A stretch of DNA of 64,000 nucleotides from Sulfurospirillaceae bacterium (GTDB taxonomy: Bacteria > Campylobacterota > Campylobacteria > Campylobacterales > Sulfurospirillaceae): the NCBI GenBank assembly GCA_033723415.1, contig JAWVXD010000003.1, forward strand, positions 160,001 through 224,000, written 5' to 3'. The number at the start of each line of letters is the position of its first letter. Within the stretch, counting starts at the first letter, position 1. Below the pieces are notes generated by a model, which did no database searches, was not told the origin of the DNA, and saw nothing but the letters and a program-made list of their open reading frames with translations. Shown here piece by piece: positions 1-64,000 of the stretch. A program made the position numbers and the translations under genes.

Positions 1-488
1 TTGATGGAGTCGGTGTATGCACTTTTTGATAAAAAGTTTTGCGCGACTTGTGAAAAATAAAACGAGATCGCAAGACCCAGCGGCATCAACGTGACCATTG
101 TCCAGTATGTTGTAAGAGATTCCCAGAGAGTTCTAGTTCTTACTTTAAATATTGAACTCACGATCTTCTCGTAATCAAAGAAGAACATTACAGAAACATA
201 TAGAACGAAGATGAGACCGACAGTACCCATACTCCCCGTATTTTCCATAAATTTGTTTAGATATTGGCTTATTACTTCTTGTTGTGTCGGTATCATGGAA
301 TTAAAAATAAAATTTTGAATTTTTTCGTATTGATCTTTAAAGCTAGGCATCTTGGTAAAAATACTAAAGCTTATCAGAAGTATTGGAATTAAAGACAAGA
401 TAGTGTGAAAGCTAAGAGATGAAGCATAGTGAGCAAGCTCTTTATCCTCCATCTTCTTTATGACTCTTTTTATCTTGTCAAATTTCAT
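1..488 (-). CDS. YihY/BrkB family inner membrane protein (runs off window start)
   Basis: Not in the ORF track. Hand translation from the ATG at 488 (overlapping the glcD stop, TAATG) gives MKFDKIKRVIKKMEDKELAHYASSLSFHTILSLIPILL, a YihY-type N-terminus, open to base 1. Confidence 0.85.
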   Translation of the reverse strand, partial: MKFDKIKRVIKKMEDKELAHYASSLSFHTILSLIPILLISFSIFTKMPSFKDQYEKIQNFIFNSMIPTQQEVISQYLNKFMENTGSMGTVGLIFVLYVSVMFFFDYEKIVSSIFKVRTRTLWESLTTYWTMVTLMPLGLAISFYFSQVAQNFLSKSAYTDSI

Positions 489-1867
489 TATAATCCCATT
501 TTACTTGGATTTAAGATATTGTTTGGATCAAAAGCTTTTTTGATAGAGCGAAATAGTTCCATCTCTGCATCACTAAAAGCCATCTTCATAAAAGGTGCTT
601 TGCTTAATCCTATTCCGTGTTCTCCACTTAACGTTCCACCTAATTCTATAGTTACTTTAAATATCTCAATTATTGCTTCATGACCTATTTCAAGTTGTTT
701 TGGATCATTGCCGTCTACCATTACGTTAGTATGCACGTTGCCATCACCGGTATGACCGAAACATGGTATGTTTACATTGTATCTTTTTGATATTTTGTCA
801 ACTGCTTCGAGAAGTGCAGGGAGCTTGCTTCTTGGGACCGTTATATCTTCATTGAGTTTTTTGCTACCGTAAATAGTGATGCTTTGGCTGGCATTTCTTC
901 TCGCAAACCAAAGCGCTGCTGATTCTTCTTTGTCTTTTGCAATCTTGAATTCCGTACAACCGTTTTCTTTAAAACTTTTTTCAATAATTTCTAACTGATT
1001 TTCAAGCTCTTCTTCTAGATTCCCGTCCACGTCAGTTATCAAAATAGCTCCTGCATCGGTCGGTAGTCCTTTGTGAAATTTTTGCTCAACGGCTCTTATG
1101 CTGAGGTTGTCCAAAAATTCCATAGCAACAGGCGTTACACCTGCAGCCATCGTTTTAAATACCGCTTCCATTGCTTTTTGTACACTTGGAAAGATTCCCA
1201 TAGCACTACGTGATAGTTTTGGCTTAGCAAGAAGTTTTAGCGTGATTTCACTAAGTACTGCCAGTGTTCCCTCGCTTGCGATTAGGATGCCTGCAATATT
1301 ATAACCTGCTACGTCTTTTATAGTACGTTTTCCGGCTCTTATGATATCTCCGTTTGGCAAAACTGCTCTCAGTGCCATCACAAAATCTTTGGTTATTCCA
1401 TATTTTGCAGCCCTCATCCCTCCTGCATTCTCACTGACGTTTCCACCTAAAGTAGAATAGTCTTGGCTTGCAGGATCAGGAGGGTAAAACAATCCTCTCT
1501 TCTCGACTTCTTTTTGTAAATCCATATTTATGACGCCAGGTTGTACTACTGCCACAAGATTTTCCATATCAATTTCTAGTATTTTATTCATATGTTTTTC
1601 TAGTGCCAAGATTATACCGCCTTCTGCAGGTAGTGCTCCACCTGTAAATCCGCTTCCTGCACCTCTTGGGGTTATGATTATTTTATGTTCATTACAATAT
1701 TTTAGGATTTTGCTTATATCCTCTTCATCTCTAGGGAATACTACAGCATCCGGTTCATAGTGATTTCTTGTCGCATCATACGAATATGCTAAAAGATGTG
1801 CTTTGTCATCATAAACATTTTCTTTTCCGACTATATCTTTAAAATACTCTATGTGTGAAGTTTTCAT
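488..1867 (-). CDS. glcD: FAD-linked oxidase, glycolate oxidase subunit GlcD family
   Basis: PRGAGSGFTGG, YPPDPAS, GHTGDGNVH and SGEHGIG motifs. Confidence 0.88.
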   Translation of the reverse strand: MKTSHIEYFKDIVGKENVYDDKAHLLAYSYDATRNHYEPDAVVFPRDEEDISKILKYCNEHKIIITPRGAGSGFTGGALPAEGGIILALEKHMNKILEIDMENLVAVVQPGVINMDLQKEVEKRGLFYPPDPASQDYSTLGGNVSENAGGMRAAKYGITKDFVMALRAVLPNGDIIRAGKRTIKDVAGYNIAGILIASEGTLAVLSEITLKLLAKPKLSRSAMGIFPSVQKAMEAVFKTMAAGVTPVAMEFLDNLSIRAVEQKFHKGLPTDAGAILITDVDGNLEEELENQLEIIEKSFKENGCTEFKIAKDKEESAALWFARRNASQSITIYGSKKLNEDITVPRSKLPALLEAVDKISKRYNVNIPCFGHTGDGNVHTNVMVDGNDPKQLEIGHEAIIEIFKVTIELGGTLSGEHGIGLSKAPFMKMAFSDAEMELFRSIKKAFDPNNILNPSKMGL

Positions 1868-2712
1868 TTCATTTTCGTCTTTAAATAATTGTATAGATTA
1901 AAAGGAGTATCCTTCTCACTTGAATTATTGTCGTTTGAAGTTGTCCCTATATTGGTTATCCTAGAAAAAATTGAATATCCACTTTCGCTATTTTCACCAC
2001 CGTTTTTGATCAAAGCTTTATAATAGTCTAAATACGAATCAATCTTACTTGATCCAAATTCAAACATTGAACTATCAATGTTCTTAACTCTGCTGTAAAA
2101 CGGAACTTGAAAATTTTTTATTGGAAAAGCTTTGTCTTTTTTTACCACTTTAAAATCATTGCAATCTACAAAATATAAGGCATCATCCATAGCAAACAAG
2201 ATCAAAGACGCAGCATTTTGCGAACACATTTGTTGAAAAAGTTTTTTGTCCGGATTTGGTCTGTACATCTTTGCTAAAAAAGACGCTGGAATATCTGGAT
2301 TTACCCAAGTAATATTTTTATACTTATTGATAATTTCGCTATATACTTTATAATTTGGAGCGACTATCAAAGCTCTGTCGTAAAGATAATTTATTATTAC
2401 TTCATCACCTACTTGCGGAGTTATGCCTGATCTTGGCAGTGAATTTTGCTTAAGACCTATATAGTTCTTGATTTTCAATGTGGCAGTATCACCAGATTTA
2501 TTGATTACTCTAACGCTTGATATAATACTTGATGTTGATTTGTCAAATTTGTGTATTATAATACCTGTCGAACCTATAGTAAAGTCTTTCGAATTTTTTA
2601 TGGTTACGTGATTTCCGTTTATTCCTATGACGTTAGTTTTAAATTCGTTATATAAGCCGTTAGCATTTAATACCGAAAAAATAATAGACAAGATCAATAT
2701 AGCCTTTCTCAA
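1864..2712 (-). CDS. Exported protein, plasminogen-binding (PgbA-like) N-terminal domain
   Basis: Signal peptide; YLYDRALIVAPN motif typical of this Campylobacterota family. Confidence 0.65.
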   Translation of the reverse strand: MRKAILILSIIFSVLNANGLYNEFKTNVIGINGNHVTIKNSKDFTIGSTGIIIHKFDKSTSSIISSVRVINKSGDTATLKIKNYIGLKQNSLPRSGITPQVGDEVIINYLYDRALIVAPNYKVYSEIINKYKNITWVNPDIPASFLAKMYRPNPDKKLFQQMCSQNAASLILFAMDDALYFVDCNDFKVVKKDKAFPIKNFQVPFYSRVKNIDSSMFEFGSSKIDSYLDYYKALIKNGGENSESGYSIFSRITNIGTTSNDNNSSEKDTPFNLYNYLKTKMK

Positions 2713-2831
2713 ATGAAGCTCCTTTTTCTTTTTGTGGTAAAATTATACAATAACTAACCGAAAATAAAACTTTTGCAATTTATAAGTAACACTAAGTTAT
2801 AATCAATTCAATAATTTTTGAAGGGGGCTTT

Positions 2832-4016
2832 GTGAGGAAACTGTTGTTAATTATTCTTGTCTTGTCATCTTGTTTGAATGCAGCCTATTTGGAAGAGCAA
2901 ACTTGGAAAAACGGCGAAACCTTTCTTGATTTTTTAAGCAAAAACTCTCTGCCTCTAAATATCTATTATGATTTGGACGGAAGAGATAAAGAATTGGCCG
3001 CTGAGATCATATCAGGTACAAAATTTCAAATCTTAAGAGATGACAATAAAAAGATAGAACAAGTCCTTATCCCTGTCGGCGAAGAATTACAGCTTCATAT
3101 AGAAAAACAAGGTAAATCATATATCTTAACCACTACCCCAATAGCATATCAAGAAAAACAAGAAACGGTAGCGCTTCAAATTACAAGTTCTCCATATCAA
3201 GATATAATAGATGCGACGCACAACTATCTTCTGGCGCATGAATTTATACAATCATATAAGAAAAGCGTAAATTTTAAACATTTGAGAAAAGGTGATAACC
3301 TTGTCATATTTTATTCTAAAAAGATAAGACTGGGGCAACAATTCGGTGCTCCTACGATAGAAGCTTCTATGGTTGAAGTAAGGGGCGTAAAACATTATGT
3401 TTTCTTATACAATAAGAATAGATACTATGATTCAAACGGTAGGGAAGTTGAAGGTTTTTTCCTAAGTTTGCCGGTACATTATACAAGAATCTCAGATCGT
3501 TTTACGTATAAAAGATGGCATCCTATCCTACACAGATATAGAGCTCATTTGGGGATAGATTATGCTGCTCCAAGAGGCACACCAGTCAAAGCGGCAAGAT
3601 CAGGCAGAGTTATATTTGTTGGTAGAAAAGGCGGCTACGGCAATACTGTGGTAATAGCTCACGAAGATGGATATAAAACGCTGTATGGGCACTTAGAGAA
3701 GTTTAAAAGAGGAATGAGAAGAGGCAAACATGTTAAAAAAGGTCAAGTGATTGCATATGTTGGTTCAACCGGTCTTAGTACCGGACCGCATTTACATTTT
3801 GGACTATACAGAGGAGCTGTCGCTATAAATCCTGATAGTGCTATCCAGCTAGTCAAAAGTGTATTGGCAGGAAAAGAAAGACAAAAATTTATGAAATATA
3901 CTGCTAAGTTCAAAGAGAATATGAATTTGGCCTTGATAAAGAAAAAACAACCTACGATGGAGCAAAAATTCAAATACATAGTTAGTTTAGAACAAAAAGA
4001 CAAATACGTAGAGTAA
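2832..4016 (+). CDS. M23 family peptidoglycan DD-endopeptidase (Csd3-like)
   Basis: HLGIDY, YGHL and GPHLHF M23 zinc motifs; signal peptide. Confidence 0.9.
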   Translation: MRKLLLIILVLSSCLNAAYLEEQTWKNGETFLDFLSKNSLPLNIYYDLDGRDKELAAEIISGTKFQILRDDNKKIEQVLIPVGEELQLHIEKQGKSYILTTTPIAYQEKQETVALQITSSPYQDIIDATHNYLLAHEFIQSYKKSVNFKHLRKGDNLVIFYSKKIRLGQQFGAPTIEASMVEVRGVKHYVFLYNKNRYYDSNGREVEGFFLSLPVHYTRISDRFTYKRWHPILHRYRAHLGIDYAAPRGTPVKAARSGRVIFVGRKGGYGNTVVIAHEDGYKTLYGHLEKFKRGMRRGKHVKKGQVIAYVGSTGLSTGPHLHFGLYRGAVAINPDSAIQLVKSVLAGKERQKFMKYTAKFKENMNLALIKKKQPTMEQKFKYIVSLEQKDKYVE

Positions 4017-4025
4017 GGATTTTTC

Positions 4026-5390
4026 GTGAATGAAGAGTTTGAAAAAAATATAGATTTTTTAAATGATTTTGTCGACAATAAAATAGAAGGTGAAATCTCA
4101 GCAACAGAGCTGGCAAAAATATTTAAAAATATAAAAAAGCATGATGAAGAAACCTTTTTCAAACTTTTAGAAAAAATCCCAAATGATGTTTTGGGTGAAG
4201 TTGTTTTAGAATTACCTGATCGTTTTTTAAAAGAGATTATTGAAAATGTATCAAAAGAGCGGTTAAAAGAAGCGATCGAAGAGCTAGAGAGTGATGATGC
4301 CACCGATTTGATTCAAGACATTGAAGAAGTTGACAGTGAACAAGCTAAAGAGATTTTGTCATTTTTGGATCAAGAAGATCAAGATGAGATAAAGAAACTA
4401 AAAAGATATGACGACGAAGAAGCCGGTGCATATATGCAAACCGAGCTTTTTACAGCTACATATGAAGAAACGATCCAATCAGCACTCGATAGACTCAAAC
4501 AGGAGAAAAAAGAAGGAACACTAGAAAATATTCACCATACTTTCATAGTAGATACCCTCGGCAGACTTATCTTTACCATTACGTTAGAAGATCTCATACT
4601 TTTTGATTTTAACAAGACATTTAGAGATCAACTAGAAAACAAAGAAGACGAATTTCAACCTAGATATGTAAAAGACACTGATGATATTGATGAAGTTGTT
4701 CATATATTTGAAAATTATGATCTAACCAGTCTTCCGGTTGTTGATAGCAACAATAAACTTATAGGAAGAATTACATCAGATGATATTCACGATCTCGTTC
4801 AAGAGATGGCAACTGAGCAGATATATGGACTAGCCGGTGTAGATGATGAAGCTGAGCATGAAGAAAATATAACAGAAGCAGGTAAATCTCGTGCTTCTTG
4901 GCTCTTTGTCAATCTTCTTACTGCTATCTTGGCATCATTTGTTATAGGTTTGTTCGATAAAACTCTTCAGTCATATGTAGCCCTTGCCGTGTTGATGCCT
5001 ATAGTAGCTTCAATGGGAGGCAATGCCGGAACACAAACATTGACGATTATGGTTAGACAGCTGGCTTTGGGTGAAGTAGATTTTCAAAATGCAAAAGATG
5101 CGATAATAAAAGAGATGATACTCTCAAGTGCAAATGGTTTTATATTTGGAATTGTGATGGGGACTATCGCTTTTTTATGGTTTAGAGATTGGAGATTAGG
5201 TCTTATCATCGCATCGTCTATGCAGATAAATCTTGTAGCCGCAGGATTAGTCGGTGCGGGTATTCCTCTTCTTTTAAAAAGAATAGGAATAGATCCGGCA
5301 GTAGGAAGTACAGTTGTTTTAACAACTTTTACCGATGTTATAGGATTTTTCAGTTTTTTAGGATTGGCAAGTATATTTTTGTTTAAATAG
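4026..5390 (+). CDS. mgtE: Magnesium transporter MgtE
   Basis: Acidic N-domain, CBS pair, GGNAGTQ and DPAV...TTFTD transmembrane motifs. Confidence 0.95.
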   Translation: MNEEFEKNIDFLNDFVDNKIEGEISATELAKIFKNIKKHDEETFFKLLEKIPNDVLGEVVLELPDRFLKEIIENVSKERLKEAIEELESDDATDLIQDIEEVDSEQAKEILSFLDQEDQDEIKKLKRYDDEEAGAYMQTELFTATYEETIQSALDRLKQEKKEGTLENIHHTFIVDTLGRLIFTITLEDLILFDFNKTFRDQLENKEDEFQPRYVKDTDDIDEVVHIFENYDLTSLPVVDSNNKLIGRITSDDIHDLVQEMATEQIYGLAGVDDEAEHEENITEAGKSRASWLFVNLLTAILASFVIGLFDKTLQSYVALAVLMPIVASMGGNAGTQTLTIMVRQLALGEVDFQNAKDAIIKEMILSSANGFIFGIVMGTIAFLWFRDWRLGLIIASSMQINLVAAGLVGAGIPLLLKRIGIDPAVGSTVVLTTFTDVIGFFSFLGLASIFLFK

Positions 5391-5402
5391 TCCAGACATC
5401 TT

Positions 5403-6293
5403 TTAATCTATAAATCTCTTTTCTATATTTTTATAAGTCTCTATTCTTCTGTCTCTTAAAAATGGCCAAATTCTTCTAGTGTCTTCACATCTTTGCATAT
5501 CTAGTTCACAGATTATAACTTTTTCTTCTTCACTATTTGCTTTTATCAAAAATTCTCCCTGTGGACCGCAAACAAAGGAATTTCCCCAAAATCTAATACC
5601 ATCTAGCACCTTATGATCATCAAGCTCTTTGCCTACACGGTTAATCGCAACCAAAGGTAATCCGTTTGCTACTGCATGACCTCTTTGAACAGTGATCCAG
5701 GCTTCTAACTGTTTTTGTTTTTCATCAACACTGTCTTCATCAAACCAACCTATTGCAGTTGGATATATCAAAATCTCAGCACCTGCTAAGCTCATCAATC
5801 TTGCTGCTTCAGGATACCACTGATCCCAGCAGATCAAAACTCCTAGTTTTCCTACACTTGTTTGTATTGGATCATACCCTAGATCTCCGGGAGTAAAATA
5901 AAATTTTTCATAAAATCCAGGATCGTCAGGTATGTGCATTTTTCTATATTTCCCTGCTATACTGCCATCTTTTTCAAAAACTATTGCAGTATTGTGATAA
6001 ATGCCTTCTGTCCTTTTCTCGAACAGAGAAGTCAAAAGAACAATACTATTTTGCTTTGCCACATTTGACCAATAATTTATATCTTCTTCCCAGCTATTTG
6101 CGAGATCAAAATTTTTGACATCCTCATTTATGCAAAAATATCTATCTTGATGAAGTTCTTGAAGCAAGACCAATTCTGCTCCGCCCTTAGCTGCTGTTTT
6201 TATCATATCTACCGTTTTTTGTACTGTTTCTTTTTTAGAGTTGACAAAAGATTGTTGTATAAGAGCTATTTTTAGTTTTGTTTTTTTTGACAT
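5403..6293 (-). CDS. aguB: Carbon-nitrogen hydrolase, N-carbamoylputrescine amidase
   Basis: LQEL, YRKMHIPDDPGFYEKFYF and ICWDQW catalytic motifs; agmatine deiminase nearby. Confidence 0.88.
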   Translation of the reverse strand: MSKKTKLKIALIQQSFVNSKKETVQKTVDMIKTAAKGGAELVLLQELHQDRYFCINEDVKNFDLANSWEEDINYWSNVAKQNSIVLLTSLFEKRTEGIYHNTAIVFEKDGSIAGKYRKMHIPDDPGFYEKFYFTPGDLGYDPIQTSVGKLGVLICWDQWYPEAARLMSLAGAEILIYPTAIGWFDEDSVDEKQKQLEAWITVQRGHAVANGLPLVAINRVGKELDDHKVLDGIRFWGNSFVCGPQGEFLIKANSEEEKVIICELDMQRCEDTRRIWPFLRDRRIETYKNIEKRFID

Positions 6294-6414
6294 CGTATTG
6301 CCTTATTTTAAAATCTATACTTCTTTTATGAAGTATTAATAATATGTGAAAATTTCTATTTTTCAAATATTATCATAAACTTTTTGTACAGAAGCTAAAT
6401 TTATGATATATTTT

Positions 6415-6429
6415 TGAGAATGATTATCA
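6415..6429. promoter_or_regulatory. Fur box upstream of feoAB
   Basis: TGAGAAT-G-ATTATCA, one mismatch from the 7-1-7 TGATAAT-N-ATTATCA consensus, 70 bp upstream of feoA. Confidence 0.85.
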
Positions 6430-6498
6430 ATTTAAGTATATTTTAATTTATTTTTGATATTATTCTTCTCATATTTGAATCAAGGATTATGAAAAAAT

Positions 6499-6723
6499 AT
6501 GAAAAATGTATCTGACATGAAAATATCCGAAAAAGCAACAATAAAAAAAATAATAGCAAAAGAACCTATAAAAAGTAGGCTTTTAGCCATGGGAATAGTC
6601 AAAGGTGCAAATATAAAAGTATTAGAACATACTTTAGCAAAACAGACTTGGGACGTACTCAGCAACAACACCAAAATAGCCCTAAGAGAAGAAGAAGCCA
6701 AAGGAATATTAGTAGATGAATAA
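6499..6723 (+). CDS. feoA: Ferrous iron transport protein A
   Basis: RLLAMGIVKG and IALREEEA motifs; overlaps feoB start. Confidence 0.92.
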   Translation: MKNVSDMKISEKATIKKIIAKEPIKSRLLAMGIVKGANIKVLEHTLAKQTWDVLSNNTKIALREEEAKGILVDE

Positions 6724-8818
6724 AAGTATAAAGGTAGCTATAGTTGGGCAGCCTAATGTTGGAAAATCTTCAATTATAAATGCGATTGGCAATGCGAGAT
6801 TACATGTTGGAAATTTTACAGGTGTAACGGTTGCGAAAAAAGAAGTATTTTTACAAAGAGATCTGTATGATATCAAGATGACGGATTTACCCGGAATTTA
6901 TTCATTAAATGCGTACACTCCTGAGGAGCAAGTCTCAAAAAATTTTCTGATAAATGAAGAGTATGACATAATTTTGAATGTTATAGATGCAAATACTCTC
7001 TCAAGAAATCTAATTTTTACTCTTCAACTTTTGGATATGCGTAAAAAAACGATCTTGGTTTTAAATATGATAGACGAAGTTGAGAAAAAGAGCAGCTTTT
7101 TAAGCAAAGAAAACCTGGAAACTCTACTTGGGATTCCTGTTATTTTAACTTCGGCAAAAGAAAATAGAGGTGTTGAAGATATAGTAAATCAGATTATTTC
7201 TACAAGCAATGAAGAGAGCGTTAAAAACAAAATATTCTATGATGAAAGGTTAGAGCAAAGAATTGAGGACTTAGCAAAAATCCTGAGGAAATCTCCTCAT
7301 TTTAAAGATTTGGATTATTCTAGGTTTTTGGCGATAAGACTGCTGGACAGAGATGAAAGCGTTTATAAGATAATACATGACTTGCCTATCTTTATAGAAG
7401 TTCACAATGCTTTGGAAAAAATGTACAAAAACCTTGAAAATGAATTTGATGAAGATAGTACTATAGATATATTTTCTAATCAAAGAGCTGCAATTGCATA
7501 TGATCTACAAAGACAAACTTTGAGTTTGGATGATGAGGAAGTAACACTAAGCGAAAAGATAGACAACTTACTTATACATCCGATTTTAGGTCTTCCTATA
7601 TTTTTATTTTTTATGTGGGCTCTTTTTCAACTTACATTTGAATTTGGCAATATTCCTATGAATTTTATAGATAGCGTTTTCTCGGAGAGTGCAAACTTCC
7701 TAGCTACTTTTCTTCCAAAAGGAATCTTTAATTCTGTTATTACTGAGGGTATTTTGCCTGCGGTTGGAGCTGTTGTTATGTTCTTGCCAAATATTTTGAT
7801 ATTGTTCTTTGGTTTAAATCTTTTAGAACAAACAGGTTACATGAGCAGGGCTGCATATTTGATGGATGGATTTCTGAAAAGATTTGGTTTACAAGGAAAA
7901 GCTTTTGTTCCTCTTGTGAGTGGATTTGGTTGTACGGTTCCTGCATATATGGCTGCTCGTACTTTAAAAAATCCAAAGGATCGGATCATAACTATGCTGG
8001 TTCTTGGATTTATGAGTTGTGGTGCAAAACTTCCTGTTTATGTACTTATAATCTCAGCATTCTTCTCAAATCACAATCCAGGAAATATTCTATTTTTGAT
8101 CTATATAGGTGGAGCTATTCTAGGGCTCTTAGTGGCAAAAGTTCTTAGACTAGTATTATTTAAAGGTGAACCTGAACCATTCGTTATGGAAATGCCTCCA
8201 TATAGATTCCCTTCACTGAAAGCACTTTTGATGGATTTATGGATCAAGACAAGGATGTTCTTAAAAAAAGCAGGGACATTTATAGCGTTAGCATCTATAG
8301 TCGTGTGGTTTTTGAGCTCCTATCCAAAAAATGATGTATTGACGCAAAGTTACACTCAGAAAATCGTGACCTCAAAAAGTGTAGAATCAAAAAAAGAGTT
8401 GAAAAATACCTTGAATGCGAAGCTTCTAGAAGAGAGTTATCTTGGAAGGGTAGGTAAATTTATAGAACCTGTATTTAAACCTTTAGGTTTTGATTGGAGG
8501 ATGAGTGTTTCTGTGATAGCAGGACTTGCGGCAAAAGAGGTCGTCGTATCGACTATGGGAACATTATATGCAGTTGGAAGTTCAGGGGAAACAAATCAAG
8601 GATTGATCAAGAAAATGCAGGAAAATGTAAATTTTAAAGCTGCTTTTGCCCTTATCATAATCATTATGATATATTCACCTTGTTTGGCTGCTATGAGTAC
8701 ATTTTATGCCGAAATTCCTCAGTGGGCATGGAGAGCATTCTATACGATTTATCCAAATGTAGTAGCTTGGATCCTAGCCTATGCATCATATAGAATTTTA
8801 TCTTTGATAGGTTATTAA
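6716..8818 (+). CDS. feoB: Ferrous iron transport protein B
   Basis: GQPNVGKS, GNFTGVT, DLPG, NMID GTPase motifs plus membrane gate domains. Confidence 0.97.
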   Translation: MNKSIKVAIVGQPNVGKSSIINAIGNARLHVGNFTGVTVAKKEVFLQRDLYDIKMTDLPGIYSLNAYTPEEQVSKNFLINEEYDIILNVIDANTLSRNLIFTLQLLDMRKKTILVLNMIDEVEKKSSFLSKENLETLLGIPVILTSAKENRGVEDIVNQIISTSNEESVKNKIFYDERLEQRIEDLAKILRKSPHFKDLDYSRFLAIRLLDRDESVYKIIHDLPIFIEVHNALEKMYKNLENEFDEDSTIDIFSNQRAAIAYDLQRQTLSLDDEEVTLSEKIDNLLIHPILGLPIFLFFMWALFQLTFEFGNIPMNFIDSVFSESANFLATFLPKGIFNSVITEGILPAVGAVVMFLPNILILFFGLNLLEQTGYMSRAAYLMDGFLKRFGLQGKAFVPLVSGFGCTVPAYMAARTLKNPKDRIITMLVLGFMSCGAKLPVYVLIISAFFSNHNPGNILFLIYIGGAILGLLVAKVLRLVLFKGEPEPFVMEMPPYRFPSLKALLMDLWIKTRMFLKKAGTFIALASIVVWFLSSYPKNDVLTQSYTQKIVTSKSVESKKELKNTLNAKLLEESYLGRVGKFIEPVFKPLGFDWRMSVSVIAGLAAKEVVVSTMGTLYAVGSSGETNQGLIKKMQENVNFKAAFALIIIIMIYSPCLAAMSTFYAEIPQWAWRAFYTIYPNVVAWILAYASYRILSLIGY

Positions 8819-8923
8819 GTATTTGTAGTATAAAATAAAGTTCTTATAAGTCCTTGCAAACGAAGAATCCTGAATGTAAGGAATTTTACTTGGGCAAAGC
8901 TTAGAGTAAAAAGGGACAGTTAG

Positions 8924-9217
8924 ATGAAATTAAGTGAGTTAGAAAAAGGCAAAAGAGCCATAATAAATCAAATCAATTTAAAAAAAGATGTTAGAGAAAG
9001 ATTTATATCTATGGGATTGTGCATCGGTGCGACTATAAAAGTCTGTAGAAAAACAATAAAACAAGACTCTTTGCATGTTACGTTAGATTGTTCTGCTTGT
9101 TTGGCACTTAGTCGTGATGAAGCTGATTTTATAGATGTTACACCTCTTAAAGATGAAGGCTTTGGTTTTAAAAGAAGATTGGGACTAAATAAAAAAGATG
9201 AATGCTGCAAATTTTAG
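8924..9217 (+). CDS. Second FeoA-family protein with Cys-rich tail
   Basis: MKLSELEKG...RFISMGLCIG...LALSRDEA. Confidence 0.8.
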   Translation: MKLSELEKGKRAIINQINLKKDVRERFISMGLCIGATIKVCRKTIKQDSLHVTLDCSACLALSRDEADFIDVTPLKDEGFGFKRRLGLNKKDECCKF

Positions 9218-9226
9218 TAAAAATTC

Positions 9227-9253
9227 ATAAGGCTAAAAAAATATTAGCCTTAT
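9227..9253. terminator. Hairpin between convergent genes
   Basis: ATAAGGCTAA / TTAGCCTTAT perfect 10-bp stem. Confidence 0.65.
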
Positions 9254-9270
9254 AAGTTAAAAATGAATTA

Positions 9271-10206
9271 TTAATTTTGATAGGATACATTTCCTTTGAT
9301 CAATGATTTATCTCCTCTTGGAAGAGGGCATTGATTGATTTCCAGATCATCATATGGGTCTAAGTGAATATTTACAACCCACTCATATTTATTATCGATT
9401 TTTTTGATTTTATCTTCGACCCTATCACCGGCATAATGAGCTCTCAATAAAGACATAGTCGGATCAAAAACAAGATGAACATCTACGAAATTTGTATTTC
9501 CTGCCTGTCTTGTCTTTAGAAGATGGTACCCGTTTATCTCGGTTTCTTCATTTATTACATCTATGATTTTATCTACCAAAGAGTTATCTAAGGCAACATC
9601 AAGTAAAACTAAAACACCGCCTTTTATTATTTCATAAACAGAATATATGATATATATGGAGATCATGATTCCCATGATCGCATCTATAAGATAAAACTTT
9701 GTAAAATGAATGACAACCAAAGAGATAACGATAACTCCATTGCTGTAAACATCTGTTTTATAATGCAGGGCGTCTGCTTTGATGACCATATTGTCTGTTT
9801 TTTTGGCAACGTAATTTAAAAATATAACCAAAGCTATCGTCATCACAAGTGAGATAACCATGACATATATAGAAGAGTTTAGATGGCTTAATACTTCTTT
9901 ATGTATGGCCTTCTGAATTGACTCATAAAATATAAATATGCCTGATATGGCGATAATAGTCCCTTCTATAACTGCTGCAAGAGCTTCAATCTTACCTTTG
10001 CCGTAGTTAAAATAAACATCTGCCGGCTGTTCTGATTTTTTGATGGCAAAGAAATTAAACGCTGAAACTATAAAATCTAAAGTAGAATCTATAGCGCTTG
10101 CCAATACTGCGACAGATCCGCTTATTATGCCGATGGTAAGTTTAATTATTATTAGAACAATAGCAGTCATACTTGATATTATGGTGGCTTTTTTTTGTAG
10201 GGACAT
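9271..10206 (-). CDS. Cation diffusion facilitator (FieF/YiiP-like)
   Basis: SAIDSTLD, YGKGKIE, ADALHYKTD and IHLDP motifs; multiple TM segments. Confidence 0.9.
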   Translation of the reverse strand: MSLQKKATIISSMTAIVLIIIKLTIGIISGSVAVLASAIDSTLDFIVSAFNFFAIKKSEQPADVYFNYGKGKIEALAAVIEGTIIAISGIFIFYESIQKAIHKEVLSHLNSSIYVMVISLVMTIALVIFLNYVAKKTDNMVIKADALHYKTDVYSNGVIVISLVVIHFTKFYLIDAIMGIMISIYIIYSVYEIIKGGVLVLLDVALDNSLVDKIIDVINEETEINGYHLLKTRQAGNTNFVDVHLVFDPTMSLLRAHYAGDRVEDKIKKIDNKYEWVVNIHLDPYDDLEINQCPLPRGDKSLIKGNVSYQN

Positions 10207-10207
10207 T

Positions 10208-11206
10208 TTAACTCTTTTTCTTGGAATTATAACAAAAATAATTTATACTAGCACAATGTAGACTTCCATGTTCTCTTATGAATATGGAAGCGTCTACTCC
10301 TATCACGTCTAATTGCGGTAGATGTGTTTTGAGTTTTGTTAAGACCTCTTGGTCCAATTTATCATGGTAGGTAGGTACTATCAATGCATTGTTTATAAAT
10401 ATAAAATTCATATATGTTGCAGGAAGTCTATGATCTTGGAACATATGAGATGAAGGTAAAGGTAGTGGTAAAAGATCATATCCTGTTTGTTTTAACTCTT
10501 TTTCCATTAACGAGAGCTCTTTAAAATGACTATCTTGCTCGTCATAGCATTTTACATATGCGATTGTATCTTGATCAATAAATCTGGCAAGCGTATCTAT
10601 GTGTGAGTCTGTGTCGTCTCCCTCAAGTCCGCCGTGTTTCAATATGATCATATCTTTGGTACCAAATAATTCACTTAACTTTTTTTTGATCTGATCTTTG
10701 GTGTAATGGGGATTTCTATTTTTATTAAATATACAATTTTCAGTACTTAATAATACGCCTTGACCATTTGTATCTATGCTTCCCCCCTCAAGTATTAGAT
10801 CGATTTTCTGCATTGGAGAATCGATCAAGCCCAGTTCTTGAAGTTTTGTATTGACAAGATTATCTTTGGTTGCATCAAATTTTCCACCCCAGGCATTGAA
10901 GGTAAAGTCGTAATTTTTTAATTTTTCATCTTCATATACTCCGATGACTCCAAAATCTCTTATCCAGGTATCGTTCGTTTCTATTTCGATTAATGTTATA
11001 TTTTCCATAGAATTTAGAAGTGCAGAAACTTCATCTTTTTTTCTGCAAAGTATTATACATTTTTGATATTTTTGTATGGCATTTATAAGTTGGATATATG
11101 CAAGCCTTATCTCGTCAATACTATGTTTCCAGTCACTTCGTGAATCTGGGAATACCAATAATATAAATTCTTGTTTTTCCCATTCAGCAGGTAGTCTTAT
11201 TGACAA
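10208..11206 (-). CDS. aguA: Agmatine deiminase
   Basis: LPAEWE, DTWIRD, EGGSI, DTDSHID and GSLHC motifs. Confidence 0.93.
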   Translation of the reverse strand: MSIRLPAEWEKQEFILLVFPDSRSDWKHSIDEIRLAYIQLINAIQKYQKCIILCRKKDEVSALLNSMENITLIEIETNDTWIRDFGVIGVYEDEKLKNYDFTFNAWGGKFDATKDNLVNTKLQELGLIDSPMQKIDLILEGGSIDTNGQGVLLSTENCIFNKNRNPHYTKDQIKKKLSELFGTKDMIILKHGGLEGDDTDSHIDTLARFIDQDTIAYVKCYDEQDSHFKELSLMEKELKQTGYDLLPLPLPSSHMFQDHRLPATYMNFIFINNALIVPTYHDKLDQEVLTKLKTHLPQLDVIGVDASIFIREHGSLHCASINYFCYNSKKKS

Positions 11207-11264
11207 ATTTTATCCTTTTTGTGATATTATAATTTTGTAATTTTAACATAAACAAAGGTAGAGA

Positions 11265-12800
11265 GTGTTTAAAAAGTGGCAGAAACGAAGTATTAATCAA
11301 ATCAATATGTATGCGATTTTTTTGGCCGGAGTTTTTGCCTTTGCTGCAGCTTTTATAGTCATCTTCAATGAATATCTTGATTTCAATAAAGAAGTTGCAC
11401 AAATAGAGCGAAGCTTCATACAAAACCAAAAAACCCAAATCATAAAAAAAACAAAAATTTTAGAAAAACTCATAAGATACAACTACGAAAGTTTTCATTC
11501 AAATAAAGAATTTGAAAGTAAACTTTCGCAGATTTGCAAGTACATATTAAATGACGGTGAAGAAAAAACAAATCTTTTTATTTTTGACAATAATAAAAGA
11601 ACTATATGTAATTCTAAAATGCAAGAATTTTCACTTTCTATTAAAGATAGGATTTTTGAAATAGCTAACAAGGGAGGAGGTTTTTTAGATATAAAATACG
11701 GCAACAGAAAGTACATGATCTATATAAAAAAAATTAACAAATTAGGTTTAGTTTATGGCGGAGATATCAGTATAGATGATTTTAAACAAACTATCGAACT
11801 AAAAAGAATCGCTTATAAAAACAAAATTGCAGGATTTGTTCTTAAAATATTTTCATTGACACTGCTTTTATATATAATCAGTATTATAAAGTATAGATTT
11901 TATACTAAAAAATTATCCAAAGAGTTAAAATATATAATTGACTCGTTCAAAGTCGCATCTATGGAATATCGTCCTATAAATTTAAGCAAGATAGAATTTT
12001 TTGAATTTAATCAAATAGCCTTACATGCAAATGACATGATATATAAAATCAAAAATAAAAATAGAGCTCTTGTGCTTTTAAACGAAGATCTTGGTAGATT
12101 GGTAGAAGAAAAAACCGAAGAATTGAGAAAGTCTATGGAAAAGAAAAAAGAATTGCTTGTTTATCAAGAAAAATTTGTTAGAAATGCCATACATGAGATA
12201 AACACTCCTTTATCTATAATTCTCATTAATATCGAGCTATACAACTTGAAATTTGAAAAAAATAATTATCTAGCCAATATAGAAGCAGCTGTCAAAGTTC
12301 TTGAAAATATCTACGGAGATTTAGGATATATAGTTAAAAAAGATAGAGTGGTCTATGAAAAGAATATGATTAATTTTTCACTTTTTATTAGCAATAGAAT
12401 AGAGTACTTTCAAGACGTGGCAAGAGGAAATGATCTAGTGTTAAAAGCTGAGATAGACGACAATATTTTTATACTGTTCAATGAGGTACAGCTCCAGAGA
12501 CTTTGTGACAATAGCATCTCAAATGCTATAAAATACAGTTTTGCCAATGAAGTTATAAATGTGAAATTATATGAAGATGATAATCTTTTTGTTTTAGAAG
12601 TTTCAAATAAGGGAGAAAAGATTAAAAATGCAGATAAGCTATTTGAAAAATTTTATAGAGAAGACAAAGCTAGAGGAGGATTTGGTTTGGGTTTAAATAT
12701 AGTAAAAGAGATATGCGATACGAATGACGTAAAAATAATTGTCGTCTCAGAGGGGAACATCATAACATTTAAATACTTTTTTAGCGGAGTGATAAGTTGA
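11265..12800 (+). CDS. Sensor histidine kinase
   Basis: Two TM segments, HEINTPL H-box, SNAIKY, GFGLGL. Confidence 0.92.
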   Translation: MFKKWQKRSINQINMYAIFLAGVFAFAAAFIVIFNEYLDFNKEVAQIERSFIQNQKTQIIKKTKILEKLIRYNYESFHSNKEFESKLSQICKYILNDGEEKTNLFIFDNNKRTICNSKMQEFSLSIKDRIFEIANKGGGFLDIKYGNRKYMIYIKKINKLGLVYGGDISIDDFKQTIELKRIAYKNKIAGFVLKIFSLTLLLYIISIIKYRFYTKKLSKELKYIIDSFKVASMEYRPINLSKIEFFEFNQIALHANDMIYKIKNKNRALVLLNEDLGRLVEEKTEELRKSMEKKKELLVYQEKFVRNAIHEINTPLSIILINIELYNLKFEKNNYLANIEAAVKVLENIYGDLGYIVKKDRVVYEKNMINFSLFISNRIEYFQDVARGNDLVLKAEIDDNIFILFNEVQLQRLCDNSISNAIKYSFANEVINVKLYEDDNLFVLEVSNKGEKIKNADKLFEKFYREDKARGGFGLGLNIVKEICDTNDVKIIVVSEGNIITFKYFFSGVIS

Positions 12801-13459
12801 AAATCTTACTTTTAGAAGATGAGACCATGCTTAGAAATTCTATCAGTGAATACTTAGAATCGCTTGGTCATGAGATAGATGGTTTTGCAAATGGTGCAGA
12901 GGCTTATGAAGTCTTAAAGACAGAAAAATATGATCTTCTGCTTTTAGATATAAATGTTCCAAAAATAAACGGTTTAGAGTTGCTTGAAAAACTAAATAAG
13001 ATCAAACATTCTACTACGATTTTTATCAGTGCGATGATAGATATAGAAGATATCAGTCAAGCCTATGAATTGGGAGCTTCGGATTATCTGAAAAAGCCAT
13101 TTCATTTAAAAGAGCTGGCACTTAAAATAAATCAGATAAAAAAAGAGCAAAGTGCAAAAGAACTACAGCAAGTAGTGTTGAGCAAAAGATACAGTTTTTC
13201 AAAGGAAAAACAAATCTTATTTTATAACAACAGTGCACAAACACTTACTAAAAAACAGTTGCAAATCTTAACACTGTTATCTCAAAACCTTGGTATAGTA
13301 GTAGATTTTGAAAAATTCAGGAGTTTTGTTTGGCAAGACGAACCTGTAGATAATGCAACAATAAGAGCTGAGATCAGTCGTCTTAGAAAATCTTTGAAAG
13401 AAGACTTTATAGTTAATATGAAAGGAGTCGGATATAAGATAGCAAAATACTTTGTTTAA
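12797..13459 (+). CDS. OmpR-family response regulator
   Basis: LLEDE, LLDINVP, KKPF receiver motifs and winged helix ending GVGYK. Confidence 0.93.
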   Translation: MKILLLEDETMLRNSISEYLESLGHEIDGFANGAEAYEVLKTEKYDLLLLDINVPKINGLELLEKLNKIKHSTTIFISAMIDIEDISQAYELGASDYLKKPFHLKELALKINQIKKEQSAKELQQVVLSKRYSFSKEKQILFYNNSAQTLTKKQLQILTLLSQNLGIVVDFEKFRSFVWQDEPVDNATIRAEISRLRKSLKEDFIVNMKGVGYKIAKYFV

Positions 13460-13591
13460 GGGGCAATGTGCTACTTTTTTTCACATTGAATCAATAAAGG
13501 CTCCATGTAAGCCATAATGCTACGAAAATGCTATGAAATTTCATTATTATGTATTCTAGAGTATAAAATCAATGCTAATAAGGAGAAATAT

Positions 13592-15532
13592 ATGTCAGAA
13601 ATTTTTGAACCGAACAGAGAGTTTAGCCGAAATGCGCGCATTAAGAATATGTGCGAGTATAAAGAACTATGTCATCAAGTTGATGATGGTTATGAGGAAT
13701 ATTGGGATAAACTGGCTAAGGAAAAGATTGATTGGTTTGAACCTTATAATAAAGTGTTGGACGAGAGTGAAGCACCTTTTTATAAATGGTTTGTCGGAGG
13801 AAAATTAAACGTCACACATCAATGTATCGGAAGGCATTTAAAAGAAAGAAAAAACAAAGCTGCAATCATCTGGGAAGGTGAAGACGGAAGTCGTAGAATC
13901 ATCACATATTTGCTTTTATATTACAGAGTCAATCGTATGGCAAACCTTTTGAAAAATCAATTTGGTATTAAAAAAGGTGATAGAGTAGTTCTTTATATGC
14001 CTATGATTCCTGAAGCTGCATTTGCGATGCTAGCATGTGCCAAGATCGGTGCAATACACTCTGTTGTTTTCGGTGGATTTTCAGCCGAAGCACTAAGAGA
14101 CAGGATCATAGATGCCCAAGCAAAACTTGTAATTACCGCTGATGGAGCTTTTAGAAGAGGGACTCCATATTTACTCAAACCAACAGTAGATGCTGCTTTA
14201 GAGAGTGGATGTGAATGTTGTGAAAAAGTTTTGGTGGTTAAGAGAAACTTTGAAGATATAGATATGGTAGATGGTAGAGATTTTGTTTATAATGATATGA
14301 TAAAGAATGAATCACAACATTGCCCTGCCGAGCCTATGGATAGTGAAGATCCTTTATTCTTGTTGTACACTTCTGGAAGTACAGGAAAACCAAAAGGAGT
14401 TCAACATTCTCAAGCCGGATATATTTTATGGGCACAATACACGATGGAAAATGTCTTTGACGTAAAAGAAAATGATACTTTTTGGTGTACTGCCGATGTC
14501 GGTTGGGTTACAGGACACACTTATATAGTCTATGGACCTCTTGCCATGGGTGCTACCACGATCATGTATGAAGGTGTTCCTTTATATCCTGATGCCGGAA
14601 GATGGTGGAATATGATCGAAGAGCTTAGAATAAATCAATTCTATACCGCACCTACTGCGATCAGATTGTTACATAAAGTAGGGGCTGATGAACCAGGCAA
14701 ATATGATCTTAGTTCATTGAAAGTTCTAGGAACGGTTGGAGAACCGATCAACCCGGATGCTTGGATGTGGTATTATAATGAGATTGGAAAAGGAAAGTGT
14801 TCGATAGTAGATACTTGGTGGCAAACAGAAACAGGCGGTCATATGATATCTCCTCTTCCTGGTGCAACTCCTATCAAGCCTGGAAGTGCAACATTCCCAT
14901 TACCTGGAATCAAAGCGGAGATCATAGATGAAGAGGGTAATCCGACTCCTGTAGGAGAAAAAGGTCTATTGTGTATCACCAAACCTTGGCCTTCAATGAT
15001 AAGAACTATCTGGGGAGATCCTGAGCGATTTAAAAAATCATATTTTGGTGATTGTAAAAAAGATGGAAAACCTGTGTACTTTTCAGGTGACGGTGCGATG
15101 TATGATGAAAACGGCTACATTACTATAACAGGAAGAACGGATGATGTTATCAATGTTTCAGGACATAGACTTGGAACAGCCGAAGTTGAAGCTGTTGTAG
15201 CACATGTTGACGGTGTTGCTGAGGTTGCAGTCGTAGGCAGACCAGATGATATCAAAGGAGAGAGTTTGTTTGCTTATGTTGTTGCAAGAGACGGTATGGT
15301 CAGTGATCCTCTTCAAAAAGCTATAAATCAGGAAATAGTAAAAGAGATAGGACCTATAGCAAAAGTAGATGCGATTCTTTTGGTTCCGGGACTTCCAAAA
15401 ACAAGAAGTGGAAAGATCATGAGAAGATTGCTTAGAACTATAGCCAAAGGAGAAGATATCACACAAGATATATCAACTTTGGAAGATCCTAGTGTTATCA
15501 CAAAAATAGAACAGTTATTTAAAGGAAAATAA
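13592..15532 (+). CDS. acs: Acetyl-CoA synthetase
   Basis: [27 protein letters not shown]; start moved to the ATG at 13592 after AGGAGA RBS. Confidence 0.96.
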
Positions 15533-15533
15533 G

Positions 15534-15731
15534 ATGAAGAACCACAAAGTTATAGATATCAAAATCACATACCAACCAGAAAATATGGAGAATGTCCAAA
15601 GCTTAGAAGAAAAAGTAGAGAAGTTTTTGGAGAGTATTAAAGGAACTAAGGGCGTAAAGATAAAAGCTAAGAAGCATAACGTTGCAGTAGATATTATGCT
15701 TGATGAGTATGGTATGGAGTTAGAAGAATAA
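15534..15731 (+). CDS. Small hypothetical protein
   Basis: 65-aa ORF starting 1 nt after the acs stop. Confidence 0.6.
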   Translation: MKNHKVIDIKITYQPENMENVQSLEEKVEKFLESIKGTKGVKIKAKKHNVAVDIMLDEYGMELEE

Positions 15732-15752
15732 CTTCATTTAAGGGGTAGTACG

Positions 15753-16001
15753 CTATTTTTGGCGGCTACCCACATAATTTTTAAATATTCCGTATATCGT
15801 TATGATTATCCAAAAAACTTCTATAAGAAAAGATCCCAGATTAAAATGTACTATTAGTGATATAATTAAGAGGATAGCTCCTATTAAATTCAATGCTTGA
15901 AATCTGATTGAATGATTATTAGCTTTGTTTGTTTGAATCAGAAAATATGCATAAATAATAAAAAGCATCCCAATAAAACCGATAAGTTGATAAATATCCA
16001 A
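15753..16001 (-). CDS. Small membrane protein (CBU_0592-like)
   Basis: Three hydrophobic segments, LNLIGA and IEVFW motifs. Confidence 0.7.
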   Translation of the reverse strand: MDIYQLIGFIGMLFIIYAYFLIQTNKANNHSIRFQALNLIGAILLIISLIVHFNLGSFLIEVFWIIITIYGIFKNYVGSRQK

Positions 16002-16068
16002 ATTGACTCCTTTAAAAACCGAAAATTATAGCACAATATGTTACAATTAAACTAAAAAAGAGAACAAA

Positions 16069-16563
16069 ATGGAAACAATTCTTATTATAAATACCGGCGG
16101 CACTTTCAATAAAAGATACAATCCGCTGAAAGGTGAACTTCAAGTGCCGGATGATAGTTTGGCATTGGATGGTATATTAAAATATTTTTATAATTTAAAC
16201 TACAAAACAATAAATATTATTCATAAAGATAGTTTGGATATGAACAACGAAGATAGAGAAGAGATAGCTAAACTTATACAGCACTCTTCTTATAAGAAAG
16301 TTATCATAGTTCATGGTACTGATACTATGGATAAAACAGCAGAATTCTTAGATGAGAAGATCAAAGACAAATGTATCGTGCTAACAGGGGCGATGGTTCC
16401 TTTTAGCATTGAGCAAGTTGAAGCTACAACAAATATCTCAACAGCGATAGGATATATGCTAAGTTGCCAAAGGACAGGTGTTTATATAGCGATGCATGGA
16501 TTAGTGAACTTACATGACAAGATATTTAAGAACAGAGAAATAGGTGTTTTTCAAAGTAAGTAA
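16069..16563 (+). CDS. Short asparaginase-domain protein
   Basis: NTGGT, HGTDT and LTGAM motifs. Confidence 0.88.
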   Translation: METILIINTGGTFNKRYNPLKGELQVPDDSLALDGILKYFYNLNYKTINIIHKDSLDMNNEDREEIAKLIQHSSYKKVIIVHGTDTMDKTAEFLDEKIKDKCIVLTGAMVPFSIEQVEATTNISTAIGYMLSCQRTGVYIAMHGLVNLHDKIFKNREIGVFQSK

Positions 16564-16585
16564 TCTCCTTTAAAGAGATTACTTA

Positions 16586-17296
16586 TCAGCCGATGTTTGT
16601 ATAAACGGCTTGTACGTCATCGTCATCTTCGACTTTTTCTATGATTTTTTCTATCTCTTCTAATTGTTCCGGTGTAAAACTTATCGGAGTATTTGCAATT
16701 CTCTCTAAGGTAGCTTTGGTTAGTTCGATATTAAGTTCTTCAAAAGCATGGGACAAGTTCCCAAAATCTTTGTAATCAGCATGAACTAACACTATGCCGT
16801 CTTCTTCTTCTATATCTTCAAGTCCGGCATCGATCAATTCTAGTTCTATTTCTTCTAGATCCATATCATCTGTTTTATTAAATTCAAAAACTGCTTTTCT
16901 TGAAAACATAAAATCAAGTGAGCCGTTGTTAAGCATTTCTCCACCTGCTTTTTTAAAGTTACTTTTAACCTTAGCAACTGTTCTTGTCGGATTATCTGTG
17001 GCGCATTCTACAAAAAACAGTGAGCCGTGAGGCCCTTTACCTTCATAAGTCACTTCACTCATACTTGCGATATCTTTACTGTCAGCTCTTTTTATTGCAG
17101 CTTCTATATTATCTTTTGGCATATTTTCGGCTTTTGCATTTAGTATAGCAGTTCTTAGTTTTGCATTGCTTTCAGGATCGCTACCGCCTTCTTTTGCTGC
17201 CATAGTAATTGAACGTCCAAGTCTTGGAAATACTCTTGACATATTTCCCCATCTTTTCATTTTTGCTGCTTTTCTATATTCAAAAGCTCTTCCCAT
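16586..17296 (-). CDS. YebC/PmpR family protein
   Basis: [32 protein letters not shown]. Confidence 0.95.
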
Positions 17297-17386
17297 TTTA
17301 TAGTCCTTATTTGTATGCTTATATTTTTTTGGTATTATACTATTTGTTTTATTTGGTAAATCTAAAGCACTCTATAGGAGAAATAA

Positions 17387-20035
17387 ATGGCTAACAAGTC
17401 AAGACGTCTTTATAAATTGCGTGATATTGAAAAGATGTTAGTATTTTTTCCTATATTTTTTATACTTCTATTGTCTATAGTGTCATTTGTCGTCTCTTCT
17501 TTTATATTAGATTTCAATAAAAAATCTCAAATTGATCTGATAACTCAGAGAGCAAAATTACAAACTGATTATGAAAATAGTAAAAAATTACATGATTATG
17601 TAAATCAAAATATAAAAGAAGTGAATTTTTATTTTAAAAATGTTGAAAAAAAATTGATGTTAAATGTTGCTGAGATACAAGGAACTATCAACGGTCTAGT
17701 ATCTCAGGAAGGTACTATAGATATGGATAGGTTAGTACCTTTTTTAAGAGATGTGGAAGACAACAATGATGTAAATTTTGTAATTTTTGAAAAAAAATCT
17801 CACAAAGTCCTTTATGGCTTAGATACGATAAGAAATATCCAAAAATTGATATTTAACAATTACAATAATCCTAGATCTCTCCAACTGACTCTGTTATATA
17901 TAGTATCACAAGGACCAAAGAGCAGTTTTTATTGGAAAAATGATGAAAAACAGAGTATCCAGATAAATTATTTTAAGCTGGATGCTAAAACTGATTGGTA
18001 TATAGGAGCTTTTTCTGTTACTGATGATCTAAAAAAATTTACTGCCAAGACATTTTTTAACTCTATTAAAGATGATGTATTGGTAAATAAAAAAGACTAT
18101 TTTTATTTTTATGATTATAGTGAGCATTATTTTTATAATTTTTACAATAAAAAGTTGTGGTTACCAAGTGAAAAGGTACTGTCAAAATTAAGTGAACAAG
18201 ATAAACAAAAGATAAAATTAATAGGTCATAGTCAAGAGGGTAAAAAATCAGGATATAAAAATTTTTATGATTTTTTTCAATACAATTTTGGGGTTGGTAT
18301 AAAAGCAAAGCCAAATCTTATGATAGATCGTTATGCTTTGCAAAAAGATAAAGTAAAAGAGGAATTTAGAAACAGAAAAACCGTTGTTGCCGTCATCATA
18401 GCTATCTTCACTATTATCTTAATCATTTCTTCATTTGCTTTTACAAACTTCATCAAAAAAGTATTTTCTACATATAATAAAAGATTTGAAAACAAAAATA
18501 CGTTGCTTAAGGTTTGGAAGGAAAGGTATGAGCTGGCAATCATTGCTTCAAATGACGGACTTTGGGATATAAATTTCAATACTGGAAAAATCTTTTTCTC
18601 AAATACATGGTTAAATATGTTTGGATATAAACGAGGAGAGATCGATTCTTATGATGATTGGCTCAATTTAATTCATAAAGATGATAGAGACAATGTCGAA
18701 AAGGTCATGAAAGAGCATAAGCTTGGTTTGAGAGATCATTTTATAGCTGAATTCAGGGTTAGAACGAAGATAAATAGATACAAATGGGTACTGTCCCGTG
18801 GTAAGATCTTTTATGATGCCCAAAACAAACCTGAGAGACTTTTGATGATGGCTATGAACATAGTCGAGAGAAAAAGGATAGAAAAGACTCTAGATGATAC
18901 TTGGCGACTTATGAAAGAAGGTGATATCGTTTTATTTAGATGGACAAATGATACGCACTTGACAGTAACATTTGCATCTGAAAGTATCGAAAAATTTGGA
19001 TATTTACCGGATGATCTATTGCAAAAAACAACGATGTATACGGATATAATATACAAAGAAGACTTGCCCATGGTTATGGAATCTTTGAAACAGCATATAG
19101 ATAATGGGAAAGAAGGTTTTTCCTGCATATATAGAATCTTCAAAAAAGACAATTTTGAGGTCAGATGGGTATTTTCGCACGCTATTTTTATAAAAGATGA
19201 TTTTGGAAGAGTTACGGATCTATATGGATATATTTATGATATTACGGCTATTAAGCAAACTGAGCAGGAGTTGGAGTTAAAAGTCAAAGAAGAAGTAGCA
19301 AAGAATATAGCAAAAGATAGGCTTCTTGTGCAGCAAAATAAGTTGGCTGCGATGGGTGAGATGATAGGAGCTATTGCTCACCAATGGAGGCAACCGTTAA
19401 ACAATATATCGTTGATCTTGCATTTTATCAGGGATAACTACGATAATAAACAACTAAATCCGAAAATGATAAGTGATTATATAAACAAAGGCAAAAAACA
19501 GATAGATTATATGTCTCATACCATAGATGATTTTAGAAATTTTTATAAACCTTCAAAAGAGCGGGCAGTTTTTAATCTAAAAGATACTTTGATCTCTATC
19601 AAAGAGATAGCAAGTTCGCAATTGGGGCAAAAAGAATTTCAGATCAATATAGATATTGAAGAGACAATGCTGTTTAGTTTTGAAAATGAATTTAAACAGG
19701 CTATATTGAACATAATCTCAAATGCAAAAGATGCTATTTATCAAAGAAAAGAGAAAAATACGAATTTTGAAGGCATTATAAACATAATAGGAAGAAAAAA
19801 CAAAGACAAGTATGAGATCGTGATATCCAATAATGCAGGAGAAATAAAAGAAGATATAATGGATAGGATGTTTGAGCCTTATTTTACGACAAAATTTGAA
19901 AAACAAGGCACAGGGATCGGACTTTACATGACGCGCATGATCATAGAGAACAGCATGCTTGGCGAGATTGAGGTAAATAATATAAAAAATGGTGTAGAAT
20001 TTAAAGTAATTTTACCTATACAGGAGAAGGTGTGA
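17387..20035 (+). CDS. PAS-domain sensor histidine kinase
   Basis: TM-periplasmic-TM, two PAS/PAC domains, AHQWRQPL, GTGIGL. Confidence 0.92.
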   Translation: MANKSRRLYKLRDIEKMLVFFPIFFILLLSIVSFVVSSFILDFNKKSQIDLITQRAKLQTDYENSKKLHDYVNQNIKEVNFYFKNVEKKLMLNVAEIQGTINGLVSQEGTIDMDRLVPFLRDVEDNNDVNFVIFEKKSHKVLYGLDTIRNIQKLIFNNYNNPRSLQLTLLYIVSQGPKSSFYWKNDEKQSIQINYFKLDAKTDWYIGAFSVTDDLKKFTAKTFFNSIKDDVLVNKKDYFYFYDYSEHYFYNFYNKKLWLPSEKVLSKLSEQDKQKIKLIGHSQEGKKSGYKNFYDFFQYNFGVGIKAKPNLMIDRYALQKDKVKEEFRNRKTVVAVIIAIFTIILIISSFAFTNFIKKVFSTYNKRFENKNTLLKVWKERYELAIIASNDGLWDINFNTGKIFFSNTWLNMFGYKRGEIDSYDDWLNLIHKDDRDNVEKVMKEHKLGLRDHFIAEFRVRTKINRYKWVLSRGKIFYDAQNKPERLLMMAMNIVERKRIEKTLDDTWRLMKEGDIVLFRWTNDTHLTVTFASESIEKFGYLPDDLLQKTTMYTDIIYKEDLPMVMESLKQHIDNGKEGFSCIYRIFKKDNFEVRWVFSHAIFIKDDFGRVTDLYGYIYDITAIKQTEQELELKVKEEVAKNIAKDRLLVQQNKLAAMGEMIGAIAHQWRQPLNNISLILHFIRDNYDNKQLNPKMISDYINKGKKQIDYMSHTIDDFRNFYKPSKERAVFNLKDTLISIKEIASSQLGQKEFQINIDIEETMLFSFENEFKQAILNIISNAKDAIYQRKEKNTNFEGIINIIGRKNKDKYEIVISNNAGEIKEDIMDRMFEPYFTTKFEKQGTGIGLYMTRMIIENSMLGEIEVNNIKNGVEFKVILPIQEKV

Positions 20036-20742
20036 GCAAAAATATCACAAGAGTTTTATTAGTTGAAGATGAAGCTGATGCTAGAGAGATTTTGAGTTTT
20101 TATTTAAATACAATATTTGAAGATGTAGTGACTGCGGTTGATGGTTTGATAGGATATGAGATTTTTAAACAAAATTTGAAAGAAGGCAAAAGTTTTGATT
20201 TAGTTTTAACGGATATCAAGATGCCAAACCTTAACGGTATGGATATGATAGAAAAAATGCTAAAATTAAAAGAAAACCAGAAATTCATCATAGTCTCTGC
20301 ATACAAAGATGAAGAAAAACTGATGAAATCAATAAACTTTAGAGTTTTGGGATATTTTTTGAAACCGATCAATGTGGATAATATGATGGAGATCCTAACA
20401 AAAGCAAAACAAGAAGTTCTCAGGGAGAAAGAAGAACAAAAGGATAGAGAGATCATCAAGATTAACGAACACTATACATACTCTAAAGATAGAAAGCTTT
20501 TATATTGTGATTCGATCCTTGTCAAATTATCCAAAAAGGAAACTCAGTTATTAGATATCTTGGTTGAAAATATTGGCAAGATCATAACGATAGAGGAGTT
20601 CAAGATAGCTCTTTGGGATGATATAAATAAATCAGATATAACATTTAGGACTGTCATGAAAAGACTCAAAGATAAGATCAATACAGAAGATTTTATACTC
20701 TCGCTCAAAGGTCAAGGTTACATCATAGAAAAAAAGCAGTAG
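20032..20742 (+). CDS. Response regulator with winged-helix output
   Basis: VEDE, TDIKMP, KP receiver motifs; C-terminal GQGY. Confidence 0.92.
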   Translation: MSKNITRVLLVEDEADAREILSFYLNTIFEDVVTAVDGLIGYEIFKQNLKEGKSFDLVLTDIKMPNLNGMDMIEKMLKLKENQKFIIVSAYKDEEKLMKSINFRVLGYFLKPINVDNMMEILTKAKQEVLREKEEQKDREIIKINEHYTYSKDRKLLYCDSILVKLSKKETQLLDILVENIGKIITIEEFKIALWDDINKSDITFRTVMKRLKDKINTEDFILSLKGQGYIIEKKQ

Positions 20743-20844
20743 AAAAGTAACACTTCAAAAAAAAATATATTTTTACAAACTATTTTGCAACTATTTTGAA
20801 ATTTACATGATATAATCTCTTATAAAATCAAAAAAGGAGATCAT

Positions 20845-21864
20845 ATGATTGACAGCAAAATTCTCAAGAGAGTTTTAGTTTCTACAGCAGTAGTTGTATC
20901 CATGGTTGGGACATTAAATGCCGCACCTAAAGAGAAAAAATACATAATTGCTACAGCAAGTACAGGTGGTACTTATTATCCTGTTGGAGTTGGTATCGCT
21001 ACTATTGCTAGTTTAAAACTAGCTAAAAAATATAAGATGACGTTTTCGGCAATAACAAGTGCCGGAAGTAACGAAAATATTGATATGCTAGATAAAGGCG
21101 AAGTTAACTTTGCTATTCTACAAGGACTTTTCGGATCAATGGCATGGCAGGGAAAAGGTATCTATGAAGGAAAGCCTAAGAAAAACCTTAGATCTGTTAC
21201 AATGTTATGGCAAAATGTCGAGCAATTTTTAGTTTATAAAAAATATGCAAAAACCGGCAATATCATGGATCTAAAAAATCTTTATGGAAAAGGTTTCTCT
21301 ATAGGCGGTAGAAATTCAGGAAGTAGAGTTTCATCTGAAACTATAATGAGCTCACTCGGTATTGATTACAACAAAATGGACATCCATTATCTTGGATATA
21401 CTCCAAGCTCAAACGCACTTCAAGATGGAAAAATCGAAGGTATGAATACACCTGCTGGAACACCTACAAGTTCTGTTACAAATGCTTTTGCAACAATCGG
21501 TGCAGGCAATCTTAAAGTCTTAGATTTTACGGCAGCAGATCTTAAAAAAATCGACGATAACTATCCTGTATGGACTCCTTTTACTATAAAAGCAGGTACT
21601 TATCCTGGACAAAAAGCTGACATTCACACTATCGCACAGCCAAACCTTTTGGTGGTCACTGCCGATACTCCTGAAGAAACAGTTTATCTTTTGACAAAAA
21701 CTATCTATGAAAACCTACCTTTCTTGCATTCAGTTCATAAAGCTACATTGGTTATGAGCTTGCAAAAAGCGATAAATGGTCTTCCTATGCCACTTCACCC
21801 AGGTGCTGCAAAATTCTACAAAGAAATGGGCCTAAAAATCCCAGCTAGACTTATAGCAAAATAG
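20845..21864 (+). CDS. TAXI family TRAP solute-binding protein
   Basis: TASTGGTYY, SAGSNEN, PLHPGA motifs; signal peptide. Confidence 0.93.
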   Translation: MIDSKILKRVLVSTAVVVSMVGTLNAAPKEKKYIIATASTGGTYYPVGVGIATIASLKLAKKYKMTFSAITSAGSNENIDMLDKGEVNFAILQGLFGSMAWQGKGIYEGKPKKNLRSVTMLWQNVEQFLVYKKYAKTGNIMDLKNLYGKGFSIGGRNSGSRVSSETIMSSLGIDYNKMDIHYLGYTPSSNALQDGKIEGMNTPAGTPTSSVTNAFATIGAGNLKVLDFTAADLKKIDDNYPVWTPFTIKAGTYPGQKADIHTIAQPNLLVVTADTPEETVYLLTKTIYENLPFLHSVHKATLVMSLQKAINGLPMPLHPGAAKFYKEMGLKIPARLIAK

Positions 21865-21871
21865 TAAAAAA

Positions 21872-21898
21872 AAGCATGACAAGATAATTGTCATGCTT
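21872..21898 (+). terminator. Intergenic hairpin after the TAXI gene
   Basis: AAGCATGACAA / TTGTCATGCTT 11-bp stem. Confidence 0.6.
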
Positions 21899-21924
21899 CA
21901 ACTCTTTAATAAAGGTATTTTAAT

Positions 21925-23880
21925 ATGAGAAGAGAATCTCTCAATAAATTTATATTTATATATGCAATTTTGATATCAATTTTTCATTTTTATGAAAATA
22001 TCTGGGGTGGGATGAGTAATCTTTGGTTTAATGCAGCGCATTTTTCTCTCCTAGCTTCTCTTGGCTTTTTGACATATAGAGCCTCAAAACACTCAAACAA
22101 AGAAATCGTTCCAATTTATGATCTATTGTTAGCAGTTCTTACATCTAGTGTTGTTGTATACATGATGTTACATGAGCAAAGTCTTTATACTGTTGCACAC
22201 AGCAATATGAGACCGTTTGACCTGATTTATGCAGCACTTACGATCCTTTTGGCTATTGAGATACTCAGAAGAACGACAGGTTACATCATCCCTGTCATGA
22301 TCCTAATCGCGATAGGATATATCCTCTATTTTGGTAAATTTCTAACAGGTGTTTTTGCTTTTGAAGGTATGACTATAGAGAGGTTCTTGTATAGAATGTA
22401 CTATACCGGTGAGGGACCTTTTGGTTCTATTGCTACTATCTCTGCTACATATGTCTTCATGTTTATACTTTTTTCTGCCTTCTTAATGAAAAGTGGAGCA
22501 GGAGATTTTATCGTGGATCTTGCATCGGTTGCCACATCAAGATTTAAAGGAGGCGCTGGTCATGTAGCGCTTTTTAGCTCAGCACTTATGGGAACCATAT
22601 CTGGAAGTGCAGTTGCAAATGTCGTCTCAACCGGTTCTATCACGATACCGATGATGAAAAAGTCAGGTTTCAAACCGATGTTCGCAGCCTCTGTTGAGAC
22701 GAGTGCGAGTACAGGTGGACAGATCATGCCTCCTATCATGGGAGCCGGAGCTTTTATCATGGCTCAGATGACACAGATAGCATATTCTGCTATAGTAGTA
22801 CTTTCTATTTTACCGGCGCTTCTTTACTTTATATCTATCTCTTTTTATATTCATATTCATGCTAAAAAATATAATATTGAGTCAGAAAGTATCGCCAAAA
22901 AAGCTTGGCCGATCATTCGTGAGGGATTTCACTTCCTTATACCTATCAGTATCTTAGTCGGGCTTTTAATTGCCGGATATACACCTACATATGCAGCAGG
23001 TATATCTATGATCGCTATCATTGCTTCATCATATTTGACAAAGACGAAGAGAATGACTCTTGGACTTATATTTGAAGCTATGGCTGATGGTTCAAAAAAT
23101 ATGGTTGTAACTGGTACTTTATTGGTAAGTATCGGTATCATCGTAGGGGTTGTCAATATAACTGGTATTGGTATAATCCTTTCTCAGTTAATTATGGCAT
23201 GGTCACATCATAATCTTTTTATAGCTCTTATTCTTGTTTCAATAGCAGCTATAATCTTAGGCATGGGCCTACCGACTACTGCATCATATGTTGTTTTGGT
23301 TGTATTATCAGCACCTGCACTTGTCGGTTTGATGCTGGATCCTGCAACTGCGGCATTGGTAAGTGCCGGGATCAACGTGCCTCAAGCCACAATGTTCTTG
23401 CTTGCAGCTCACCTGATGATATTTTGGCTGGCTCAAGTCTCAAACTTGACACCGCCTGTTTGTTTGGCAGCATTTGCAGGAGCTGCGATTGCAGATACTC
23501 CTCCTATGCAAACAGGTTTTAAGGCGTTATCTACCGCAAAAGCATTTTATATCATGCCTCTTTTATTTGCTTTCAGTCCTCTTATCACAGGAACTTGGCC
23601 GGAGAGATTTGAGGTTTTTATCTTTGCAGTACCTGGATTTTTAGGAGTTGCGGCAGTTTCTGAAGGCTTTTGGGATATGAAGATGACGATTTTTGAACGC
23701 TTGATATTTGCAGCAGCTACATTTTTCCTACTTTTTCAAGATCAAGTCTTTCATTGGACAAGCTATTTTGATTTAGTACAAGATACAAATATTATAGGCG
23801 TGATTTTGATGGTCATTGGATTTGTGTTACATAAAACAAGATATAAAAAGAGTTTGAAAACTGATACAGTTGCAAATTGA
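21925..23880 (+). CDS. TRAP transporter fused 4TM/12TM permease
   Basis: ISGSAVANV, STGGQIMPPIMGAGAF, GMGLPT, TPPV motifs. Confidence 0.93.
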   Translation: MRRESLNKFIFIYAILISIFHFYENIWGGMSNLWFNAAHFSLLASLGFLTYRASKHSNKEIVPIYDLLLAVLTSSVVVYMMLHEQSLYTVAHSNMRPFDLIYAALTILLAIEILRRTTGYIIPVMILIAIGYILYFGKFLTGVFAFEGMTIERFLYRMYYTGEGPFGSIATISATYVFMFILFSAFLMKSGAGDFIVDLASVATSRFKGGAGHVALFSSALMGTISGSAVANVVSTGSITIPMMKKSGFKPMFAASVETSASTGGQIMPPIMGAGAFIMAQMTQIAYSAIVVLSILPALLYFISISFYIHIHAKKYNIESESIAKKAWPIIREGFHFLIPISILVGLLIAGYTPTYAAGISMIAIIASSYLTKTKRMTLGLIFEAMADGSKNMVVTGTLLVSIGIIVGVVNITGIGIILSQLIMAWSHHNLFIALILVSIAAIILGMGLPTTASYVVLVVLSAPALVGLMLDPATAALVSAGINVPQATMFLLAAHLMIFWLAQVSNLTPPVCLAAFAGAAIADTPPMQTGFKALSTAKAFYIMPLLFAFSPLITGTWPERFEVFIFAVPGFLGVAAVSEGFWDMKMTIFERLIFAAATFFLLFQDQVFHWTSYFDLVQDTNIIGVILMVIGFVLHKTRYKKSLKTDTVAN

Positions 23881-23903
23881 CAAAAGTCAATATAGGGGAA
23901 AAT

Positions 23904-25097
23904 ATGTATGATTATGTAATCATAGGTGGTGGAATTATAGGATTAAATATAGCAAGGGCACTGAAAATCAAACAAAGCAGTGCCTCTATTGCCATTATTG
24001 AAAAAGAAGAAGATGTAGGTATGCACAGCAGCGGTAGAAATAGCGGTGTTTTGCATGCCGGTTTTTACTATAGTGCTGATTCTCTGAAAGCAAAATTTAC
24101 AAAAGAAGGCAATGCAAGATTGCAACAATTTTGTGAGGAGAGAGGACTTCGTATCAATAAATGTGCCAAAGTCGTTGTTGCTCAAAATGATGATGAGGTC
24201 AAAGGATTGGAAGAGTTAAAAAGAAGAGGGGATATAAATGGGGTTTCTCTTGAATGGATGAGCCTTGATGAGCTAGAAGAAAAATTTCCATTGATCAAAA
24301 CGCATCAGAAAGCTCTTTTTTCACCGACTACGGCAACGATCGATCCAAAAGAAGTCACATTGGAATTTAGAAAATATATCCAAGAACTGGGAGTTGACAT
24401 CCTAACAAATACAGCTTATGTAAAGCGAACAGATAAATATGAGATACAAACAAGTCAAAAAATTTTAAGATTTAGAAAACTCATCAATTGCGCGGGATTG
24501 TACGCCGATAAGATAGCCAAAGACTTTGGCTTCGCTCACAAGTATGTCATAATCCCGTTCAAGGGGATTTATCTCAAAGACAAAAAGAACGTCTGCGGTT
24601 TGACAACCAATGTCTATCCGGTTCCCAATCTCGCCAATCCATTTTTGGGAGTGCATTACACTTATGCAGTCGAAAATGCCAGTAAAATAGGTCCTACTGC
24701 GATACCTGCTTTTTGGAGAGAAAATTATAAAGGATTTGACAATTTCAATATCTTCGAGTTGTTTCAGATATTGTTCTATGAAGCGAAACTTTTCCTTACC
24801 AATGCTTTTGGATTCAGAGAACTTGCCATAAGTGAAGTAAAAAAATACTTCAAATCGCATCTTTTAGGTCTTGCAAAAGGCCTTACAAAACCACTGGATC
24901 TCAGTGGATTCGATACCTGGAGTACACCTGGAATCCGTGCACAATTACTCGATACGACGACGTTAGAATTGGTTCAGGATTTTGTAGTCGAGGGCGATGG
25001 GGTGAGTGTTCATGTACTCAATGCCGTCTCTCCTGCATTTACCTCTTCGATGCCGTTTTCTGAGTGGGTTGTGGATAATTACATAATCAATAAATAA
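23904..25097 (+). CDS. lhgO: L-2-hydroxyglutarate oxidase family FAD oxidoreductase
   Basis: GGGIIG, HSSGRNSGVLHAG, PFLGVH, PGIRAQ, NAVSPAFT. Confidence 0.8.
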   Translation: MYDYVIIGGGIIGLNIARALKIKQSSASIAIIEKEEDVGMHSSGRNSGVLHAGFYYSADSLKAKFTKEGNARLQQFCEERGLRINKCAKVVVAQNDDEVKGLEELKRRGDINGVSLEWMSLDELEEKFPLIKTHQKALFSPTTATIDPKEVTLEFRKYIQELGVDILTNTAYVKRTDKYEIQTSQKILRFRKLINCAGLYADKIAKDFGFAHKYVIIPFKGIYLKDKKNVCGLTTNVYPVPNLANPFLGVHYTYAVENASKIGPTAIPAFWRENYKGFDNFNIFELFQILFYEAKLFLTNAFGFRELAISEVKKYFKSHLLGLAKGLTKPLDLSGFDTWSTPGIRAQLLDTTTLELVQDFVVEGDGVSVHVLNAVSPAFTSSMPFSEWVVDNYIINK

Positions 25098-25115
25098 ATG
25101 TGACGATCCAACAAA

Positions 25116-25144
25116 AGATTCCAGGTTTTTTAGGCCTGGAATCT
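25116..25144. terminator. Hairpin between convergent lhgO and metE
   Basis: AGATTCCAGG / CCTGGAATCT 10-bp stem. Confidence 0.7.
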
Positions 25145-25151
25145 CAATTTT

Positions 25152-27425
25152 TTATAAAGACATCTTAACGATTTTCACGGCTTCCACCATGTTCTCTAAA
25201 CTCTGTTTGACTTCCTTCCAACCTCTGGTCTTCAATCCGCAATCAGGATTGATCCATAACTGCTCTTTTGGTAGTACTTCTAACAGTCGCCTGATTTGTT
25301 TTGCTATCTCTTCGATACTTGGAACTCTAGGAGAGTGGATATCGTAAACTCCGGGGCCTATCTCTTGTTTGTAGCCGACTTTTTTAAAGATCTTTAAGAG
25401 TTCATTGCCGCTTCGTGCGGTTTCTATGGTAATCACATCCGCATCCATCGCTTCTATGGTTTTGATGATGTCATTAAACTCGCTATAGCACATGTGCGTG
25501 TGGATTTGAGTCTCTTTTCGAGCCCTAGAGGCGCAAAGTTTGAAGTTTGCCACTGCCCATTTTTCATATTCTTTTATATGGCTTGCCCTCAGAGGATAAC
25601 CCTCTTTAAAAGCGGCTTCATCGATTTGGATGATCTTGATACCGGCATTTTGCAAGTCGTCCACCTCGTCACTGATCGCGATGGCAATCTCTTGTGCTAC
25701 TTCATGTCGCGGTTTGTCATCTCTCACAAACGACCAGTTGAGAATGGTGATAGGACCGGTTAGCATGCCTTTGACGATCTTCTTTGTTTTGCTTTGTGCA
25801 TAAGTGATCCATTGTACGCTCATGGGTTGCGGTCTGCTGATGTCACCGTATATGAAAGGGGGTTTGACACATCTGCTGCCATAGCTCTGTACCCAGCCGT
25901 TTTGAGTGAAGCCGTAACCTTGCAACTGCTCTCCAAAATACTCGACCATGTCGTTTCGCTCCGGTTCGCCGTGTACCAAAACATCCAAATCTATTTTTTC
26001 TTGAAATGCAATGCACTCATCAATGTAATGTTTTATGTAAGATTCATAACCTTTTTTTGAGATGAGGTGGTTTTTGTACTTGCTTCTGGCTGCTCTTATC
26101 TCTTGGGTTTGAGGAAACGAGCCGATGGTCGTCGTGGTCAAATCTCCATATTTCAAGAGGGCTCTTTGGATTTTGATCCTCTCATGAAAATCTCCATCTC
26201 TTTGAAATTTTTGAAGATTTGCCACTTTTTGTTTGACATTGTCATCATGTATGAGTTTGGATGTTCGTCTGCTTCGATTTGCCTCGGTGTTTTCTCTCAA
26301 AGCATCACTCAAATCACTTTTATTCTTGGGATAATCTTCAAAAAATAGTCTTGAAATCGTAGAAATTTCATCCAATTTTTCAACTGCAAAACTGAGCCAG
26401 TTTTTGATTTCCGGATTCATATTTTCTTCATATCTTAGTGTAAAAGGTACATGTAAAAGTGAACATGAAGAGCCGATGATGAGATGGTCTTGTTGAATAG
26501 TCTGTGTGATCTTTCCTAGTAAATCAAGGGTATTTTGAAAATCATTTTTCCAGATATTTCTCCCATCGATCACGCCTGCTATGAGGTTCTTTCCATTTTT
26601 GGCGATGAGATCGAGTGTTTCTAGATTTTTTGCTCCATGCACAAAATCAAGTCCCAAACCCCAAATTGGAGAATTGACCAAGATTTTGGTAGCCTCGTTT
26701 GAATGCTCAAAGTAGCTTGTCACGATCAGTTTCACGTTGGAGGCAATTTGAGAAAGTTTCTCATAGGTGGGTTTGATGAGGCTGAGAACTTTTGGCTCCA
26801 AATCTTTGACAAAGATCGGCTCATCGATTTGCACGGTTATTTCATCACCCAGGGTGCTAATTTGCGAGATCACCTCTTGGTAGATCGGTAAAATACTTCC
26901 TAAAAATTCATAAGGATCTTTGCCGTCCGTCCTCTTGGATAATCCCAAAAATGTCAATGGACCTATGAGATTGATTTTTGTTGTTATTCCAAGTTCTTTG
27001 GCTTCAATGTATTCGTTTAGGATCTTTGAAGCGTTGGCTTTATAGTGATCTTCCTGTGATAATTCCGGTACGATGTAGTGATAGTTGGTATTGAACCATT
27101 TGGTCATCTCCATTGCCACACGGTTTTCATCGCCTCGTGCCATTGTAAAGTACAATGTCTCCTTTGTGAGGTCTTGAAATCTTTTTGGGATGGCATTTAT
27201 CATGACAATCGTATCTAACATATTGTCATAAAGTGAAAAGTCATTTGAGCTGATATACTCGATATTAGCGTTTTTTTGGTACTCCCAGTGCCTTTTTCTG
27301 AGTTCTTTTGCAACTTTTTCGACTTCATGAAATGGGGCTTTTTTGTCCCAAAAACGCTCCAATACTTTTTTTAATTCTCTTTGTTCTCCAATTCTTGGAA
27401 AACCGATTACATAATTTTTTGACAT
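25152..27425 (-). CDS. metE: Cobalamin-independent methionine synthase
   Basis: MTKWFNTNYHY, HGEPERNDMVEYF, HTHMCY, WINPDCGLKTR. Confidence 0.97.
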   Translation of the reverse strand: MSKNYVIGFPRIGEQRELKKVLERFWDKKAPFHEVEKVAKELRKRHWEYQKNANIEYISSNDFSLYDNMLDTIVMINAIPKRFQDLTKETLYFTMARGDENRVAMEMTKWFNTNYHYIVPELSQEDHYKANASKILNEYIEAKELGITTKINLIGPLTFLGLSKRTDGKDPYEFLGSILPIYQEVISQISTLGDEITVQIDEPIFVKDLEPKVLSLIKPTYEKLSQIASNVKLIVTSYFEHSNEATKILVNSPIWGLGLDFVHGAKNLETLDLIAKNGKNLIAGVIDGRNIWKNDFQNTLDLLGKITQTIQQDHLIIGSSCSLLHVPFTLRYEENMNPEIKNWLSFAVEKLDEISTISRLFFEDYPKNKSDLSDALRENTEANRSRRTSKLIHDDNVKQKVANLQKFQRDGDFHERIKIQRALLKYGDLTTTTIGSFPQTQEIRAARSKYKNHLISKKGYESYIKHYIDECIAFQEKIDLDVLVHGEPERNDMVEYFGEQLQGYGFTQNGWVQSYGSRCVKPPFIYGDISRPQPMSVQWITYAQSKTKKIVKGMLTGPITILNWSFVRDDKPRHEVAQEIAIAISDEVDDLQNAGIKIIQIDEAAFKEGYPLRASHIKEYEKWAVANFKLCASRARKETQIHTHMCYSEFNDIIKTIEAMDADVITIETARSGNELLKIFKKVGYKQEIGPGVYDIHSPRVPSIEEIAKQIRRLLEVLPKEQLWINPDCGLKTRGWKEVKQSLENMVEAVKIVKMSL

Positions 27426-27491
27426 AGTTATTCCTATTTTATTTTTATAATATTGTGCCTGTTGATGGCTGTGAAAAGGGGTTATAAAATA

Positions 27492-27719
27492 TTAATAGGA
27501 AAAAGGAGGATGCACGCCGGTTCGCCTAAAAGCGAAGTAGGTACAGTAGTAAGGACATCTTGGGATAAAGATATTTAAAAGCAATATCAGTCTGATTTTT
27601 AATCTAAAGATACAATTGCAGTGACAAGGTTTGATGTATCTTAGGATGATCCGTGCTAATTTTTGGATATGATGCGAGCTAAAAAATGGAGCAAAAGCGA
27701 TAAAATGTGATAAATTCAA
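27492..27719 (-). CDS. Cys-rich small ORF upstream of metE (candidate leader peptide)
   Basis: TTG start 6 nt after AGGAG; TGATATAAT extended -10 at 27741-27749 on the minus strand; 5 Cys. Confidence 0.5.
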   Translation of the reverse strand: MNLSHFIAFAPFFSSHHIQKLARIILRYIKPCHCNCIFRLKIRLILLLNIFIPRCPYYCTYFAFRRTGVHPPFSY

Positions 27720-27766
27720 CGCATACTCCTTTTTTATGAAATTATATCAAAAAAAGGATTTTTTAG

Positions 27767-27800
27767 AAACCTGCATCCCAAATATAAATGCAGGTTTTTT
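27767..27800 (-). terminator. groEL terminator hairpin
   Basis: AAACCTGCAT / ATGCAGGTTT stem downstream of the groEL stop. Confidence 0.65.
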
Positions 27801-27824
27801 GGATATAGCGTTTGGGTGGATGAT

Positions 27825-29480
<1,656 letters not shown>

Positions 29481-29492
29481 TTAGTTGTTTAT

Positions 29493-29759
29493 TTATAAAA
29501 TACCTAAAATATCGTCTTTGTTCATCACTAAATAATCTTTGCCATCCAAGCTTAGTTCTGTGCCTGCATATTTGGAAAAGATAACCTTGTCACCTACATT
29601 GATAATGCCTTCTTCTTCGATTTCTTTACTTATAGAAATCACCTCTGCGCTTAAAGGTTTTTCTTTTGCATTATCGGGTATAATTATACCTGTTGCAGTT
29701 TTTTTTGGTTCTTCAATTCTTTGAAGAAGAACTCTTTCTCCTAATGGTTTAAAAGTCAT
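29493..29759 (-). CDS. groES: Co-chaperonin GroES
   Basis: [27 protein letters not shown]. Confidence 0.98.
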
Positions 29760-29782
29760 TGTTTATCCTTTTAGCAAATTTT

Positions 29783-29809
29783 TTAGCACTCTATTTATTT
29801 GAGTGACAG
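29783..29809. promoter_or_regulatory. CIRCE element (HrcA operator)
   Basis: TTAGCACTC-N9-GAGTGACAG, near the consensus TTAGCACTC-N9-GAGTGCTAA. Confidence 0.85.
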
Positions 29810-29810
29810 A

Positions 29811-29839
29811 ATTTTACTAAAAATATGCTAAAATGTCAA
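29811..29839 (-). promoter_or_regulatory. Sigma70-type promoter of groESL
   Basis: TTGACA-17 bp-TAAAAT on the minus strand. Confidence 0.8.
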
Positions 29840-29862
29840 GCAATTTTATGAAATAAAACAGT

Positions 29863-29889
29863 ATACTTTAGTCTCATCGGCTAAAGTAT
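29863..29889. promoter_or_regulatory. HAIR-like inverted repeat (candidate HspR operator)
   Basis: CTTTAGT-N7-GCTAAAG inside an ATACTTTAG/CTAAAGTAT inverted repeat; resembles CTTGAGT-N7-ACTCAAG. Confidence 0.65.
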
Positions 29890-29917
29890 TTTAATAAAAT
29901 ATTTATAAGGAAAATGC

Positions 29918-31915
29918 GTGCGAATATTTGTCTCAATACTATTATTTATAACATTTTTAGGCTCTTTAGTATATTTATTACTATTTACAAGTAGTGGAAA
30001 TAATCTCTTAAAACCATATGTAAAAAAAGTTATAGAAAAAAAGATAGATCATAATGTTAGTATTGAGTCTATGACACTTAAACCTGACTTTATAGATTTT
30101 GAGATCGTAGTGGATAAAAACTCTACTCTTGTCTTAAACGGTGAAATAGACATATTTAAACAAAATTTCAACCTTACATATAAAATTGATGCGCTAAATC
30201 TAAAGACTCCTTACGTAACTATCAAAAATCATATGCTTTTAAATGGAAATATCAACGGAGATATGAAAGAATATAGCATAAATGGAAAAGGAATTGCATT
30301 TAACTCAAATATGCAGTTTCTTGTTTCAATCAAGAACAAGAAAGTAAGAAAACTAGAGATCAATGCAAAAAATCTGAAGATAGAAGATGTTTTAGCATTT
30401 TTCAACAAACCAATATATTCTCAAGGGGTTTTTAACATAGAGGCGGATCTAACATCGGTAGATGGTGCAAATTTTGATGGGACTATAAAAAATGTTATCT
30501 ACTTTGGGATACTAAATAACCAAGTGATTGAGAAAAACTTTGGACTTACTCTAGAAGATACCATAAGCTATAAGGGTGTTATCAACTCAAAGATAAAAGA
30601 CGGCATAGTGTATAGTGCCGGAAGTATTTTTTCAAATACTGGACAGATCAAGTTTAAAAAGAGCGAATATGACATAAAAAATAAAAACCTATCTCTTGAT
30701 TATGATCTTCTCCTGCCAAGCTTAGATATTTTTCGCTACACAATAGGTCAACAACTAAATGGCGGTATAGAAGTAGCAGGAAATTTGAATATAAAAGATC
30801 AAAATGTGCTCCTAAAAGCTGAGAGCAAAAAATTTGGTGGAGATATCAACTTATCTGTATTTAACAATACGGCAGAGCTTCATTTCCTGGGACTCAAGAC
30901 ACAGCAAGTATTTGATATGCTGAATACCAAGAGATATGCAAATGCTTTGATGGACGGTGATGTTGAGATTAGTGATCTTACTAATCTAGTGTATAAAGCT
31001 GATATCAGAGTTCATGATGGAAAATTTTTGGCAAAAAACATGAAAGATATCTTTGGTGATGGTTTTCCACAAAATACGAGCTTTTCCCTTCATGTAAATA
31101 GCACTAAAAAAGATGAAAATATCACTAACAATGTTGATTTCTTTTCTAGTTTATTACGTTTAAAAGTACCAAATGTTACGTATGACACAAAGACACAACT
31201 TACTAGTGGAGATTATAACTTATCTATAGACAAGCTTGAGAATATGCAATTTGTAACAAATACCAAACTTAGAGGTCAGTTGGATGTAGATGGCAATTTT
31301 ACAGGGGTAGACAACAATGTAGATATCACAGGCTCTAGTAAATTTTTAGACTCAAATAGTTCTTTTACATATAAAGACGGCAGTCTGGACGTAAAGGTCA
31401 AAAACCTATCTGCTTTGCGTTTAAGTCATGCAGCATTTTTACCTGAGATATTTGACTCAAGTATAGATTCAAATATCTCATATGATATAGCATCAAAAAG
31501 TGGAAGATTCAACGCCTTTGCAAAAGATGGAAGATTTAAGAAAGGCGAATCAAGTGACTTGATTCTTTTACTAAGTGGTTTTGATTTGACAAAACAAGTA
31601 TTTGCAAATACTGACTTAAACGGTACGGTTAAAAATGATGATGTCAATTTTACACTTAATATGGACAGTAATGATAGTTATCTTAAGATACCAAAAGGTT
31701 ATATAAATCTAAACAATAAAGATATAAATTCGACATTTACGTTAAAGATAAAAGATAAAGATCTAAGTGGAGATATAACAGGAGACATACACAAGCCAAA
31801 GGTAAATGTGCAGTCTTCTCATTATATACAAGACAAAATAGAAAAGGCGATAGAGAAAAATGCACCTAAAGAGCTGATCGAGCCGTTTAAAAATATCCTA
31901 AAACTGCTAAATTAA
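29918..31915 (+). CDS. N-terminally anchored beta-rich periplasmic protein (AsmA/TamB-like, uncertain)
   Basis: One N-terminal TM segment then long repetitive beta-strand-like sequence. Confidence 0.6.
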   Translation: MRIFVSILLFITFLGSLVYLLLFTSSGNNLLKPYVKKVIEKKIDHNVSIESMTLKPDFIDFEIVVDKNSTLVLNGEIDIFKQNFNLTYKIDALNLKTPYVTIKNHMLLNGNINGDMKEYSINGKGIAFNSNMQFLVSIKNKKVRKLEINAKNLKIEDVLAFFNKPIYSQGVFNIEADLTSVDGANFDGTIKNVIYFGILNNQVIEKNFGLTLEDTISYKGVINSKIKDGIVYSAGSIFSNTGQIKFKKSEYDIKNKNLSLDYDLLLPSLDIFRYTIGQQLNGGIEVAGNLNIKDQNVLLKAESKKFGGDINLSVFNNTAELHFLGLKTQQVFDMLNTKRYANALMDGDVEISDLTNLVYKADIRVHDGKFLAKNMKDIFGDGFPQNTSFSLHVNSTKKDENITNNVDFFSSLLRLKVPNVTYDTKTQLTSGDYNLSIDKLENMQFVTNTKLRGQLDVDGNFTGVDNNVDITGSSKFLDSNSSFTYKDGSLDVKVKNLSALRLSHAAFLPEIFDSSIDSNISYDIASKSGRFNAFAKDGRFKKGESSDLILLLSGFDLTKQVFANTDLNGTVKNDDVNFTLNMDSNDSYLKIPKGYINLNNKDINSTFTLKIKDKDLSGDITGDIHKPKVNVQSSHYIQDKIEKAIEKNAPKELIEPFKNILKLLN

Positions 31916-31958
31916 CCAATTTGTAAGTTTTCAAGGGATATAATGTCGTCCTTAAAGT

Positions 31959-32035
31959 GTCAAGGTAGCTCAGCTGGTTAGAGCGCTGGTCTCATAAGCC
32001 GGAGGTCGGGAGTTCAAGTCTCCCTCTTGACACCA
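31959..32035 (+). tRNA. tRNA with CAT anticodon (elongator Met; lysidine-Ile2 not excluded)
   Basis: GTCAAGG/TCTTGAC acceptor stem, D arm, CTCATAA anticodon loop, GTTCAA T loop, encoded CCA. Confidence 0.95.
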
Positions 32036-32037
32036 CT
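31990..32037 (+). repeat. attL core (48 bp)
   Basis: TCTCATAAGCC...TTGACACCACT identical to 57520-57567. Confidence 0.95.
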
Positions 32038-32065
32038 CAAACCCCTAAAATACGGACTTCTAAAG

Positions 32066-33331
32066 CTAACTAAAATCAACTTTTTTAAAAGTGTCACCTA
32101 AAGTGTCACCAAAAAGATTAATTTTCCTATCTGCATTGATCGCTTTATTTTCAACATATTTGGCATAATGTTTGATTAACATTTGTAGGTCACTATGCCC
32201 CAGAATGTTGGCGATTTCCTGCATTGTAAAGGCTTTTGACTCAATCGCACTCACTGCAAAGGTATGGCGACAATTTTTGAGATCCCGATACTCGATACCT
32301 AGATCAGAAAGTAGCTTATACCATTTTGTATTGTTTTTTATAGCTTTTCCATTTTTGACGATGAGCCTATCTCCTCTAATATCTTTGATGTCGGCGAGAT
32401 GCGAGCCGTCTAAATTCGAAAACAACCAAAGAGATTTTTTCGAGTAAGCTTGTCTTACAAGTTCTTCAAAATATGGTAGAGTAGCATCAAAAATTGGAAT
32501 TACTCTGTCTCGGTATTTTGTTTTTGTTTCCTTGACTTTACCCTTTGTTATGTTGCGTTGGATACTAATAGTTTGGTTTACAAAATCAATGTCTCTAAGT
32601 TGCAAAGCTAAAATCTCCGCTGGACTCATTCCCTGATTGATGGCAATCCCTAAATAGTAATGAAGTAAATCTCCATATTTTTGTTGGTCTCGGCTTGCAG
32701 ATAAAAGCCGTAAAACTTCATTTTTTTCAAAGGGCTTGATAGCATCGGTATTTCTATCTTTTTTTGCATCAAGTTTTATTTCATATGTGAAGTTTTTTAC
32801 TACTCCATCATCTGCGGCGACTTCAAAAATCCCGTGTAAAATTCTCAAATATTTTAGCTTAGAATTTTTACTGAGATCTGCACCTGTTTGTGAATGAGTT
32901 AGGCTGTTGAGCCAAAGTTTAATATCAAGTTTTGTAATCTTTTTGATATTAACATGTCCAAATTGTAATAAGATACGATTAGCACGATATTCAGCATTCT
33001 GATAATCGTAGTTTTGCTTATAATTGCTAAGAAAAATAGAACAGTAGTATCCAAAATTCTCACTTTTTTTGGCACTAAGTTGCATTTCTTCTTTTTTCCT
33101 TGCGAGCCAAACTGGTAGATATTTTTGCTCCATAAACTTTTGAGTTTTTTCGGTTTTTAGGACTTTTGTACTTTCTTCGATAGTTTTCGATTCTTGATTT
33201 TTAAAGAACACAGTATAACGTATATACCAGAATTTTCGATTTGAGCGATTTAAAATAATCGCCTGCATATCTTCCACATTTATCTCCTTTTGTGAATTTA
33301 AAGGAGATTTAGCAGATACAATTAACGACAT
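32066..33331 (-). CDS. Tyrosine recombinase/integrase (true start probably 33277 or 33268)
   Basis: GMSPAEILAL box I, KETKT, KNCRHTFA, LGH, HY motifs; AAGGAG RBS before GTG 33277. Confidence 0.93.
   Translation of the reverse strand: MSLIVSAKSPLNSQKEINVEDMQAIILNRSNRKFWYIRYTVFFKNQESKTIEESTKVLKTEKTQKFMEQKYLPVWLARKKEEMQLSAKKSENFGYYCSIFLSNYKQNYDYQNAEYRANRILLQFGHVNIKKITKLDIKLWLNSLTHSQTGADLSKNSKLKYLRILHGIFEVAADDGVVKNFTYEIKLDAKKDRNTDAIKPFEKNEVLRLLSASRDQQKYGDLLHYYLGIAINQGMSPAEILALQLRDIDFVNQTISIQRNITKGKVKETKTKYRDRVIPIFDATLPYFEELVRQAYSKKSLWLFSNLDGSHLADIKDIRGDRLIVKNGKAIKNNTKWYKLLSDLGIEYRDLKNCRHTFAVSAIESKAFTMQEIANILGHSDLQMLIKHYAKYVENKAINADRKINLFGDTLGDTFKKVDFS
32087..32109 (+). repeat. Tandem AAAGTGTCAC, candidate integrase arm site (left)
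   Basis: AAAAGTGTCACCTAAAGTGTCAC identical to 57412-57434. Confidence 0.75.
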
Positions 33332-33346
33332 AATGCTACCATTTTT

Positions 33347-33577
33347 TTACTTTCGATTTAGAAGTTCTAGCACTTCGGGTTCAACTTCGTTACCAATAAA
33401 CCAATTTTCGGTCGCTTCAATGTTCCAAATTACAGCTTTTTTAGTTGCTGAACTGCTTGGAGCAGGGAAGTAATGTATGCCTTTAAAAAAATCAATTTCT
33501 TTTCTTTTTCTAAAAAAATCGACAGAGAGATCAAAAACAAGCGGTAAATTTTTCTCTTGTATGTATTTTTTTTCCAT
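33347..33577 (-). CDS. Probable excisionase / small DNA-binding protein
   Basis: 76 aa immediately upstream of the integrase; winged-helix-like GIHYF...VIWN pattern. Confidence 0.6.
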   Translation of the reverse strand: MEKKYIQEKNLPLVFDLSVDFFRKRKEIDFFKGIHYFPAPSSSATKKAVIWNIEATENWFIGNEVEPEVLELLNRK

Positions 33578-33585
33578 TTCTTCTC

Positions 33586-34866
33586 CTAGATTATTGGTAT
33601 ATCAATATTGTTATAAGACTTATCCGAATAACTAAACGACCTATCCGACAAGTATTCTCTTTCCTCAATACCCCTAAATTTGGACTTATCCGAAGAAAAA
33701 GGACTTATCTGACCTATCCGAGAGTTATTTTTATAGACTATTTCGACTTTAGGTTCTTTAATAAGTTCGTAAACATCTCTATTGTTTTTTTCTGGGATTT
33801 TTGTGGCTCTCCAGAGCTTGTCTTTACCAGTTTGGACAACTGTATTATTTTTATCTTTATTTACATACCCTTGGTCGATAAGATGCTTAATTATCTGGCT
33901 GTAAGTTGGTTTTTCGTTTTGATTTTTTAGAAAATCAATAATCTCGGCTTTGATTTCTTCGTGTTCTTCCGTTTCTTTTGCCCAGCTGAGATCTACTTTG
34001 TTGATGGTGTGGGTATCTTGATTGTATGTAAATGCAATTTCTGTCAGCTCGCCGACTCTTTTTTTGATAGGAGTGAAAATAAAAGTTCTCCTAAAATCAT
34101 TTTTTTTAAGTATAAATGCATTTGAAGTATCCTCTTCCCAAGCACTAGAACCTGCGTATGTAAGTTCCGCCAAATCTTTCTGAGGTTTGTTGGTGTGATG
34201 CAGAAATAGTACAGTTGCACCTTGCCGCCGTAGGCTTTTTAACATATTCATGGTCTCTGATACGTCACGATTTTTGTCTCGATCACCTTTAACAAAGTTT
34301 TTTATAGAGTCAAAGACGATAAAGGTGTTAGATAGATCTGTTTCGTAGAGAGTTGATACAATCGAAAGCATTTCTGATTTTTTAGCATTAGACTCGTGGA
34401 AGTATCTAAACTTTTTTCCAAATTTTATTTTTACCGAGTCAATTTCTCTTTCTTTAATCGTTGTTATGCCGTTGTCGCCGTCGAAATAAACTATTCTCTT
34501 CCCGTTTTTTGCAACATAATTTGCAATGCCTATCGCTGTCAAGCTTTTGCCCGATTCTGGTTTTGCGGCAATCATCGTAATTTCATTTTCGACGATCATA
34601 TTTGGGTATAAATAATCAAATTTTGCATTTTTGACTTTAACTGGATCAAGATCAAATTTATCAAGAAATTTTTCTATTTCATCGAAAGATTTTTTTTCTT
34701 TTATGTCGAGATTTTGTTTTAATTTTTCAATTTCGATGTCTATTGCTTCTAGCTCCTCGAAATTTATATATCCGCTAATTTTCAATTTTTCGAGTTGATT
34801 TATTTGTTGCTTTATTGCCTCTTTTTGTTGTACCTTTTTTTCGATTTCGATTATTATTTTATTCAT
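33586..34866 (-). CDS. RecA-like/SF4 (AAA_25-type) helicase-like ATPase
   Basis: Walker A AKPESGKS, YFDGD, FIVFDS, LHHTNK, AGSSAW motifs. Confidence 0.8.
   Translation of the reverse strand: MNKIIIEIEKKVQQKEAIKQQINQLEKLKISGYINFEELEAIDIEIEKLKQNLDIKEKKSFDEIEKFLDKFDLDPVKVKNAKFDYLYPNMIVENEITMIAAKPESGKSLTAIGIANYVAKNGKRIVYFDGDNGITTIKEREIDSVKIKFGKKFRYFHESNAKKSEMLSIVSTLYETDLSNTFIVFDSIKNFVKGDRDKNRDVSETMNMLKSLRRQGATVLFLHHTNKPQKDLAELTYAGSSAWEEDTSNAFILKKNDFRRTFIFTPIKKRVGELTEIAFTYNQDTHTINKVDLSWAKETEEHEEIKAEIIDFLKNQNEKPTYSQIIKHLIDQGYVNKDKNNTVVQTGKDKLWRATKIPEKNNRDVYELIKEPKVEIVYKNNSRIGQISPFSSDKSKFRGIEEREYLSDRSFSYSDKSYNNIDIPII
33618..33732 (-). repeat. ~114-bp iteron-containing segment, copy 1 (inside helicase 3' end)
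   Basis: Reverse complement matches 57238-57351 with few mismatches; about five GGATAAGT-like units. Confidence 0.85.
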
Positions 34867-34879
34867 TTTTCTTTACCTT

Positions 34880-35416
34880 CTATGCAACAAAATTAAAAAG
34901 AGATGGCTGCGTATACTTGCATTCGTGCGCTATTTCAACTTTTTTTTCTTCAATTTTTTGCAAGTCGATTGTCGATTTGCAGGGTAGTCTTTTGCAACTT
35001 GTCCTGCCGTCGAAGTATTCTTCGATTTGAACTAAATTTATATCGATATAATTTTTGTATCTCGGATCGAAAAGATTTTTTAGTTCTGCTACGTAACGAT
35101 CAAGCAGCCATTTCGCCGCTTGCTCTGTGTCGCACAATTTCTTCGCCAAGCCGCCGCAATCCAGCATCGCGCGAAATATCCATTTTTTGATTTTCGCTCG
35201 CATTTTAGCTTCGATCAAGCAGGCGAAATCGTCGATCCGAAACGCCAGCCACTCCCAACTTTTATCAATTTTAAGAATTTCTCTTGCGAACTCTCTGCCA
35301 GCCCCTCCAGCGCCCCAAAACTGGTGCTCTTCTCGCATCGCAACATCTTGCAAAAACGTAATTGGATCTGTCCATTTCGCTGCAAACAACGAAGAATATA
35401 GCTCTTTTGCTTTCAT
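34880..35416 (-). CDS. Hypothetical protein, first gene of the leftward operon
   Basis: 178 aa, AAGGAG RBS, visibly more GC-rich than its neighbours; no family recognised. Confidence 0.75.
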   Translation of the reverse strand: MKAKELYSSLFAAKWTDPITFLQDVAMREEHQFWGAGGAGREFAREILKIDKSWEWLAFRIDDFACLIEAKMRAKIKKWIFRAMLDCGGLAKKLCDTEQAAKWLLDRYVAELKNLFDPRYKNYIDINLVQIEEYFDGRTSCKRLPCKSTIDLQKIEEKKVEIAHECKYTQPSLFNFVA

Positions 35417-35473
35417 TTTTTCTCCTTATTTTTCTAAAAAAATAAGGCTAGAGAGAGTAAAGTAGTATTTCGC

Positions 35474-35545
35474 TATAATTACACTCTTAGCCCGACACGG
35501 TTAAGAGCACCCGAGCGACGACCAAATCAAATCGGGTGCAACACA
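35474..35545 (+). ncRNA. Candidate antisense (countertranscript) RNA
   Basis: TATAAT at 35474-35479, then stems CTCTTAGCC/GGTTAAGAG and GCACCCGA/TCGGGTGC, antisense to the leftward leader. Confidence 0.5.
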
Positions 35546-35587
35546 AATTGAAGTTTTTGCTATTTTATTTATTCAATTTCAAAAGTT

Positions 35588-35616
35588 ATTATATCAAAAT
35601 CAACCTTTTGTGTCAA
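35588..35616 (-). promoter_or_regulatory. Consensus sigma70 promoter for the orf178-helicase-xis-int operon
   Basis: TTGACA-17 bp-TATAAT with TG extension on the minus strand. Confidence 0.85.
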
Positions 35617-35704
35617 TATTTTGATGAATTTTTCACTATTTTTATATTTTATATTTTTTTGGTATCATTCTGTGTATATTTTAAACAAATTCAAAAGGAA
35701 CGTT

Positions 35705-36373
35705 ATGAACTCAGCTGAATTAATATTTGAATACATTAAAAAAAAATATAATTTTTCAAAAGATAAAGAAGTTGCGGATAAAATAGGAGTCAATTATAAT
35801 ACTCTCAAAAACTGGGTAGTAAGGGATTCCCCCAACTACCAGGTCATAATTGATTTTGCAAAAACAGAGAAAATTGATTTAAACGAATTATTTAACTCTA
35901 GTCTTGCAGCTCCTTCTTTAGAAAATTCACCCTCGATGATTGCTCTTCAAGAGGCTAATGCCGTGGCGGCAAATGAAAATGAAGTTGCTGATTATCTTAA
36001 AAAATTTACACTCAATAAGTTGCTGCAAAAAATCTTCAATAAAAAAGATGGTTTCTGGGGAAAGCTAACAGATATTATTTTTCCACTTACACAGAGACTT
36101 ATCGTTGTTACGTATAAAATCTTTAAGCACATTTCAAAAGATGAAAATACTGAGATTGATGATGCGAAAAGTTATTTAATTGATAAAATTCAAAATTTAA
36201 AGCTTTTAGAATTTGAACACATTGGAATTACACCATGGGATATTAAAAAACTTGTTTCAATAATTGAAAATATGAATGAGGATGAGTGTAGAATTTTAAT
36301 TGAGGACACAAATCGATCACTGGATCAAATAAGACAATATCTAGGTTTTATTGATCAAATAACAATGAAATAA
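35705..36373 (+). CDS. Phage CI-type HTH repressor-like protein
   Basis: N-terminal KDKEVADKIGVNYNTLKNWVVRDSP HTH; divergent from the replication operon; start at ATG 35705 after AAAGGA. Confidence 0.8.
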   Translation: MNSAELIFEYIKKKYNFSKDKEVADKIGVNYNTLKNWVVRDSPNYQVIIDFAKTEKIDLNELFNSSLAAPSLENSPSMIALQEANAVAANENEVADYLKKFTLNKLLQKIFNKKDGFWGKLTDIIFPLTQRLIVVTYKIFKHISKDENTEIDDAKSYLIDKIQNLKLLEFEHIGITPWDIKKLVSIIENMNEDECRILIEDTNRSLDQIRQYLGFIDQITMK

Positions 36374-36376
36374 GGG

Positions 36377-36547
36377 CTATTTTAGCCCTTTGCGTTTACA
36401 GTAGCGATAAAACCCATTATATGTAATTTGTACATTATTTGGCATCTTGTGACTTAGTATTTTCCAAATGCTTCTCAAGCTCGCACCAGTTTTTACAAAT
36501 TCCTCGATCTCTTGTCTGTACAGATCCAATATACTTACTTTACTCAT
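36377..36547 (-). CDS. 56-aa HTH-like protein (below ORF-track cutoff)
   Basis: GGAGG RBS; MSKVSILDLYRQEIEEFVKTGASLRSIWKILSHKMPNNVQITYNGFYRYCKRKGLK. Confidence 0.65.
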   Translation of the reverse strand: MSKVSILDLYRQEIEEFVKTGASLRSIWKILSHKMPNNVQITYNGFYRYCKRKGLK

Positions 36548-36619
36548 TTTATTCCTCCATTTTCTTTCTTATCTATATTCATAATTCATCACTACTTGCA
36601 CAGTATTTAAACACTTCAA

Positions 36620-36754
36620 ATTTACTTTAAATAAAGCTTATTTGAAGTAAATCTAAGCTTCAAAGATACTTTATTTAAGCTCTATTTGAAGTAAATCTAA
36701 AGCTTATTTAGAGCATATTTGAAGTAAATTTAAGCTCCAAAGATACTTTATTTA
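36620..36754. repeat. AT-rich direct/inverted repeat cluster
   Basis: TATTTGAAGTAAATYTAA at 36639, 36683 and 36716; 39-bp near-duplicate 36639-36677/36716-36754; inverted partial copy at 36620-36633. Confidence 0.8.
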
Positions 36755-36948
36755 GAGCTTATATAAAGCTTTTCAAGGGCTCTTCTAATTTCATGTAAAT
36801 TGTGTAATTCCCAATCAACAAATCTTTTTTTATTGACCATCGAAACATCGTATTTTAGCCTTTCACATTCGTTTTCAAGCTCACTTATTTTCTTCAACAC
36901 CAGTTCGTAAATTTCTTGTGTAGCAGTTGGTAGGATTGGCTTTGTCAT
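36748..36948 (-). CDS. Small coiled-coil hypothetical protein
   Basis: GGAGG RBS before ATG 36948 (MTKPILPT...). Confidence 0.6.
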   Translation of the reverse strand: MTKPILPTATQEIYELVLKKISELENECERLKYDVSMVNKKRFVDWELHNLHEIRRALEKLYISSK

Positions 36949-37052
36949 CTTCTGCCTCCAAAACTCGCTAGATATAATAGCATCGTAAAAAACCATTCAA
37001 AACATTTCCAAATTAAACCTATTCCAGTAAAAACAAGATCTATTAGCTTCAT
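36945..37052 (-). CDS. 35-aa hydrophobic peptide
   Basis: GAGGTGG RBS; MKLIDLVFTGIGLIWKCFEWFFTMLLYLASFGGRR; ATGA overlap with the next gene. Confidence 0.5.
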   Translation of the reverse strand: MKLIDLVFTGIGLIWKCFEWFFTMLLYLASFGGRR

Positions 37053-37126
37053 AATTCCCACCTCTTTATTGTAAATTAATTGTTGTTATCCATATTCATA
37101 ATTGTGTGGTATTGGATACAAAATTT

Positions 37127-37152
37127 ATCTGGGGGCAACTTTGCCCCCGATA
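37127..37152 (-). terminator. Terminator after the pilin genes
   Basis: GGGGGCAA / TTGCCCCC stem just after the stop at 37154. Confidence 0.7.
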
Positions 37153-37153
37153 G

Positions 37154-37660
37154 TTACCAAGATATGATAAGATTTACCGAAGCGGTTAAGGTACCTGCAT
37201 CACAAGTATATTTTCCAGTACCGCTATCAAGGCTACAACCCGTTATAGGGTAAACATTAGGATATAGTGTTACCGTTTCGGTTGATCCAGTCGCCGTTCT
37301 GTTCCAAGGAGAGTTAGACATTACCAAATTTGTTTTTGATGCGTCTTGATAAAACTTCATCCCGTAGGTACTTCCAGTACCATTTGCCTGCATCGTATAT
37401 TGAGTTGCGTTTGTCGTTATAGAATATGATAATCCACTTGAGCAAGTCAGATCGAAAGTCAAAGGGTTCATCACTTCACCAGTGTTGCTCATAACCGTTG
37501 GAACAGTTCCAAGATCAAGTGTGGTACTCAAGTTTGCAATATTGCAACCTCCAGTATAAGTAATTGTTACTGGAACAGTTGTACTTGTAGAACCAGCAAA
37601 CGATACTGTTGTCAAACAAGCCATTAATATAGCTGTTAAAATACTTTTTTTCATCTGCAC
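37154..37660 (-). CDS. Spore coat U (SCPU/Csu-type) pilin subunit
   Basis: Signal peptide, GC...LDLG...C pattern, ends VNLIISW. Confidence 0.75.
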   Translation of the reverse strand: MQMKKSILTAILMACLTTVSFAGSTSTTVPVTITYTGGCNIANLSTTLDLGTVPTVMSNTGEVMNPLTFDLTCSSGLSYSITTNATQYTMQANGTGSTYGMKFYQDASKTNLVMSNSPWNRTATGSTETVTLYPNVYPITGCSLDSGTGKYTCDAGTLTASVNLIISW

Positions 37661-37664
37661 CTCC

Positions 37665-38138
37665 TTACCATGAAATTGTTACATTTAAAGTATCGCTGTA
37701 TGTTCCAGCTGGCGGCAATGGGTTATTATCTGCCATCGCAACTTTTGCATATACATTAATTGTATCGGTTGATCCAGTCGCCGTTCCAGTAATTGTATTT
37801 GCTGTCGTCGCTCCAAGCTCCGTGGTCATACCTGCATCACTGTAAAGTCTATAAGTAATATAATCTGTTCCACTGGCAGCTCTTCTTAATTCACCGTTTG
37901 GATTTCCTCCGCCATCAATTGTTGCTGTCCAATTTAGACCACTATTACAGATAATATCTACATTGAAGTTTGCAGTTGCATCGCTAACACCGCTAAAATC
38001 GAGTGTGAGAGCTGGACTGTTTGTAATGCTACAAGTTTGTTCGGCTGTACCGTTTACCGTTACAGTTCCACCAGTCGTTCCAGCTACTAAACTTATTGCT
38101 CCAAAGAAGAGCATCATAAGACATAAAACCTTTTTCAT
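37665..38138 (-). CDS. Spore coat U (CsuA/B-type) major pilin
   Basis: Signal peptide, two Cys, ITYRLYSD, PAGTYSDTLNVTISW. Confidence 0.85.
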   Translation of the reverse strand: MKKVLCLMMLFFGAISLVAGTTGGTVTVNGTAEQTCSITNSPALTLDFSGVSDATANFNVDIICNSGLNWTATIDGGGNPNGELRRAASGTDYITYRLYSDAGMTTELGATTANTITGTATGSTDTINVYAKVAMADNNPLPPAGTYSDTLNVTISW

Positions 38139-38159
38139 TGTTCCTCCTAAAGTCTAGAT

Positions 38160-38756
38160 TTATTTGCTTTCGCACCTATAAGCATAATTCCCGTGATTTG
38201 TTTCAATCGTTCCGCTTGCTCTTACATTGTCCACCTCCTTAATGTGGTTTGGTAAAACATACTCATTCATCTTCTTATCTGTGATAGATAAGATTTTATA
38301 GTGCATATTCCCACTATTTTTTATTTGAAGTGCATGACCTTTGCAGCTCAATTCAAGTTTTGGTTTTTGAAATTTCGGCAGGATAAAAACGGGAATAGAT
38401 AGAGTCTTTAATACTCTTGTTTGCCCTTCAAACTTATTGATATTCAGCTCTCTTAAGATAAGCCTATAAGATTTTTCTTGGGGTATTAAATTACTTCGTT
38501 TGTTATACACTTTTATCTTTTTTGGAGCTTGTAAGATTCTCGGATATACAACAACTTCATTAGTATTCTCCAACACTTCCTCTCCTTTTGTATCCTGAGT
38601 CCATTTTTTGATGTAAGCTTGATATTTACCGTTATCATCAGCTATGGTAAACTCTTTGTACTTCTTGCCGTATTGAATTTCTACTGGGATTGGATGCACC
38701 TGCAATGCAAAAGCTGCTATACTTGATAGTAGTGACACTAAAACTATTTTCTTCAT
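38160..38756 (-). CDS. Fimbrial periplasmic chaperone (CsuC-like)
   Basis: WTQ..GEEVL, VYP, EKSYRLILREL, LSIPVF, NSGNMH motifs. Confidence 0.85.
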   Translation of the reverse strand: MKKIVLVSLLSSIAAFALQVHPIPVEIQYGKKYKEFTIADDNGKYQAYIKKWTQDTKGEEVLENTNEVVVYPRILQAPKKIKVYNKRSNLIPQEKSYRLILRELNINKFEGQTRVLKTLSIPVFILPKFQKPKLELSCKGHALQIKNSGNMHYKILSITDKKMNEYVLPNHIKEVDNVRASGTIETNHGNYAYRCESK

Positions 38757-40711
38757 TTTCTTTTCTCCTGACAGTTGATTTGAACCTCATTGGGTTCTTT
38801 ACCCTTATTCATAAAATTAACTTTGCAACTTGTATTTGGTATTTGAGGGATAAAATCCTCATATTTTCCTATAAAACCATCGATCCAGAACTCACCGTCA
38901 AAGCCAGTAAAATATTCTTTATCTCCGACTTTAAAAGTTTTTTCATTGTATGGCTTGCCGTTTACTTTGATGGTTCCAGTAATCGTTTTATAAAGAGATG
39001 GATCTAACCAATAACCTTGGCCACTTTTTAGAGTTACTGGCGTGCTTGTAAATTTATTCTTCACATCGGTAGTCCAGTAAGACGGTATTCTCTTTAATTC
39101 CTTATCCTCTAACAAATAAGAGCTTGCTGGATAGATGACATCACCAAAGCCACAATTAATGCCCTCTGCAACTACGCAACCGATAGAACCGCTTATACCA
39201 AGATCCCAAGTTGTCTGATCGCTGATTTTTTGAGCATTAAACCAAAAGTTATTTTGATATTTTGCTTTTAATGATGCTTTGTATGTATCGCTCGTATAGC
39301 CTAAATCACTGGTTTGTTTTGAATAACTGGCTTCATATCCAAAACCTTTATGCTCATCCTCAATTGGCATCGATGTAGCTATGTATTTGCTTTGTCCATC
39401 ATCTTTGCTGGTGTTTGCATAGGTAAGAGTGGTTCTTCTACTCCCAATATCAAAATTCCAAACAAACCTTGCACCTATATTATAAGTATGATCTGTATTG
39501 TTAAAATTTGCATTGATTGAGAGATTGAGATTTTTCCAAAGCATTTTAGAGTAACTTACCCCAAAGAGAGTCTGAGCATTTGTGTGAAATTGAAGAGAGA
39601 TATTACCAAACCCTCCAGATACTCCAGCGTTGATCCTAAAATCACTTTTTTTGTCTTTTAGTATCTGCATTGCACCGATGTAATAGTTTTCAGATGAATA
39701 ACTGTAATCTATTGCTGCATTTTTTTTATTATCGATTTGTAATCCGAGTTTACCAAGAGTAGAGAGATAATCGGCCGTAAGTGCAGTTCTGTTAGTATCA
39801 AAAGCAAACCCAACCGTTAAATTGTCTGTAATTCCCTTTCTATAAAACCCACTGTATTGCATTTTTTGCTTTTCGTCTTTACCGATGGCAAAATCATAAT
39901 CGATGCTATCTTTTGCAAGTATATTTTGGTTGTAAAGAAAAGGAACGTCTATCTCTCTTGCATTCCCAAAACTATCAGTCACAACTATTTTTATGTTGTT
40001 TGAAAAATGGCTTATTGGTAAATCTCTTAAGTTGTAGATACCTGCATTTAAGGTAAGCTTTTGGATTATTTGATCATTGTTGTAGATTTCTACCGTTGAT
40101 TGATCATTGATCACTAACTGATAATCAAAAGTTTTTCCATTTTGAACCATCGCTTTATTTGGAGAGATTTGAACTCCCTCAAGAGCATATCCAGCAGTAA
40201 GATAGCTTCCAGATACAGCATAGACACTTCCAAGCTTGAGTTTTTTTTTCTCAAATTCTTTTAAGATGAAGTAGTTTTCGAGTTTATTTTCTTGCTTATC
40301 CGACAATGTTCCTTGAGTGTAGAATAAAGTATTATAAGCAAAAACTCCACTTCCCAGAGTTGCACTTACACCAGTATCTCTTTGTGCAATAGAGTAATTT
40401 AAAAAAGCGGATGTGCTATCTTTAAAGTATTTCTTTTTTTGTTGCCTAAAAGATAGTACTTCTTTTGATAAACATTTTCTTTTAGGCTTTAAAAATAGCT
40501 TTTCATCACTTTCTTGATACACTCCTAGATCTGATAAGTTTTTAGACGAGCATTTGCCAAAGGTAATATTATCATCAGCTATATACTTGCCGTTATCCTG
40601 AGTAAATAAAAAAGTACCTATTTGTTCAGTTCCAACAAATAGATCTAAAACTTTTGGCTCTGCAAAAAGAAAAATGGGTAAAAAGAGAAAAGCCTTAGTT
40701 AGATGCTTCAA
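38753..40711 (-). CDS. Outer-membrane fimbrial usher (CsuD-like, compact)
   Basis: SAFLNYS, plug STVEIYNND...GIYNLRDLP...IVVTDSFG, YRKGITDNLTVG, TGFDGEFW; likely TTG start at 40711 after GAGGGG. Confidence 0.85.
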   Translation of the reverse strand: MKHLTKAFLFLPIFLFAEPKVLDLFVGTEQIGTFLFTQDNGKYIADDNITFGKCSSKNLSDLGVYQESDEKLFLKPKRKCLSKEVLSFRQQKKKYFKDSTSAFLNYSIAQRDTGVSATLGSGVFAYNTLFYTQGTLSDKQENKLENYFILKEFEKKKLKLGSVYAVSGSYLTAGYALEGVQISPNKAMVQNGKTFDYQLVINDQSTVEIYNNDQIIQKLTLNAGIYNLRDLPISHFSNNIKIVVTDSFGNAREIDVPFLYNQNILAKDSIDYDFAIGKDEKQKMQYSGFYRKGITDNLTVGFAFDTNRTALTADYLSTLGKLGLQIDNKKNAAIDYSYSSENYYIGAMQILKDKKSDFRINAGVSGGFGNISLQFHTNAQTLFGVSYSKMLWKNLNLSINANFNNTDHTYNIGARFVWNFDIGSRRTTLTYANTSKDDGQSKYIATSMPIEDEHKGFGYEASYSKQTSDLGYTSDTYKASLKAKYQNNFWFNAQKISDQTTWDLGISGSIGCVVAEGINCGFGDVIYPASSYLLEDKELKRIPSYWTTDVKNKFTSTPVTLKSGQGYWLDPSLYKTITGTIKVNGKPYNEKTFKVGDKEYFTGFDGEFWIDGFIGKYEDFIPQIPNTSCKVNFMNKGKEPNEVQINCQEKRK

Positions 40712-40916
40712 ACATCGCCCCTCGATCATTAAAGAACCAATCAATATTTACGTTATATATTTGAATTAAATTTCTTAGAAATTGATATGTAATATTGTAA
40801 GTGTCATTTTCAATGTAAGACAGAGTTCTTTGCTTTATGCCGATTTTCTCTGCGAATTTTTCTTGAGATAATTTAAGAGTTTCTCGAATAAGTTTTACTT
40901 TTTCATGTGCTTGCAT
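40695..40916 (-). CDS. XRE-family HTH regulator heading the pilus operon
   Basis: LSQEKFAEKIGIKQRTLSYIEN; AAGGAG RBS. Confidence 0.88.
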   Translation of the reverse strand: MQAHEKVKLIRETLKLSQEKFAEKIGIKQRTLSYIENDTYNITYQFLRNLIQIYNVNIDWFFNDRGAMFEASN

Positions 40917-41143
40917 TGTTTCTCCTTTTTATAATTTAAAATGTTTTATATCTATATTCATAATCAAGCAGATGGGGTATTAAATTACTTCGTTTTACAA
41001 CACAAAAAAGATGGCTTAGAGGTATTAAATTACTTCGTTTCAGATTGAAAAAGCCGATTTTTGGTACAATATTAGAGCAGAAAAGAGTAGGGTATTAAAT
41101 TACTTCGTTTTTAGAGCAAACAATGTAAAATAGGGAGCTTGAA

Positions 41144-41449
41144 ATGATGACACTTATTAAAAATTATCTTTTACTCGTTTTGATAAAAGCTATCCTCAAC
41201 TATATACTACTTGCATTGATTGTGCTTGTCGTATTTGGCGGTTATGCACTTATCACAGATTGGGCTAGTATGATTAAATTTGCAACCGAGATAAGAAACA
41301 ATGAATTTGCTAAAATCATTCTTTGGTTGCCTTTGGTTTTGGCATTGTTTAACAAAGTTGAGGGAAATTTTAATAATGAAAATACAAAACGATATAAAGA
41401 AACCGAACACTTCTTTGAAATGTATGACACAATCGGAATGAAATGGTAA
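41144..41449 (+). CDS. Small membrane protein
   Basis: GGGAG RBS, two hydrophobic segments. Confidence 0.7.
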   Translation: MMTLIKNYLLLVLIKAILNYILLALIVLVVFGGYALITDWASMIKFATEIRNNEFAKIILWLPLVLALFNKVEGNFNNENTKRYKETEHFFEMYDTIGMKW

Positions 41450-41576
41450 AGGGCTATAATTGTGAAAGTAATATCCTCTTTGTTTAATATGGGGTAGGGT
41501 ATTAAATTACTTCGTTTTTCAATGTTGAAGCCTGATTTTGGTATAATGGATCGAAATAAAGAGAAGGGAGAGCCAA

Positions 41577-41729
41577 ATGCCGTTTTTATTACTGATGATC
41601 TCACTATTTCTTTTTGCATTGGTTCACAATTGGTATCATGCAGCGTTAGGTGTATTGATCGCGATTGTTGCTTCGTTGCTTGCAACATACTGGAAGCCTT
41701 TTAGAGACTCTCTTGAAGAGTATTTTTAA
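41577..41729 (+). CDS. 50-aa membrane peptide
   Basis: AAGGGAG RBS; MPFLLLMISLFLFALVHNWYHAALGVLIAIVASLLATYWKPFRDSLEEYF. Confidence 0.6.
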   Translation: MPFLLLMISLFLFALVHNWYHAALGVLIAIVASLLATYWKPFRDSLEEYF

Positions 41730-41743
41730 AATAGGAGTATTCT

Positions 41744-41878
41744 ATGATTTTTAATTTAGTTGCCGGAACTTTTACACTTGTTGCTGTCCTCTTAGCGATT
41801 GCAAAATATCGATATGAGAACGGAATCTCAAAATTTAGCCCTTGGCATCCAGACAAAAAAGAAGAGCCAACCCTATAA
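41744..41878 (+). CDS. 44-aa membrane peptide
   Basis: AGGAG RBS; MIFNLVAGTFTLVAVLLAIAKYRYENGISKFSPWHPDKKEEPTL. Confidence 0.6.
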   Translation: MIFNLVAGTFTLVAVLLAIAKYRYENGISKFSPWHPDKKEEPTL

Positions 41879-41910
41879 AAGGATTGGCGAAGTAATTTAA
41901 TACTGCTGTC

Positions 41911-42267
41911 TTAAAAGTTTTTCCACTTTTTATCGAAATCTTTATCAAACTCTTCAAAAGAACGATCAAAATTGTCCTTATAGACTTTCTCTCCCTTATT
42001 TACTTGTTTTTGAGCTATTATCTTTGTATCAGCTTTTGCAATTGTACTGTTTTTATCATTGTTGCTAGACATCTTTTTAGGCCTTGCTTTTGAGTTTACA
42101 TCTGCTTTATAAAAGCCATCAACTGCATTGTTGAAATCTTTTTGAGCACTTTGATAGCCTGTTTTAAAATCTTCTTTTGATTGTTGAAAAGAGATTTGAT
42201 TGTCACCGACTATAATTAATGTAACCACAAAAGCTGCTACTGCAAATAACCATTTCATTTTACACAC
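41911..42267 (-). CDS. Membrane-anchored/exported hypothetical protein
   Basis: N-terminal hydrophobic segment, charged C-terminus. Confidence 0.65.
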   Translation of the reverse strand: MCKMKWLFAVAAFVVTLIIVGDNQISFQQSKEDFKTGYQSAQKDFNNAVDGFYKADVNSKARPKKMSSNNDKNSTIAKADTKIIAQKQVNKGEKVYKDNFDRSFEEFDKDFDKKWKNF

Positions 42268-42270
42268 TCC

Positions 42271-42837
42271 CTAGAATAAATAGTGTAGTTTTACAAAAAC
42301 TGATTTTTCAGTTTTGCCTTGGATCTTATCGATTCCAACTCCGATTGTTAAAAATGGCACTATGCCAGTGTCATCACCTCCACCAAATTCCGTGTTATCT
42401 AATAACGCTTTGCCAGTCCAAACATTGAACTCCATAGAAGCACCATAGTTGTTGCTATCAGCAAGATACGCCTCTAGCTTTGTATTGCTAAACATAGGTA
42501 ATTTAGTTGTCACCGTGCCGTTTATCGTAGGTTTTGTGGCTGTTTGGGAATGTGTAATTGTTGGGATTTTAGAATACGTTACACCGACACCTAAGCCCCA
42601 ATAGAGAGCATTGTCTCTATGTGTTGAATAAAGAGCTCCTTGGTAGAGATCTTTATCAGCTATTTTTTTAAAGCTAAACATAGAAGATAAATTATCTTTA
42701 GTCTCCATTGCAAGACCAAACTCATAGCTGCTCTGCGAACCGACTGAGGCAAAAATATCTCTTGTGTAGTCTTTTGCCATTGCTCCAGTTGCTACAAGAC
42801 TTGCAACTGCTCCCGATAAAATCAACTTTTTGAACAT
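42271..42837 (-). CDS. Probable small outer-membrane beta-barrel protein
   Basis: Signal peptide ending AMA, alternating beta-strand pattern, C-terminal VKLHYLF; start at 42837 after AAGGAG. Confidence 0.6.
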   Translation of the reverse strand: MFKKLILSGAVASLVATGAMAKDYTRDIFASVGSQSSYEFGLAMETKDNLSSMFSFKKIADKDLYQGALYSTHRDNALYWGLGVGVTYSKIPTITHSQTATKPTINGTVTTKLPMFSNTKLEAYLADSNNYGASMEFNVWTGKALLDNTEFGGGDDTGIVPFLTIGVGIDKIQGKTEKSVFVKLHYLF

Positions 42838-43166
42838 TGTAAACTCCTTATATTTTGTTTTGTTCATCTATATTCATAATCGAAGAAAGTTTTAATGGTG
42901 TTGGGTTAGGGTATTAAATTACTTCGTTTTTCATATTATGGCAGTATTAAATTACTTCGTTTTGTGGGGAGCAAGCACATTTTTTGATGCGGATAACACT
43001 AAATATTAGAACAAAAAAGGCTAAATGATAGGGGAATTTATGTTTTTACGCAATTTTGAACACTTTTATCCCAATCGAGCAAGAGGGGTATTAAATTACT
43101 TCGTTTTTTGATTTTGCAAGTATTAAATTACTTCGTTTTGAATAGAGAGGGAGACTAAGCTCCCTA

Positions 43167-43904
43167 TTAAAATCTTCTAAATCCACTTTGTGTCGAATAC
43201 TCTTTTTCTTGGATTTGAGGATGTAATGTCTTTTTATTTTGATCAAAATTATTGTGCGTTAAGTACGACGAAATAAAAAGTTTAGCATCCTCATAATCTT
43301 TTCGATTGATTATCACCGCAAATGCTTCGATATTCCACCAAATATTTGCATCTACACCGCTATCCCATGCCATTTTGTATAAAACATTATATTTATATTG
43401 CTGGGCATTAAATTTATCTCTTGTGACTCCTCCTCGTGTCATTTCCATATTTTTTGCTGAAAAAGAGTATCCAAATATCGGTATGTCATTAACAGTGCAA
43501 AGTTTTGATATCTTCGTCCAACTTTTCATATTATCGTTCAGCTTGCCATAGATCATTGTATTGGCATCAAGGGAGTTTACCCCGATAGGAAACATTTTAT
43601 TTTGCCAAGTTGCTGGTTTATCTATTTTTCCTCCTTGAGAACTACAATACTCAGCAAATCGCCGATCGTAAAGTTTTTTAAAATTCTGAGTCCAATCTCC
43701 ATTTTTATCTAATTCTCTATTTTTTGTTGCGGTCAATTCATAGAGCTTTGTTTTGTTGTTCCAACTAAACCCTTGTCCCTCTATAAAATCTTTAACCGTT
43801 GTACTTTTTAGAGCTTCTGGAGACGGCATCGATGTAGTACCGCACCCAGAAAATAACATGATCATAGTTGATAGTAAGAATGTCGTTAAAATCGTCTTTT
43901 TCAT
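43167..43904 (-). CDS. Lipoprotein of unknown function
   Basis: Lipobox LFSGC. Confidence 0.8.
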   Translation of the reverse strand: MKKTILTTFLLSTMIMLFSGCGTTSMPSPEALKSTTVKDFIEGQGFSWNNKTKLYELTATKNRELDKNGDWTQNFKKLYDRRFAEYCSSQGGKIDKPATWQNKMFPIGVNSLDANTMIYGKLNDNMKSWTKISKLCTVNDIPIFGYSFSAKNMEMTRGGVTRDKFNAQQYKYNVLYKMAWDSGVDANIWWNIEAFAVIINRKDYEDAKLFISSYLTHNNFDQNKKTLHPQIQEKEYSTQSGFRRF

Positions 43905-43913
43905 GATGTTCTC

Positions 43914-44981
43914 CTAGTAATTTATCATTTCGGTATCGGTTGGCGTATTGGCAGCATTGGTCGTAAGATTGTGATACTTTTTGAGTAACGGTGTCAATGC
44001 TCTTAATATTTTGCCATAAGTTGCTTCCCACTCTTTTGCCTTAAAAATCAGAACTTTACCGTCTTTCGTTCTTGCCTTAAAAGGCATCATCATCTCTGCA
44101 TCACCGTCTATTTTTACGCTCAAGGACTCTACATATTTGACGTTATGAAAAACTGGATAATTCTTATACAAGATTTGTTTAATGATCGGTTTTGCTTGAT
44201 CCAAAAGCTCATCTGCTTTAATTTGTGCATCTCTTGGCAATAGATAAATTGAAGCAAAAGGCACGTTTTTAGTAAAGTCAGATACGAAAAAATATGGATC
44301 TTTCCACGCCCTTTCTTCTTCGATATAAAATGATGGAGACCAATCTGTATATTCCTTTATCTTTGCACCGGATAATTCAAAATACTTAGGAAATTCCTTT
44401 ATATTCAGCTTCCATTTTTCTTTAGCATTTTTGAGATATGGATCTGGAGAAAAGACATCAAAAACTGGCTTGAAAAATTTTGGCGTATAGATTTCAACGA
44501 AATTACCATTTCTCACATACCCGAAAAAATTATGATTATTTATTTTGCAAGATCTTCCCGTCCATCCAATAGTCGCTTTCAACTGAGCGGCTTTTTGAAC
44601 TTTGCCGTTTTCGAGATACTTTTTGATCATCTCTTTTTTTCTATCAATCAGATATCCACTTTTTGCTACACAATATCTCTCTAGCTCTCGTGAGATCGAA
44701 TTGAAAAAATCTCCTAATCTAGGGGTGATAAGGGGATTACACATCATCTTATTTTTTGGCGTAATATTGCCGCAACCGATAGGTATTTCCCGTGTTCTGT
44801 CTAATCGATAAGTGAGAGGCAAACTATCCATAAACTCTTCAAAGTTCATCGCCTTGTATTTTTGAAGATCGCCTTTTTGGATCTTCGGTACTTTAGGAAT
44901 AGCGGATGGCCGTTCTGGTAATGCACAACCACTAAACAATGCTCCTGCAATTGCTACTGTAATTAAAATATTCCCTTTCAT
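43914..44981 (-). CDS. Lipoprotein of unknown function
   Basis: Lipobox LFSGC. Confidence 0.8.
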   Translation of the reverse strand: MKGNILITVAIAGALFSGCALPERPSAIPKVPKIQKGDLQKYKAMNFEEFMDSLPLTYRLDRTREIPIGCGNITPKNKMMCNPLITPRLGDFFNSISRELERYCVAKSGYLIDRKKEMIKKYLENGKVQKAAQLKATIGWTGRSCKINNHNFFGYVRNGNFVEIYTPKFFKPVFDVFSPDPYLKNAKEKWKLNIKEFPKYFELSGAKIKEYTDWSPSFYIEEERAWKDPYFFVSDFTKNVPFASIYLLPRDAQIKADELLDQAKPIIKQILYKNYPVFHNVKYVESLSVKIDGDAEMMMPFKARTKDGKVLIFKAKEWEATYGKILRALTPLLKKYHNLTTNAANTPTDTEMINY

Positions 44982-45020
44982 TTCTTAACTCCTTATATGA
45001 TTTCATTGATATTCATAAAA

Positions 45021-46607
45021 TTACCTGACGATATTAAGCATAGATCCTAAAATACCTGTTGAAGTGGATGCTTTATCGATCAAGTCTTGTTTCATCAGAT
45101 AGTTTTTGTTTGCCGCTATTTTGCTGGCCAACTGCATAGCAAGTCTTGCCATGTCCTGCTTGTTTTCTCTTTGAAACTGATTGATAGCTCTTTTGACATT
45201 ATTTGCCCATTTTTTGCTTTTTGCCTCTCTCATCGCTCGATTAAAGTTCTCTTGTACGCTCTCGCTCGATTCGATATTAAAAGAGATCCTTTGATTGAGG
45301 ATGTATCCCTCACTTTTAGAAAAGATAATGTCGTTGTAGCTGGTATGAACCCTTGGAAAATTAATAATATCTTTGCCTTTCGGTCGCCAAAAATCACTAG
45401 GATCACTTATATATTTTTTTAAAAAGTCGTTTTTACCAGTAATTTTTCTATATAGATATTCTCTCACTCTGTATTGGATCTCTTCAAGAGAGTAGCTGTT
45501 GTTTTTACTCATATCGATGCTGCTAAAAGCCTCAAGATATAATTTCATGAGCTTCTTAAAGTAATCATCGAACTTTTTGTGCTGATTCTCTTTTGAGAGG
45601 TTAATGCCATCGGCATTTAATGATCTATCGATCACGATAATGTTTTTATTTGACATTTCACCGCCAAAAGCTCTCATGAAAATCAAATCTCCGTAAAAAT
45701 GCAATTCTCTTACTGGAGAAATCTCAACAATCGGTTGGGAATTTTTCATCAGTATAAATCTTCCCTCTTGTGGTTGAGTCTGTAAAATATAACGCTTGTT
45801 GAAAAACTTTAAATCATTATCAAAAAAGTTTTTCATCGTAAATACAAAGTTTCCACTCCATCCTCCAGAAACATCAACGATAAATTTACTTCGATAAAAA
45901 GATACCGCGAGATACGTTTGAGGTAGTTCATAGGTTCTGGCACTGACACTTACCTTTGGCAAACCGTAGATAGAAAAAAACTCATTAAACAATTTGTTAT
46001 ATTTGTAGAAAAACTTATCCATTAGAAGATTAGACATAGCCAATATTCTAGCTCTGGCACTCAAAAGCCCGTTTGCACCGCCATAAGCCAATCTCGCTCC
46101 CATCGCCCATTGATTTCCCATCTGTTGAGTCATCGTTTGATCCTGATAATACATATAGTTGCGATTTGCCATCATGGCCTCTTGCTCTGCAAAATTTTTA
46201 AAGCTATTTGGCAAATCAACTTTCCTAATTGGCAGCCAATCCATGAAAGTTCGTGGATCTTTTGTGTATTTATCGATAAACTTTTCTACGAGATAATCAA
46301 TCTCTGGCATCATCATTGTTGCCTGCATATCGATAACCCTTTTTATATTTCTTGATTTAGAGTTACTTTGAGATGTTTCGGAAGATAGTGTTTGCTCTTT
46401 TTCCTTGGATTTTGAAGTTTCAGATCCTTGATTTACCTCTTGCCCTTTTTCATGACTGATCGTTTTTGATGTTTCATTTGTGTGTGATCGATCAACACTC
46501 TTTTGTACCGATTGATCATTTGTTTTCGAGTAATGTTCATCTTGTCCGATTGAGTTTGCAAACAGTGCCGTTGCCAGCATGGTTGCCAATATTAGTATCT
46601 TATACAT
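45021..46607 (-). CDS. Secreted protein of unknown function with S/T/K/E-rich N-terminal region
   Basis: Signal peptide ending ALFA; GAGG RBS; last gene of the relaxase gene run. Confidence 0.8.
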   Translation of the reverse strand: MYKILILATMLATALFANSIGQDEHYSKTNDQSVQKSVDRSHTNETSKTISHEKGQEVNQGSETSKSKEKEQTLSSETSQSNSKSRNIKRVIDMQATMMMPEIDYLVEKFIDKYTKDPRTFMDWLPIRKVDLPNSFKNFAEQEAMMANRNYMYYQDQTMTQQMGNQWAMGARLAYGGANGLLSARARILAMSNLLMDKFFYKYNKLFNEFFSIYGLPKVSVSARTYELPQTYLAVSFYRSKFIVDVSGGWSGNFVFTMKNFFDNDLKFFNKRYILQTQPQEGRFILMKNSQPIVEISPVRELHFYGDLIFMRAFGGEMSNKNIIVIDRSLNADGINLSKENQHKKFDDYFKKLMKLYLEAFSSIDMSKNNSYSLEEIQYRVREYLYRKITGKNDFLKKYISDPSDFWRPKGKDIINFPRVHTSYNDIIFSKSEGYILNQRISFNIESSESVQENFNRAMREAKSKKWANNVKRAINQFQRENKQDMARLAMQLASKIAANKNYLMKQDLIDKASTSTGILGSMLNIVR

Positions 46608-46617
46608 CTTACACCTC

Positions 46618-46971
46618 TTAGCGTTCTCTACCAGCGTTTTTAGACTGCTGTTTGGTTTTGGCTTTATTCTGTTTTAGAGATTTTTCCTCATTTCTTATTT
46701 TTTTGAGTTCACTTTTTATATTTTTTCTCCTCAATTTGTATTGAGTTTTTTCTCGTTTTTTATTCATCTTTTTTGCTTTTTCTTCTTGAGCTTTTTGATT
46801 CATTCTTTTAAAATTATCAATGATCTTTTCAATATCATCTCCACCGTTTTTCGATTTTTCCCAGCTTTGATTTAATTGTTGCTCTTTCCACAAATCTTGG
46901 TTTTGTGCATATTGCGGTTGTTCTTGAGTTTTATACTCTTCAACCGGTTGTTTTTTATCATGTTCGTTCAT
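46618..46971 (-). CDS. Basic coiled-coil hypothetical protein
   Basis: Tightly spaced within the relaxase operon. Confidence 0.65.
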   Translation of the reverse strand: MNEHDKKQPVEEYKTQEQPQYAQNQDLWKEQQLNQSWEKSKNGGDDIEKIIDNFKRMNQKAQEEKAKKMNKKREKTQYKLRRKNIKSELKKIRNEEKSLKQNKAKTKQQSKNAGRER

Positions 46972-46974
46972 CTG

Positions 46975-47223
46975 TTACTCCTCTTCTATTTGAATTTCAT
47001 CAAAATACTTTTCAAGGTATTTCGCCGCAACTTCAAACGACTTCTCTTCAAACTCTTTTATCTCATGATTGGTTAATCCAATCGTTTGAAATAATGCACC
47101 TATGTTGTTCCTCAATGCTCTTGTTTGGACTACATCACGCAATACAAGATTTAAAATTAACTCTTGCTGCTTTTCAAGGTTCTCCAATTTTTCTAAAATT
47201 TGAGCCTTATCTTGTTCGTTCAT
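46975..47223 (-). CDS. Small hypothetical protein
   Basis: AAGGAG RBS before ATG 47223 (MNEQDKAQ), overlapping the relaxase stop region. Confidence 0.6.
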   Translation of the reverse strand: MNEQDKAQILEKLENLEKQQELILNLVLRDVVQTRALRNNIGALFQTIGLTNHEIKEFEEKSFEVAAKYLEKYFDEIQIEEE

Positions 47224-48985
47224 TTTTGATCTCCTTGTTTTTAGATTTTGGTTTCTGCTTATATTCATAATTCTTGTCAATTTTTCTCTCTTGCGCTTTT
47301 ATATCTCTGGCAAGTTTTCCAATACTTTGATTTTTTTGCATTTTAGAGATCATCTTGTGGTTTGAATGAATAGTCTTGAGATCCTTTTGGGTCTGATAGA
47401 TAGCTTTGCCAGTCTCTTTCATGGCTTTCCAAGCTATCTTTGTCGCAAATTTCAAAGTAAATTTTGTTGTGGCTAAAGCGACCGATAATCCAAAAGCCAA
47501 AAATCGCTCTTCGGCACTTCGAGGCTTAAATGACCAATATGTCTTTTTTATATCTTTGGAGAACTTATCTAGTGTTGCGAGTGGCTTAGTCAATGTAAAT
47601 GGAGAGTGTGTGCCTGTTTTTGTCCATTGATTGACCCATCTATCAACTTCTTTGCCATATCCCTTTATCGTTTTATTGAACTTGCTTGGGAGTAATTTCT
47701 CGGTTAATTTCTCGATATGTTTAGCAGCTTCTGGAGAGTCTTTATATTTTAAAAACACTTCTCTACTAACGGCAAGTTTATAAGTGCTGCCCTCTTTAGT
47801 AACCAAACCTTTTGATTTGAGTTGCTCCAGTCGTTGCACTTGCAACATCGTATTCTTGCTAATTGCTTCAAACGAAACATATTTTTGGGTGATAGCTTTT
47901 ATCATTGCCTTGTCTGGATCTAGCTCTCCAAGTGTTAATAGCGTACTATCTATAATGTCGATTTTTGTTTGTGTCTCAAGTTTCCTCAGCTCTTCGATCT
48001 TTTGGAAATTCATGTGTATTTGGAGGGTTCTATCTCGTCTGTCTAAGTCCAATCCACCTTTTACGCCTTTTAGATCTTTCAAGCTTTTGAAGTGCTTTTG
48101 ATTGTTTTTATAGAGATTACTTTGTTCTTGTTTGATCTCTTTGAGAGATTGATATAAGTGACTTTTTTCAACTTCTAATCCGCTACTTTTCTTAGCATTC
48201 TCAATGATACGGGCTTTTTCTTGAGAGTATTTTTCGAGGTCTATTTTGAAGTTTTGCCCATCGATACTTTTTGATATTCCAAGCTTTTCCAGCCCTCTCA
48301 ATCTTTGAGCTACTCTTGTTCTCCAGTAGTCTTTTTGTTTGTCGCTCATCTTGCTTTTATTGAGAGCCCATTCAAATCTTTTCCAACCAAAATGGCCGTT
48401 ATCTTTGTTGATATGCTTCCAAATAAAATTATCAGCTTTTTGGGTATTTGTATAGTTACCCCTCTCGTATTTTTTATTGATCGCATCCATCCTTTTTTGA
48501 TTGCGTTCAATAACTTGTGCTCGCTCTTTTGCATCTTTTGTATATTTGAGTTCTATTGCATCTAATTTGTTAATCCATCCTTTCCCTTTTCCGCTTCTAT
48601 TGAGAGCTTCTTTACTTCCAAAATATGCAATGTGTAGATGTTTGTTTGAACCATCTGGCATATGATGTATAGCATAAACTGCACCCAGCTTTTCTTTTGC
48701 TTGTACACTTCTTTCTTGGATAATATCTTTGGCCATTTGGTGCAACTCTTGGATAGTCAATTGGTCTGTTTGAGGATTGTAAATCTTTATCTCTTGGGCA
48801 TCAAATTTTTGTCCAATGGTATCGGCTGTTTTAAAGTCAATTTTATTGCCGTTGTAGTTGTATAAATTCCTAATTTGTTTATTATCAGTTGTATCAAGAT
48901 ATTTGTATCGCCCATTAACTTTGCCGTTTTCGAGATACTCCAATGAGGCTCTAAGATTACTCACTCTTTGAGTTTTTTCAATCAT
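47207..48985 (-). CDS. HUH relaxase (MOBP-like, divergent)
   Basis: N-terminal SLEY tyrosine, AVYAIHHMPDGSNKHLHIAY 3-His motif; preceded by an RHH gene and oriT-like region. Confidence 0.72.
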   Translation of the reverse strand: MIEKTQRVSNLRASLEYLENGKVNGRYKYLDTTDNKQIRNLYNYNGNKIDFKTADTIGQKFDAQEIKIYNPQTDQLTIQELHQMAKDIIQERSVQAKEKLGAVYAIHHMPDGSNKHLHIAYFGSKEALNRSGKGKGWINKLDAIELKYTKDAKERAQVIERNQKRMDAINKKYERGNYTNTQKADNFIWKHINKDNGHFGWKRFEWALNKSKMSDKQKDYWRTRVAQRLRGLEKLGISKSIDGQNFKIDLEKYSQEKARIIENAKKSSGLEVEKSHLYQSLKEIKQEQSNLYKNNQKHFKSLKDLKGVKGGLDLDRRDRTLQIHMNFQKIEELRKLETQTKIDIIDSTLLTLGELDPDKAMIKAITQKYVSFEAISKNTMLQVQRLEQLKSKGLVTKEGSTYKLAVSREVFLKYKDSPEAAKHIEKLTEKLLPSKFNKTIKGYGKEVDRWVNQWTKTGTHSPFTLTKPLATLDKFSKDIKKTYWSFKPRSAEERFLAFGLSVALATTKFTLKFATKIAWKAMKETGKAIYQTQKDLKTIHSNHKMISKMQKNQSIGKLARDIKAQERKIDKNYEYKQKPKSKNKEIKNERTR

Positions 48986-49391
48986 TTTTCACCTCTTTAT
49001 TTTCTTTACTACTTTCAACTTTAAAGCCTGCATCGGAATAGTGTTTTTGAGTAATTTCAACTGCTTTTCTCCAAGCTGCTTCCTCCGCTTTTGTTGCCTC
49101 ATCTTTATCTCTAACAACACTATGAAATGCTTTAACTTGATAACGAGTTGCTACGCTATAAAGTGTGTTTTTTGCAAGCAAAGAGTTGTATCTATTGAGT
49201 TCCTTTTCAATTCGTTTTTCTATATTTTCTAACCGTTTATCCATTACTGCTAAATGGTCTGTGATCATCCCATTGACATACTGCTGTAAAGCATCTCTTA
49301 CCACATCGCTTTTACTGATTTTGTTTATTCTCGCCAGCTCTTCAAGCGCAAAATGAATACCCTCGTCTATTTTTACATTAATGTGTGTCAT
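48978..49391 (-). CDS. Ribbon-helix-helix relaxosome accessory protein (MobC-like)
   Basis: HINVKIDEGIHFALEELARINKISKSDVVRDAL RHH pattern; overlaps relaxase start. Confidence 0.75.
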   Translation of the reverse strand: MTHINVKIDEGIHFALEELARINKISKSDVVRDALQQYVNGMITDHLAVMDKRLENIEKRIEKELNRYNSLLAKNTLYSVATRYQVKAFHSVVRDKDEATKAEEAAWRKAVEITQKHYSDAGFKVESSKENKEVKND

Positions 49392-49429
49392 TTTCTCTCC
49401 TAAGTGTCTATTTATCGATATTCATAAAA

Positions 49430-49590
49430 AGTCGTAATACGCAAATTTTAAAGATGTAATACGGCTTTCAACCCAAACCGCAAAGGTTTGACCCGACACA
49501 TAATATGTGGCTGACTTGTCTTAAAAGAAAAAAGCAAACTTTTTTCTTTTTTACATCCTTGTACTTCGCACTCGGCATTGGGTTGTTAAG
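49430..49590. other. Candidate oriT
   Basis: Between divergent relaxase and coupling-protein operons; perfect 12-bp IR at 49523-49550 followed by TACATCCTTG; hairpin CAAACC/GGTTTG; GTAATACG twice. Confidence 0.6.
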
Positions 49591-49659
49591 GGAAAAGAGC
49601 CTCAACAATTTAATAAATTATGAATATAGATGAAACATAAATTTACACAAGGAGTAACA

Positions 49660-49953
49660 ATGTCAATTATAGATACCGTACTAAAAAAGTACGATACAAG
49701 CGGCTGTGAGAAAAAATCATCATTGAGCGTAAAAATAAACGCAAATCTTGCCAAAGATATTGATACAGTTTGCAATCATCTTGGTATTTCAAAAAGCCAA
49801 CTGGTAGCGGATATTATTGAAGTATCTGGCATATCAAAAAAAGCGGAAGAGATAGCGGTACTAAAGGAAGAAAAAGAGACTTCAAATAAAAGTCAAACTG
49901 GTAATTTTTCTCCCTTAAAAACCAATCAAGCGACAGATAGTAAAGGAGAGTAA
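49660..49953 (+). CDS. RHH/CopG-like DNA-binding protein
   Basis: SSLSVKINANLAKDIDTVCNHLGISKSQLVADI; AAGGAG RBS before ATG 49660. Confidence 0.65.
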   Translation: MSIIDTVLKKYDTSGCEKKSSLSVKINANLAKDIDTVCNHLGISKSQLVADIIEVSGISKKAEEIAVLKEEKETSNKSQTGNFSPLKTNQATDSKGE

Positions 49954-49955
49954 AA

Positions 49956-50405
49956 ATGGCATTAGGATTTTTACATGAAAATTGGCTTTTTCGTGCTTTT
50001 GAGAACATAGAAACAAATGTAAAAATGGAGACTAAAGGTTGGAGTCTATATGCAAGTATTATTGGATCGCCATTTATAGTTTCGTCGATAATCTATTTTA
50101 TCCATAAAATAATGGAAAGAAGAGCGATGCAGTTAGCACGAATTTCTCTTAGACATTTTAGCTGGATTGACATATCAATAATTCCTTACATTGGTATTGG
50201 GGTAGTCCTCACATTGTTGGTAGCTTTTTTGTTTGGAAAAAAATTTTTAGATTATGTCAAAGAAGAGAATAAAAAGCTCATCAGCGATGAGTATATAAGA
50301 GGTGCAAAATTAGTTTGCAATGATGATTTTAATGATCAGTTTACTGAATACGATGACTTTATAGAGATAAAAGTTGTTGATGAACAATGTACGAGACAGT
50401 TTTAA
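49956..50405 (+). CDS. Membrane protein resembling the N-terminal anchor of a coupling protein
   Basis: Two TM segments then YIRGAKLV, like the RG motif that precedes the TraD/TrwB cytosolic domain. Confidence 0.65.
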   Translation: MALGFLHENWLFRAFENIETNVKMETKGWSLYASIIGSPFIVSSIIYFIHKIMERRAMQLARISLRHFSWIDISIIPYIGIGVVLTLLVAFLFGKKFLDYVKEENKKLISDEYIRGAKLVCNDDFNDQFTEYDDFIEIKVVDEQCTRQF

Positions 50406-50418
50406 GAGGGAGTAAAAA

Positions 50419-51693
50419 ATGAGTATTATAATTCCAAAAGTAGCAACAAGGCAACACATAGGTTTTATAGGAACAACTGGTTCGGGAAAAACTCAAGGTA
50501 TGATGCAAATATTTGAGGCTTTTTTTCATTCAAAAAAAATCATAATCGATGTGAAAGGAGATTATGTTTCAACATTTAAAAAAGAAGATGATTTGATTTT
50601 TTGTCCGCTTGATGAACGAACTATCAAATGGAATATTTTTAACGATATTGAAACATACCAAGATGTAGCAAACATTGCCTTATCTTTAATTCCAGAAAAT
50701 CCAAAAGTTAGTGATCAATATTTTGATCGAGCTGCAAGAAGTGTTCTTGAGGGTGTTTTAATAGGCTTATCAAAAATGCAAAAACCAAGTAATAAAATGA
50801 TATGGGAAACTATTACATCGCCCAAAAATATTATAGAAATTATGAAAACAGATGATGAAGCAAAACAGAAAATGGAAGCTCACATCGATGACGGCTTAGA
50901 TAAACAAACTAGAGGTATCATAGGTACAATTTTGGCGAATGCTGGAGGGGCACTGGAAGCTCTTGCAAATATGGATGGTGATTTTTCTTTTAAAAAGTGG
51001 ACTCAAAATGAAATAAATAAAAAAAGCATCTTTTTACTGGGTGAAGAGAGAATTTTGGACTCTATGCTGCCGCTTTATAGATTAGTTGTAGAGATAGTTG
51101 CAGGAGAGCTTTTGTCAATGCTAGATGATGAGAATAGAGAATTGTTCTTTTGGTTAGATGAGTTACCAAGACTTAAAAAACTGCATAAGGTTATAGATCT
51201 TATGACATTAGCTCGTTCAAAGGGCGGTAAAGTTGTTTATTCCGTTCAAACAATAAAACAGTTGGAAGAGCAATACAAACGAGAGGGGATGGTCACTATC
51301 CTTGATACGACTAACACCAAATTTATTTATAGAACATCCGATGCTCAAGATTTAGAAAAAATCCTTGGACAGCAAGAGGTTTTAGAATATACTGAGTCTC
51401 GTTCTTGGGGGCCGAACGATATGAGAGACGGTGGTGGTCATACAAAACCTAAAAAAATAAAATATGTTGTTTTAGCCTCCGAAATACAAAATTTAAGACC
51501 TTTAGAGTTTTATGTAAAAAGCATCGCTCCATATGTCACAAAAGCACGATTAGAGTATATCGGAAGAGATCCAAAATGTTTAAAATTTGTCCCAAACATT
51601 AGAAAAATTAAAAAAGCAGGAGATTTTTATAAAAATCTTGTGAAGCTAACCCCAGTAAATAGTGAAAAGATTGATTTTGAGGAGTTCTTGTAA
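50419..51693 (+). CDS. Type IV coupling protein ATPase domain (TrwB/TraD-like)
   Basis: Walker A GTTGSGKT, IIDVKG, PLDERTIKWN, Walker B FWLDEL, ARSKGG, ASEIQNL. Confidence 0.9.
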   Translation: MSIIIPKVATRQHIGFIGTTGSGKTQGMMQIFEAFFHSKKIIIDVKGDYVSTFKKEDDLIFCPLDERTIKWNIFNDIETYQDVANIALSLIPENPKVSDQYFDRAARSVLEGVLIGLSKMQKPSNKMIWETITSPKNIIEIMKTDDEAKQKMEAHIDDGLDKQTRGIIGTILANAGGALEALANMDGDFSFKKWTQNEINKKSIFLLGEERILDSMLPLYRLVVEIVAGELLSMLDDENRELFFWLDELPRLKKLHKVIDLMTLARSKGGKVVYSVQTIKQLEEQYKREGMVTILDTTNTKFIYRTSDAQDLEKILGQQEVLEYTESRSWGPNDMRDGGGHTKPKKIKYVVLASEIQNLRPLEFYVKSIAPYVTKARLEYIGRDPKCLKFVPNIRKIKKAGDFYKNLVKLTPVNSEKIDFEEFL

Positions 51694-51695
51694 TC

Positions 51696-51718
51696 GAGGA
51701 GAGTTTCGAACTCTCCTC
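51696..51718. terminator. Hairpin between convergent genes
   Basis: GAGGAGAGTT-TCG-AACTCTCCTC. Confidence 0.75.
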
Positions 51719-51883
51719 CTAAATACCAATTAAACGATGGATTATCCCAACTAGCAGATCTTTAAAAAGAACCATTATCGCTTCGCTTTTAAAAGCAAAT
51801 AACCACATAAAAGCAACTGCCCATAAAATTTTCTTTGATAAAAGATTTCCTAAGAGCTCACCAAAAAATATTCTCATCAACAT
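51719..51883 (-). CDS. 54-aa hydrophobic peptide
   Basis: AAGGAG RBS; MLMRIFFGELLGNLLSKKILWAVAFMWLFAFKSEAIMVLFKDLLVGIIHRLIGI. Confidence 0.55.
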   Translation of the reverse strand: MLMRIFFGELLGNLLSKKILWAVAFMWLFAFKSEAIMVLFKDLLVGIIHRLIGI

Positions 51884-51924
51884 AACTAACTCCTTTTTGG
51901 AAGATAAGAGAGAAGGCTTTAAAA

Positions 51925-52290
51925 TTAAATTGTTGTTAAATAATGTAATTTCCTCTTAACTTGTATGCCGTTTTCATCAATCATTTCTCTCATGTTTTGC
52001 TCTTCGATTTCAAGCCCTAAATTTTCCCCATGCGGACGGGCGTATCTAATCCCTTTTTTTGCTAACTCTTCGGCGAACATACTTGCAAGTTCTGTATTAA
52101 ACACATCTCTCCGATTTTCTGTTACCGCATGAAAATTAAAAAGACTATCCCCTAGTCCTATTTTTGTGTATAGACTTGTTATAGATTTAAGATTGTTCTT
52201 TTTCATAACTTTTTTTAACAACCTTTCGCTTTTTAAAACTGTATTTAAATCAAAATACTTAATATGTGTAATAATCTCTTTTGCTTTCAT
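51925..52290 (-). CDS. Hypothetical protein
   Basis: 121 aa with AAGGA RBS. Confidence 0.65.
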   Translation of the reverse strand: MKAKEIITHIKYFDLNTVLKSERLLKKVMKKNNLKSITSLYTKIGLGDSLFNFHAVTENRRDVFNTELASMFAEELAKKGIRYARPHGENLGLEIEEQNMREMIDENGIQVKRKLHYLTTI

Positions 52291-52504
52291 TTTTTATCCT
52301 TTTTAGTTTAAATTTTTGATATGTAGCTAATCTTGCTAACCATTTTTTTGCACTCTCTCTTTTTTGTTCTTTGCCTATATTTTTACTCCTTTCGTCATTC
52401 TCGATTTTTATAATATTGTCTCCTTTACCTATATTCATAAAACTATCAATCGGCCGTAGCCAACTTGATAGAACATTGCTTCTTTTCTTGTCGTATTTTG
52501 TATA

Positions 52505-52580
52505 ATTATAGCGAAATACGCTAATATTGTCAAGTGATTTTCGATATTTAATAGCGATTTCCGCTAATTTGTGATATAAT
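52505..52580. promoter_or_regulatory. Divergent promoters with two palindromic operators
   Basis: Minus TTGACA-17-TATAAT (52533-52505); plus TGATATAAT near 52572-52580; TAGCG-N5-CGCTA at 52509-52523 and 52552-52566. Confidence 0.75.
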
Positions 52581-52611
52581 ATAAAATTAATGAAGTTATT
52601 AAGGGAATAGT

Positions 52612-52812
52612 ATGTTAAATGATATGGAAATAATGAGGCTTTTTGGTATTCCAAATACTACCATGAGAGATTGGAAAAAAAAAGATAAAAGCGACTGGAG
52701 ATACAAGATTGCTATGTTTTTAAAGAGTCAAGATAAAGAGCGTGTAGAAGCATTTTTAAAGGCTTATGAGCTTGAGAAACTTTCTCCCTCAACACCCCAA
52801 AGTGCTCATTAG
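52612..52812 (+). CDS. Small HTH regulator
   Basis: EIMRLFGIPNTTMRDWKK HTH pattern. Confidence 0.75.
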   Translation: MLNDMEIMRLFGIPNTTMRDWKKKDKSDWRYKIAMFLKSQDKERVEAFLKAYELEKLSPSTPQSAH

Positions 52813-52850
52813 CTCAAAAATGCTAAAATACTTTAGTAAAGGAGTTAAAG

Positions 52851-52928
52851 ATGAATAGCTCAATATTATTAATGATCATTCTTGGTGTGGGTTCTATGGT
52901 TGCCGCTTATTTTGCATTAAAATCATGA
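52851..52928 (+). CDS. 25-aa single-TM peptide
   Basis: AAGGAG RBS, TGCTAAAAT upstream; MNSSILLMIILGVGSMVAAYFALKS. Confidence 0.5.
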   Translation: MNSSILLMIILGVGSMVAAYFALKS

Positions 52929-53125
52929 TCTACCAAATATAAATATGTGTGAATATTCTATTATTCATTAATGGTGTCAAACGAATTGCTAAAATTGGCA
53001 CTAAGGATATGAAAAAAGTCGAGTCTGTAGAGTCTGTAAAACACCTTTACTTAAAGCATATCCATATTTTGCTACATCCTCAGCCATATCAACAATATCA
53101 TATGTATTCTCACTCATAAATACTC

Positions 53126-54358
53126 CTATTGTTTAAGAGATTTCAAAATTTCCATTGTTGGCATAGTTGGACTTGAATCTTGGGCTAATAATCCAGTATC
53201 AACTCGACTAAATAATGCTTGTAATATAATACTTTGGTTTTCTTTAGCTATTTCAGCACCTTCATTCATTAATGATAAATAAACATACGTTAATTGTTCT
53301 CTCTCCTCAGCATCTCGTTTTAGATGAAAAGAGCTAAAAGCTAATTTTGCAAATGAGCGGATCATAAATATGTATATTGTTATCATTGTGCCAAAAATAA
53401 CAACACCTTCAAGATTATTTAAAGCTAATTTTAACTCCTTGGCGTATAGCCATTGCGTGAAATAATGGCCAAAAATACACATTCCTCCTAACAGTAGGAT
53501 GGTCAATATCAGAAAATGCCAGTTACCTTGAGTTTGGTAAGTTTTTGCTCTTTGATTCCAATAGTCTGCAGGTTTTTTCAATCTAAGCAACTCTTGATAA
53601 GTATTTTCTAATTCTTGTGCTCGATTTTTTTGTTTTTCAATATAATCTTCAAATTCATTTTTAGTGTTTTCCATATAAGTATTGAATTCATTGTCGCGTT
53701 TTTTTTGAGTACGTTGTAAGAGTTTTGCATTGACTCTTTTGAATTTTTTATTATAGTCTATAATTTCAACTTGTGTATTTTCCCAAGTTTTTTCATATTT
53801 GTCTGTCTTTTTAATTAGATCATTTGTTTTATCATCAAGTCTATTTATAAAATTTTCAAAAGTTTTTTCTTCCCCTAGTCGTCTTGTTACAATATCAGAT
53901 TTATTTTGCATCTGATATTCATATGCTAATATAGCTCCTTTAAGATTATCATATTGGTTGATATCTAGGAGCCTTTTTTGCAATATTGCCATTAAAAATG
54001 CTAAACCCGTGTTTGGTGATAATTTACAATTCTCGATAAAATTAATAACATATGGATGTCCACTCCAAAGCCATTGCCTATCCAAATTGTTCATTTCATT
54101 TTGTATAACTTGCAATAAATTGATATATTGTACAGACTCTAGCGTATCTATTTTTGCTTCAAAATCATTAACTTTTTGAAGTATCATGGGTAAAGATTTT
54201 TTAGCATTAATAAATGGAGGAGGAAGCGTACCACCAGGAGCATTTTCTTCCAAAAAATCAATTTCATTTTGTAGAAAATCTTTAATTTCTGATACTGACT
54301 TATACTCAAAACCTTTCCCAGAATAATCTCGGAACGAAACTTGAAAACTATTTGCCAC
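53126..54358 (-). CDS. Coiled-coil plus 2-TM protein (DUF6161-like)
   Basis: PADYW, two TM segments, HLKRDAEERE...YLSL C-terminus. Confidence 0.65.
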   Translation of the reverse strand: MANSFQVSFRDYSGKGFEYKSVSEIKDFLQNEIDFLEENAPGGTLPPPFINAKKSLPMILQKVNDFEAKIDTLESVQYINLLQVIQNEMNNLDRQWLWSGHPYVINFIENCKLSPNTGLAFLMAILQKRLLDINQYDNLKGAILAYEYQMQNKSDIVTRRLGEEKTFENFINRLDDKTNDLIKKTDKYEKTWENTQVEIIDYNKKFKRVNAKLLQRTQKKRDNEFNTYMENTKNEFEDYIEKQKNRAQELENTYQELLRLKKPADYWNQRAKTYQTQGNWHFLILTILLLGGMCIFGHYFTQWLYAKELKLALNNLEGVVIFGTMITIYIFMIRSFAKLAFSSFHLKRDAEEREQLTYVYLSLMNEGAEIAKENQSIILQALFSRVDTGLLAQDSSPTMPTMEILKSLKQ

Positions 54359-54411
54359 GAATATTCCTTATTATTTTAAATATATTATATACCACCTGAA
54401 TCAAATTTTAA

Positions 54412-55086
54412 TTATTTATCAAATGCTATTTCTTTAATTCTATAACAATCCACCACATGATCTTTCAATTTATCATGTCTGTAATCAACATTGAGTACGT
54501 TGTCATATTTAAAACACTTCTCAAAATGTGCTTTGTTGTTATAATATATTCGATAGAGTGTTGATGGTATAACAACATGGTTTCTTATTGTATGATTTGG
54601 ATTATCATACTTTGCTATTGAGATGGAATTAATATAGCCTAGCTTTTGAGCAAGAGCTCTTCCATACCTTTCTACTTTGATCCAAGTCTTTTGATTCACC
54701 ATTGCGCTTTGAGGAACAATATTAGCCATAGTATAAGCTTTTCTCAGTGCTTTATGATCATAATCAAAATCTGCATCTGATACAATAAAGTGACCTCGGT
54801 TCCAATCTTTTCCATACCCTCTATAATCTTTGGATTTTGATCTATATTGTACCGGTATTGTCTTTTCACTATAAAACTTCATTCTTCTTTTGATATTGTT
54901 CTTATTGACTAAAGATCCATCTAATCTGACCCAACCAGACAAAGCTCCTTTATATTTATAGGAGTAACAGATATGATAGAGTTGTTTATCTATGATTTGA
55001 TCACACTTGGAGGTATTTACAAAATCGGATAGATTGGTTGCGTAGAGGGATAAAGTTAGTATTGATAGAAGAAGGAGTTTTTTCAT
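54412..55086 (-). CDS. Secreted DNA/RNA non-specific endonuclease
   Basis: Signal peptide; NRGH (DRGH-type), ANIVPQ...NQKTW...E motifs. Confidence 0.88.
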   Translation of the reverse strand: MKKLLLLSILTLSLYATNLSDFVNTSKCDQIIDKQLYHICYSYKYKGALSGWVRLDGSLVNKNNIKRRMKFYSEKTIPVQYRSKSKDYRGYGKDWNRGHFIVSDADFDYDHKALRKAYTMANIVPQSAMVNQKTWIKVERYGRALAQKLGYINSISIAKYDNPNHTIRNHVVIPSTLYRIYYNNKAHFEKCFKYDNVLNVDYRHDKLKDHVVDCYRIKEIAFDK

Positions 55087-55161
55087 AGATATCCTATGTA
55101 CTTCGTTTTTTATAATTTTACAATAATTTTTTACTATAAAATAGAAAATGTCAAAATTGAA

Positions 55162-56421
55162 TTACTTATTTGTTATTTCTATTGTATTTAAAAGTCTAAC
55201 TAGACTTCTTGCAACAGCATATGACAAATTGACTGGTACTGCATTTCCAATTTGCTTATATTGATTTGTTGTTGAACCTGCAAACTCCCAATCATCAGGG
55301 AAAGTTTGTATCCTTGCATATTCTCTAACTGTTAATGGTCTTGTCTCCTCAGGATGACATCTTTCTGTCTGTTTTTGTGCGGGAGCACAAGTTAATGTCA
55401 AGCTTGGCTCATCATATGACAATCTTCTGGCCATACCAGTTTTTCCGCCACCAAGAAAGTAACTTTTTTGCATATATTCTCTTTGCAAATCATCTGGAAG
55501 ATCTTTCCAATATCCACCTGCTGGAACTAAATCTAAGATCTCTTTTTTTCTTTTAGGATATTGTTGCCCCGCTGAATCTGGAACATCACTATTGTATAAA
55601 TCCCCTTTTTTGAGAGCATCTTTCATAGTCATTATTCTTTTATATGGAGATGGCCACCTAAAATCATTTGATGATATTTTTTCCATTATATCTTTTCTTA
55701 CTCCTACAAAAAATAATCTTTCTCTTTTTTGTGGAACTTGATAAAATATTGCTTTTAAAACATTAGGTTCAGTGATTAATTCATAGCCTATATCTTCAAT
55801 AACAGATTTTATTGATGCTAAAGTTCTTCCCTCATCATGTTTTAGTAATCCTCTTACATTTTCTGCCAAAAATATTGTAGGTTCACATTCTTTTACAGCT
55901 CTAGCAAATTCAAAAAACAGTGTACCTCTAGCATCTTCAAAACCTAGTTTTTTCCCTGCATAAGAAAAAGCCTGACAAGGAAAACCTCCAGATAAAATAT
56001 CTATTTTACCTTTGTATTTTGTAAAATCTAATTTTGAGACATCTCCCTCTACAACATTCCAAGACGGTCTATTCTGTCTTAATGTTTGACAAGCAAATTT
56101 GTCTATCTCATTTAACAAAATAGCATCTAAACCTGCTTTTTCAAAACCTAATGCCAAACCTCCAGCTCCTGCAAATAATTCTATTGATTTATATTTTCTC
56201 AATGGCTTAGTTGTGAGCTCTTCATCCCATAATGTATTAAACATCAGCTGTGCTTCTTCAAAATCACTTAATTGAGTTCTATGATATACTCTATAATTAT
56301 TTATAGGATGTCTAATGGGTTCTAATTTACCATTTTTATCCCATCTTCTTAAAGTTTCTTTCGAGACTGATAATATATCAGCTACTTCTGAAATATTGTA
56401 ATATTCTTTTTCCATTGTCAT
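55162..56421 (-). CDS. C5-cytosine DNA methyltransferase with N-terminal MerR-like HTH
   Basis: FAGAGG, GFPCQ, ENV, QKRER, QIGNAV; N-terminal ISEVADILSVSKETLRRWD. Confidence 0.93.
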   Translation of the reverse strand: MTMEKEYYNISEVADILSVSKETLRRWDKNGKLEPIRHPINNYRVYHRTQLSDFEEAQLMFNTLWDEELTTKPLRKYKSIELFAGAGGLALGFEKAGLDAILLNEIDKFACQTLRQNRPSWNVVEGDVSKLDFTKYKGKIDILSGGFPCQAFSYAGKKLGFEDARGTLFFEFARAVKECEPTIFLAENVRGLLKHDEGRTLASIKSVIEDIGYELITEPNVLKAIFYQVPQKRERLFFVGVRKDIMEKISSNDFRWPSPYKRIMTMKDALKKGDLYNSDVPDSAGQQYPKRKKEILDLVPAGGYWKDLPDDLQREYMQKSYFLGGGKTGMARRLSYDEPSLTLTCAPAQKQTERCHPEETRPLTVREYARIQTFPDDWEFAGSTTNQYKQIGNAVPVNLSYAVARSLVRLLNTIEITNK

Positions 56422-56534
56422 AATTAAACCTTATTCAACCTTATTTATGGTTATTATATCTAAAATATTATTAAACTTACCCTATATTTAAACTTGCTAT
56501 GATTACAAATCAATCAAATTTTAGGTAGGTTAAT

Positions 56535-57224
56535 ATGTCGTATTTTAAAAATGATGATGCACTTTCAAAAATAATAAAAAAGATTTATGATGCTTATGTA
56601 GCTGCTAAATCTTCTAATGATATTCATAGTAATGTCATTGATCCATTTTCAGCTTTATTGGAAGCAAGTTTTAATGAAATGACTTATGATGAGTGGATTG
56701 TAGCAGAAGAGTCTAGGCAAGTACAAAAAACATTGCAAAATGCAATAGGAAGTTTTCACGAAGAGATAATTGGTGAAATTAAGGGTTTTGAGAATTTAAA
56801 AGTTGGTGAGATTATAGATATTGTTTCTAAAGATAAAAAAATCATTGCAGAGATTAAAAATAAATGGAATACTACAAAGGGAAATCATAAAGTAGCAATA
56901 TATGATGATATAGCATCAGTATTAACTACTATTGGAGATGGATTTACTGGATACTATGTAGAAATAGTTCCTAAAAAATCAACTCAATATAATAAAGAAT
57001 TTACTCCTTCTGACAATAAAACTCACTCACAAAGAACAGCAAACTCTAAAATTAGAGTAATTGATGGCAAAAGCTTTTACGCAATGATAACTGGTGATGA
57101 AAATGCCGTATTTAAAATTTATAATGAAATAGTAGCAGAACTTGAAAAGCTTGGTTTAAATACAGAGGATGACTTTAAAAAACTTTTAACAAAAGCTTAT
57201 GGAGAACCAACTCAACAATCTTAA
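56535..57224 (+). CDS. Type II restriction endonuclease (Eco47II-like)
   Basis: IDPF, RQVQKTLQNAIG, D...AEIKNKWNT PD-(D/E)xK pattern; divergent from the MTase. Confidence 0.75.
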   Translation: MSYFKNDDALSKIIKKIYDAYVAAKSSNDIHSNVIDPFSALLEASFNEMTYDEWIVAEESRQVQKTLQNAIGSFHEEIIGEIKGFENLKVGEIIDIVSKDKKIIAEIKNKWNTTKGNHKVAIYDDIASVLTTIGDGFTGYYVEIVPKKSTQYNKEFTPSDNKTHSQRTANSKIRVIDGKSFYAMITGDENAVFKIYNEIVAELEKLGLNTEDDFKKLLTKAYGEPTQQS

Positions 57225-57237
57225 TCATCTTCCGTTA

Positions 57238-57351
57238 AAAAATAACCCTCGGATAAGTCAGATAAGTCCTTTTTCTTCGGATAAGTCCAATTTTAGGGGT
57301 ATTGAGGAAAGAGAATACTTGTCGGATAGTCGATCTAGTTTTCGGATAAGT
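57238..57351 (+). repeat. ~114-bp iteron-containing segment, copy 2 (non-coding, inverted)
   Basis: Matches the reverse complement of 33618-33732. Confidence 0.85.
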
Positions 57352-57411
57352 TGCCAAAGTTCAAAACTTGCCAAATTGACTATATATCTAAAAAACGGAT
57401 ATCTGACACAA

Positions 57412-57434
57412 AAAAGTGTCACCTAAAGTGTCAC
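57412..57434 (+). repeat. Tandem AAAGTGTCAC, candidate integrase arm site (right)
   Basis: Identical to 32087-32109. Confidence 0.75.
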
Positions 57435-57519
57435 TAAAATCATCAAAATAAGCATAAAATAGCGTTAATTGTATATGGCTAAATCCCCATAATTAAGTAT
57501 TTAAGGGTTTTTGGACTTC

Positions 57520-57567
57520 TCTCATAAGCCGGAGGTCGGGAGTTCAAGTCTCCCTCTTGACACCACT
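57520..57567 (+). repeat. attR core (duplicated tRNA 3' half)
   Basis: Identical to 31990-32037; no tRNA 5' half upstream. Confidence 0.95.
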
Positions 57568-57695
57568 ACTTATTTATTCCCTAAAATACGAGATTTCAGA
57601 GAAAGATTTTTTAAATTGTGCCCAAATTGTGGGGGTGTAATTCCGGAGACAGGATACCTAATTATTGATTCAAAATAATATTGCTATCATGCACT

Positions 57696-57755
57696 ATGGC
57701 AAGGATCAAAAGAATAGTATTGCCTGATATACCACACCATATAACACCAAGAGGT
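57696..57755 (+). pseudogene. N-terminal fragment of a Y1/REP-associated tyrosine transposase
   Basis: MARIKRIVLPDIPHHITPRG, after which similarity is lost and the frame stops at 38 codons. Confidence 0.55.
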
Positions 57756-57783
57756 GTTTACCAGAATTCTCTTTCGCTATGCA

Positions 57784-57867
57784 TCATTTTACAACTCACA
57801 AAGATGGTATAGATATCTTGATTTTTTATCTCCTAGCGAGTTTGAAAAAGATATAATTAATAATTAG
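57784..57867 (+). pseudogene. C-terminal fragment of an IS3-family transposase
   Basis: FYNSQRWYRYLDFLSPSEFEK resembles the IS3 FYNxxRxHSxLGYxSPxEFE end. Confidence 0.55.
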
Positions 57868-57920
57868 GATTTTACCTGGTATGTTGCACTGTCATGATTT
57901 AGGATAAAGGATTTAAAATT

Positions 57921-59528
57921 ATGGAATTTGATAACACAGCTTACAATTATGCATCTAGAAGAACCGTGGTTCAAGGGAAAAAGGGCATGGTAGCCACTTC
58001 TCAACCTTTAGCAGCACAAGCAGGGTTGGATATGTTAAAAAAAGGAGGCAATGCTGTAGATGCCGCAGTTGCTACGGCAGCTTGTCTCACGGTAGTCGAA
58101 CCAACATCAAATGGCATAGGAGGAGATGCATTTGCCATCATATCTTTTGAAGGAAAACTACTTGGACTAAACGCAAGCGGAGCTTCACCTGAACTTTTGT
58201 CCTATGATGAGCTTAAAAAAAGAGGCTTAAAAGAAATACCGAAATTTGGATTAACACCGGTAACAGTTCCGGGAGTACCTAAAGCTTGGGCCGAGCTCAT
58301 TGAAAAATACGGAAAACTATCGTTAATGGAAGTTTTAGAACCTGCCATAAGATATGCTGAGGAAGGACATCCGATTTCTGCTACAGTTTCTCAGTTATGG
58401 AACCAAGGATATGAAAGATTTAAAAAAGAGACTGAAGGTAAGGTATTTGAAAACTGGTACAAGGTATTTATGCCTGATGGATATCCGGTTGTGCCTGGTC
58501 AAATATGGAAATCAAAATACCATGCACAGACTCTAAGAGAAATCGCTCAGACGATGTCTGATTCTTTCTATAAAGGGGAATTAGCCGATAAGATCCATAA
58601 ATTTTCAGTAGAAAATGATGGTTTTATTAGAAAAAGCGACTTAGAAAAATTTGAAGTAGAGTGGGTTAAACCTATCAGTGTAAATTATAGAGGATACGAC
58701 GTTTGGGAAATACCTCCCAACGGTAGTGGGATAGTAGCTCTTATCGCACTTAATATACTGAAAAACTTTAAATTTACAGAAAGAGAAACCTTTGAGACGT
58801 ATCATAAACAGATTGAAGCTTTAAAACTGGCATTTGCAGATGGAGAAAAATACATCAGTGATCCTAGATTTATGGATATAAGTATTGAAAGTCTTCTCTC
58901 ACAAGAGTACGGAAAAGAAAGAGCTAAACTCATAGGTGAAAAATCTATGCTACCTGAGCCGGGAGAACCTGATAAAGGAGGAACGGTATACCTCGCAACA
59001 GCCGATGAAGAAGGTAATATGGTTTCTTATATACAAAGCAATTATATGGGATTTGGTTCTGGGGTGGTAGTTCCCCAAACCGGTATTTCACTACAGAACA
59101 GAGGAAAGAATTTCAATATGATCGAAGATCATGTCAATTGCGTAGCACCGAACAAGAAACCTTACCATACCATCATCCCTGGATTTATAACAAAAGACGG
59201 CAAGCCTATAGGACCTTTTGGCGTCATGGGAGGATTTATGCAGCCTCAGGGACATGTCCAAGTAGTGTCTAGCATGATAGATTTTCATCTAAACCCACAA
59301 GATGCATTAAATGCTCCAAGATGGCAGTGGATCGAGGGGAAAAAAGTAGAAATTGAAACAGCTGTAAACAAAACATTAGCTGAAAAATTAGCAAATGCAG
59401 GTCATGACATAGACATAAAAATAAGCGATACAACCTTTGGAAGAGGACAAATTATATTAAGAGATGACCAAGGTGTTTATACAGGAGCTACAGAGCCAAG
59501 AACAGATGGCTGTGTAGCCGTATGGTAA
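57921..59528 (+). CDS. ggt: Gamma-glutamyltransferase family protein (YwrD-like, no signal peptide)
   Basis: GGNAVDAA, EPTSNGIGGD, GTVY catalytic Thr, PYHTIIPG, GVMGG. Confidence 0.9.
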   Translation: MEFDNTAYNYASRRTVVQGKKGMVATSQPLAAQAGLDMLKKGGNAVDAAVATAACLTVVEPTSNGIGGDAFAIISFEGKLLGLNASGASPELLSYDELKKRGLKEIPKFGLTPVTVPGVPKAWAELIEKYGKLSLMEVLEPAIRYAEEGHPISATVSQLWNQGYERFKKETEGKVFENWYKVFMPDGYPVVPGQIWKSKYHAQTLREIAQTMSDSFYKGELADKIHKFSVENDGFIRKSDLEKFEVEWVKPISVNYRGYDVWEIPPNGSGIVALIALNILKNFKFTERETFETYHKQIEALKLAFADGEKYISDPRFMDISIESLLSQEYGKERAKLIGEKSMLPEPGEPDKGGTVYLATADEEGNMVSYIQSNYMGFGSGVVVPQTGISLQNRGKNFNMIEDHVNCVAPNKKPYHTIIPGFITKDGKPIGPFGVMGGFMQPQGHVQVVSSMIDFHLNPQDALNAPRWQWIEGKKVEIETAVNKTLAEKLANAGHDIDIKISDTTFGRGQIILRDDQGVYTGATEPRTDGCVAVW

Positions 59529-59560
59529 TAACAGCTAGATTTAAATAAGCAGGAAGATAC

Positions 59561-60757
59561 ATGAAAGAATTAAACTTATACTGTACGGAGTGCAGTCACA
59601 AAGAGAGTATAAATAAAAATATTAGTAGGTGTCCAAAATGCGGTGAACCTATGGAAGTGGAATTGATCAAAAAAGGTAAGATCAACTACTCAAAAGATAA
59701 AGGACAAACAATCCTAGAGCGATATTCGGACTTTTTTCCTTATTTAGATATACACAGAGAGGATTCATTGGGGGAGGGATTTACGTCACTAGTAAATTTA
59801 AAAGAGTTAAGCAATGATTTAGGGCTCAAAGAATTGTATCTTAAAAATGAAAGTCAAAATCCGACCTGGTCTTTTAAGGACAGAGGTACGTTGCTTGGGG
59901 TCCTTCACGCAAAAAAACTTGGATATAAAAAAATAGGTACGGTATCTACCGGGAATATGGCTCCATCTGTAGCTGCCTATGCTGCTAAATTCAAACTCGA
60001 TAGCTACATCTTCGTAGATGATTTGATAGCAGAAGAAAAACTAGCACCTATACTTATATACAATCCTAGATTGTTTAGGGTGAAGGGAGATTACGGAAGT
60101 CTTTACTATAAAACTTTAGAATTAGGGAGAGCAAAGAATATATACTTTATAAACTCAGATGTGCCCCTCAGAGTGGAAGGTTCTAAAACGATAGCCTTTG
60201 AAATATGTGAGCAGCTTGCTTTTAATATGCCGGATTTCGTGGTTGTTCCTACAAGTGCAGGTGGAAACATCAGAGGTATAGAAAAAGGATTTAGAGAATT
60301 TAAAGAAGCCGGGATCATTGATAAAATTCCTAAAATCATCTGTGCTCAAAGTGCCGGATGCTCGCCGATAGATAAAGCTTACCGTGAAAATAAAGAAAAA
60401 ATAGAAAGATTTGAAAATCCTGCTACCATTGCTCATGCTATAGAAAATCCACTGCCTCCAAGCGGGAATCAAGTACTAAGGATGCTGAAGCGAAACGGAG
60501 GCTTTGCAGTATCTGTACATGATGATGAAATTTTAGAGGCTCAAAGAACTTTGGCTCAAAACGGATTGTTTTTGCAACCTGCATCCTGTGTTCCTCTGGC
60601 TGCTGTAATAAAACTAAGAAAAGAAGAAAAACTACAAAGAGATGTCAGCGTTGTTTTAATAGGCACAGGAGGCGGATTGAAATACACATCGGTGTTTGAA
60701 AAATATAATTTCAATTACTCTAAGATAGAATTAAAAGATATAGAAAATATAGAGTGA
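59561..60757 (+). CDS. thrC: Threonine synthase-like PLP enzyme
   Basis: Zn ribbon CxxC...CxxC, NPTWSFKDR, STGN, EGSKT. Confidence 0.8.
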   Translation: MKELNLYCTECSHKESINKNISRCPKCGEPMEVELIKKGKINYSKDKGQTILERYSDFFPYLDIHREDSLGEGFTSLVNLKELSNDLGLKELYLKNESQNPTWSFKDRGTLLGVLHAKKLGYKKIGTVSTGNMAPSVAAYAAKFKLDSYIFVDDLIAEEKLAPILIYNPRLFRVKGDYGSLYYKTLELGRAKNIYFINSDVPLRVEGSKTIAFEICEQLAFNMPDFVVVPTSAGGNIRGIEKGFREFKEAGIIDKIPKIICAQSAGCSPIDKAYRENKEKIERFENPATIAHAIENPLPPSGNQVLRMLKRNGGFAVSVHDDEILEAQRTLAQNGLFLQPASCVPLAAVIKLRKEEKLQRDVSVVLIGTGGGLKYTSVFEKYNFNYSKIELKDIENIE

Positions 60758-60805
60758 TCGATTAGTTATCCTATAAGGGAATAAAACAGTATCCAAAACT
60801 AAACT

Positions 60806-62767
60806 TTATATACCGGATTTTAGGCCGATTATCATAGTTTGTTTGTCCGGTAAGTGATATGTTGCTGTGATGTCTTGTGTATTTCGAGCCATGTACCCAA
60901 ACAGATGATCTCGCCAAGATGCCATGCCTTTTAGTTTACGTCCAGGTACGATTTGTACATGATCTATAATGTAGTGAATCTTACTAGTATCTATATCAAG
61001 GTCATGTTCTTTGATCTGAGCTAGTTCTGATGGTACATTGATACCTTGCATAAAACCATAATGTAAAATCACACGATAGAATCCAGCTCCCAAGTCTGTT
61101 ATTTCAATACGCTTATTTTGTGCAATTGTCGGTACTTCTTCAATCAATACGGTGGTTAACAATACTCGCTCATAAAGTACTCCTGTATGGTTTACCAGCT
61201 TTTGAAGTGTCGATGGTGTATAAATAAGTCGACCAGTGATAAATACTCCTGTTTCCGGTATTCTTGGCACGTCTTCTGCTATGATTTTGCCAATAAATGA
61301 TTCAATTGTAGTGGATACATTATTAAATTGTTCTATCAATAAAGTTGATCCTCTTCTCCAAGTTGTCATAAGCGCAAATAGCAGTAATGCAATCATAAGC
61401 GGTAACCAGCCACCATCTGGTATTTTCATGGCATTGGAGGCAAGAAAGGTTAAGTCGATGATGAGAAATCCGATTAGAAAAGTGAGTGATTTGGTTAGAT
61501 TCCAACCCCAGATTTTATGAGTTATTGTAAACATTAACACTGTGGTAATTGCCATGGTGGCATTTACGGCAACGCCATAAGCTGCCGCCAAATTTTCTGA
61601 GGTTTTAAAGATAAGCACCAATCCTATGACGGCAATCATCATAGCCCAGTTTATAGCAGGTAAGTAAACTTGTCCGTGTGCATAAGCGGAAGTTTGCCGA
61701 ACCTGAAGGGGAGGCATCCAATCAAGCTGAATGGCTTGACGTGTAAGCGAAAAAACCCCAGTGATGACGGCTTGAGAAGCAATGATCGTAGAAAATGTGG
61801 CGATGATGACTAAGGGAATTAATCCCCAAGATGGAACCAGATGGAAAAATGGATTGACAACACTTTTGGGTTCAATAAGCAATACTGCACCCTGACCAAA
61901 ATAGTTTAGCAATAAGGCTGGTAATACAAAAAAGAACCAAACAAAACGGATAGGTTTGAGACTAAAGTGACCCAAGTCGGCAAATAAAGCCTCTCCGCCC
62001 GTGGTGACAAGAAATACGGCGTACAGAACGAGGAAGCCGGTCAGGCCATTACGCTCAAAGAAGATGACCGCATGCCATGGATTGATGGCTGTTAAAACCA
62101 TCGGGTACTGCATGATGTTAACGATACCCAATAATGCTAGGATTAAAAACCATAATAACATCAATGGTCCAAATATGATACCCACTACAGAAGTGCCCCA
62201 TCGCTGGATTGCAAATAAGGCAAATAGAATACCTATGGTGATTGGAATGACGTAGCTTTTTAGCTCCGGACCTAAAACCTCTAAGCCCTGAACGGCACTT
62301 AATACGGAGATGGCGGGAGTGATTATGGCAGCGCCAAATAACATCGCCGCTCCTGCAAGACCAAGTAGAAGAAGAGCCATACGCCGTGGTTTGATCTCTC
62401 CTGATTTTGGACGCAACAGACCTAAGAGGGCAAAGGTTCCTCCTTCACCATGGTTATCTGCCCGTAAGACAAATGTCATGTATTTTAGTGAAATAACAAG
62501 AACCAATGTCCATAGTATGAGAGACAAAAGGCCCAAAACATTATCATGCGTGACAAGCAGCGGGTTTTTCCCGATAAAAGCTTGTTGCAAAGCATAAATT
62601 GGACTGGTTCCGATATCTCCATACACGATACCTAGCACAGAGAGTGCTATGATCGCAAAAGGTTTTTTAGAAGTTTCGGAAGCGGGTTCAGCGTTTTGAA
62701 AGTTTAACGCATCCTCTTGGGCATGAAGTTCTTTTTGATCTGGTGTCAAATCGGGCATGTTTTTCAT
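60806..62767 (-). CDS. kup: KUP/HAK/KT potassium transporter
   Basis: GIVYGDIGTSPIY, ADNHGEGG, GGEALFADLGHF, YGFM. Confidence 0.95.
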   Translation of the reverse strand: MKNMPDLTPDQKELHAQEDALNFQNAEPASETSKKPFAIIALSVLGIVYGDIGTSPIYALQQAFIGKNPLLVTHDNVLGLLSLILWTLVLVISLKYMTFVLRADNHGEGGTFALLGLLRPKSGEIKPRRMALLLLGLAGAAMLFGAAIITPAISVLSAVQGLEVLGPELKSYVIPITIGILFALFAIQRWGTSVVGIIFGPLMLLWFLILALLGIVNIMQYPMVLTAINPWHAVIFFERNGLTGFLVLYAVFLVTTGGEALFADLGHFSLKPIRFVWFFFVLPALLLNYFGQGAVLLIEPKSVVNPFFHLVPSWGLIPLVIIATFSTIIASQAVITGVFSLTRQAIQLDWMPPLQVRQTSAYAHGQVYLPAINWAMMIAVIGLVLIFKTSENLAAAYGVAVNATMAITTVLMFTITHKIWGWNLTKSLTFLIGFLIIDLTFLASNAMKIPDGGWLPLMIALLLFALMTTWRRGSTLLIEQFNNVSTTIESFIGKIIAEDVPRIPETGVFITGRLIYTPSTLQKLVNHTGVLYERVLLTTVLIEEVPTIAQNKRIEITDLGAGFYRVILHYGFMQGINVPSELAQIKEHDLDIDTSKIHYIIDHVQIVPGRKLKGMASWRDHLFGYMARNTQDITATYHLPDKQTMIIGLKSGI

Positions 62768-63366
62768 AGCCTCACATTCAGGTTTTTAGATAAATTTTTT
62801 ATCTCATTTTATAATTGGAGATTAAGAATGCACTTTTACATCAAAATCTTCAAGCATTAGTAAATCCTTTCAATTTTAACAATACTATCATAGCATCTAT
62901 TCCTTTAAATTCTGCAAATTTGGACTTAGTTATAGTGAAACTAAACCATAATTTTTTGGGTAAGTAAACCTTGTGATGATGGAACCTTTTGTGCCAAAAT
63001 CTTGTTCATTATCGGCAAAGACTATAAAACCATATCTAAAGAATAGTTGGTAATAATAATTAGATATACTATCCTTGAAATTCGTCACTTTAATGTTTCA
63101 CGACGTACAAAAAAACATGGCAATCTTGACTATTTATCTCCAAGAAGTTTTAAAAAAGATATAATATATAATCTTTTTCAAATTAGGATATTAGTGGGTT
63201 AGCAACGGTCTCATTTATAGAGGAAATCTAACGATTATCAATCCAATTTCTGCTATAAAATAGGCACTATCAGATATAAACAGATTAACAAACTAGAAGA
63301 GTTCATCAAAAACCACTCAACGGTTTTTTACTTGCTCATCTTAAATATAGGGGAGGTACATACTCC

Positions 63367-64000
63367 ATGATTGAAGAAATGAAAATCAATAATGACAATC
63401 CTGACTCGGACAACTTATCGGCTAATTATGAACCATTGAATGATACTGAGACTCCAGCTTCTTCAAAATGGACTCATTGGTTTAGTCATCTAATAGAATT
63501 ACACATCCTATTCCCGATTATATCTGTTCTTGTGCTGGCCGCTATTTGGTGGACGACACTGACCTTGATCAAAGTTGAACGAACTGCAGCAGAACGATCC
63601 GCTACGGGATTGAGCCATGAGTTGGCCCAGACTTATGAATCGCAGGTCGTGCGTGCACTGCGCGAAATTGACCAAACTCTAAAGATCGTCAAATATGCGA
63701 ATAATGTCTGGGGTGTAAAGAACGTTCTTCCAAACCTGAAAGACAGGGGTCTATTGCCCCCGACTTTGGTGTTCAAAATCAGTATCGCAAACAGTAAAGG
63801 TGATGTCGTGGCTAGCACTGGCCTCTTCAAAAATACCAATGTATTTGAGCGGGATTTTTTTCAGAGCCAGCTCAAAACTGATGCTATCTCTGTTGGCCGT
63901 CCGCAACTTGATCCAATCACAAAAAAGTGGAGCCTGACATTCAGCCGTAGGCTTGATCTTGTCAATGGAAAGTTTGCCGGTATTTCGATGGTTACAGTCG
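63367..64000 (+). CDS. Membrane sensor protein with Cache-like periplasmic domain (runs off window end)
   Basis: GGAGG RBS; TM segment then YESQVVRALREIDQTLK; output domain not visible. Confidence 0.7.
   Translation, partial: MIEEMKINNDNPDSDNLSANYEPLNDTETPASSKWTHWFSHLIELHILFPIISVLVLAAIWWTTLTLIKVERTAAERSATGLSHELAQTYESQVVRALREIDQTLKIVKYANNVWGVKNVLPNLKDRGLLPPTLVFKISIANSKGDVVASTGLFKNTNVFERDFFQSQLKTDAISVGRPQLDPITKKWSLTFSRRLDLVNGKFAGISMVTV

Follow-up and report, generated by a model that had tools for sequence, protein, structure and literature searches.

We propose that the 25.6-kb element integrated at tRNA-Met in the window, the whole 64,000-nucleotide stretch of DNA analysed here, is a self-transmissible integrative element that would send relaxase-piloted ssDNA through a VirB4-free channel built from the secreted protein s528, a reading to which we assign a probability of about 0.45. 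Sequence analysis of the window confirms the element itself (31990-57567), and at this level the channel reading draws on an integrase with att sites, a coupling protein (T4CP), an oriT-like site, an envelope kit under selection and shared promoter motifs. The first-pass annotation had described an integrated element that encodes a relaxase and T4CP and has an oriT but lacks VirB4, and this description is borne out, the relaxase being probable.

Table 1. Features of the element and its integration site (window positions)
Feature	Position	Strand	Remarks
tRNA-Met, integration target	31959..32035	+	
Left att repeat, 48 bp	31990..32037	+	100% direct repeat; overlaps tRNA-Met 3' end
Tyrosine integrase	32066..33331	-	PF00589 E=5e-13
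76-aa protein	33347..33577	-	putatively excisionase-like, by position
AAA_25 / DnaB-like helicase-type ATPase	33586..34866	-	PF13481; PHROG primase/helicase matches
o178, conserved, divergent from cI	34880..35416	-	candidate activator
cI-like repressor	35621..36373	+	PF07022
56-aa DNA-binding-like protein	36377..36547	-	DUF5338 below cut-off; kept in relatives
Direct and inverted repeat cluster	36613..36768	.	D3, I4, I6
Chaperone-usher pilus cargo	37154..40744	-	usher PF00577, pilin PF05229
HTH_3 regulator	40695..40916	-	first gene of operon interrupted by pilus insertion
Three motif A copies before motif B	40977..41107	.	
Three small membrane proteins (101, 50, 44 aa)	41144..41878	+	
o118	41911..42267	-	core kit; dN/dS 0.22
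Small outer-membrane beta-barrel-like protein	42271..42867	-	core kit; dN/dS 0.27
Four motif A copies	42911..43135	.	
Lipoprotein lip245	43167..43904	-	long-form subfamily core, 12/15 long-form loci
Lipoprotein lip355	43914..44981	-	long-form subfamily core, 14/15 long-form loci
s528, secreted family marker	45021..46607	-	proposed channel subunit; dN/dS 0.10
o117, charged, ending GRER	46618..46971	-	candidate T4CP substrate; conserved
o101	46975..47280	-	conserved in 4 relatives
Probable HUH relaxase, 592 aa	47207..48985	-	unlisted family
Ribbon-helix-helix (RHH) relaxosome accessory protein	48978..49391	-	PF01402
Candidate oriT	~49470..49520	.	hairpin + invariant core
o107, small RHH-like protein	49630..49953	+	weak RelB/DinJ match; conserved
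T4CP membrane subunit, 149 aa	49956..50405	+	separate gene; two TM
T4CP ATPase, TrwB/TraD type	50419..51693	+	PF10412 E=1.5e-74
Small genes (54, 121, 131 aa) and 66-aa HTH	51719..52812	.	small genes without assigned function
Cargo: DUF6161 protein, non-specific endonuclease, cytosine methylase, Eco47II-family restriction enzyme	53126..57224	.	
Right att repeat, 48 bp	57520..57567	+	100% direct repeat of left att

The att sites, annotated at first pass as complete, are perfect direct repeats, and contig depth is flat across flank and element (78-80 versus 74-77). At the integrase end the 76-aa protein shares 62% identity with the gene preceding the integrase in the related element G485, o178 gave no match in family searches, although 7 related elements contain a homolog of it or a gene in the equivalent position, and the 56-aa protein is presumably KfrA-like; the HTH_3 regulator further in has an 86% identical counterpart in locus L013. 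Neither capsid nor terminase was matched by 35 proteins in Pfam and NCBIfam or by 23 in PHROGs, in keeping with the earlier annotation, and no relatives of the element were found in viral contigs, so a prophage or phage satellite was rejected.

The DNA-processing genes are alike to those of MOBF/TrwB modules, for which we take R388 TrwABC as reference, in the RHH protein, the TrwB-type T4CP and, in relatives, a TrwC relaxase-helicase, and differ in that no VirB1-11 operon accompanies them. The gene annotated as an HUH relaxase probably encodes one: Y17 and H107/H116/H118 are invariant in 5/5 aligned homologs, although the protein has no Pfam, NCBIfam or PDB match and its nearest ESM Atlas clusters, PF03432/MobL, lie at 0.87, below the 0.9 lead mark. 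Profile matches confirm the neighbouring RHH protein and the TrwB/TraD-like coupling ATPase, and the predicted oriT corresponds to a conserved candidate site in which a hairpin is joined by GGCTGACTTG, the latter invariant in 7/7 aligned elements. The T4CP is split into a 149-aa part, which matches the N-terminus of fused T4CPs, and the ATPase; a frameshift is excluded because the same split recurs in six related loci (L002, L003, L005, L007, L009, L014) and in plasmid pHRV44. The GRER tail of o117 is, we assume, a T4CP-substrate motif. With a TrwB/TraD-type ATPase, a probable relaxase and an oriT-like site present, dsDNA transfer of the AICE/TraB type was rejected.

By sequence comparison s528 identifies a family of integrative elements in Campylobacterota. 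Related loci were gathered through the s-gene, so that elements with the same relaxase and without the kit would be missed, and many of the 21 loci are closely related, perhaps representing 8-10 lineages by our estimate. A T4CP or relaxase adjoins the s-gene in 15/21, the remaining 6 being contigs truncated at or inside the s-gene; that is, in 15/15 informative loci. Two unrelated relaxase types accompany the kit, HUH and MOBF: the window has the probable HUH relaxase and a split T4CP, whereas L013 has a MOBF relaxase (TrwC E=1e-72) and a fused T4CP, and MOBF is also found in G231, G011 and G485 (Pfam) and in G218 (BLAST). From these sequences, the kit persists while the DNA-processing module is exchanged. 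Four elements are complete and att-bounded (25.6-36.3 kb), in tRNA-Met (window and G231), tRNA-Ser (G218) and tRNA-Leu (G011), and are spread over three families of hosts. VirB4 is absent from all four, their Walker-A proteins being only the helicase-type ATPase, T4CP and MOBF, besides two single motif matches in the window's usher and a 358-aa Gly-rich ORF of G011.

Across these loci the lipoprotein, secreted and barrel genes form a conserved backbone carrying the promoter motifs of the DNA-transfer genes, as the first-pass annotation had expected of them, and the two lipoproteins, the 528-aa secreted protein and the probable barrel are all present. The last is barrel-like by its signal peptide and C-terminal Y-x-F, and short-form barrels share 15-21% identity with it, too low to show homology. 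lip245 is a paralog of lip355, both with an invariant GC lipobox, and the two subfamilies have different lipoproteins; o118 has an N-terminal hydrophobic anchor and a conserved acidic/aromatic C-terminus, and m50 and m44 of the small membrane proteins are conserved in relatives. Neither a conserved polytopic inner-membrane protein nor a wall hydrolase was recognised. Five envelope genes gave pairwise dN/dS values of 0.10-0.27, with dS at 0.87-1.48, and are thus, at sequence level, under purifying selection and not decaying.

s528 comprises a ~70-aa two-faced Ser/Thr beta-strand segment, a variable middle and a conserved helical C-terminus. The strand signature opens 60/60 family sequences tested; one face is Ser/Thr-rich and lysine-free, which we liken to a channel lumen, with K/R at 2-3% against 30-39% on the opposite face (a split seen in 26/26 and 34/34 sequences) and period-2 Ser/Thr power of 2.52 and 3.55 against shuffle maxima of 0.38 and 0.42. 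Both monomer models leave the segment disordered, with pLDDT <50. The envelope genes gave no match to a T4SS subunit by sequence and no clear one to a solved fold, the structures compared being the s528 and s350 models (best VIA Z 5.8 each). When HMMs of the mature kit proteins were run against 976 ORFs, taken from pHRV44 and six VirB4 loci, no match surpassed E=0.028, and a single TraV match was limited to the signal peptide region (residues 1-46). The kit proteins, which might have turned out to be divergent VirB components, thus include no recognisable VirB or Tra subunits.

The pilus, which had been assigned to the transfer programme on the strength of a shared upstream motif, is set apart from this backbone. 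That motif exists as two. Motif A, a 16-mer, has 10 exact copies, all within the element, against 0.06 expected for the window, and does not occur in the rest of the 2.43-Mb genome; motif B, a 12-mer, has 13 matches in the element at <=2 mismatches, ~10 of them some 25-50 nt upstream of a start codon as read by eye from printed context, and precedes, among others, the pilin, chaperone, lip355, barrel and RHH genes and the T4CP operon. The pilus is nevertheless absent from 21/21 related loci, including 7 that are complete elements or extend across the site, and its slot varies: L013 has an EAL gene there, and L006 and L008 lack cargo of this kind. On these comparisons it is cargo outside the mating machine, probably co-expressed because the motifs of the element occur in its genes too (the chaperone gene contains an exact motif A, and motif B with 2 mismatches precedes both pilin and chaperone). 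It encodes a pilin-like protein (168 aa), an SCPU pilin (157 aa), a chaperone-like protein (198 aa) and an usher (663 aa). Of the four-gene Csu-type pilus first described, the usher (PF00577, 36.9 bits, cut-off 27.1) and SCPU pilin (PF05229, 80 bits, cut-off 22.4) pass their cut-offs as in Csu/SCPU systems, whereas the second pilin has no Pfam match and the chaperone (38160-38756), assigned by position, no PapD-type Pfam or NCBIfam match. The cargo insertion and the short usher also differ from that type, three other usher matches of the order having open frames of 769-795 aa.

No VirB4 was found in the element, which has no unassigned ATPase-size ORF, or elsewhere in the window's genome (2.43 Mb, 100% complete, 17 contigs), where PF03135 and PF19044 gave no match and TIGR00929 only 20-44-residue Walker-A matches; nor was VirB10 (PF03743), and the earlier report of no VirB4 holds. 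The element thus has the integrase, att sites and T4CP of an ICE without the VirB4 ATPase, and the integrase with relaxase (probable) and oriT, lacking a full T4SS, of an IME. VirB4 is likewise present in 0/7 of the family's host genomes, which is not significant because the base rate is only 30/401 genomes of the order (7.5%).

A close rival, plausible though in our view short of likely, is a mobilisable integrative element that encodes relaxase and T4CP itself but borrows a foreign VirB4 channel. The best candidates for that channel are F-type systems on plasmids and ICEs of Campylobacterota, and the kit would then stabilise or redirect the mating pair or give surface and entry exclusion. 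IMEs need not reside in the same genome as their helper, VirB4 systems do occur in the order at the above rate, and pHRV44 offers a full F-type tra system, the closest plasmid T4CP (split, 55% identical) and two homologs of m101, one immediately before traG, which makes m101 a candidate exclusion factor. Against this, kit proteins match no subunit of the VirB4 loci or pHRV44, element T4CPs branch apart from three F-type TraD rows, and exclusion usually needs fewer than five envelope genes. There is also no common helper box, since motif A at 2 mismatches is absent from pHRV44 and 5/6 VirB4 loci, with one match in G370, and the 30 VirB4-positive genomes include none of the 6 with a short s-gene (apparently one sample, judged from tallies). 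IMEs that encode a T4CP themselves, or part of the MPF subunits, are nonetheless described (PMC5704250 section 3.3; SGI1, PMC5389848; PIMEs).

Improbable, in our judgement, is that the kit serves a mobilisable element for adhesion or as a weapon, secreted or acting by contact, in which s528 would be a beta-pore-former whose targeting domain can be exchanged and the paralogous lipoproteins would be immunity or partner proteins. Strands of alternating Ser/Thr may resemble beta-pore-forming stems, two diverged lipoprotein genes follow s528, and its middle looks mosaic (23% identity at residues 151-200 versus 57-70% from 301 on), yet the outer face is K/R-rich and not lipid-like, the s-gene's constant place beside T4CP or relaxase is unlike cargo, and family and fold searches gave no clear pore-former match. 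Less probable still is that relaxase-DNA is pumped outside, or into vesicles or lysate, and taken up by recipient competence machinery: ComEC is in 5/5 hosts tested but does not discriminate, because 10/14 control genomes have it, and the element encodes a non-specific nuclease. A degenerate ICE whose VirB4 operon has been lost, although MPF gene loss is reported as frequent (PMC9185392) and pseudo-ICEs as a recognised class (PMC10484663), is largely refuted by the lack of MPF remnants, the selection on the envelope genes and the VirB4-free plan kept by four complete elements in three host families.

In the self-transmissible reading, relief of cI would let an element activator, for which o178 is a candidate, act at motif A/B promoters; the element would excise, and relaxase and RHH would nick oriT. 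The T4CP hexamer would serve as motor and inner-membrane pore at once, and s528, whose ~70-residue strands could reach up to ~23 nm extended or ~11 nm as a hairpin, would polymerise into a beta-tube that crosses the periplasm or reaches the recipient, its lumen lined by Ser/Thr and free of lysine. The tube may be anchored, and the mating contact held, by o118 together with the small barrel and both lipoproteins, and the pilus would act as co-regulated adhesion cargo outside the machine. We count against a channel the flat depth, the missing polytopic protein and wall hydrolase, the subfamily-specific lipoproteins, the pHRV44 T4CP without kit, the s-gene-based sampling, the kinship of loci and the disordered strand segment. 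Somewhat more tentatively, these sequences may represent the first diderm relaxase-based conjugation without VirB4, with a single TrwB-type pump passing ssDNA via an s-protein beta-tube, and a new mating-pair class across environmental Campylobacterota.

Two published statements also count against the channel: among T4SS proteins only VirB4 is said to be ubiquitous (PMC4027160), and no relaxase is known to PMC3158045 that operates with VirB4-free systems of the FtsK type. Monoderm T4CP-like pumps do function without VirB4, as reported for Streptomyces TraB/Spd (PMC12857230) and Enterococcus pELF TraC/TraD (bioRxiv 10.64898/2026.01.27.701956); these share a hexameric pump with non-T4SS accessories, but are FtsK-type (dsDNA for TraB), whereas here a TrwB-type pump, relaxase and oriT face an outer membrane. 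Streptococcal MobC IMEs with their own VirD4 (PMC5704250 section 3.3) likewise combine integrase, relaxase and T4CP without VirB4; the present elements differ in their diderm host, HUH or MOBF relaxase and conserved multi-gene envelope kit, and the canonical IMEs of that 2017 review include none with MOBF. SGI1 and IncP-island IMEs, as presented in PMC5704250 and PMC5389848, are also integrative, lack VirB4 and carry envelope proteins as well as promoter boxes spread over the element, but bring homologs of helper subunits (SGI1 TraN/G/H, IncP island TrbJ/L); the window's element encodes a T4CP itself and has no known helper, and at sequence level this type was rejected as Pfam, NCBIfam and HMMs against the 976 ORFs detected no helper MPF homologs.

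VirB4 is the basis both for detecting ICEs and for classifying T4SSs, and a relaxase without it is scored mobilisable (PMC3158045). If a helper is needed, these elements would still form an undescribed IME family, whose envelope proteins, not being copies of helper subunits, would represent a new mode of pore hijacking. If instead they transfer alone, the VirB4 rule overlooks a class of self-transmissible elements, and whether a coupling protein by itself powers relaxase-DNA across two membranes would become testable with some six genes. A VirB4-free mechanism, if confirmed, would be categorically new in elements that current tools score as merely mobilisable.

The element lying in the window is integrative and encodes a tyrosine integrase, an AAA_25 helicase-type ATPase, a cI-like repressor, an RHH protein, a TrwB-type coupling protein (T4CP), an usher and an SCPU pilin, together with a DUF6161 protein, a nuclease, a methylase and an Eco47II enzyme as cargo. 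Its att repeats, its coupling protein and a genome in which neither VirB4 nor VirB10 was found agree with the first-pass annotation of an integrative element with a relaxase, an oriT and a coupling protein and no type IV secretion system (T4SS). Contig depth, in a run from which the window DNA may come, is level over flank and element, giving no sign of replication. The 528-aa secreted protein of the element, s528, has 27 close homologs and a few distant ones, which by source names belong to Campylobacterota plus one Thermodesulfatator record; as a single query it matched in 0/60 other genomes of the family. Wherever their reach suffices, 14 loci from metagenomes and a contig of a Sulfurimonas MAG have the gene order of the element, namely s528, the lipoproteins lip355 and lip245, a small beta-barrel-like outer-membrane protein (barrel), o118, small membrane genes, an HTH gene, a 56-aa gene, cI and the integrase, and in Hydrogenimonas thermophila records the locus tags of the s528 and relaxase homologs lie six apart. 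A broader profile found a short form of the s-protein (343-350 aa, 34 homologs) that is strong in 6/401 genomes of the order; the matches in G225 (E 5e-4, on reading a signal-region match to a protease-like ORF) and G366 (E 7e-4) were dropped as weak. hhalign connects the long form with the short form (96%), at the N-terminus alone, and in the element's own genome s528 is the only match to the short-form HMM (E=3e-4). Five queries found no relatives among viral contigs, and P0037 and the short-form protein s350 were unmatched in the plasmid collection. The related loci were gathered through the s-gene and not through the relaxase, which is the main gap of the survey; L059 and L060 do not enter the comparison.

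Coordinates of the element and of features in it and its relatives
Feature	Sequence	Position	Reading
Element, perfect 48-bp repeat of the tRNA-Met 3' end at both bounds	window	31990-57567	
35-nt direct repeat (89%) immediately inside both att sites	window	32087-32121 / 57412-57446	possible arm-type sites of the integrase
103-nt inverted duplication (92%) of the AAA_25 gene 3' end, near the right att site	window	33630-33732 / 57238-57340	possible rearrangement remnant or inversion substrate
AT-rich unit, three direct copies and two hairpins, adjoining the 56-aa gene	window	36613-36768	possible replication origin or partition-like site
s528 gene	window	45021-46607	
Cytosine methylase gene, MerR-type HTH fused at the N-terminus, divergent from the Eco47II-family gene	window	55162-56421	
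ThsB-type TIR gene and caspase-domain gene between lip245 and barrel genes	locus L008	3775-5164	second hotspot for cargo, holding a likely defence pair
Insertion of ~1.3 kb between conserved gene o117 and the s-gene	locus L011	940-2235	
Two T4CP genes of different clades per element (G231, G485, G570)	loci L023; L044; L045	L023 6066-7952 and 12405-13658	
Gly/Ala-rich protein immediately preceding T4CP in short-form elements, bearing a hydrophobic hairpin and an Arg-rich tail; MSGNAM-type repeats in the G231 copy	loci L023; L026	4621-6066; 11777-13405	
Rep/ParA/nuclease/split-T4CP block between duplicated genes of an F-type plasmid	locus L048 (plasmid pHRV44)	22626-30662 (37625-45661)	apparent co-integrated segment, akin to the T4CP operon of the element

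The envelope genes belong to the backbone of the element, as had been supposed at first pass. T4CP or relaxase adjoins the s-gene in 15 of 21 related loci, the other six (L004, L008, L010, L015, L016, G009) being contigs that end at or inside the s-gene, and lip355 is present in 14 and lip245 in 12 of the 15 long-form loci, missing only from truncated ones. The barrel HMM and that of the conserved gene o178 include members from the scored loci, so that these two columns of the 21-locus matrix are partly circular. Short-form elements hold different secreted proteins or lipoproteins in the places of lip355 and lip245. The five envelope genes (the kit: s528, lip355, lip245, barrel and o118) give dN/dS values of 0.10-0.27, from one pairwise comparison each, against L003. 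The long-form kit is paired with a MOBF relaxase and a fused T4CP in L013, and MOBF is paired with the short form in G231, G218, G011 and G485; judged by such pairings, the kit outlives the DNA-processing module.

The pilus had been placed in the same transfer programme, on the strength of a shared upstream motif, and this part of the proposal is not supported. The sharing itself is real, as the 12-mer motif B lies upstream of relaxosome, T4CP, envelope and pilus genes. Pilus genes, however, occur in 0/21 related loci, an absence that is informative in seven (L006, L008, L009 and L013, which span the site, and the complete elements of G231, G218 and G011); an EAL gene occupies the pilus slot in L013, and in 400 other genomes the usher finds just three matches, all of them distant, that in G011 lying far from the G011 element. 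The pilus is therefore cargo, despite bearing the element's promoter motifs. The 16-mer motif A has ten exact copies, every one within the element, and with no more than 2 mismatches is also present in 11/15 long-form loci, frequently 37 nt ahead of motif B, but at that threshold was not found in short-form loci or in L014. A CRISPR-like repeat was rejected on the grounds of irregular spacing and of the position before motif B in relatives. Motif A may be an activator site and motif B a -10-type element, with o178, which is conserved, divergent from cI and without a family match, as the candidate activator.

The 592-aa protein has 34 homologs but no library match, and its profile gave only chance-level matches in PDB sequence searches; it is unmatched in the plasmid collection, and P0087, as query against the family of G218, returned C-terminal fragments and no relaxase. 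A G113 match to the relaxase HMM was dropped, the protein being TraK. A Tyr and three His are nonetheless invariant among its homologs, its ESM neighbours are relaxase-type (at 0.87), and a hairpin-plus-core site between the RHH gene and the T4CP operon is conserved in 7/7 aligned elements; the protein is probably the relaxase. The coupling protein is encoded by two genes, a membrane part and an ATPase, and because six metagenome relatives and pHRV44 have the same split a frameshift was ruled out. In an 18-row tree, with long branches on three rows, the principal T4CPs of the elements fall into two groups (support of the long-form group 87/93) separate from three F-type TraD rows.

The reading that best fits these observations, to which we give a probability of about 0.45, is that the kit forms part of a VirB4-free channel. 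The four complete att-bounded elements, of which those of G231 and G011 lie in closed genomes, hold no VirB4-like ATPase; the lack of a polytopic membrane protein common to them counts against the reading. The absence of VirB4 from the hosts (0/7) is weak evidence because the base rate is 30/401. That the element instead pirates a helper's channel is a serious if more doubtful explanation, coming close behind: the Nitrosophilus labii plasmid pHRV44, which lacks the kit, encodes a complete F-type system, and its T4CP is the closest from a plasmid (55% identical). Against such a helper, the kit, judged by its signals, spans inner membrane, periplasm and outer membrane, and in known IMEs the envelope genes are copies of those for subunits of the helper (PMC5704250), whereas HMMs of the mature kit proteins detected nothing better than E=0.028 among the 976 ORFs of six VirB4 loci and pHRV44. 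At the level of sequence HMMs this also disfavours the suggestion that the kit consists of divergent VirB components. A lip355-TraV match was dropped, as it covered the signal peptide only.

For the VirB4-free channel, the s-protein suggests how DNA might pass. Models of s528 (pLDDT 76) and s350 (pLDDT 77) have a confident body and a disordered N-terminal segment. Foldseek against PDB gave 0 matches for s528 at E up to 0.001, s350 had 0 in BFVD and PDB, ESM Atlas held no usable s528 match, and VIA gave no clear fold match for s528 (wide search; best Z 5.8, rmsd 2.8, 68 aligned) or s350 (Z 5.8, rmsd 3.5, 79 aligned); lipoprotein and s350 profiles found chance-level matches only in PDB sequence searches. 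Polar residues make up 81% of the N-terminal segment, which contains no Pro or Cys and shows a period-2 alternation far above shuffles. In 60/60 sequences, which are related, Ser/Thr make up about half of one face, where Lys/Arg amount to 2-3%, and the opposite face holds the Lys/Arg and aliphatic residues; the way faces were assigned accounts for part of the Ser/Thr split but not for the splits in charge and hydrophobicity. Such a segment would suit a long beta-strand whose folding depends on oligomer formation; the lumen would be small and non-basic, allowing DNA to slide, and the outward side would carry too much charge to lie in lipid. A trimer prediction for the short form scored 0.02, evidence neither for nor against an oligomer. 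s528 varies in its middle part, which looks mosaic, the homologs P0014/P0015 having window-like ends and a middle like that of P0016-P0022, and which may determine partner specificity.

We found no account of these elements in the open-access literature, although supplements of large IME/ICE catalogues may list them. The family is real and integrative, with a relaxase, a coupling protein of its own and, in place of a T4SS, an envelope kit that is conserved and novel, and is apparently undescribed.

Follow-up and report, generated by a model that had tools for sequence, protein, structure and literature searches.

SXT/R391 and IncC elements encode a repressor-controlled factor (SetCD or AcaCD) that acts at a recurring site to activate many transfer operons. 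SetCD and AcaCD are FlhDC-like activators that bind upstream of the -35 element. The late promoters of the lytic phage T4 are built differently: as described in the available part of PMC7892883, they consist of a lone -10-like 8-mer, TATAAATA, at -13..-6, with no -35 element, and are served by gp55, gp33 and the gp45 clamp. In the same account, gp55 is a small factor in which a linker joins a sigma-2-like domain to a clamp-binding motif at the C terminus, and it has pockets for -12A, -9A and -8A. Element-encoded sigma factors and the use of the host clamp by a phage factor have both been published. The integrative element Tn916 turns on its transfer functions in Gram-positives with its own two-subunit sigma factor, Sig7-8, from one main autoactivated promoter that also drives xis/int (bioRxiv 10.64898/2026.10.01.756105, available text). 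SigN, encoded by plasmid pBS32 of Bacillus subtilis, is LexA-repressed and autoactivating and has a regulon of its own, according to the accessible portion of PMC6751061, which mentions neither a clamp tail nor single-box promoters. The C protein of phage Mu, as presented in the available part of bioRxiv 10.1101/2025.01.04.631326, is an activator of the sigma-70 holoenzyme that binds a dyad site and needs the host beta clamp, through an N-terminal QxDLF-type motif, for late genes. Here we analyze an integrative element in which, we propose, a repressor-controlled sigma-like factor likewise turns on transfer functions through its own regulon.

The window (the whole stretch of DNA analyzed, 64,000 nucleotides from a Sulfurospirillaceae bacterium) contains a 25.5-kb integrative element inserted in a tRNA-Met gene (31959-32035). 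The 3' part of this gene is attL (31990..32037, plus), a 48-nt perfect direct repeat with attR (57520..57567, plus; family D9); an Rfam scan of the element matched the tRNA only. At the left end lie a tyrosine integrase gene (32066..33331, minus; PF00589, E 5e-13; phrog_1) and an AAA_25 primase/helicase-type replication gene (33586..34866, minus; PF13481, E 3e-14; phrog_239). Between them is a small gene (33347..33577, minus) that had no match in family searches and is probably excisionase-like, judging by its position. A CI-like repressor gene (35621..36373, plus; likely start 35708; PF07022, E 7e-8) is divergent from orf178, discussed below, and is followed by orf56 (36377..36547, minus), which codes for a small HTH-like protein (DUF5338, below cut-off). 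The integrase, the att sites and a type IV coupling protein of the TrwB/TraD type (50419..51693, plus; PF10412, E 2e-74) are hallmarks of an ICE. As to a relaxase of a known MOB family, the candidate is a 592-aa protein (47207..48985, minus), presumably relaxase-like given its H-x-H stretch and the adjoining RHH gene; family searches with it gave no match, its 30 homologs are all unnamed (a relative is listed for Hydrogenimonas thermophila), and none of 100 related genomes matched it. VirB families had no match among the element ORFs, and PF03135 did not reveal VirB4 in the genome, though of 14 control genomes just one gave a match to this profile. With the queries used, orf178, orf56 and the 592-aa protein were not found in plasmids, nor was orf178 found in viral contigs. 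The sequence-only reading had spoken of pilus operons; pilus genes are present (37154..40744, minus; PF05229, PF00577), but they are of the chaperone-usher (SCPU/Csu-like) type and not those of a conjugative pilus. The 198-aa pilus gene would, from its position, code for the chaperone.

A box repeated in front of many of these genes was confirmed as a true motif concentrated in the element. There are 10 exact copies of the 10-mer TTATGAATAT in the window, compared to 0.83 expected, and none of 100 shuffles reached 10. Nine lie in the element; the other, at 10276, antisense inside the aguA ORF, is the only exact core elsewhere in the window, as had been noticed earlier. Genome-wide, 33 copies are divided into 9 in the element and 24 in the remaining 2.4 Mb, and all six copies of the extended form TTATGAATAT[ACG]GAT are inside the element. 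The 8-mer TATGAATA occurs in only 1 of 346 host operon leaders, so the motif is not equally common at host genes.

The eight copies listed by the sequence-only reading are all present at the places and on the strands it gave. Seven are on the minus strand: 36570..36584 (TTATGAATAT-aga-TA, with the predicted start; 37 nt 5' of orf56), 37087..37101 (49 nt 5' of a short ORF running into orf82), 40949..40963 (47 nt 5' of an HTH-usher-pilin operon), 42865..42879 (42 nt 5' of an outer-membrane-like gene with its ATG at 42837), 45004..45018 (37 nt 5' of two lipoprotein-like genes), 49413..49427 (36 nt 5' of an operon of RHH and relaxase-like genes) and 52426..52440 (5' of orf121). The eighth, 49618..49632 on the plus strand, is 42 nt 5' of the divergent coupling-protein operon. 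The spacings from box start to ATG reported for seven of these sites hold, and the start after 52440 is indeed uncertain, the next assignable one (orf121) being 150 nt away; a perfect sigma-70 promoter (52505-52533) is located 65 nt upstream of this box. One exact copy and two weaker ones, all on the minus strand, had been overlooked: 47256..47270, within the last part of the 592-aa gene, with the next ATG 47 nt downstream; 38173..38187 (TTATGCTTAT-agg-TG), where the 198-aa pilus gene ends, 49 nt 5' of the SCPU pilin gene; and 38800..38814 (one mismatch), where the usher gene ends, 58 nt before a start. The counterparts of both weaker boxes in a relative, L007, are exact. No tandem boxes spaced 20-50 nt were observed, and the box is not a dyad.

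The surroundings of the box were compared with promoter geometry. A pyrimidine-purine (YR) step occurs five bases 3' of TATGAATA at all nine exact element sites (background 22%), and the box would therefore stand at -13..-6, as in T4 late promoters; Y at -1 combined with R at +1 is found at 9/9 of these sites versus 6/24 host sites. A Shine-Dalgarno sequence plus start codon follows within 65 nt at 8 of the 9 (background 0.145; host, 4/24). Further upstream, positions -59 to -16 of 10 sites contain no conserved bases, in agreement with the earlier remark that a conserved -35 is absent. Sigma-70-like -10 elements are present in 83% of the 346 host operon leaders, but between box and start codon at only 2 of 11 sites, and 6 of the 11 have none in the 120 nt upstream. 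The element's TATGAATA differs from the T4 box by a G at -10 and keeps -12A, -9A and -8A. Because the YR step is found at T4 spacing without any -35 information, and because the box is missing from host operon leaders yet conserved, with element-specific variation, in relatives, the interpretation of the motif as a T4-late-like single-box promoter is supported. Of the two roles suggested earlier, single-box promoter or activator site, the former thus stands and the latter fits less well.

The reader of the box had been sought in the element, a helper element or a phage. The element's own orf178 (34880..35416, minus), a candidate sigma-region-2-only specificity factor to which the sequence-only reading had already pointed, is the best candidate, and a helper phage fits less well. 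orf178 is the first gene of an early operon that also contains the helicase, small and integrase genes and is preceded by a perfect sigma-70 promoter (TTGACA-17-TATAAT, with TG; 35588..35616, minus) facing the CI-like repressor gene. The arrangement differs from that of Tn916: the boxes, about ten in number, stand apart from one another, and it is a sigma-70 promoter beside the repressor that precedes the genes for the factor, the helicase and the integrase.

Searches of Pfam, PHROG and NCBIfam with orf178 gave no match, and PDB-sequence and Atlas searches with orf178 or its homolog returned nothing usable. In the genome, PF04542 matched RpoD and FliA only, and none of 60 orf178 family members had a sigma family among its listed matches. 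The profile score of orf178 against FliA region 2 was not above that of shuffles, and no sequence homology with T4 gp55 was detectable (probability 2% in a profile comparison whose single-sequence template limits sensitivity). When the structure model of orf178 (pLDDT 86) was compared with 48,161 chains, sigma factors made up 12 of the best 50 rows (Z 3.6-4.6), SigK among them (Z 4.6, rmsd 3.7, 79 aligned). The model of a long homolog, 24% identical, had BldN in its top row (Z 5.4, rmsd 3.1, 77 aligned) and sigma factors in 10 of the best 50, and it matched chain F of the T4 late complex, which we take to be gp55, with Z 4.6 (rmsd 3.9, 93 aligned); in a second look, its top 8 rows were all sigma factors. 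The sigma matches of the two models (Z 3.6-5.7) are under the trust level stated for the tool, and unrelated helical proteins tie with or outrank sigma factors, all at Z under 6. A second fold comparison of orf178 had no sigma factor among the 9 matches listed, and Foldseek searches of PDB and of viral models yielded nothing at E <= 0.001 (E > 0.8 throughout). The modeled fold of orf178 matches sigma region 2 weakly but repeatedly, below significance and without sequence homology. Among its residues, DD and W-x-x-x-R-x6-N are invariant.

In an order recalling gp55, the predicted domain is followed by a low-confidence linker and a putative C-terminal clamp motif, QPSLF (residues 170-174; 34895..34909, minus), which is of the beta-clamp type by the consensus in the available part of PMC11139829. 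Of 68 orf178 family members, 32 (30 of the 40 long ones) have a loose clamp motif within their final 25 aa, compared to 9 of 1927 host ORFs, and an exact QLSLF tail occurs in three members; in the strict tail pattern, Pro was allowed at position 2 after the orf178 sequence was known. The tail is optional, being absent from short members. Neither gp33 nor clamp families had a match among 35 element ORFs scanned; therefore, unlike in T4, the clamp would be the host's.

Relatives of the element carry boxes of their own. Four sister elements repeat variants that differ from TATGAATA at -12 or -9: TCTGAATA in G013, TGTGAATA in G003, and TATGTATA in both G472 and G086. The combined YR and Shine-Dalgarno test was passed by 9/12 TATGAATA boxes in the window, 3/9 in G013, 8/10 in G003, 5/7 in G472 and 6/11 in G086, and when each variant was tried in the other elements, every off-diagonal cell contained 0 passing boxes. 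In G013, YR is at the exact spacing in only 5 of 11 sites; among L002-L038 there are 17 unique exact sites close to genes, and 15 of these keep the step. All five elements have an orf178 relative, as was the case wherever a repeated box was found; in the stretches fetched, L032, L036, L037, G316 and G436 have an orf178 relative and no clear box nearby. Of the 401 genomes sampled from the order, 20 contain the orf178 family, and at least 3 matches to box plus Shine-Dalgarno were observed only in G000 and G362, both with close orf178 homologs; the other 399 had at most 2. Since the relatives are kin, box counts in them are not independent. On the orf178 protein tree, the box variants do not fall into clean groups: each of the two main clades includes the TATGAAT core, and the TATGTATA elements G472 and G086 do not pair as sisters. 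Short, tail-less orf178 forms still accompany the box (L003-L005, L016-L021), and orf56, usually the gene behind the box in relatives, co-occurs with it in most of them.

Taken with the gene order, these data make it probable that the late genes of the element are transcribed by host RNA polymerase carrying orf178, itself made from the sigma-70 promoter that faces the CI-like repressor gene. Upon loss of repression, orf178 would be produced along with the proteins for excision and replication; it would then bind core polymerase and open the boxes, activating orf56 as well as the relaxase-like, coupling-protein, envelope and pilus genes. The TATGAATA at -13..-6 would act as a single-box promoter, with transcription predicted to start at the purine six bases later, and polymerase would read it only when carrying this putative sigma-region-2-only factor. 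By analogy with the gp55 tail and gp45, the QPSLF tail may bind the host beta clamp and boost transcription on replicating DNA, a proposal whose chances we put slightly below even. A broader scenario strikes us as tentative and rather doubtful: that a family of Campylobacterales integrative elements independently built a T4 late switch, in which a sigma-2-only factor tethered to the host's beta clamp favors replicating, excised copies when transcribing transfer genes, and orthogonal factor-box codes at the flipped-out -12 and -9 bases block cross-activation between neighbors.

If correct, this interpretation would show what an unannotated protein family does and extend the gp55 design, found in a lytic phage, to an integrative element, so that it would not be confined to T4-like phages. 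It would also join element-encoded sigma factors (Tn916, pBS32) with host-clamp transcription (MuC), so far shown separately, and provide small sigma-promoter pairs that might be orthogonal to one another; as the boxes vary naturally at -12 and -9, they offer a test of promoter reading by a lone region-2 domain. In a library with few subscription journals, the literature found on sigma factors, clamps and elements covers T4, MuC and Tn916 and includes no paper on the orf178 family. Among the matches listed for the box string, no title or abstract start described such a promoter.

Other readers and modes of action were considered. The box could be a promoter element to which an element activator redirects sigma-70 holoenzyme; this activator might be orf56, another HTH protein, or orf178 in a role like that of MuC or SetCD/AcaCD. 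The weak sigma fold match of orf178, the presence of orf56 beside the box in most relatives, and the example of MuC, which binds the clamp and activates sigma-70 polymerase at -35-less promoters (available part of bioRxiv 10.1101/2025.01.04.631326), are in favor of this reading. We nevertheless consider it unlikely: the box itself fills the -10 position, unlike SetCD/AcaCD sites, usually leaving no space or match for a downstream TAnnnT, and box-to-ATG distances are as short as 33 nt in G003. Moreover, the box lacks the dyad symmetry of a MuC site, MuC and orf178 differ in the end that bears the motif and in predicted fold, and no SetCD/AcaCD-type family match was found. As for orf56, it is itself downstream of a box, and L029 and L034 have a box and an orf178 relative but no orf56 match in the stretch fetched. 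Copies within operons at upstream gene ends (38187, 38814, 47270; also in L007), all in sense orientation and with a start 33-58 nt downstream, could instead point to a 5'-leader site in RNA, where an element RNA-binding protein or nuclease would set translation or processing. Such a role is quite improbable, for a YR step fixed at T4 spacing is characteristic of transcription starts, divergent operons are headed by boxes, and at 6 of 11 sites no sigma-70-like -10 lies upstream. A leader peptide begun by the ATG in the box was ruled out, because the ORFs it opens run for 5-97 codons without a shared frame.

We regard both remaining readers of the box as highly improbable. The host does encode sigma-70 and FliA, and two copies have CGAT- or CAAT-like bases after the core, but a host sigma factor or regulator is difficult to reconcile with the near-absence of the 8-mer from host operon leaders, the lack of the YR and Shine-Dalgarno pattern at host copies, and the scarcity of box matches across the order. 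If the element were a satellite, its boxes could be read by the gp55-type late sigma of a helper phage; the core is one position off TATAAATA, and a gp55-like gene is listed for a Campylobacter phage in the available part of PMC2853527. Against this, a viral scan (13 of 64 parts) showed a single box copy at each of 80 listed loci, the boxed genes are for mobilization and a pilus and not for packaging, and sister elements vary the box, each with its own orf178 relative.

The window (G000:C3:160001-224000) contains an element of 25.5 kb, flanked on both sides by a 48-nt stretch of the tRNA-Met 3' end in direct orientation (31990-32037 and 57520-57567). Read inward from the tRNA, the genes of the element comprise an integrase gene, a small gene, a gene for an AAA_25 primase/helicase-type protein, the unannotated orf178 (34880-35416, minus strand), a divergent gene for a CI-like repressor and the small HTH-like orf56 (36377-36547, minus strand); chaperone-usher pilus genes, envelope-type genes and an RHH gene with a relaxase-like gene behind it follow, and the far part holds a divergent coupling-protein operon, a nuclease gene and a restriction-modification pair. 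Named relatives of the element were found in genomes of Sulfuricurvum, Sulfurimonas and Arcobacter, which belong to the host's order. The sequence-only reading had proposed eight copies of a box, ahead of transfer, pilus and envelope operons, as a candidate private single-box promoter, and all eight were found where it had placed them. The exact 10-mer TTATGAATAT occurs 10 times in the window (0.83 expected) and 33 times genome-wide, with nine copies inside the element; a ninth exact element copy, at 47261, was absent from the earlier list and lies ahead of a gene, as do two weaker copies at 38805 and 38178. A Shine-Dalgarno (SD) sequence plus start codon was present within 65 nt downstream of 8 of the 9 exact element sites, versus 14.5% of random positions and 4 of 24 host sites. 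The 8-mer TATGAATA was found in 1 of 346 host operon leaders.

Bases five and six past TATGAATA are a pyrimidine and then a purine (YR step) in all nine exact element sites, compared to a background of 22% and to 6 of 24 host sites. With the purine set as +1, TATGAATA would span -13 to -6, a spacing identical to that described for the T4 P23 oligonucleotide (PMC7892883). Pockets of gp55, the phage T4 late sigma, are reported for A at -12, -9 and -8 (PMC7892883), and these positions are A in the element box too. No signal was detected across positions -59 to -16, which bears out the earlier observation that a conserved -35 element is lacking. Predicted leaders are 22-44 nt long, except for one of 136 nt at 52440. 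A sigma-70-like -10 element lies between box and start codon at only 2 of 11 sites and is absent from the 120 nt upstream at 6 of 11 (it is present in 83% of 346 host operon leaders). The box looks like a promoter element at the -10 position and is very likely a promoter. Perfect sigma-70 promoters, by contrast, were found at two places, 35588-35616, ahead of the orf178 operon, and 52505-52533. These patterns suggest that the element uses promoters of the host type for its early genes and a private type for its late ones. Orf178 and orf121 (the ORF after the box at 52426-52440) each sit behind a perfect sigma-70 promoter; their translation-start regions (35402-35438 and 52276-52312, respectively) are 86% alike, and both proteins begin with MKAKE.

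Among 19 loci with orf178 homologs of at least 58% identity, some of them duplicates, the exact 10-mer was found in 16, and the remaining three start no more than 55 nt from the gene. The usual position in relatives is ca. 40 nt ahead of orf56. Relative loci L002-L038 contain 20 unique exact sites, 17 of them ahead of an SD plus start, and 15 of these 17 retain the YR step; in L007, exact boxes occupy both places where the window boxes are degenerate. Of 401 genomes from the order, 20 contained family members detected with a wider profile, and the flanks of 11 of these loci were taken and scanned for boxes. Four sister elements with a coupling protein each repeat a box of their own (TCTGAATA in G013, TGTGAATA in G003, TATGTATA in G472 and G086), the variants differing at -12 and -9. 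With the variants counted in the same data in which they were discovered, the combined YR and SD test was passed by 3 of 9, 8 of 10, 5 of 7 and 6 of 11 sites in G013, G003, G472 and G086, respectively, by 9 of 12 TATGAATA sites in the window, and by no site of a variant in an element other than its own. Start spacing is looser in G013 (5 of 11), a tree of 22 proteins, whose branches are long, does not separate the variants cleanly, and no clear box was seen near the orf178 relative in the fetched stretch of L032, L036, L037, G316 or G436. The box-plus-SD pattern matched at least once in 79 of the 401 genomes, and at least three times only in G000 (six, five within the element) and G362 (four), both of which carry close orf178 homologs. 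We consider it quite probable that orf178 is the determinant of box use. In L029 (2061-2089) and L034 (8509-8537), whose elements have no orf56 match, paired box-like words stand back-to-back on opposite strands between divergent genes. Smaller relatives (L003:5882-8883, L016:465-3478 and L018:4102-8826) keep integrase, helicase, orf178, repressor and orf56 with one box, and on visual inspection of the translations their variable cargo resembles anti-phage defence genes.

No family matches were obtained for orf178; a search of 1.84 billion proteins gave 39 representatives at E <= 0.001. The structural model of orf178 has high confidence for residues 1-140 (mean pLDDT 86), followed by a low-confidence linker. 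Foldseek with this model returned no significant match. An exhaustive structure aligner gave Z <= 4.9 throughout, with sigma factors, aligned over region 2, in 12 of the 50 rows listed. This count includes the BldN and CnrH rows, which we take to be sigma factors, and excludes two further rows that are presumably sigma-like. For the model of a long homolog, P0055 (pLDDT 90.5), BldN was the top row (Z 5.4, rmsd 3.1, 77 aligned), and sigma factors made up 10 of 50 rows; chain F of the T4 late complex, which we infer to be gp55, aligned with Z 4.6 and rmsd 3.9 (93 aligned). In a second structural look, the top eight rows for P0055 were all sigma factors, and none was listed for orf178 among only 53 chains compared. 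Z values in this range may reflect no more than a shared arrangement of helices. Profile comparisons of the orf178 family with gp55 and with 30 FliA region-2 sequences were not above noise, and by the tests run orf178 is not a gp55 family member. Because Z values are low, Foldseek is non-significant and both profiles lie at noise level, orf178 as a sigma factor is a likely reading, not a result; we favor a sigma over an activator as its mode of action. Homologs of 205-225 aa (P0055, P0043, P0057 and others) have an extra helical domain at ca. residues 134-195, for which no clear fold match was found, and a terminal hairpin bearing a clamp-type motif.

The C-terminus of orf178 is QPSLFNFVA; beta-clamp consensus sequences are described as QL(S/D)LF or QxxLxF-type hexamers with a tolerant position 2 (PMC11139829). 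Of 68 family members, 32 carry a loose clamp pattern within their last 25 residues (30 of the 40 with at least 165 aa and 2 of the 28 shorter ones), versus 9 of 1927 host ORFs, and the pattern is retained in members with only about 22-25% identity. The C-terminal end of gp55 is likewise reported to be a motif that binds the clamp; when it is lost, activation is weakened but still occurs (PMC7892883). No clamp gene could be recognised in the element, so the partner of the tail would be host DnaN; MuC is described as an experimental precedent for late transcription dependent on the host clamp (bioRxiv 10.1101/2025.01.04.631326). Short, tail-less members still adjoin a box, and clamp coupling therefore cannot be essential to the system.

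We propose that lost repression would free the sigma-70 promoter, and orf178, helicase and integrase would then be made. Orf178 would redirect some of the cell's polymerase to the boxes, about ten in number, switching on mobilisation, envelope and pilus genes next, with late output probably stronger on clamp-loaded replicating DNA. The element's anatomy, the box statistics, the box variants and the tail motif are seen in the sequences themselves; start sites, sigma activity, repression and clamp binding are predictions. Such a system would work like T4 late transcription. Element-encoded sigma factors have been described, including Sig7-8 of Tn916 (bioRxiv 10.64898/2026.10.01.756105) and SigN of pBS32 (PMC6751061).

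A coupling protein and a relaxase-like gene are present at 42271-51693 and in sister elements L050, L051, L272 and L276; no VirB4 or mating-pair genes were recognisable in these stretches, and several unannotated envelope proteins are found in their place. The element and these sisters are either mobilised in trans or use a channel of unrecognised type. Cargo at 54412-57224, with no boxes seen ahead of its genes, encodes a non-specific endonuclease as well as a restriction enzyme of the Eco47II type, which is accompanied by a C5 methyltransferase fused to a MerR-HTH domain.

A second repeat, AAAACGAAGTAATTTAATAC, forms nine direct copies with 0-1 mismatch at 38483-43139, some paired 32-33 nt apart, and one inverted partial copy near 41885; it recurs in L007 and L008, and elsewhere in the genome only two 3-mismatch matches were found. 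Its copies border short variable genes, which suggests cassette recombination sites or a protein-binding array. Directly upstream of the orf56 box, 36613-36768 is a dense, operator- or centromere-like array in which units of 12-17 nt stand in both direct and inverted orientation, with TTTACTTCAAAT present three times. The 3' end of the helicase gene (33630-33732) has a 103-nt inverted duplicate (92%) at 57238-57340, adjoining attR; the duplicated sequence contains repeated CGGATAAG/GATAAGTCC units and is a candidate replication origin or iteron set.

Follow-up and report, generated by a model that had tools for sequence, protein, structure and literature searches.

The mobilizable islands characterised so far detect their helper by reading either an activator of transfer or a protein of plasmid partition. 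PIMEs and islands of the MGIVflInd1 type, which the locus described here resembles, are integrated, helper-dependent, devoid of a type IV secretion system (T4SS) and furnished with defence cargo; the MGIs, however, read SetCD/AcaCD and the iterons of the PIMEs belong to the PIMEs' own rep. SGI1, a chromosomal mobilizable element, is described in passages of PMC10954446 and PMC7433901 as carrying copies of the binding site of a helper protein that are read in trans, with parS mimics (ParB) and AcaCD-activated promoters being used; portions of PMC7433901 also assign it a rep of its own, with iterons unlike those of IncC. Initiators are known, from parts of PMC6090056, to repress promoters and to be titrated by outlying sites. 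CampyICE1 is reported in PMC8743540 to integrate at tRNA-Met, and the main text of that paper contains none of the words 'iteron', 'replication' and 'relaxase'.

The locus analysed here lies in a window of 64,000 nucleotides from a Sulfurospirillaceae genome, in an element that also occupies tRNA-Met. The parS and AcaCD mimicry of SGI1 is, by analogy, its closest precedent: an integrated element appears to carry the predicted binding site of its helper without the corresponding protein. The copied site would, however, be a replication iteron and not parS, no Rep of the matching family accompanies it, and the element has its own type IV coupling protein (T4CP) and likely relaxase. The F RepE, R6K pi and Vibrio RctB origins share the site class and the predicted initiator fold with the plasmids considered below, whereas the sites of the element are dispersed, with no 21-22-bp array, AT-rich tract or cis rep. 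CampyICE1, pCIG1485E and the F-type elements of C. upsaliensis constitute the candidate helper family, whose T4SS the window element lacks. Iteron mimicry, if true, would add the replication initiator to the helper signals. Islands could then be assigned to their helpers by a rule based on sequence, and a short protein-DNA pair would be open to direct testing.

The integrated element and its repeats

A 25.6-kb element integrated at tRNA-Met contains the repeats, along with an integrase, a T4CP and a likely relaxase; its features are as follows (window positions; "mimic" denotes a putative iteron mimic).

31990..32035, plus strand: attL, the 46-bp 3' part of tRNA-Met (tRNA at 31959-32035)
32066..33331, minus: tyrosine integrase (PF00589, E 5e-13)
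33586..34866, minus: AAA_25 helicase-like protein, putatively the element's own replication module
35699..36373, plus: CI-like repressor (PF07022)
36377..36547, minus: 56-aa HTH protein (HTH56; weak DUF5338), Box B upstream at 36575-36584
37154..40744, minus: Csu-type chaperone-usher pilus cluster, cargo (two pilins, chaperone, usher)
38483..38501, plus: mimic within the chaperone gene, RSNLI[PL] shared by 4 of the 12 homologs aligned
40695..40916, minus: 73-aa XRE regulator (XRE73), Box B at 40954-40963
40977..40995, plus: mimic, 29 bp upstream of the Box B of the XRE gene
41022..41040, plus: mimic, 24 nt upstream of an extended -10 (41062-41070)
41092..41110, plus: mimic in a repressor-like position, 21 nt past the 41062-41070 extended -10
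41144..41449, plus: 101-aa membrane protein, homolog 54% identical in pCIG1485E, directly upstream of traG
41499..41517, plus: mimic, 24 nt upstream of an extended -10 (41539-41547)
41577..41878, plus: 50-aa and 44-aa hydrophobic proteins with pCIG1485E homologs, that of the 50-aa protein adjoining its origin
41888..41903, minus: inverted 16-bp mimic between convergent gene ends, at the same position in related loci L159 and L162
41911..46607, minus: envelope module conserved in the element family (p118, omp198, lipoproteins of 245 and 355 aa, p528), without a Pfam match
42911..42929, plus: mimic, 47 bp upstream of the omp198 Box B (42870-42879)
42944..43138, plus: mimics at 42944, 43088 and 43120, pairs 33 and 32 bp apart, no promoter motif alongside
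47207..49391, minus: 592-aa protein, likely an HUH relaxase, with an RHH MobC-like gene; Box B copies at 47261-47270 and 49418-49427
49630..51693, plus: 107-aa protein, 149-aa membrane protein and T4CP, Box B at 49618-49627
53126..57224, no strand assigned: cargo (DUF6161, nuclease, C5 methylase, Eco47II-type endonuclease)
57520..57565, plus: attR, identical over 46 bp to the 3' part of tRNA-Met

On its gene content, with an integrase between att direct repeats and a T4CP (TrwB_AAD_bind, E 1.5e-74) without a full T4SS, this is a putative integrative mobilizable element; TraC/VirB4 (TraC_F_IV, CagE_TrbE_VirB) was not found in the whole genome, in searches whose controls gave signal. The 592-aa protein has no Pfam or NCBIfam match and its ESM neighbours are relaxases at 0.87, which is a lead only; a TrwC (E 1e-72) is present in the related locus L163. 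The position of the 101-aa membrane protein appears to be exclusion-like, and for p528 even the best fold match (Z 5.5) is not credible.

The preliminary description of this DNA had reported nine identical plus-strand 19-mers (38483, 40977, 41022, 41092, 41499, 42911, 42944, 43088 and 43120) and an inverted copy at 41888-41903, and all were recovered, the 16-bp core of the inverted copy matching the other nine to give ten exact 16-mers. Equally borne out were the location of the 38483 copy in the 198-aa chaperone gene, where it encodes KRSNLIP, the 24 nt separating the ends of the 41022 and 41499 copies from TGGTACAAT and TGGTATAAT, respectively, and the minus-strand TTATGAATAT downstream of two copies (29 and 47 bp, start to start). 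The 41092 copy begins 21 nt past TGGTACAAT. When up to three mismatches are allowed the count of matches is 11, where shuffled sequence gives 1.68 on average and 0 of 100 shuffles reach 11, and the rest of the genome (2,426,994 bp) has no further copy of the 16-mer at 0 or 1 mismatch. A host regulon was rejected for lack of sites beyond the element in this genome. The nine direct copies and the inverted one are spaced irregularly (32-2494 bp), regular CRISPR-type spacers are not found between them and only the tRNA matches Rfam; a CRISPR array or a known RNA family was likewise rejected for the repeats.

Repeat arrays on Campylobacterota plasmids

The repeat is not specific to the pilus; it is the predicted iteron of F-type conjugative plasmids that form a family in the Campylobacterota. 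The C. upsaliensis plasmid NZ_OU701460.1 carries six exact 16-mers (four of them exact 19-mers), five with a 21-bp period, and pCIG1485E carries a one-base variant with a period of 21-22 bp immediately 3' of a 287-aa gene; the 60 nt preceding both Campylobacter arrays are 82% AT. Variants differing at two or three bases follow a homolog of the 287-aa gene in two Sulfurimonas plasmids and in one further genome (G422), the period being 21-22 bp in G422 and the S. paralvinellae plasmid. The initiator-like gene is directly upstream of the array in most plasmids and 2.8 kb off in the C. upsaliensis plasmid. Its product, of 285-290 aa, gives a predicted model (pLDDT 89) that is closest in fold to RctB (E 2.8e-4), RepE and iteron-bound pi, and its ESM Atlas neighbours are Rep3/TrfA/RepA_C; it is thus predicted to be a winged-helix initiator resembling RctB, RepE and pi. 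Tandem repetition at about two helical turns, an AT-rich tract and a linked gene for such a protein are features of plasmid iterons that these arrays show. The comparison points in addition to the likely origin and initiator of the plasmid family, whose rep carries the annotation hypothetical in the PLSDB records examined.

In pHRV44, which has a homologous Rep, the helix at residues 226-236 differs and so does the repeat at the same positions; overall Rep identity is, therefore, no predictor of the iteron. No array with a regular period was found within some 10 kb of five more distant Rep homologs, which lie on chromosomal or draft contigs. The array follows rep on ParAB and on ParM plasmids alike, and the parM locus has a separate array with a 43-bp period, which disfavours the earlier suggestion of a centromere-like array.

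Placement of the sites in related elements

Conservation of the repeat, anticipated for a functional array, was observed in 10 of 14 related loci, which retain 27 sites against 0.0009 expected, in elements whose p528 is 41-80% identical to that of the window. Throughout the family the sites are dispersed and form no origin-type array. Promoter-like motifs or ribosome-binding sites (RBS) adjoin 23 of the 37 family sites and 3.1% of random positions, a comparison qualified by windows of adjacency that were defined after viewing the data and by the non-independence of the related loci. Box B (TTATGAATAT) stands just ahead of the RBS of transfer and regulatory genes, and the distance to it is 37 bp in 9 of 17 cases and 46-47 bp in three, while the offsets from sigma70 -10 motifs are 24-25 nt and 19-22 nt. 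In the Arcobacteraceae/Sulfurimonas islands a single site is kept ahead of the RBS of the 50-aa gene. A start codon overlaps the site in four loci, with synonymous variation only, and sites are embedded in the codons of two different genes. Site variation consists of transitions only, which is compatible with wobble pairing on either strand and is therefore uninformative about a role in RNA pairing.

The matching Rep was not found in the window genome (Rep profile at E<=1, and PF01051), a metagenome-assembled genome from which an unbinned plasmid may have been missed, nor in the 14 related loci, and the element's own proteins include nothing Rep-like.

A helper initiator as a possible switch, and other readings

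With a probability of roughly 0.55, the Rep of an incoming helper plasmid binds the mimics and switches promoters of the element, while extra copies may titrate it. Because the matching Rep is missing from the element, the repeats probably serve to sense, and possibly to hinder, the helper. On entering the cell, Rep would bind the iteron mimics of an integrated element that has neither Rep nor VirB4; from sites 37 or 47 bp ahead of Box B it would activate the transfer and regulatory genes, and from sites next to or immediately past sigma70 -10 boxes it would repress the divergent genes for small membrane proteins and cargo. Surplus mimics away from promoters could titrate or handcuff Rep and thus put the helper at a disadvantage. 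Several observations count against this proposal. Among 60 genomes of the same family, a Rep of the plasmid type was found in one only, where the iteron is different, and no cell containing both the element and a matching plasmid was seen. The TTTGATAC variant, frequent in the relatives, is absent from every plasmid array examined, many of the predicted Box B promoters are not accompanied by a site, and a promoter-like motif adjoins only five of the ten window copies. It is a tentative generalisation, somewhat less likely than not, that one family of mobilizable islands in the Campylobacterota employs the replication initiator of a helper as a transcription factor, with mimics between divergent promoters turning transfer on and exclusion or defence off once a plasmid of the fitting incompatibility type enters, and handicaps the helper with surplus mimics; if true, the repeat sequence would predict plasmid-island mobilization pairs.

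It is unlikely, though worth weighing, that the dispersed iterons act by incompatibility only, soaking up or handcuffing the helper Rep and expelling or excluding its plasmid, with any promoter effect unimportant. The five window copies away from promoter motifs and the in-phase pairs 32-33 bp apart agree with this, and auxiliary sites are known from PMC6090056 to titrate and handcuff initiators, just as SGI1 expels its helper through parS mimics according to PMC10954446. Titration has no need, however, of set promoter distances, yet the 37-bp spacing to Box B predominates and the sigma70 offsets are fixed too; the lone site of the Arcobacteraceae/Sulfurimonas islands would titrate little.

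The preliminary description had also considered operators of one element protein. Binding sites at promoters fit the placement described above; the protein is likely to be the plasmid Rep and not one encoded by the element. A regulator of the element (XRE73, HTH56, CI or RHH), with the likeness to plasmids due to common ancestry of an XRE/membrane-gene module, is a distinctly unlikely alternative. XRE73 and the 101-aa, 50-aa and 44-aa proteins do have homologs on pCIG1485E, where those of the XRE and 50-aa proteins adjoin the origin, but the plasmid repeat is an origin-type array behind rep that changes with Rep, the exact array of the C. upsaliensis plasmid is accompanied by an XRE match merely 24% identical, and a Rep-like protein is missing from the element.

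Replication of the excised element in trans by the helper Rep, with the repeats as a satellite origin, is improbable. The exact iteron sequence and the in-phase pairs would suit such an origin, and reversed Box B resembles, by eye, the ATCTATA tracts beside the plasmid arrays; nevertheless, no array of 20-23-bp period was found in the element or the 14 related loci, the AT-rich tract and cis cognate rep of an iteron origin are likewise missing from the window element, the flanks of its sites are 63-77% AT where two plasmid origins have 82%, and it has its own AAA helicase-like module. That the repeats are a functionless remnant of a plasmid's origin region, as the XRE gene and three small genes common to the element and pCIG1485E might suggest, is highly improbable given that all ten copies are perfect, that sites lie at backbone genes with no plasmid homolog and inside the codons of two genes, and that they recur across such divergent elements.

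The R64 shufflon (sfx/Rci) has asymmetric 19-bp repeats near pilus genes, and differs from the window element in its swappable C-terminal segments and dedicated invertase. The earlier idea of shufflon-like recombination and pilus phase variation, prompted by asymmetric 19-mers, an inverted copy and a tyrosine integrase, lacks support, as pilus genes are missing from four related loci that span the pilus position and keep the repeat, the genes flanking the sites keep their order and orientation with no order-variable segments between inverted sites, the same sequence forms tandem origin arrays on plasmids, and a single unbranched 23.6-kb contig (depth 77) spans all copies with no rearranged joints, which is weak evidence against rare variants since contigs drop them.

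Three chromosomal chaperone-usher loci found via the usher lacked such a repeat family. The relaxase had no match in the other genomes among 60 relatives or in PLSDB plasmids, a search of 400 genomes with the p528 profile yielded no other genome with a match, and neither p528 nor the 50-aa protein matched a PLSDB plasmid. A viral collection gave 21 single matches and no tandem ones; relatives of p528 and of Rep were likewise not found in it. The exact degenerate pattern occurs in 4 of 400 other genomes of the phylum, and a scan of a genome collection for the exact pattern returned at least 118 stretches, mostly single and apparently due to chance; among the matches listed, five lie beside a homolog of the 50-aa gene and one (L090) is a tandem array.

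The repeat and the element that carries it

All ten copies of the 16-bp core (hereafter referred to as the site) claimed in the preliminary description were recovered as exact matches between 38483 and 43138, nine of them as exact plus-strand 19-mers, and their placement relative to the pilus chaperone gene, the TGGTAYAAT extended -10 boxes and the TTATGAATAT motifs (Box B, just ahead of ribosome-binding sites) was as given there. No further copy with up to one mismatch is present in the rest of the 2.43-Mb genome. The ten copies lie within a 25.6-kb element.

Features of the element
31990 and 57520: flanking 46-bp repeats, exact copies of the tRNA-Met 3' end
36575, 37092, 38178 (variant), 40954, 42870, 45009, 47261, 49418, 49618 and 52431: Box B, TTATGAATAT(AGAT), span 36575-52440
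First set of genes: tyrosine integrase, AAA_25 protein, CI-like repressor, Csu-type pilus, small regulators
Envelope module: p118, omp198, two lipoproteins, p528
Second set of genes: likely relaxase (assignment a lead only), RHH protein, TrwB-type coupling protein, restriction cargo

Since a family search of the genome detected no TraC/VirB4 families and other mobile-element genes are present, the element looks like an integrative mobilizable element dependent on the type IV secretion system (T4SS) of a helper. Judging by the homologs, its host is placed in the Campylobacterota. Its integration site, tRNA-Met (31959-32035), is of the same kind as that reported for CampyICE1 (PMC8743540), and competition for integration between the element and its candidate helper family may therefore arise. 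The 82-aa gene and the gene for the 56-aa HTH protein are separated by an AT-rich tract (36613-36770) with 11-bp periodicity (identity 0.54 at 11 and 0.51 at 33), which may serve the element as a centromere-like or origin site. The family has the envelope module as its conserved core, and this module might act by remodelling the mating apparatus of the helper; p528 (45021-46607) has a likely signal peptide and a Ser-rich, disordered N-terminus, and its remainder is modelled confidently with no fold match.

Fourteen mutually non-independent metagenome loci were retrieved by alignment of p528. CGAAGYAATTTRATAC is present in 10 of these (27 sites against 0.0009 expected), and one further locus has a copy with two mismatches; of the three lacking sites, two stop short of the region and the third, a divergent locus, has no Box B either. 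The repeat is a real and conserved feature. The R64 shufflon is the comparison system for recombination at such repeats. The suggested recombination with pilus inversion finds no support in the related loci, in which the order of genes around the sites is conserved and pilus genes are absent from all four that span the pilus position; in a possible source sequencing run, a single unbranched 23.6-kb contig without joints spans all the copies, which weakly disfavours frequent shuffling.

Plasmid arrays and their predicted Rep

A pattern search of 400 genomes of the phylum turned up five copies on a single contig (G370:C2), three at 22-bp spacing; nine related copies, several at 21-22-bp spacing, were found in a sediment MAG contig. 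BLASTN of the repeat region against PLSDB matched the same intergenic region in four Campylobacterota plasmids. The C. upsaliensis plasmid NZ_OU701460.1 carries six exact 16-mers, five with a 21-bp period, behind an 82%-AT tract, and in pCIG1485E a one-base-variant array immediately follows genes for a 287-aa hypothetical protein and a DnaB-like helicase. Variants differing at two to three bases follow homologs of the 287-aa gene in an S. paralvinellae plasmid, an S. aquatica plasmid and G422. Both Campylobacter plasmids encode F-type transfer genes and resemble CampyICE1 (PMC8743540).

The 287-aa family, taken as the predicted Rep, occurs in 11 PLSDB plasmids. The best fold match of its model (pLDDT 89) is to RctB domains 2-3 (E 2.8e-4), followed with weaker E-values by RepE and pi on iteron DNA; its ESM neighbours are Rep3/TrfA/RepA_C clusters. 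The Rep of pHRV44 is 59% identical and diverges in the helix at residues 226-236, probably the recognition helix; the 22-bp repeat at the same positions is unrelated, one copy lying at the end of a homolog of the 50-aa gene. Because the arrays follow rep on ParAB and ParM plasmids alike, the centromere-like reading proposed earlier is disfavoured and they are read as predicted iterons.

No Rep homolog was found in the genome of the window (a MAG, from which an unbinned plasmid could have escaped) or within the 14 related loci; therefore, any binding of Rep to the element sites must act in trans. An origin of the plasmid-array type was ruled out for the element, as it has no array with a 20-23-bp period and the flanks of its sites are 63-77% AT.

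pHRV44, a conjugative plasmid, also encodes homologs (55%, 36% and 45%) of the T4CP/149-aa/107-aa module of the element (L218:23665-25662), with a Box B-like motif. Auxiliary iterons at L219:840-1417 occur in repeated units abutting TTGACA...TATAAA promoter-like sequences, oriented as are the sites at the sigma70 promoters of the window.

Placement of the sites and proposed helper sensing

Promoters or ribosome-binding sites adjoin 23 of 37 sites against 3.1% of random positions, a count made with scoring windows chosen post hoc and leaving out the copy at 41022, itself adjacent to a -10 box. The spacing from site to Box B is 37 bp in nine cases, 46-47 bp in three, 24 bp in two and 38, 40 and 29 bp once each. 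Sites upstream of extended -10 boxes are mostly offset by 24-25 nt (15 nt in two cases), and those 19-22 nt downstream often immediately precede the ribosome-binding site of the 50-aa gene; these offsets include islands in Arcobacteraceae and Sulfurimonas records. In three related loci (L153, L162 and L163), a single site separates a Box B promoter from a divergent sigma70 promoter, and in L163 this unit is present twice, nearly unchanged. Four loci have the site overlapping a lipoprotein start (MRSNLIP), with exclusively synonymous variation. Among 12 aligned chaperone homologs (one partial match excluded), RSNLI[PL] is found in four, one-residue variants in three and unrelated sequence in five. 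Box B followed by a ribosome-binding site occurs seven times in the element against once in the remaining genome; pCIG1485E has two occurrences and the C. upsaliensis plasmid none. Box B departs from the canonical sigma70 -10 and lies 20-30 nt ahead of most backbone-gene ribosome-binding sites, even within coding sequence, an arrangement conserved in the relatives.

Mimicry of the iterons would serve the element in sensing its helper, a reading to which a probability slightly above one-half (about 0.55) is assigned; the observation is sequence identity to the predicted plasmid iterons, from which all the later steps are inferred. In the absence of the plasmid, the cargo and the small membrane proteins would be expressed from sigma70 promoters; a homolog of one of these small proteins lies ahead of traG, in an exclusion-like location. 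With the plasmid present, Rep would repress these genes and activate the phased Box B promoters, and the five window copies remote from promoters would add titration or handcuffing of Rep. Several observations weigh against helper sensing: half of the window sites are away from promoters, a site is lacking at many Box B promoters, none of the plasmids examined matches the TTTGATAC variant, no cell was seen with the element and a matching plasmid together, and the sole same-family Rep found (one of 60 genomes) is paired with a different iteron.

Known systems and related islands

Geminivirus satellites, which rely on the Rep of a helper, offer a loose analogy. The proposed mechanism resembles the helper-site mimicry of SGI1, whose parS is bound by IncC ParB (PMC10954446) and whose promoters are controlled by AcaCD of the helper; unlike the present sites, the iterons of SGI1 are its own and distinct from those of IncC (PMC7433901). 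Titration of an initiator along with promoter repression is described for RctB (PMC6090056), and helper sensing by PIMEs is reported as unresolved in bioRxiv 10.64898/2026.01.12.698999. In the accessible literature, which mostly excludes subscription journals, no report was found of a bacterial island with the iterons of its helper and no rep, or of this element family (including the available text of PMC5704250 and the main text of bioRxiv 10.1101/2024.09.03.610885).

L163 carries a 1895-aa TrwC/MobF relaxase in place of the HUH relaxase module (L163:1471-7158) and retains the envelope module and both motifs as in the window element. A different integrated element of the same genus (L249, G075), with T4CP, CI, HTH56 and a MobF-like relaxase, is devoid of both motifs. 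An opposite-strand cargo hot spot lies between the 245-aa lipoprotein and omp198 genes in L156, L158, L159 and L161-L163; the cargo is caspase with ThsB-TIR in L158, and in several loci it is downstream of a sigma70 -10 located beyond the iteron mimic. Islands of the Arcobacteraceae/Sulfurimonas type (L028, L043, L049, L051, L115 and L202-L205) have the 50-aa gene with one iteron-like site immediately before its ribosome-binding site, and several also have the gene for the 101-aa membrane protein and adjoin AbiE-like or restriction genes.
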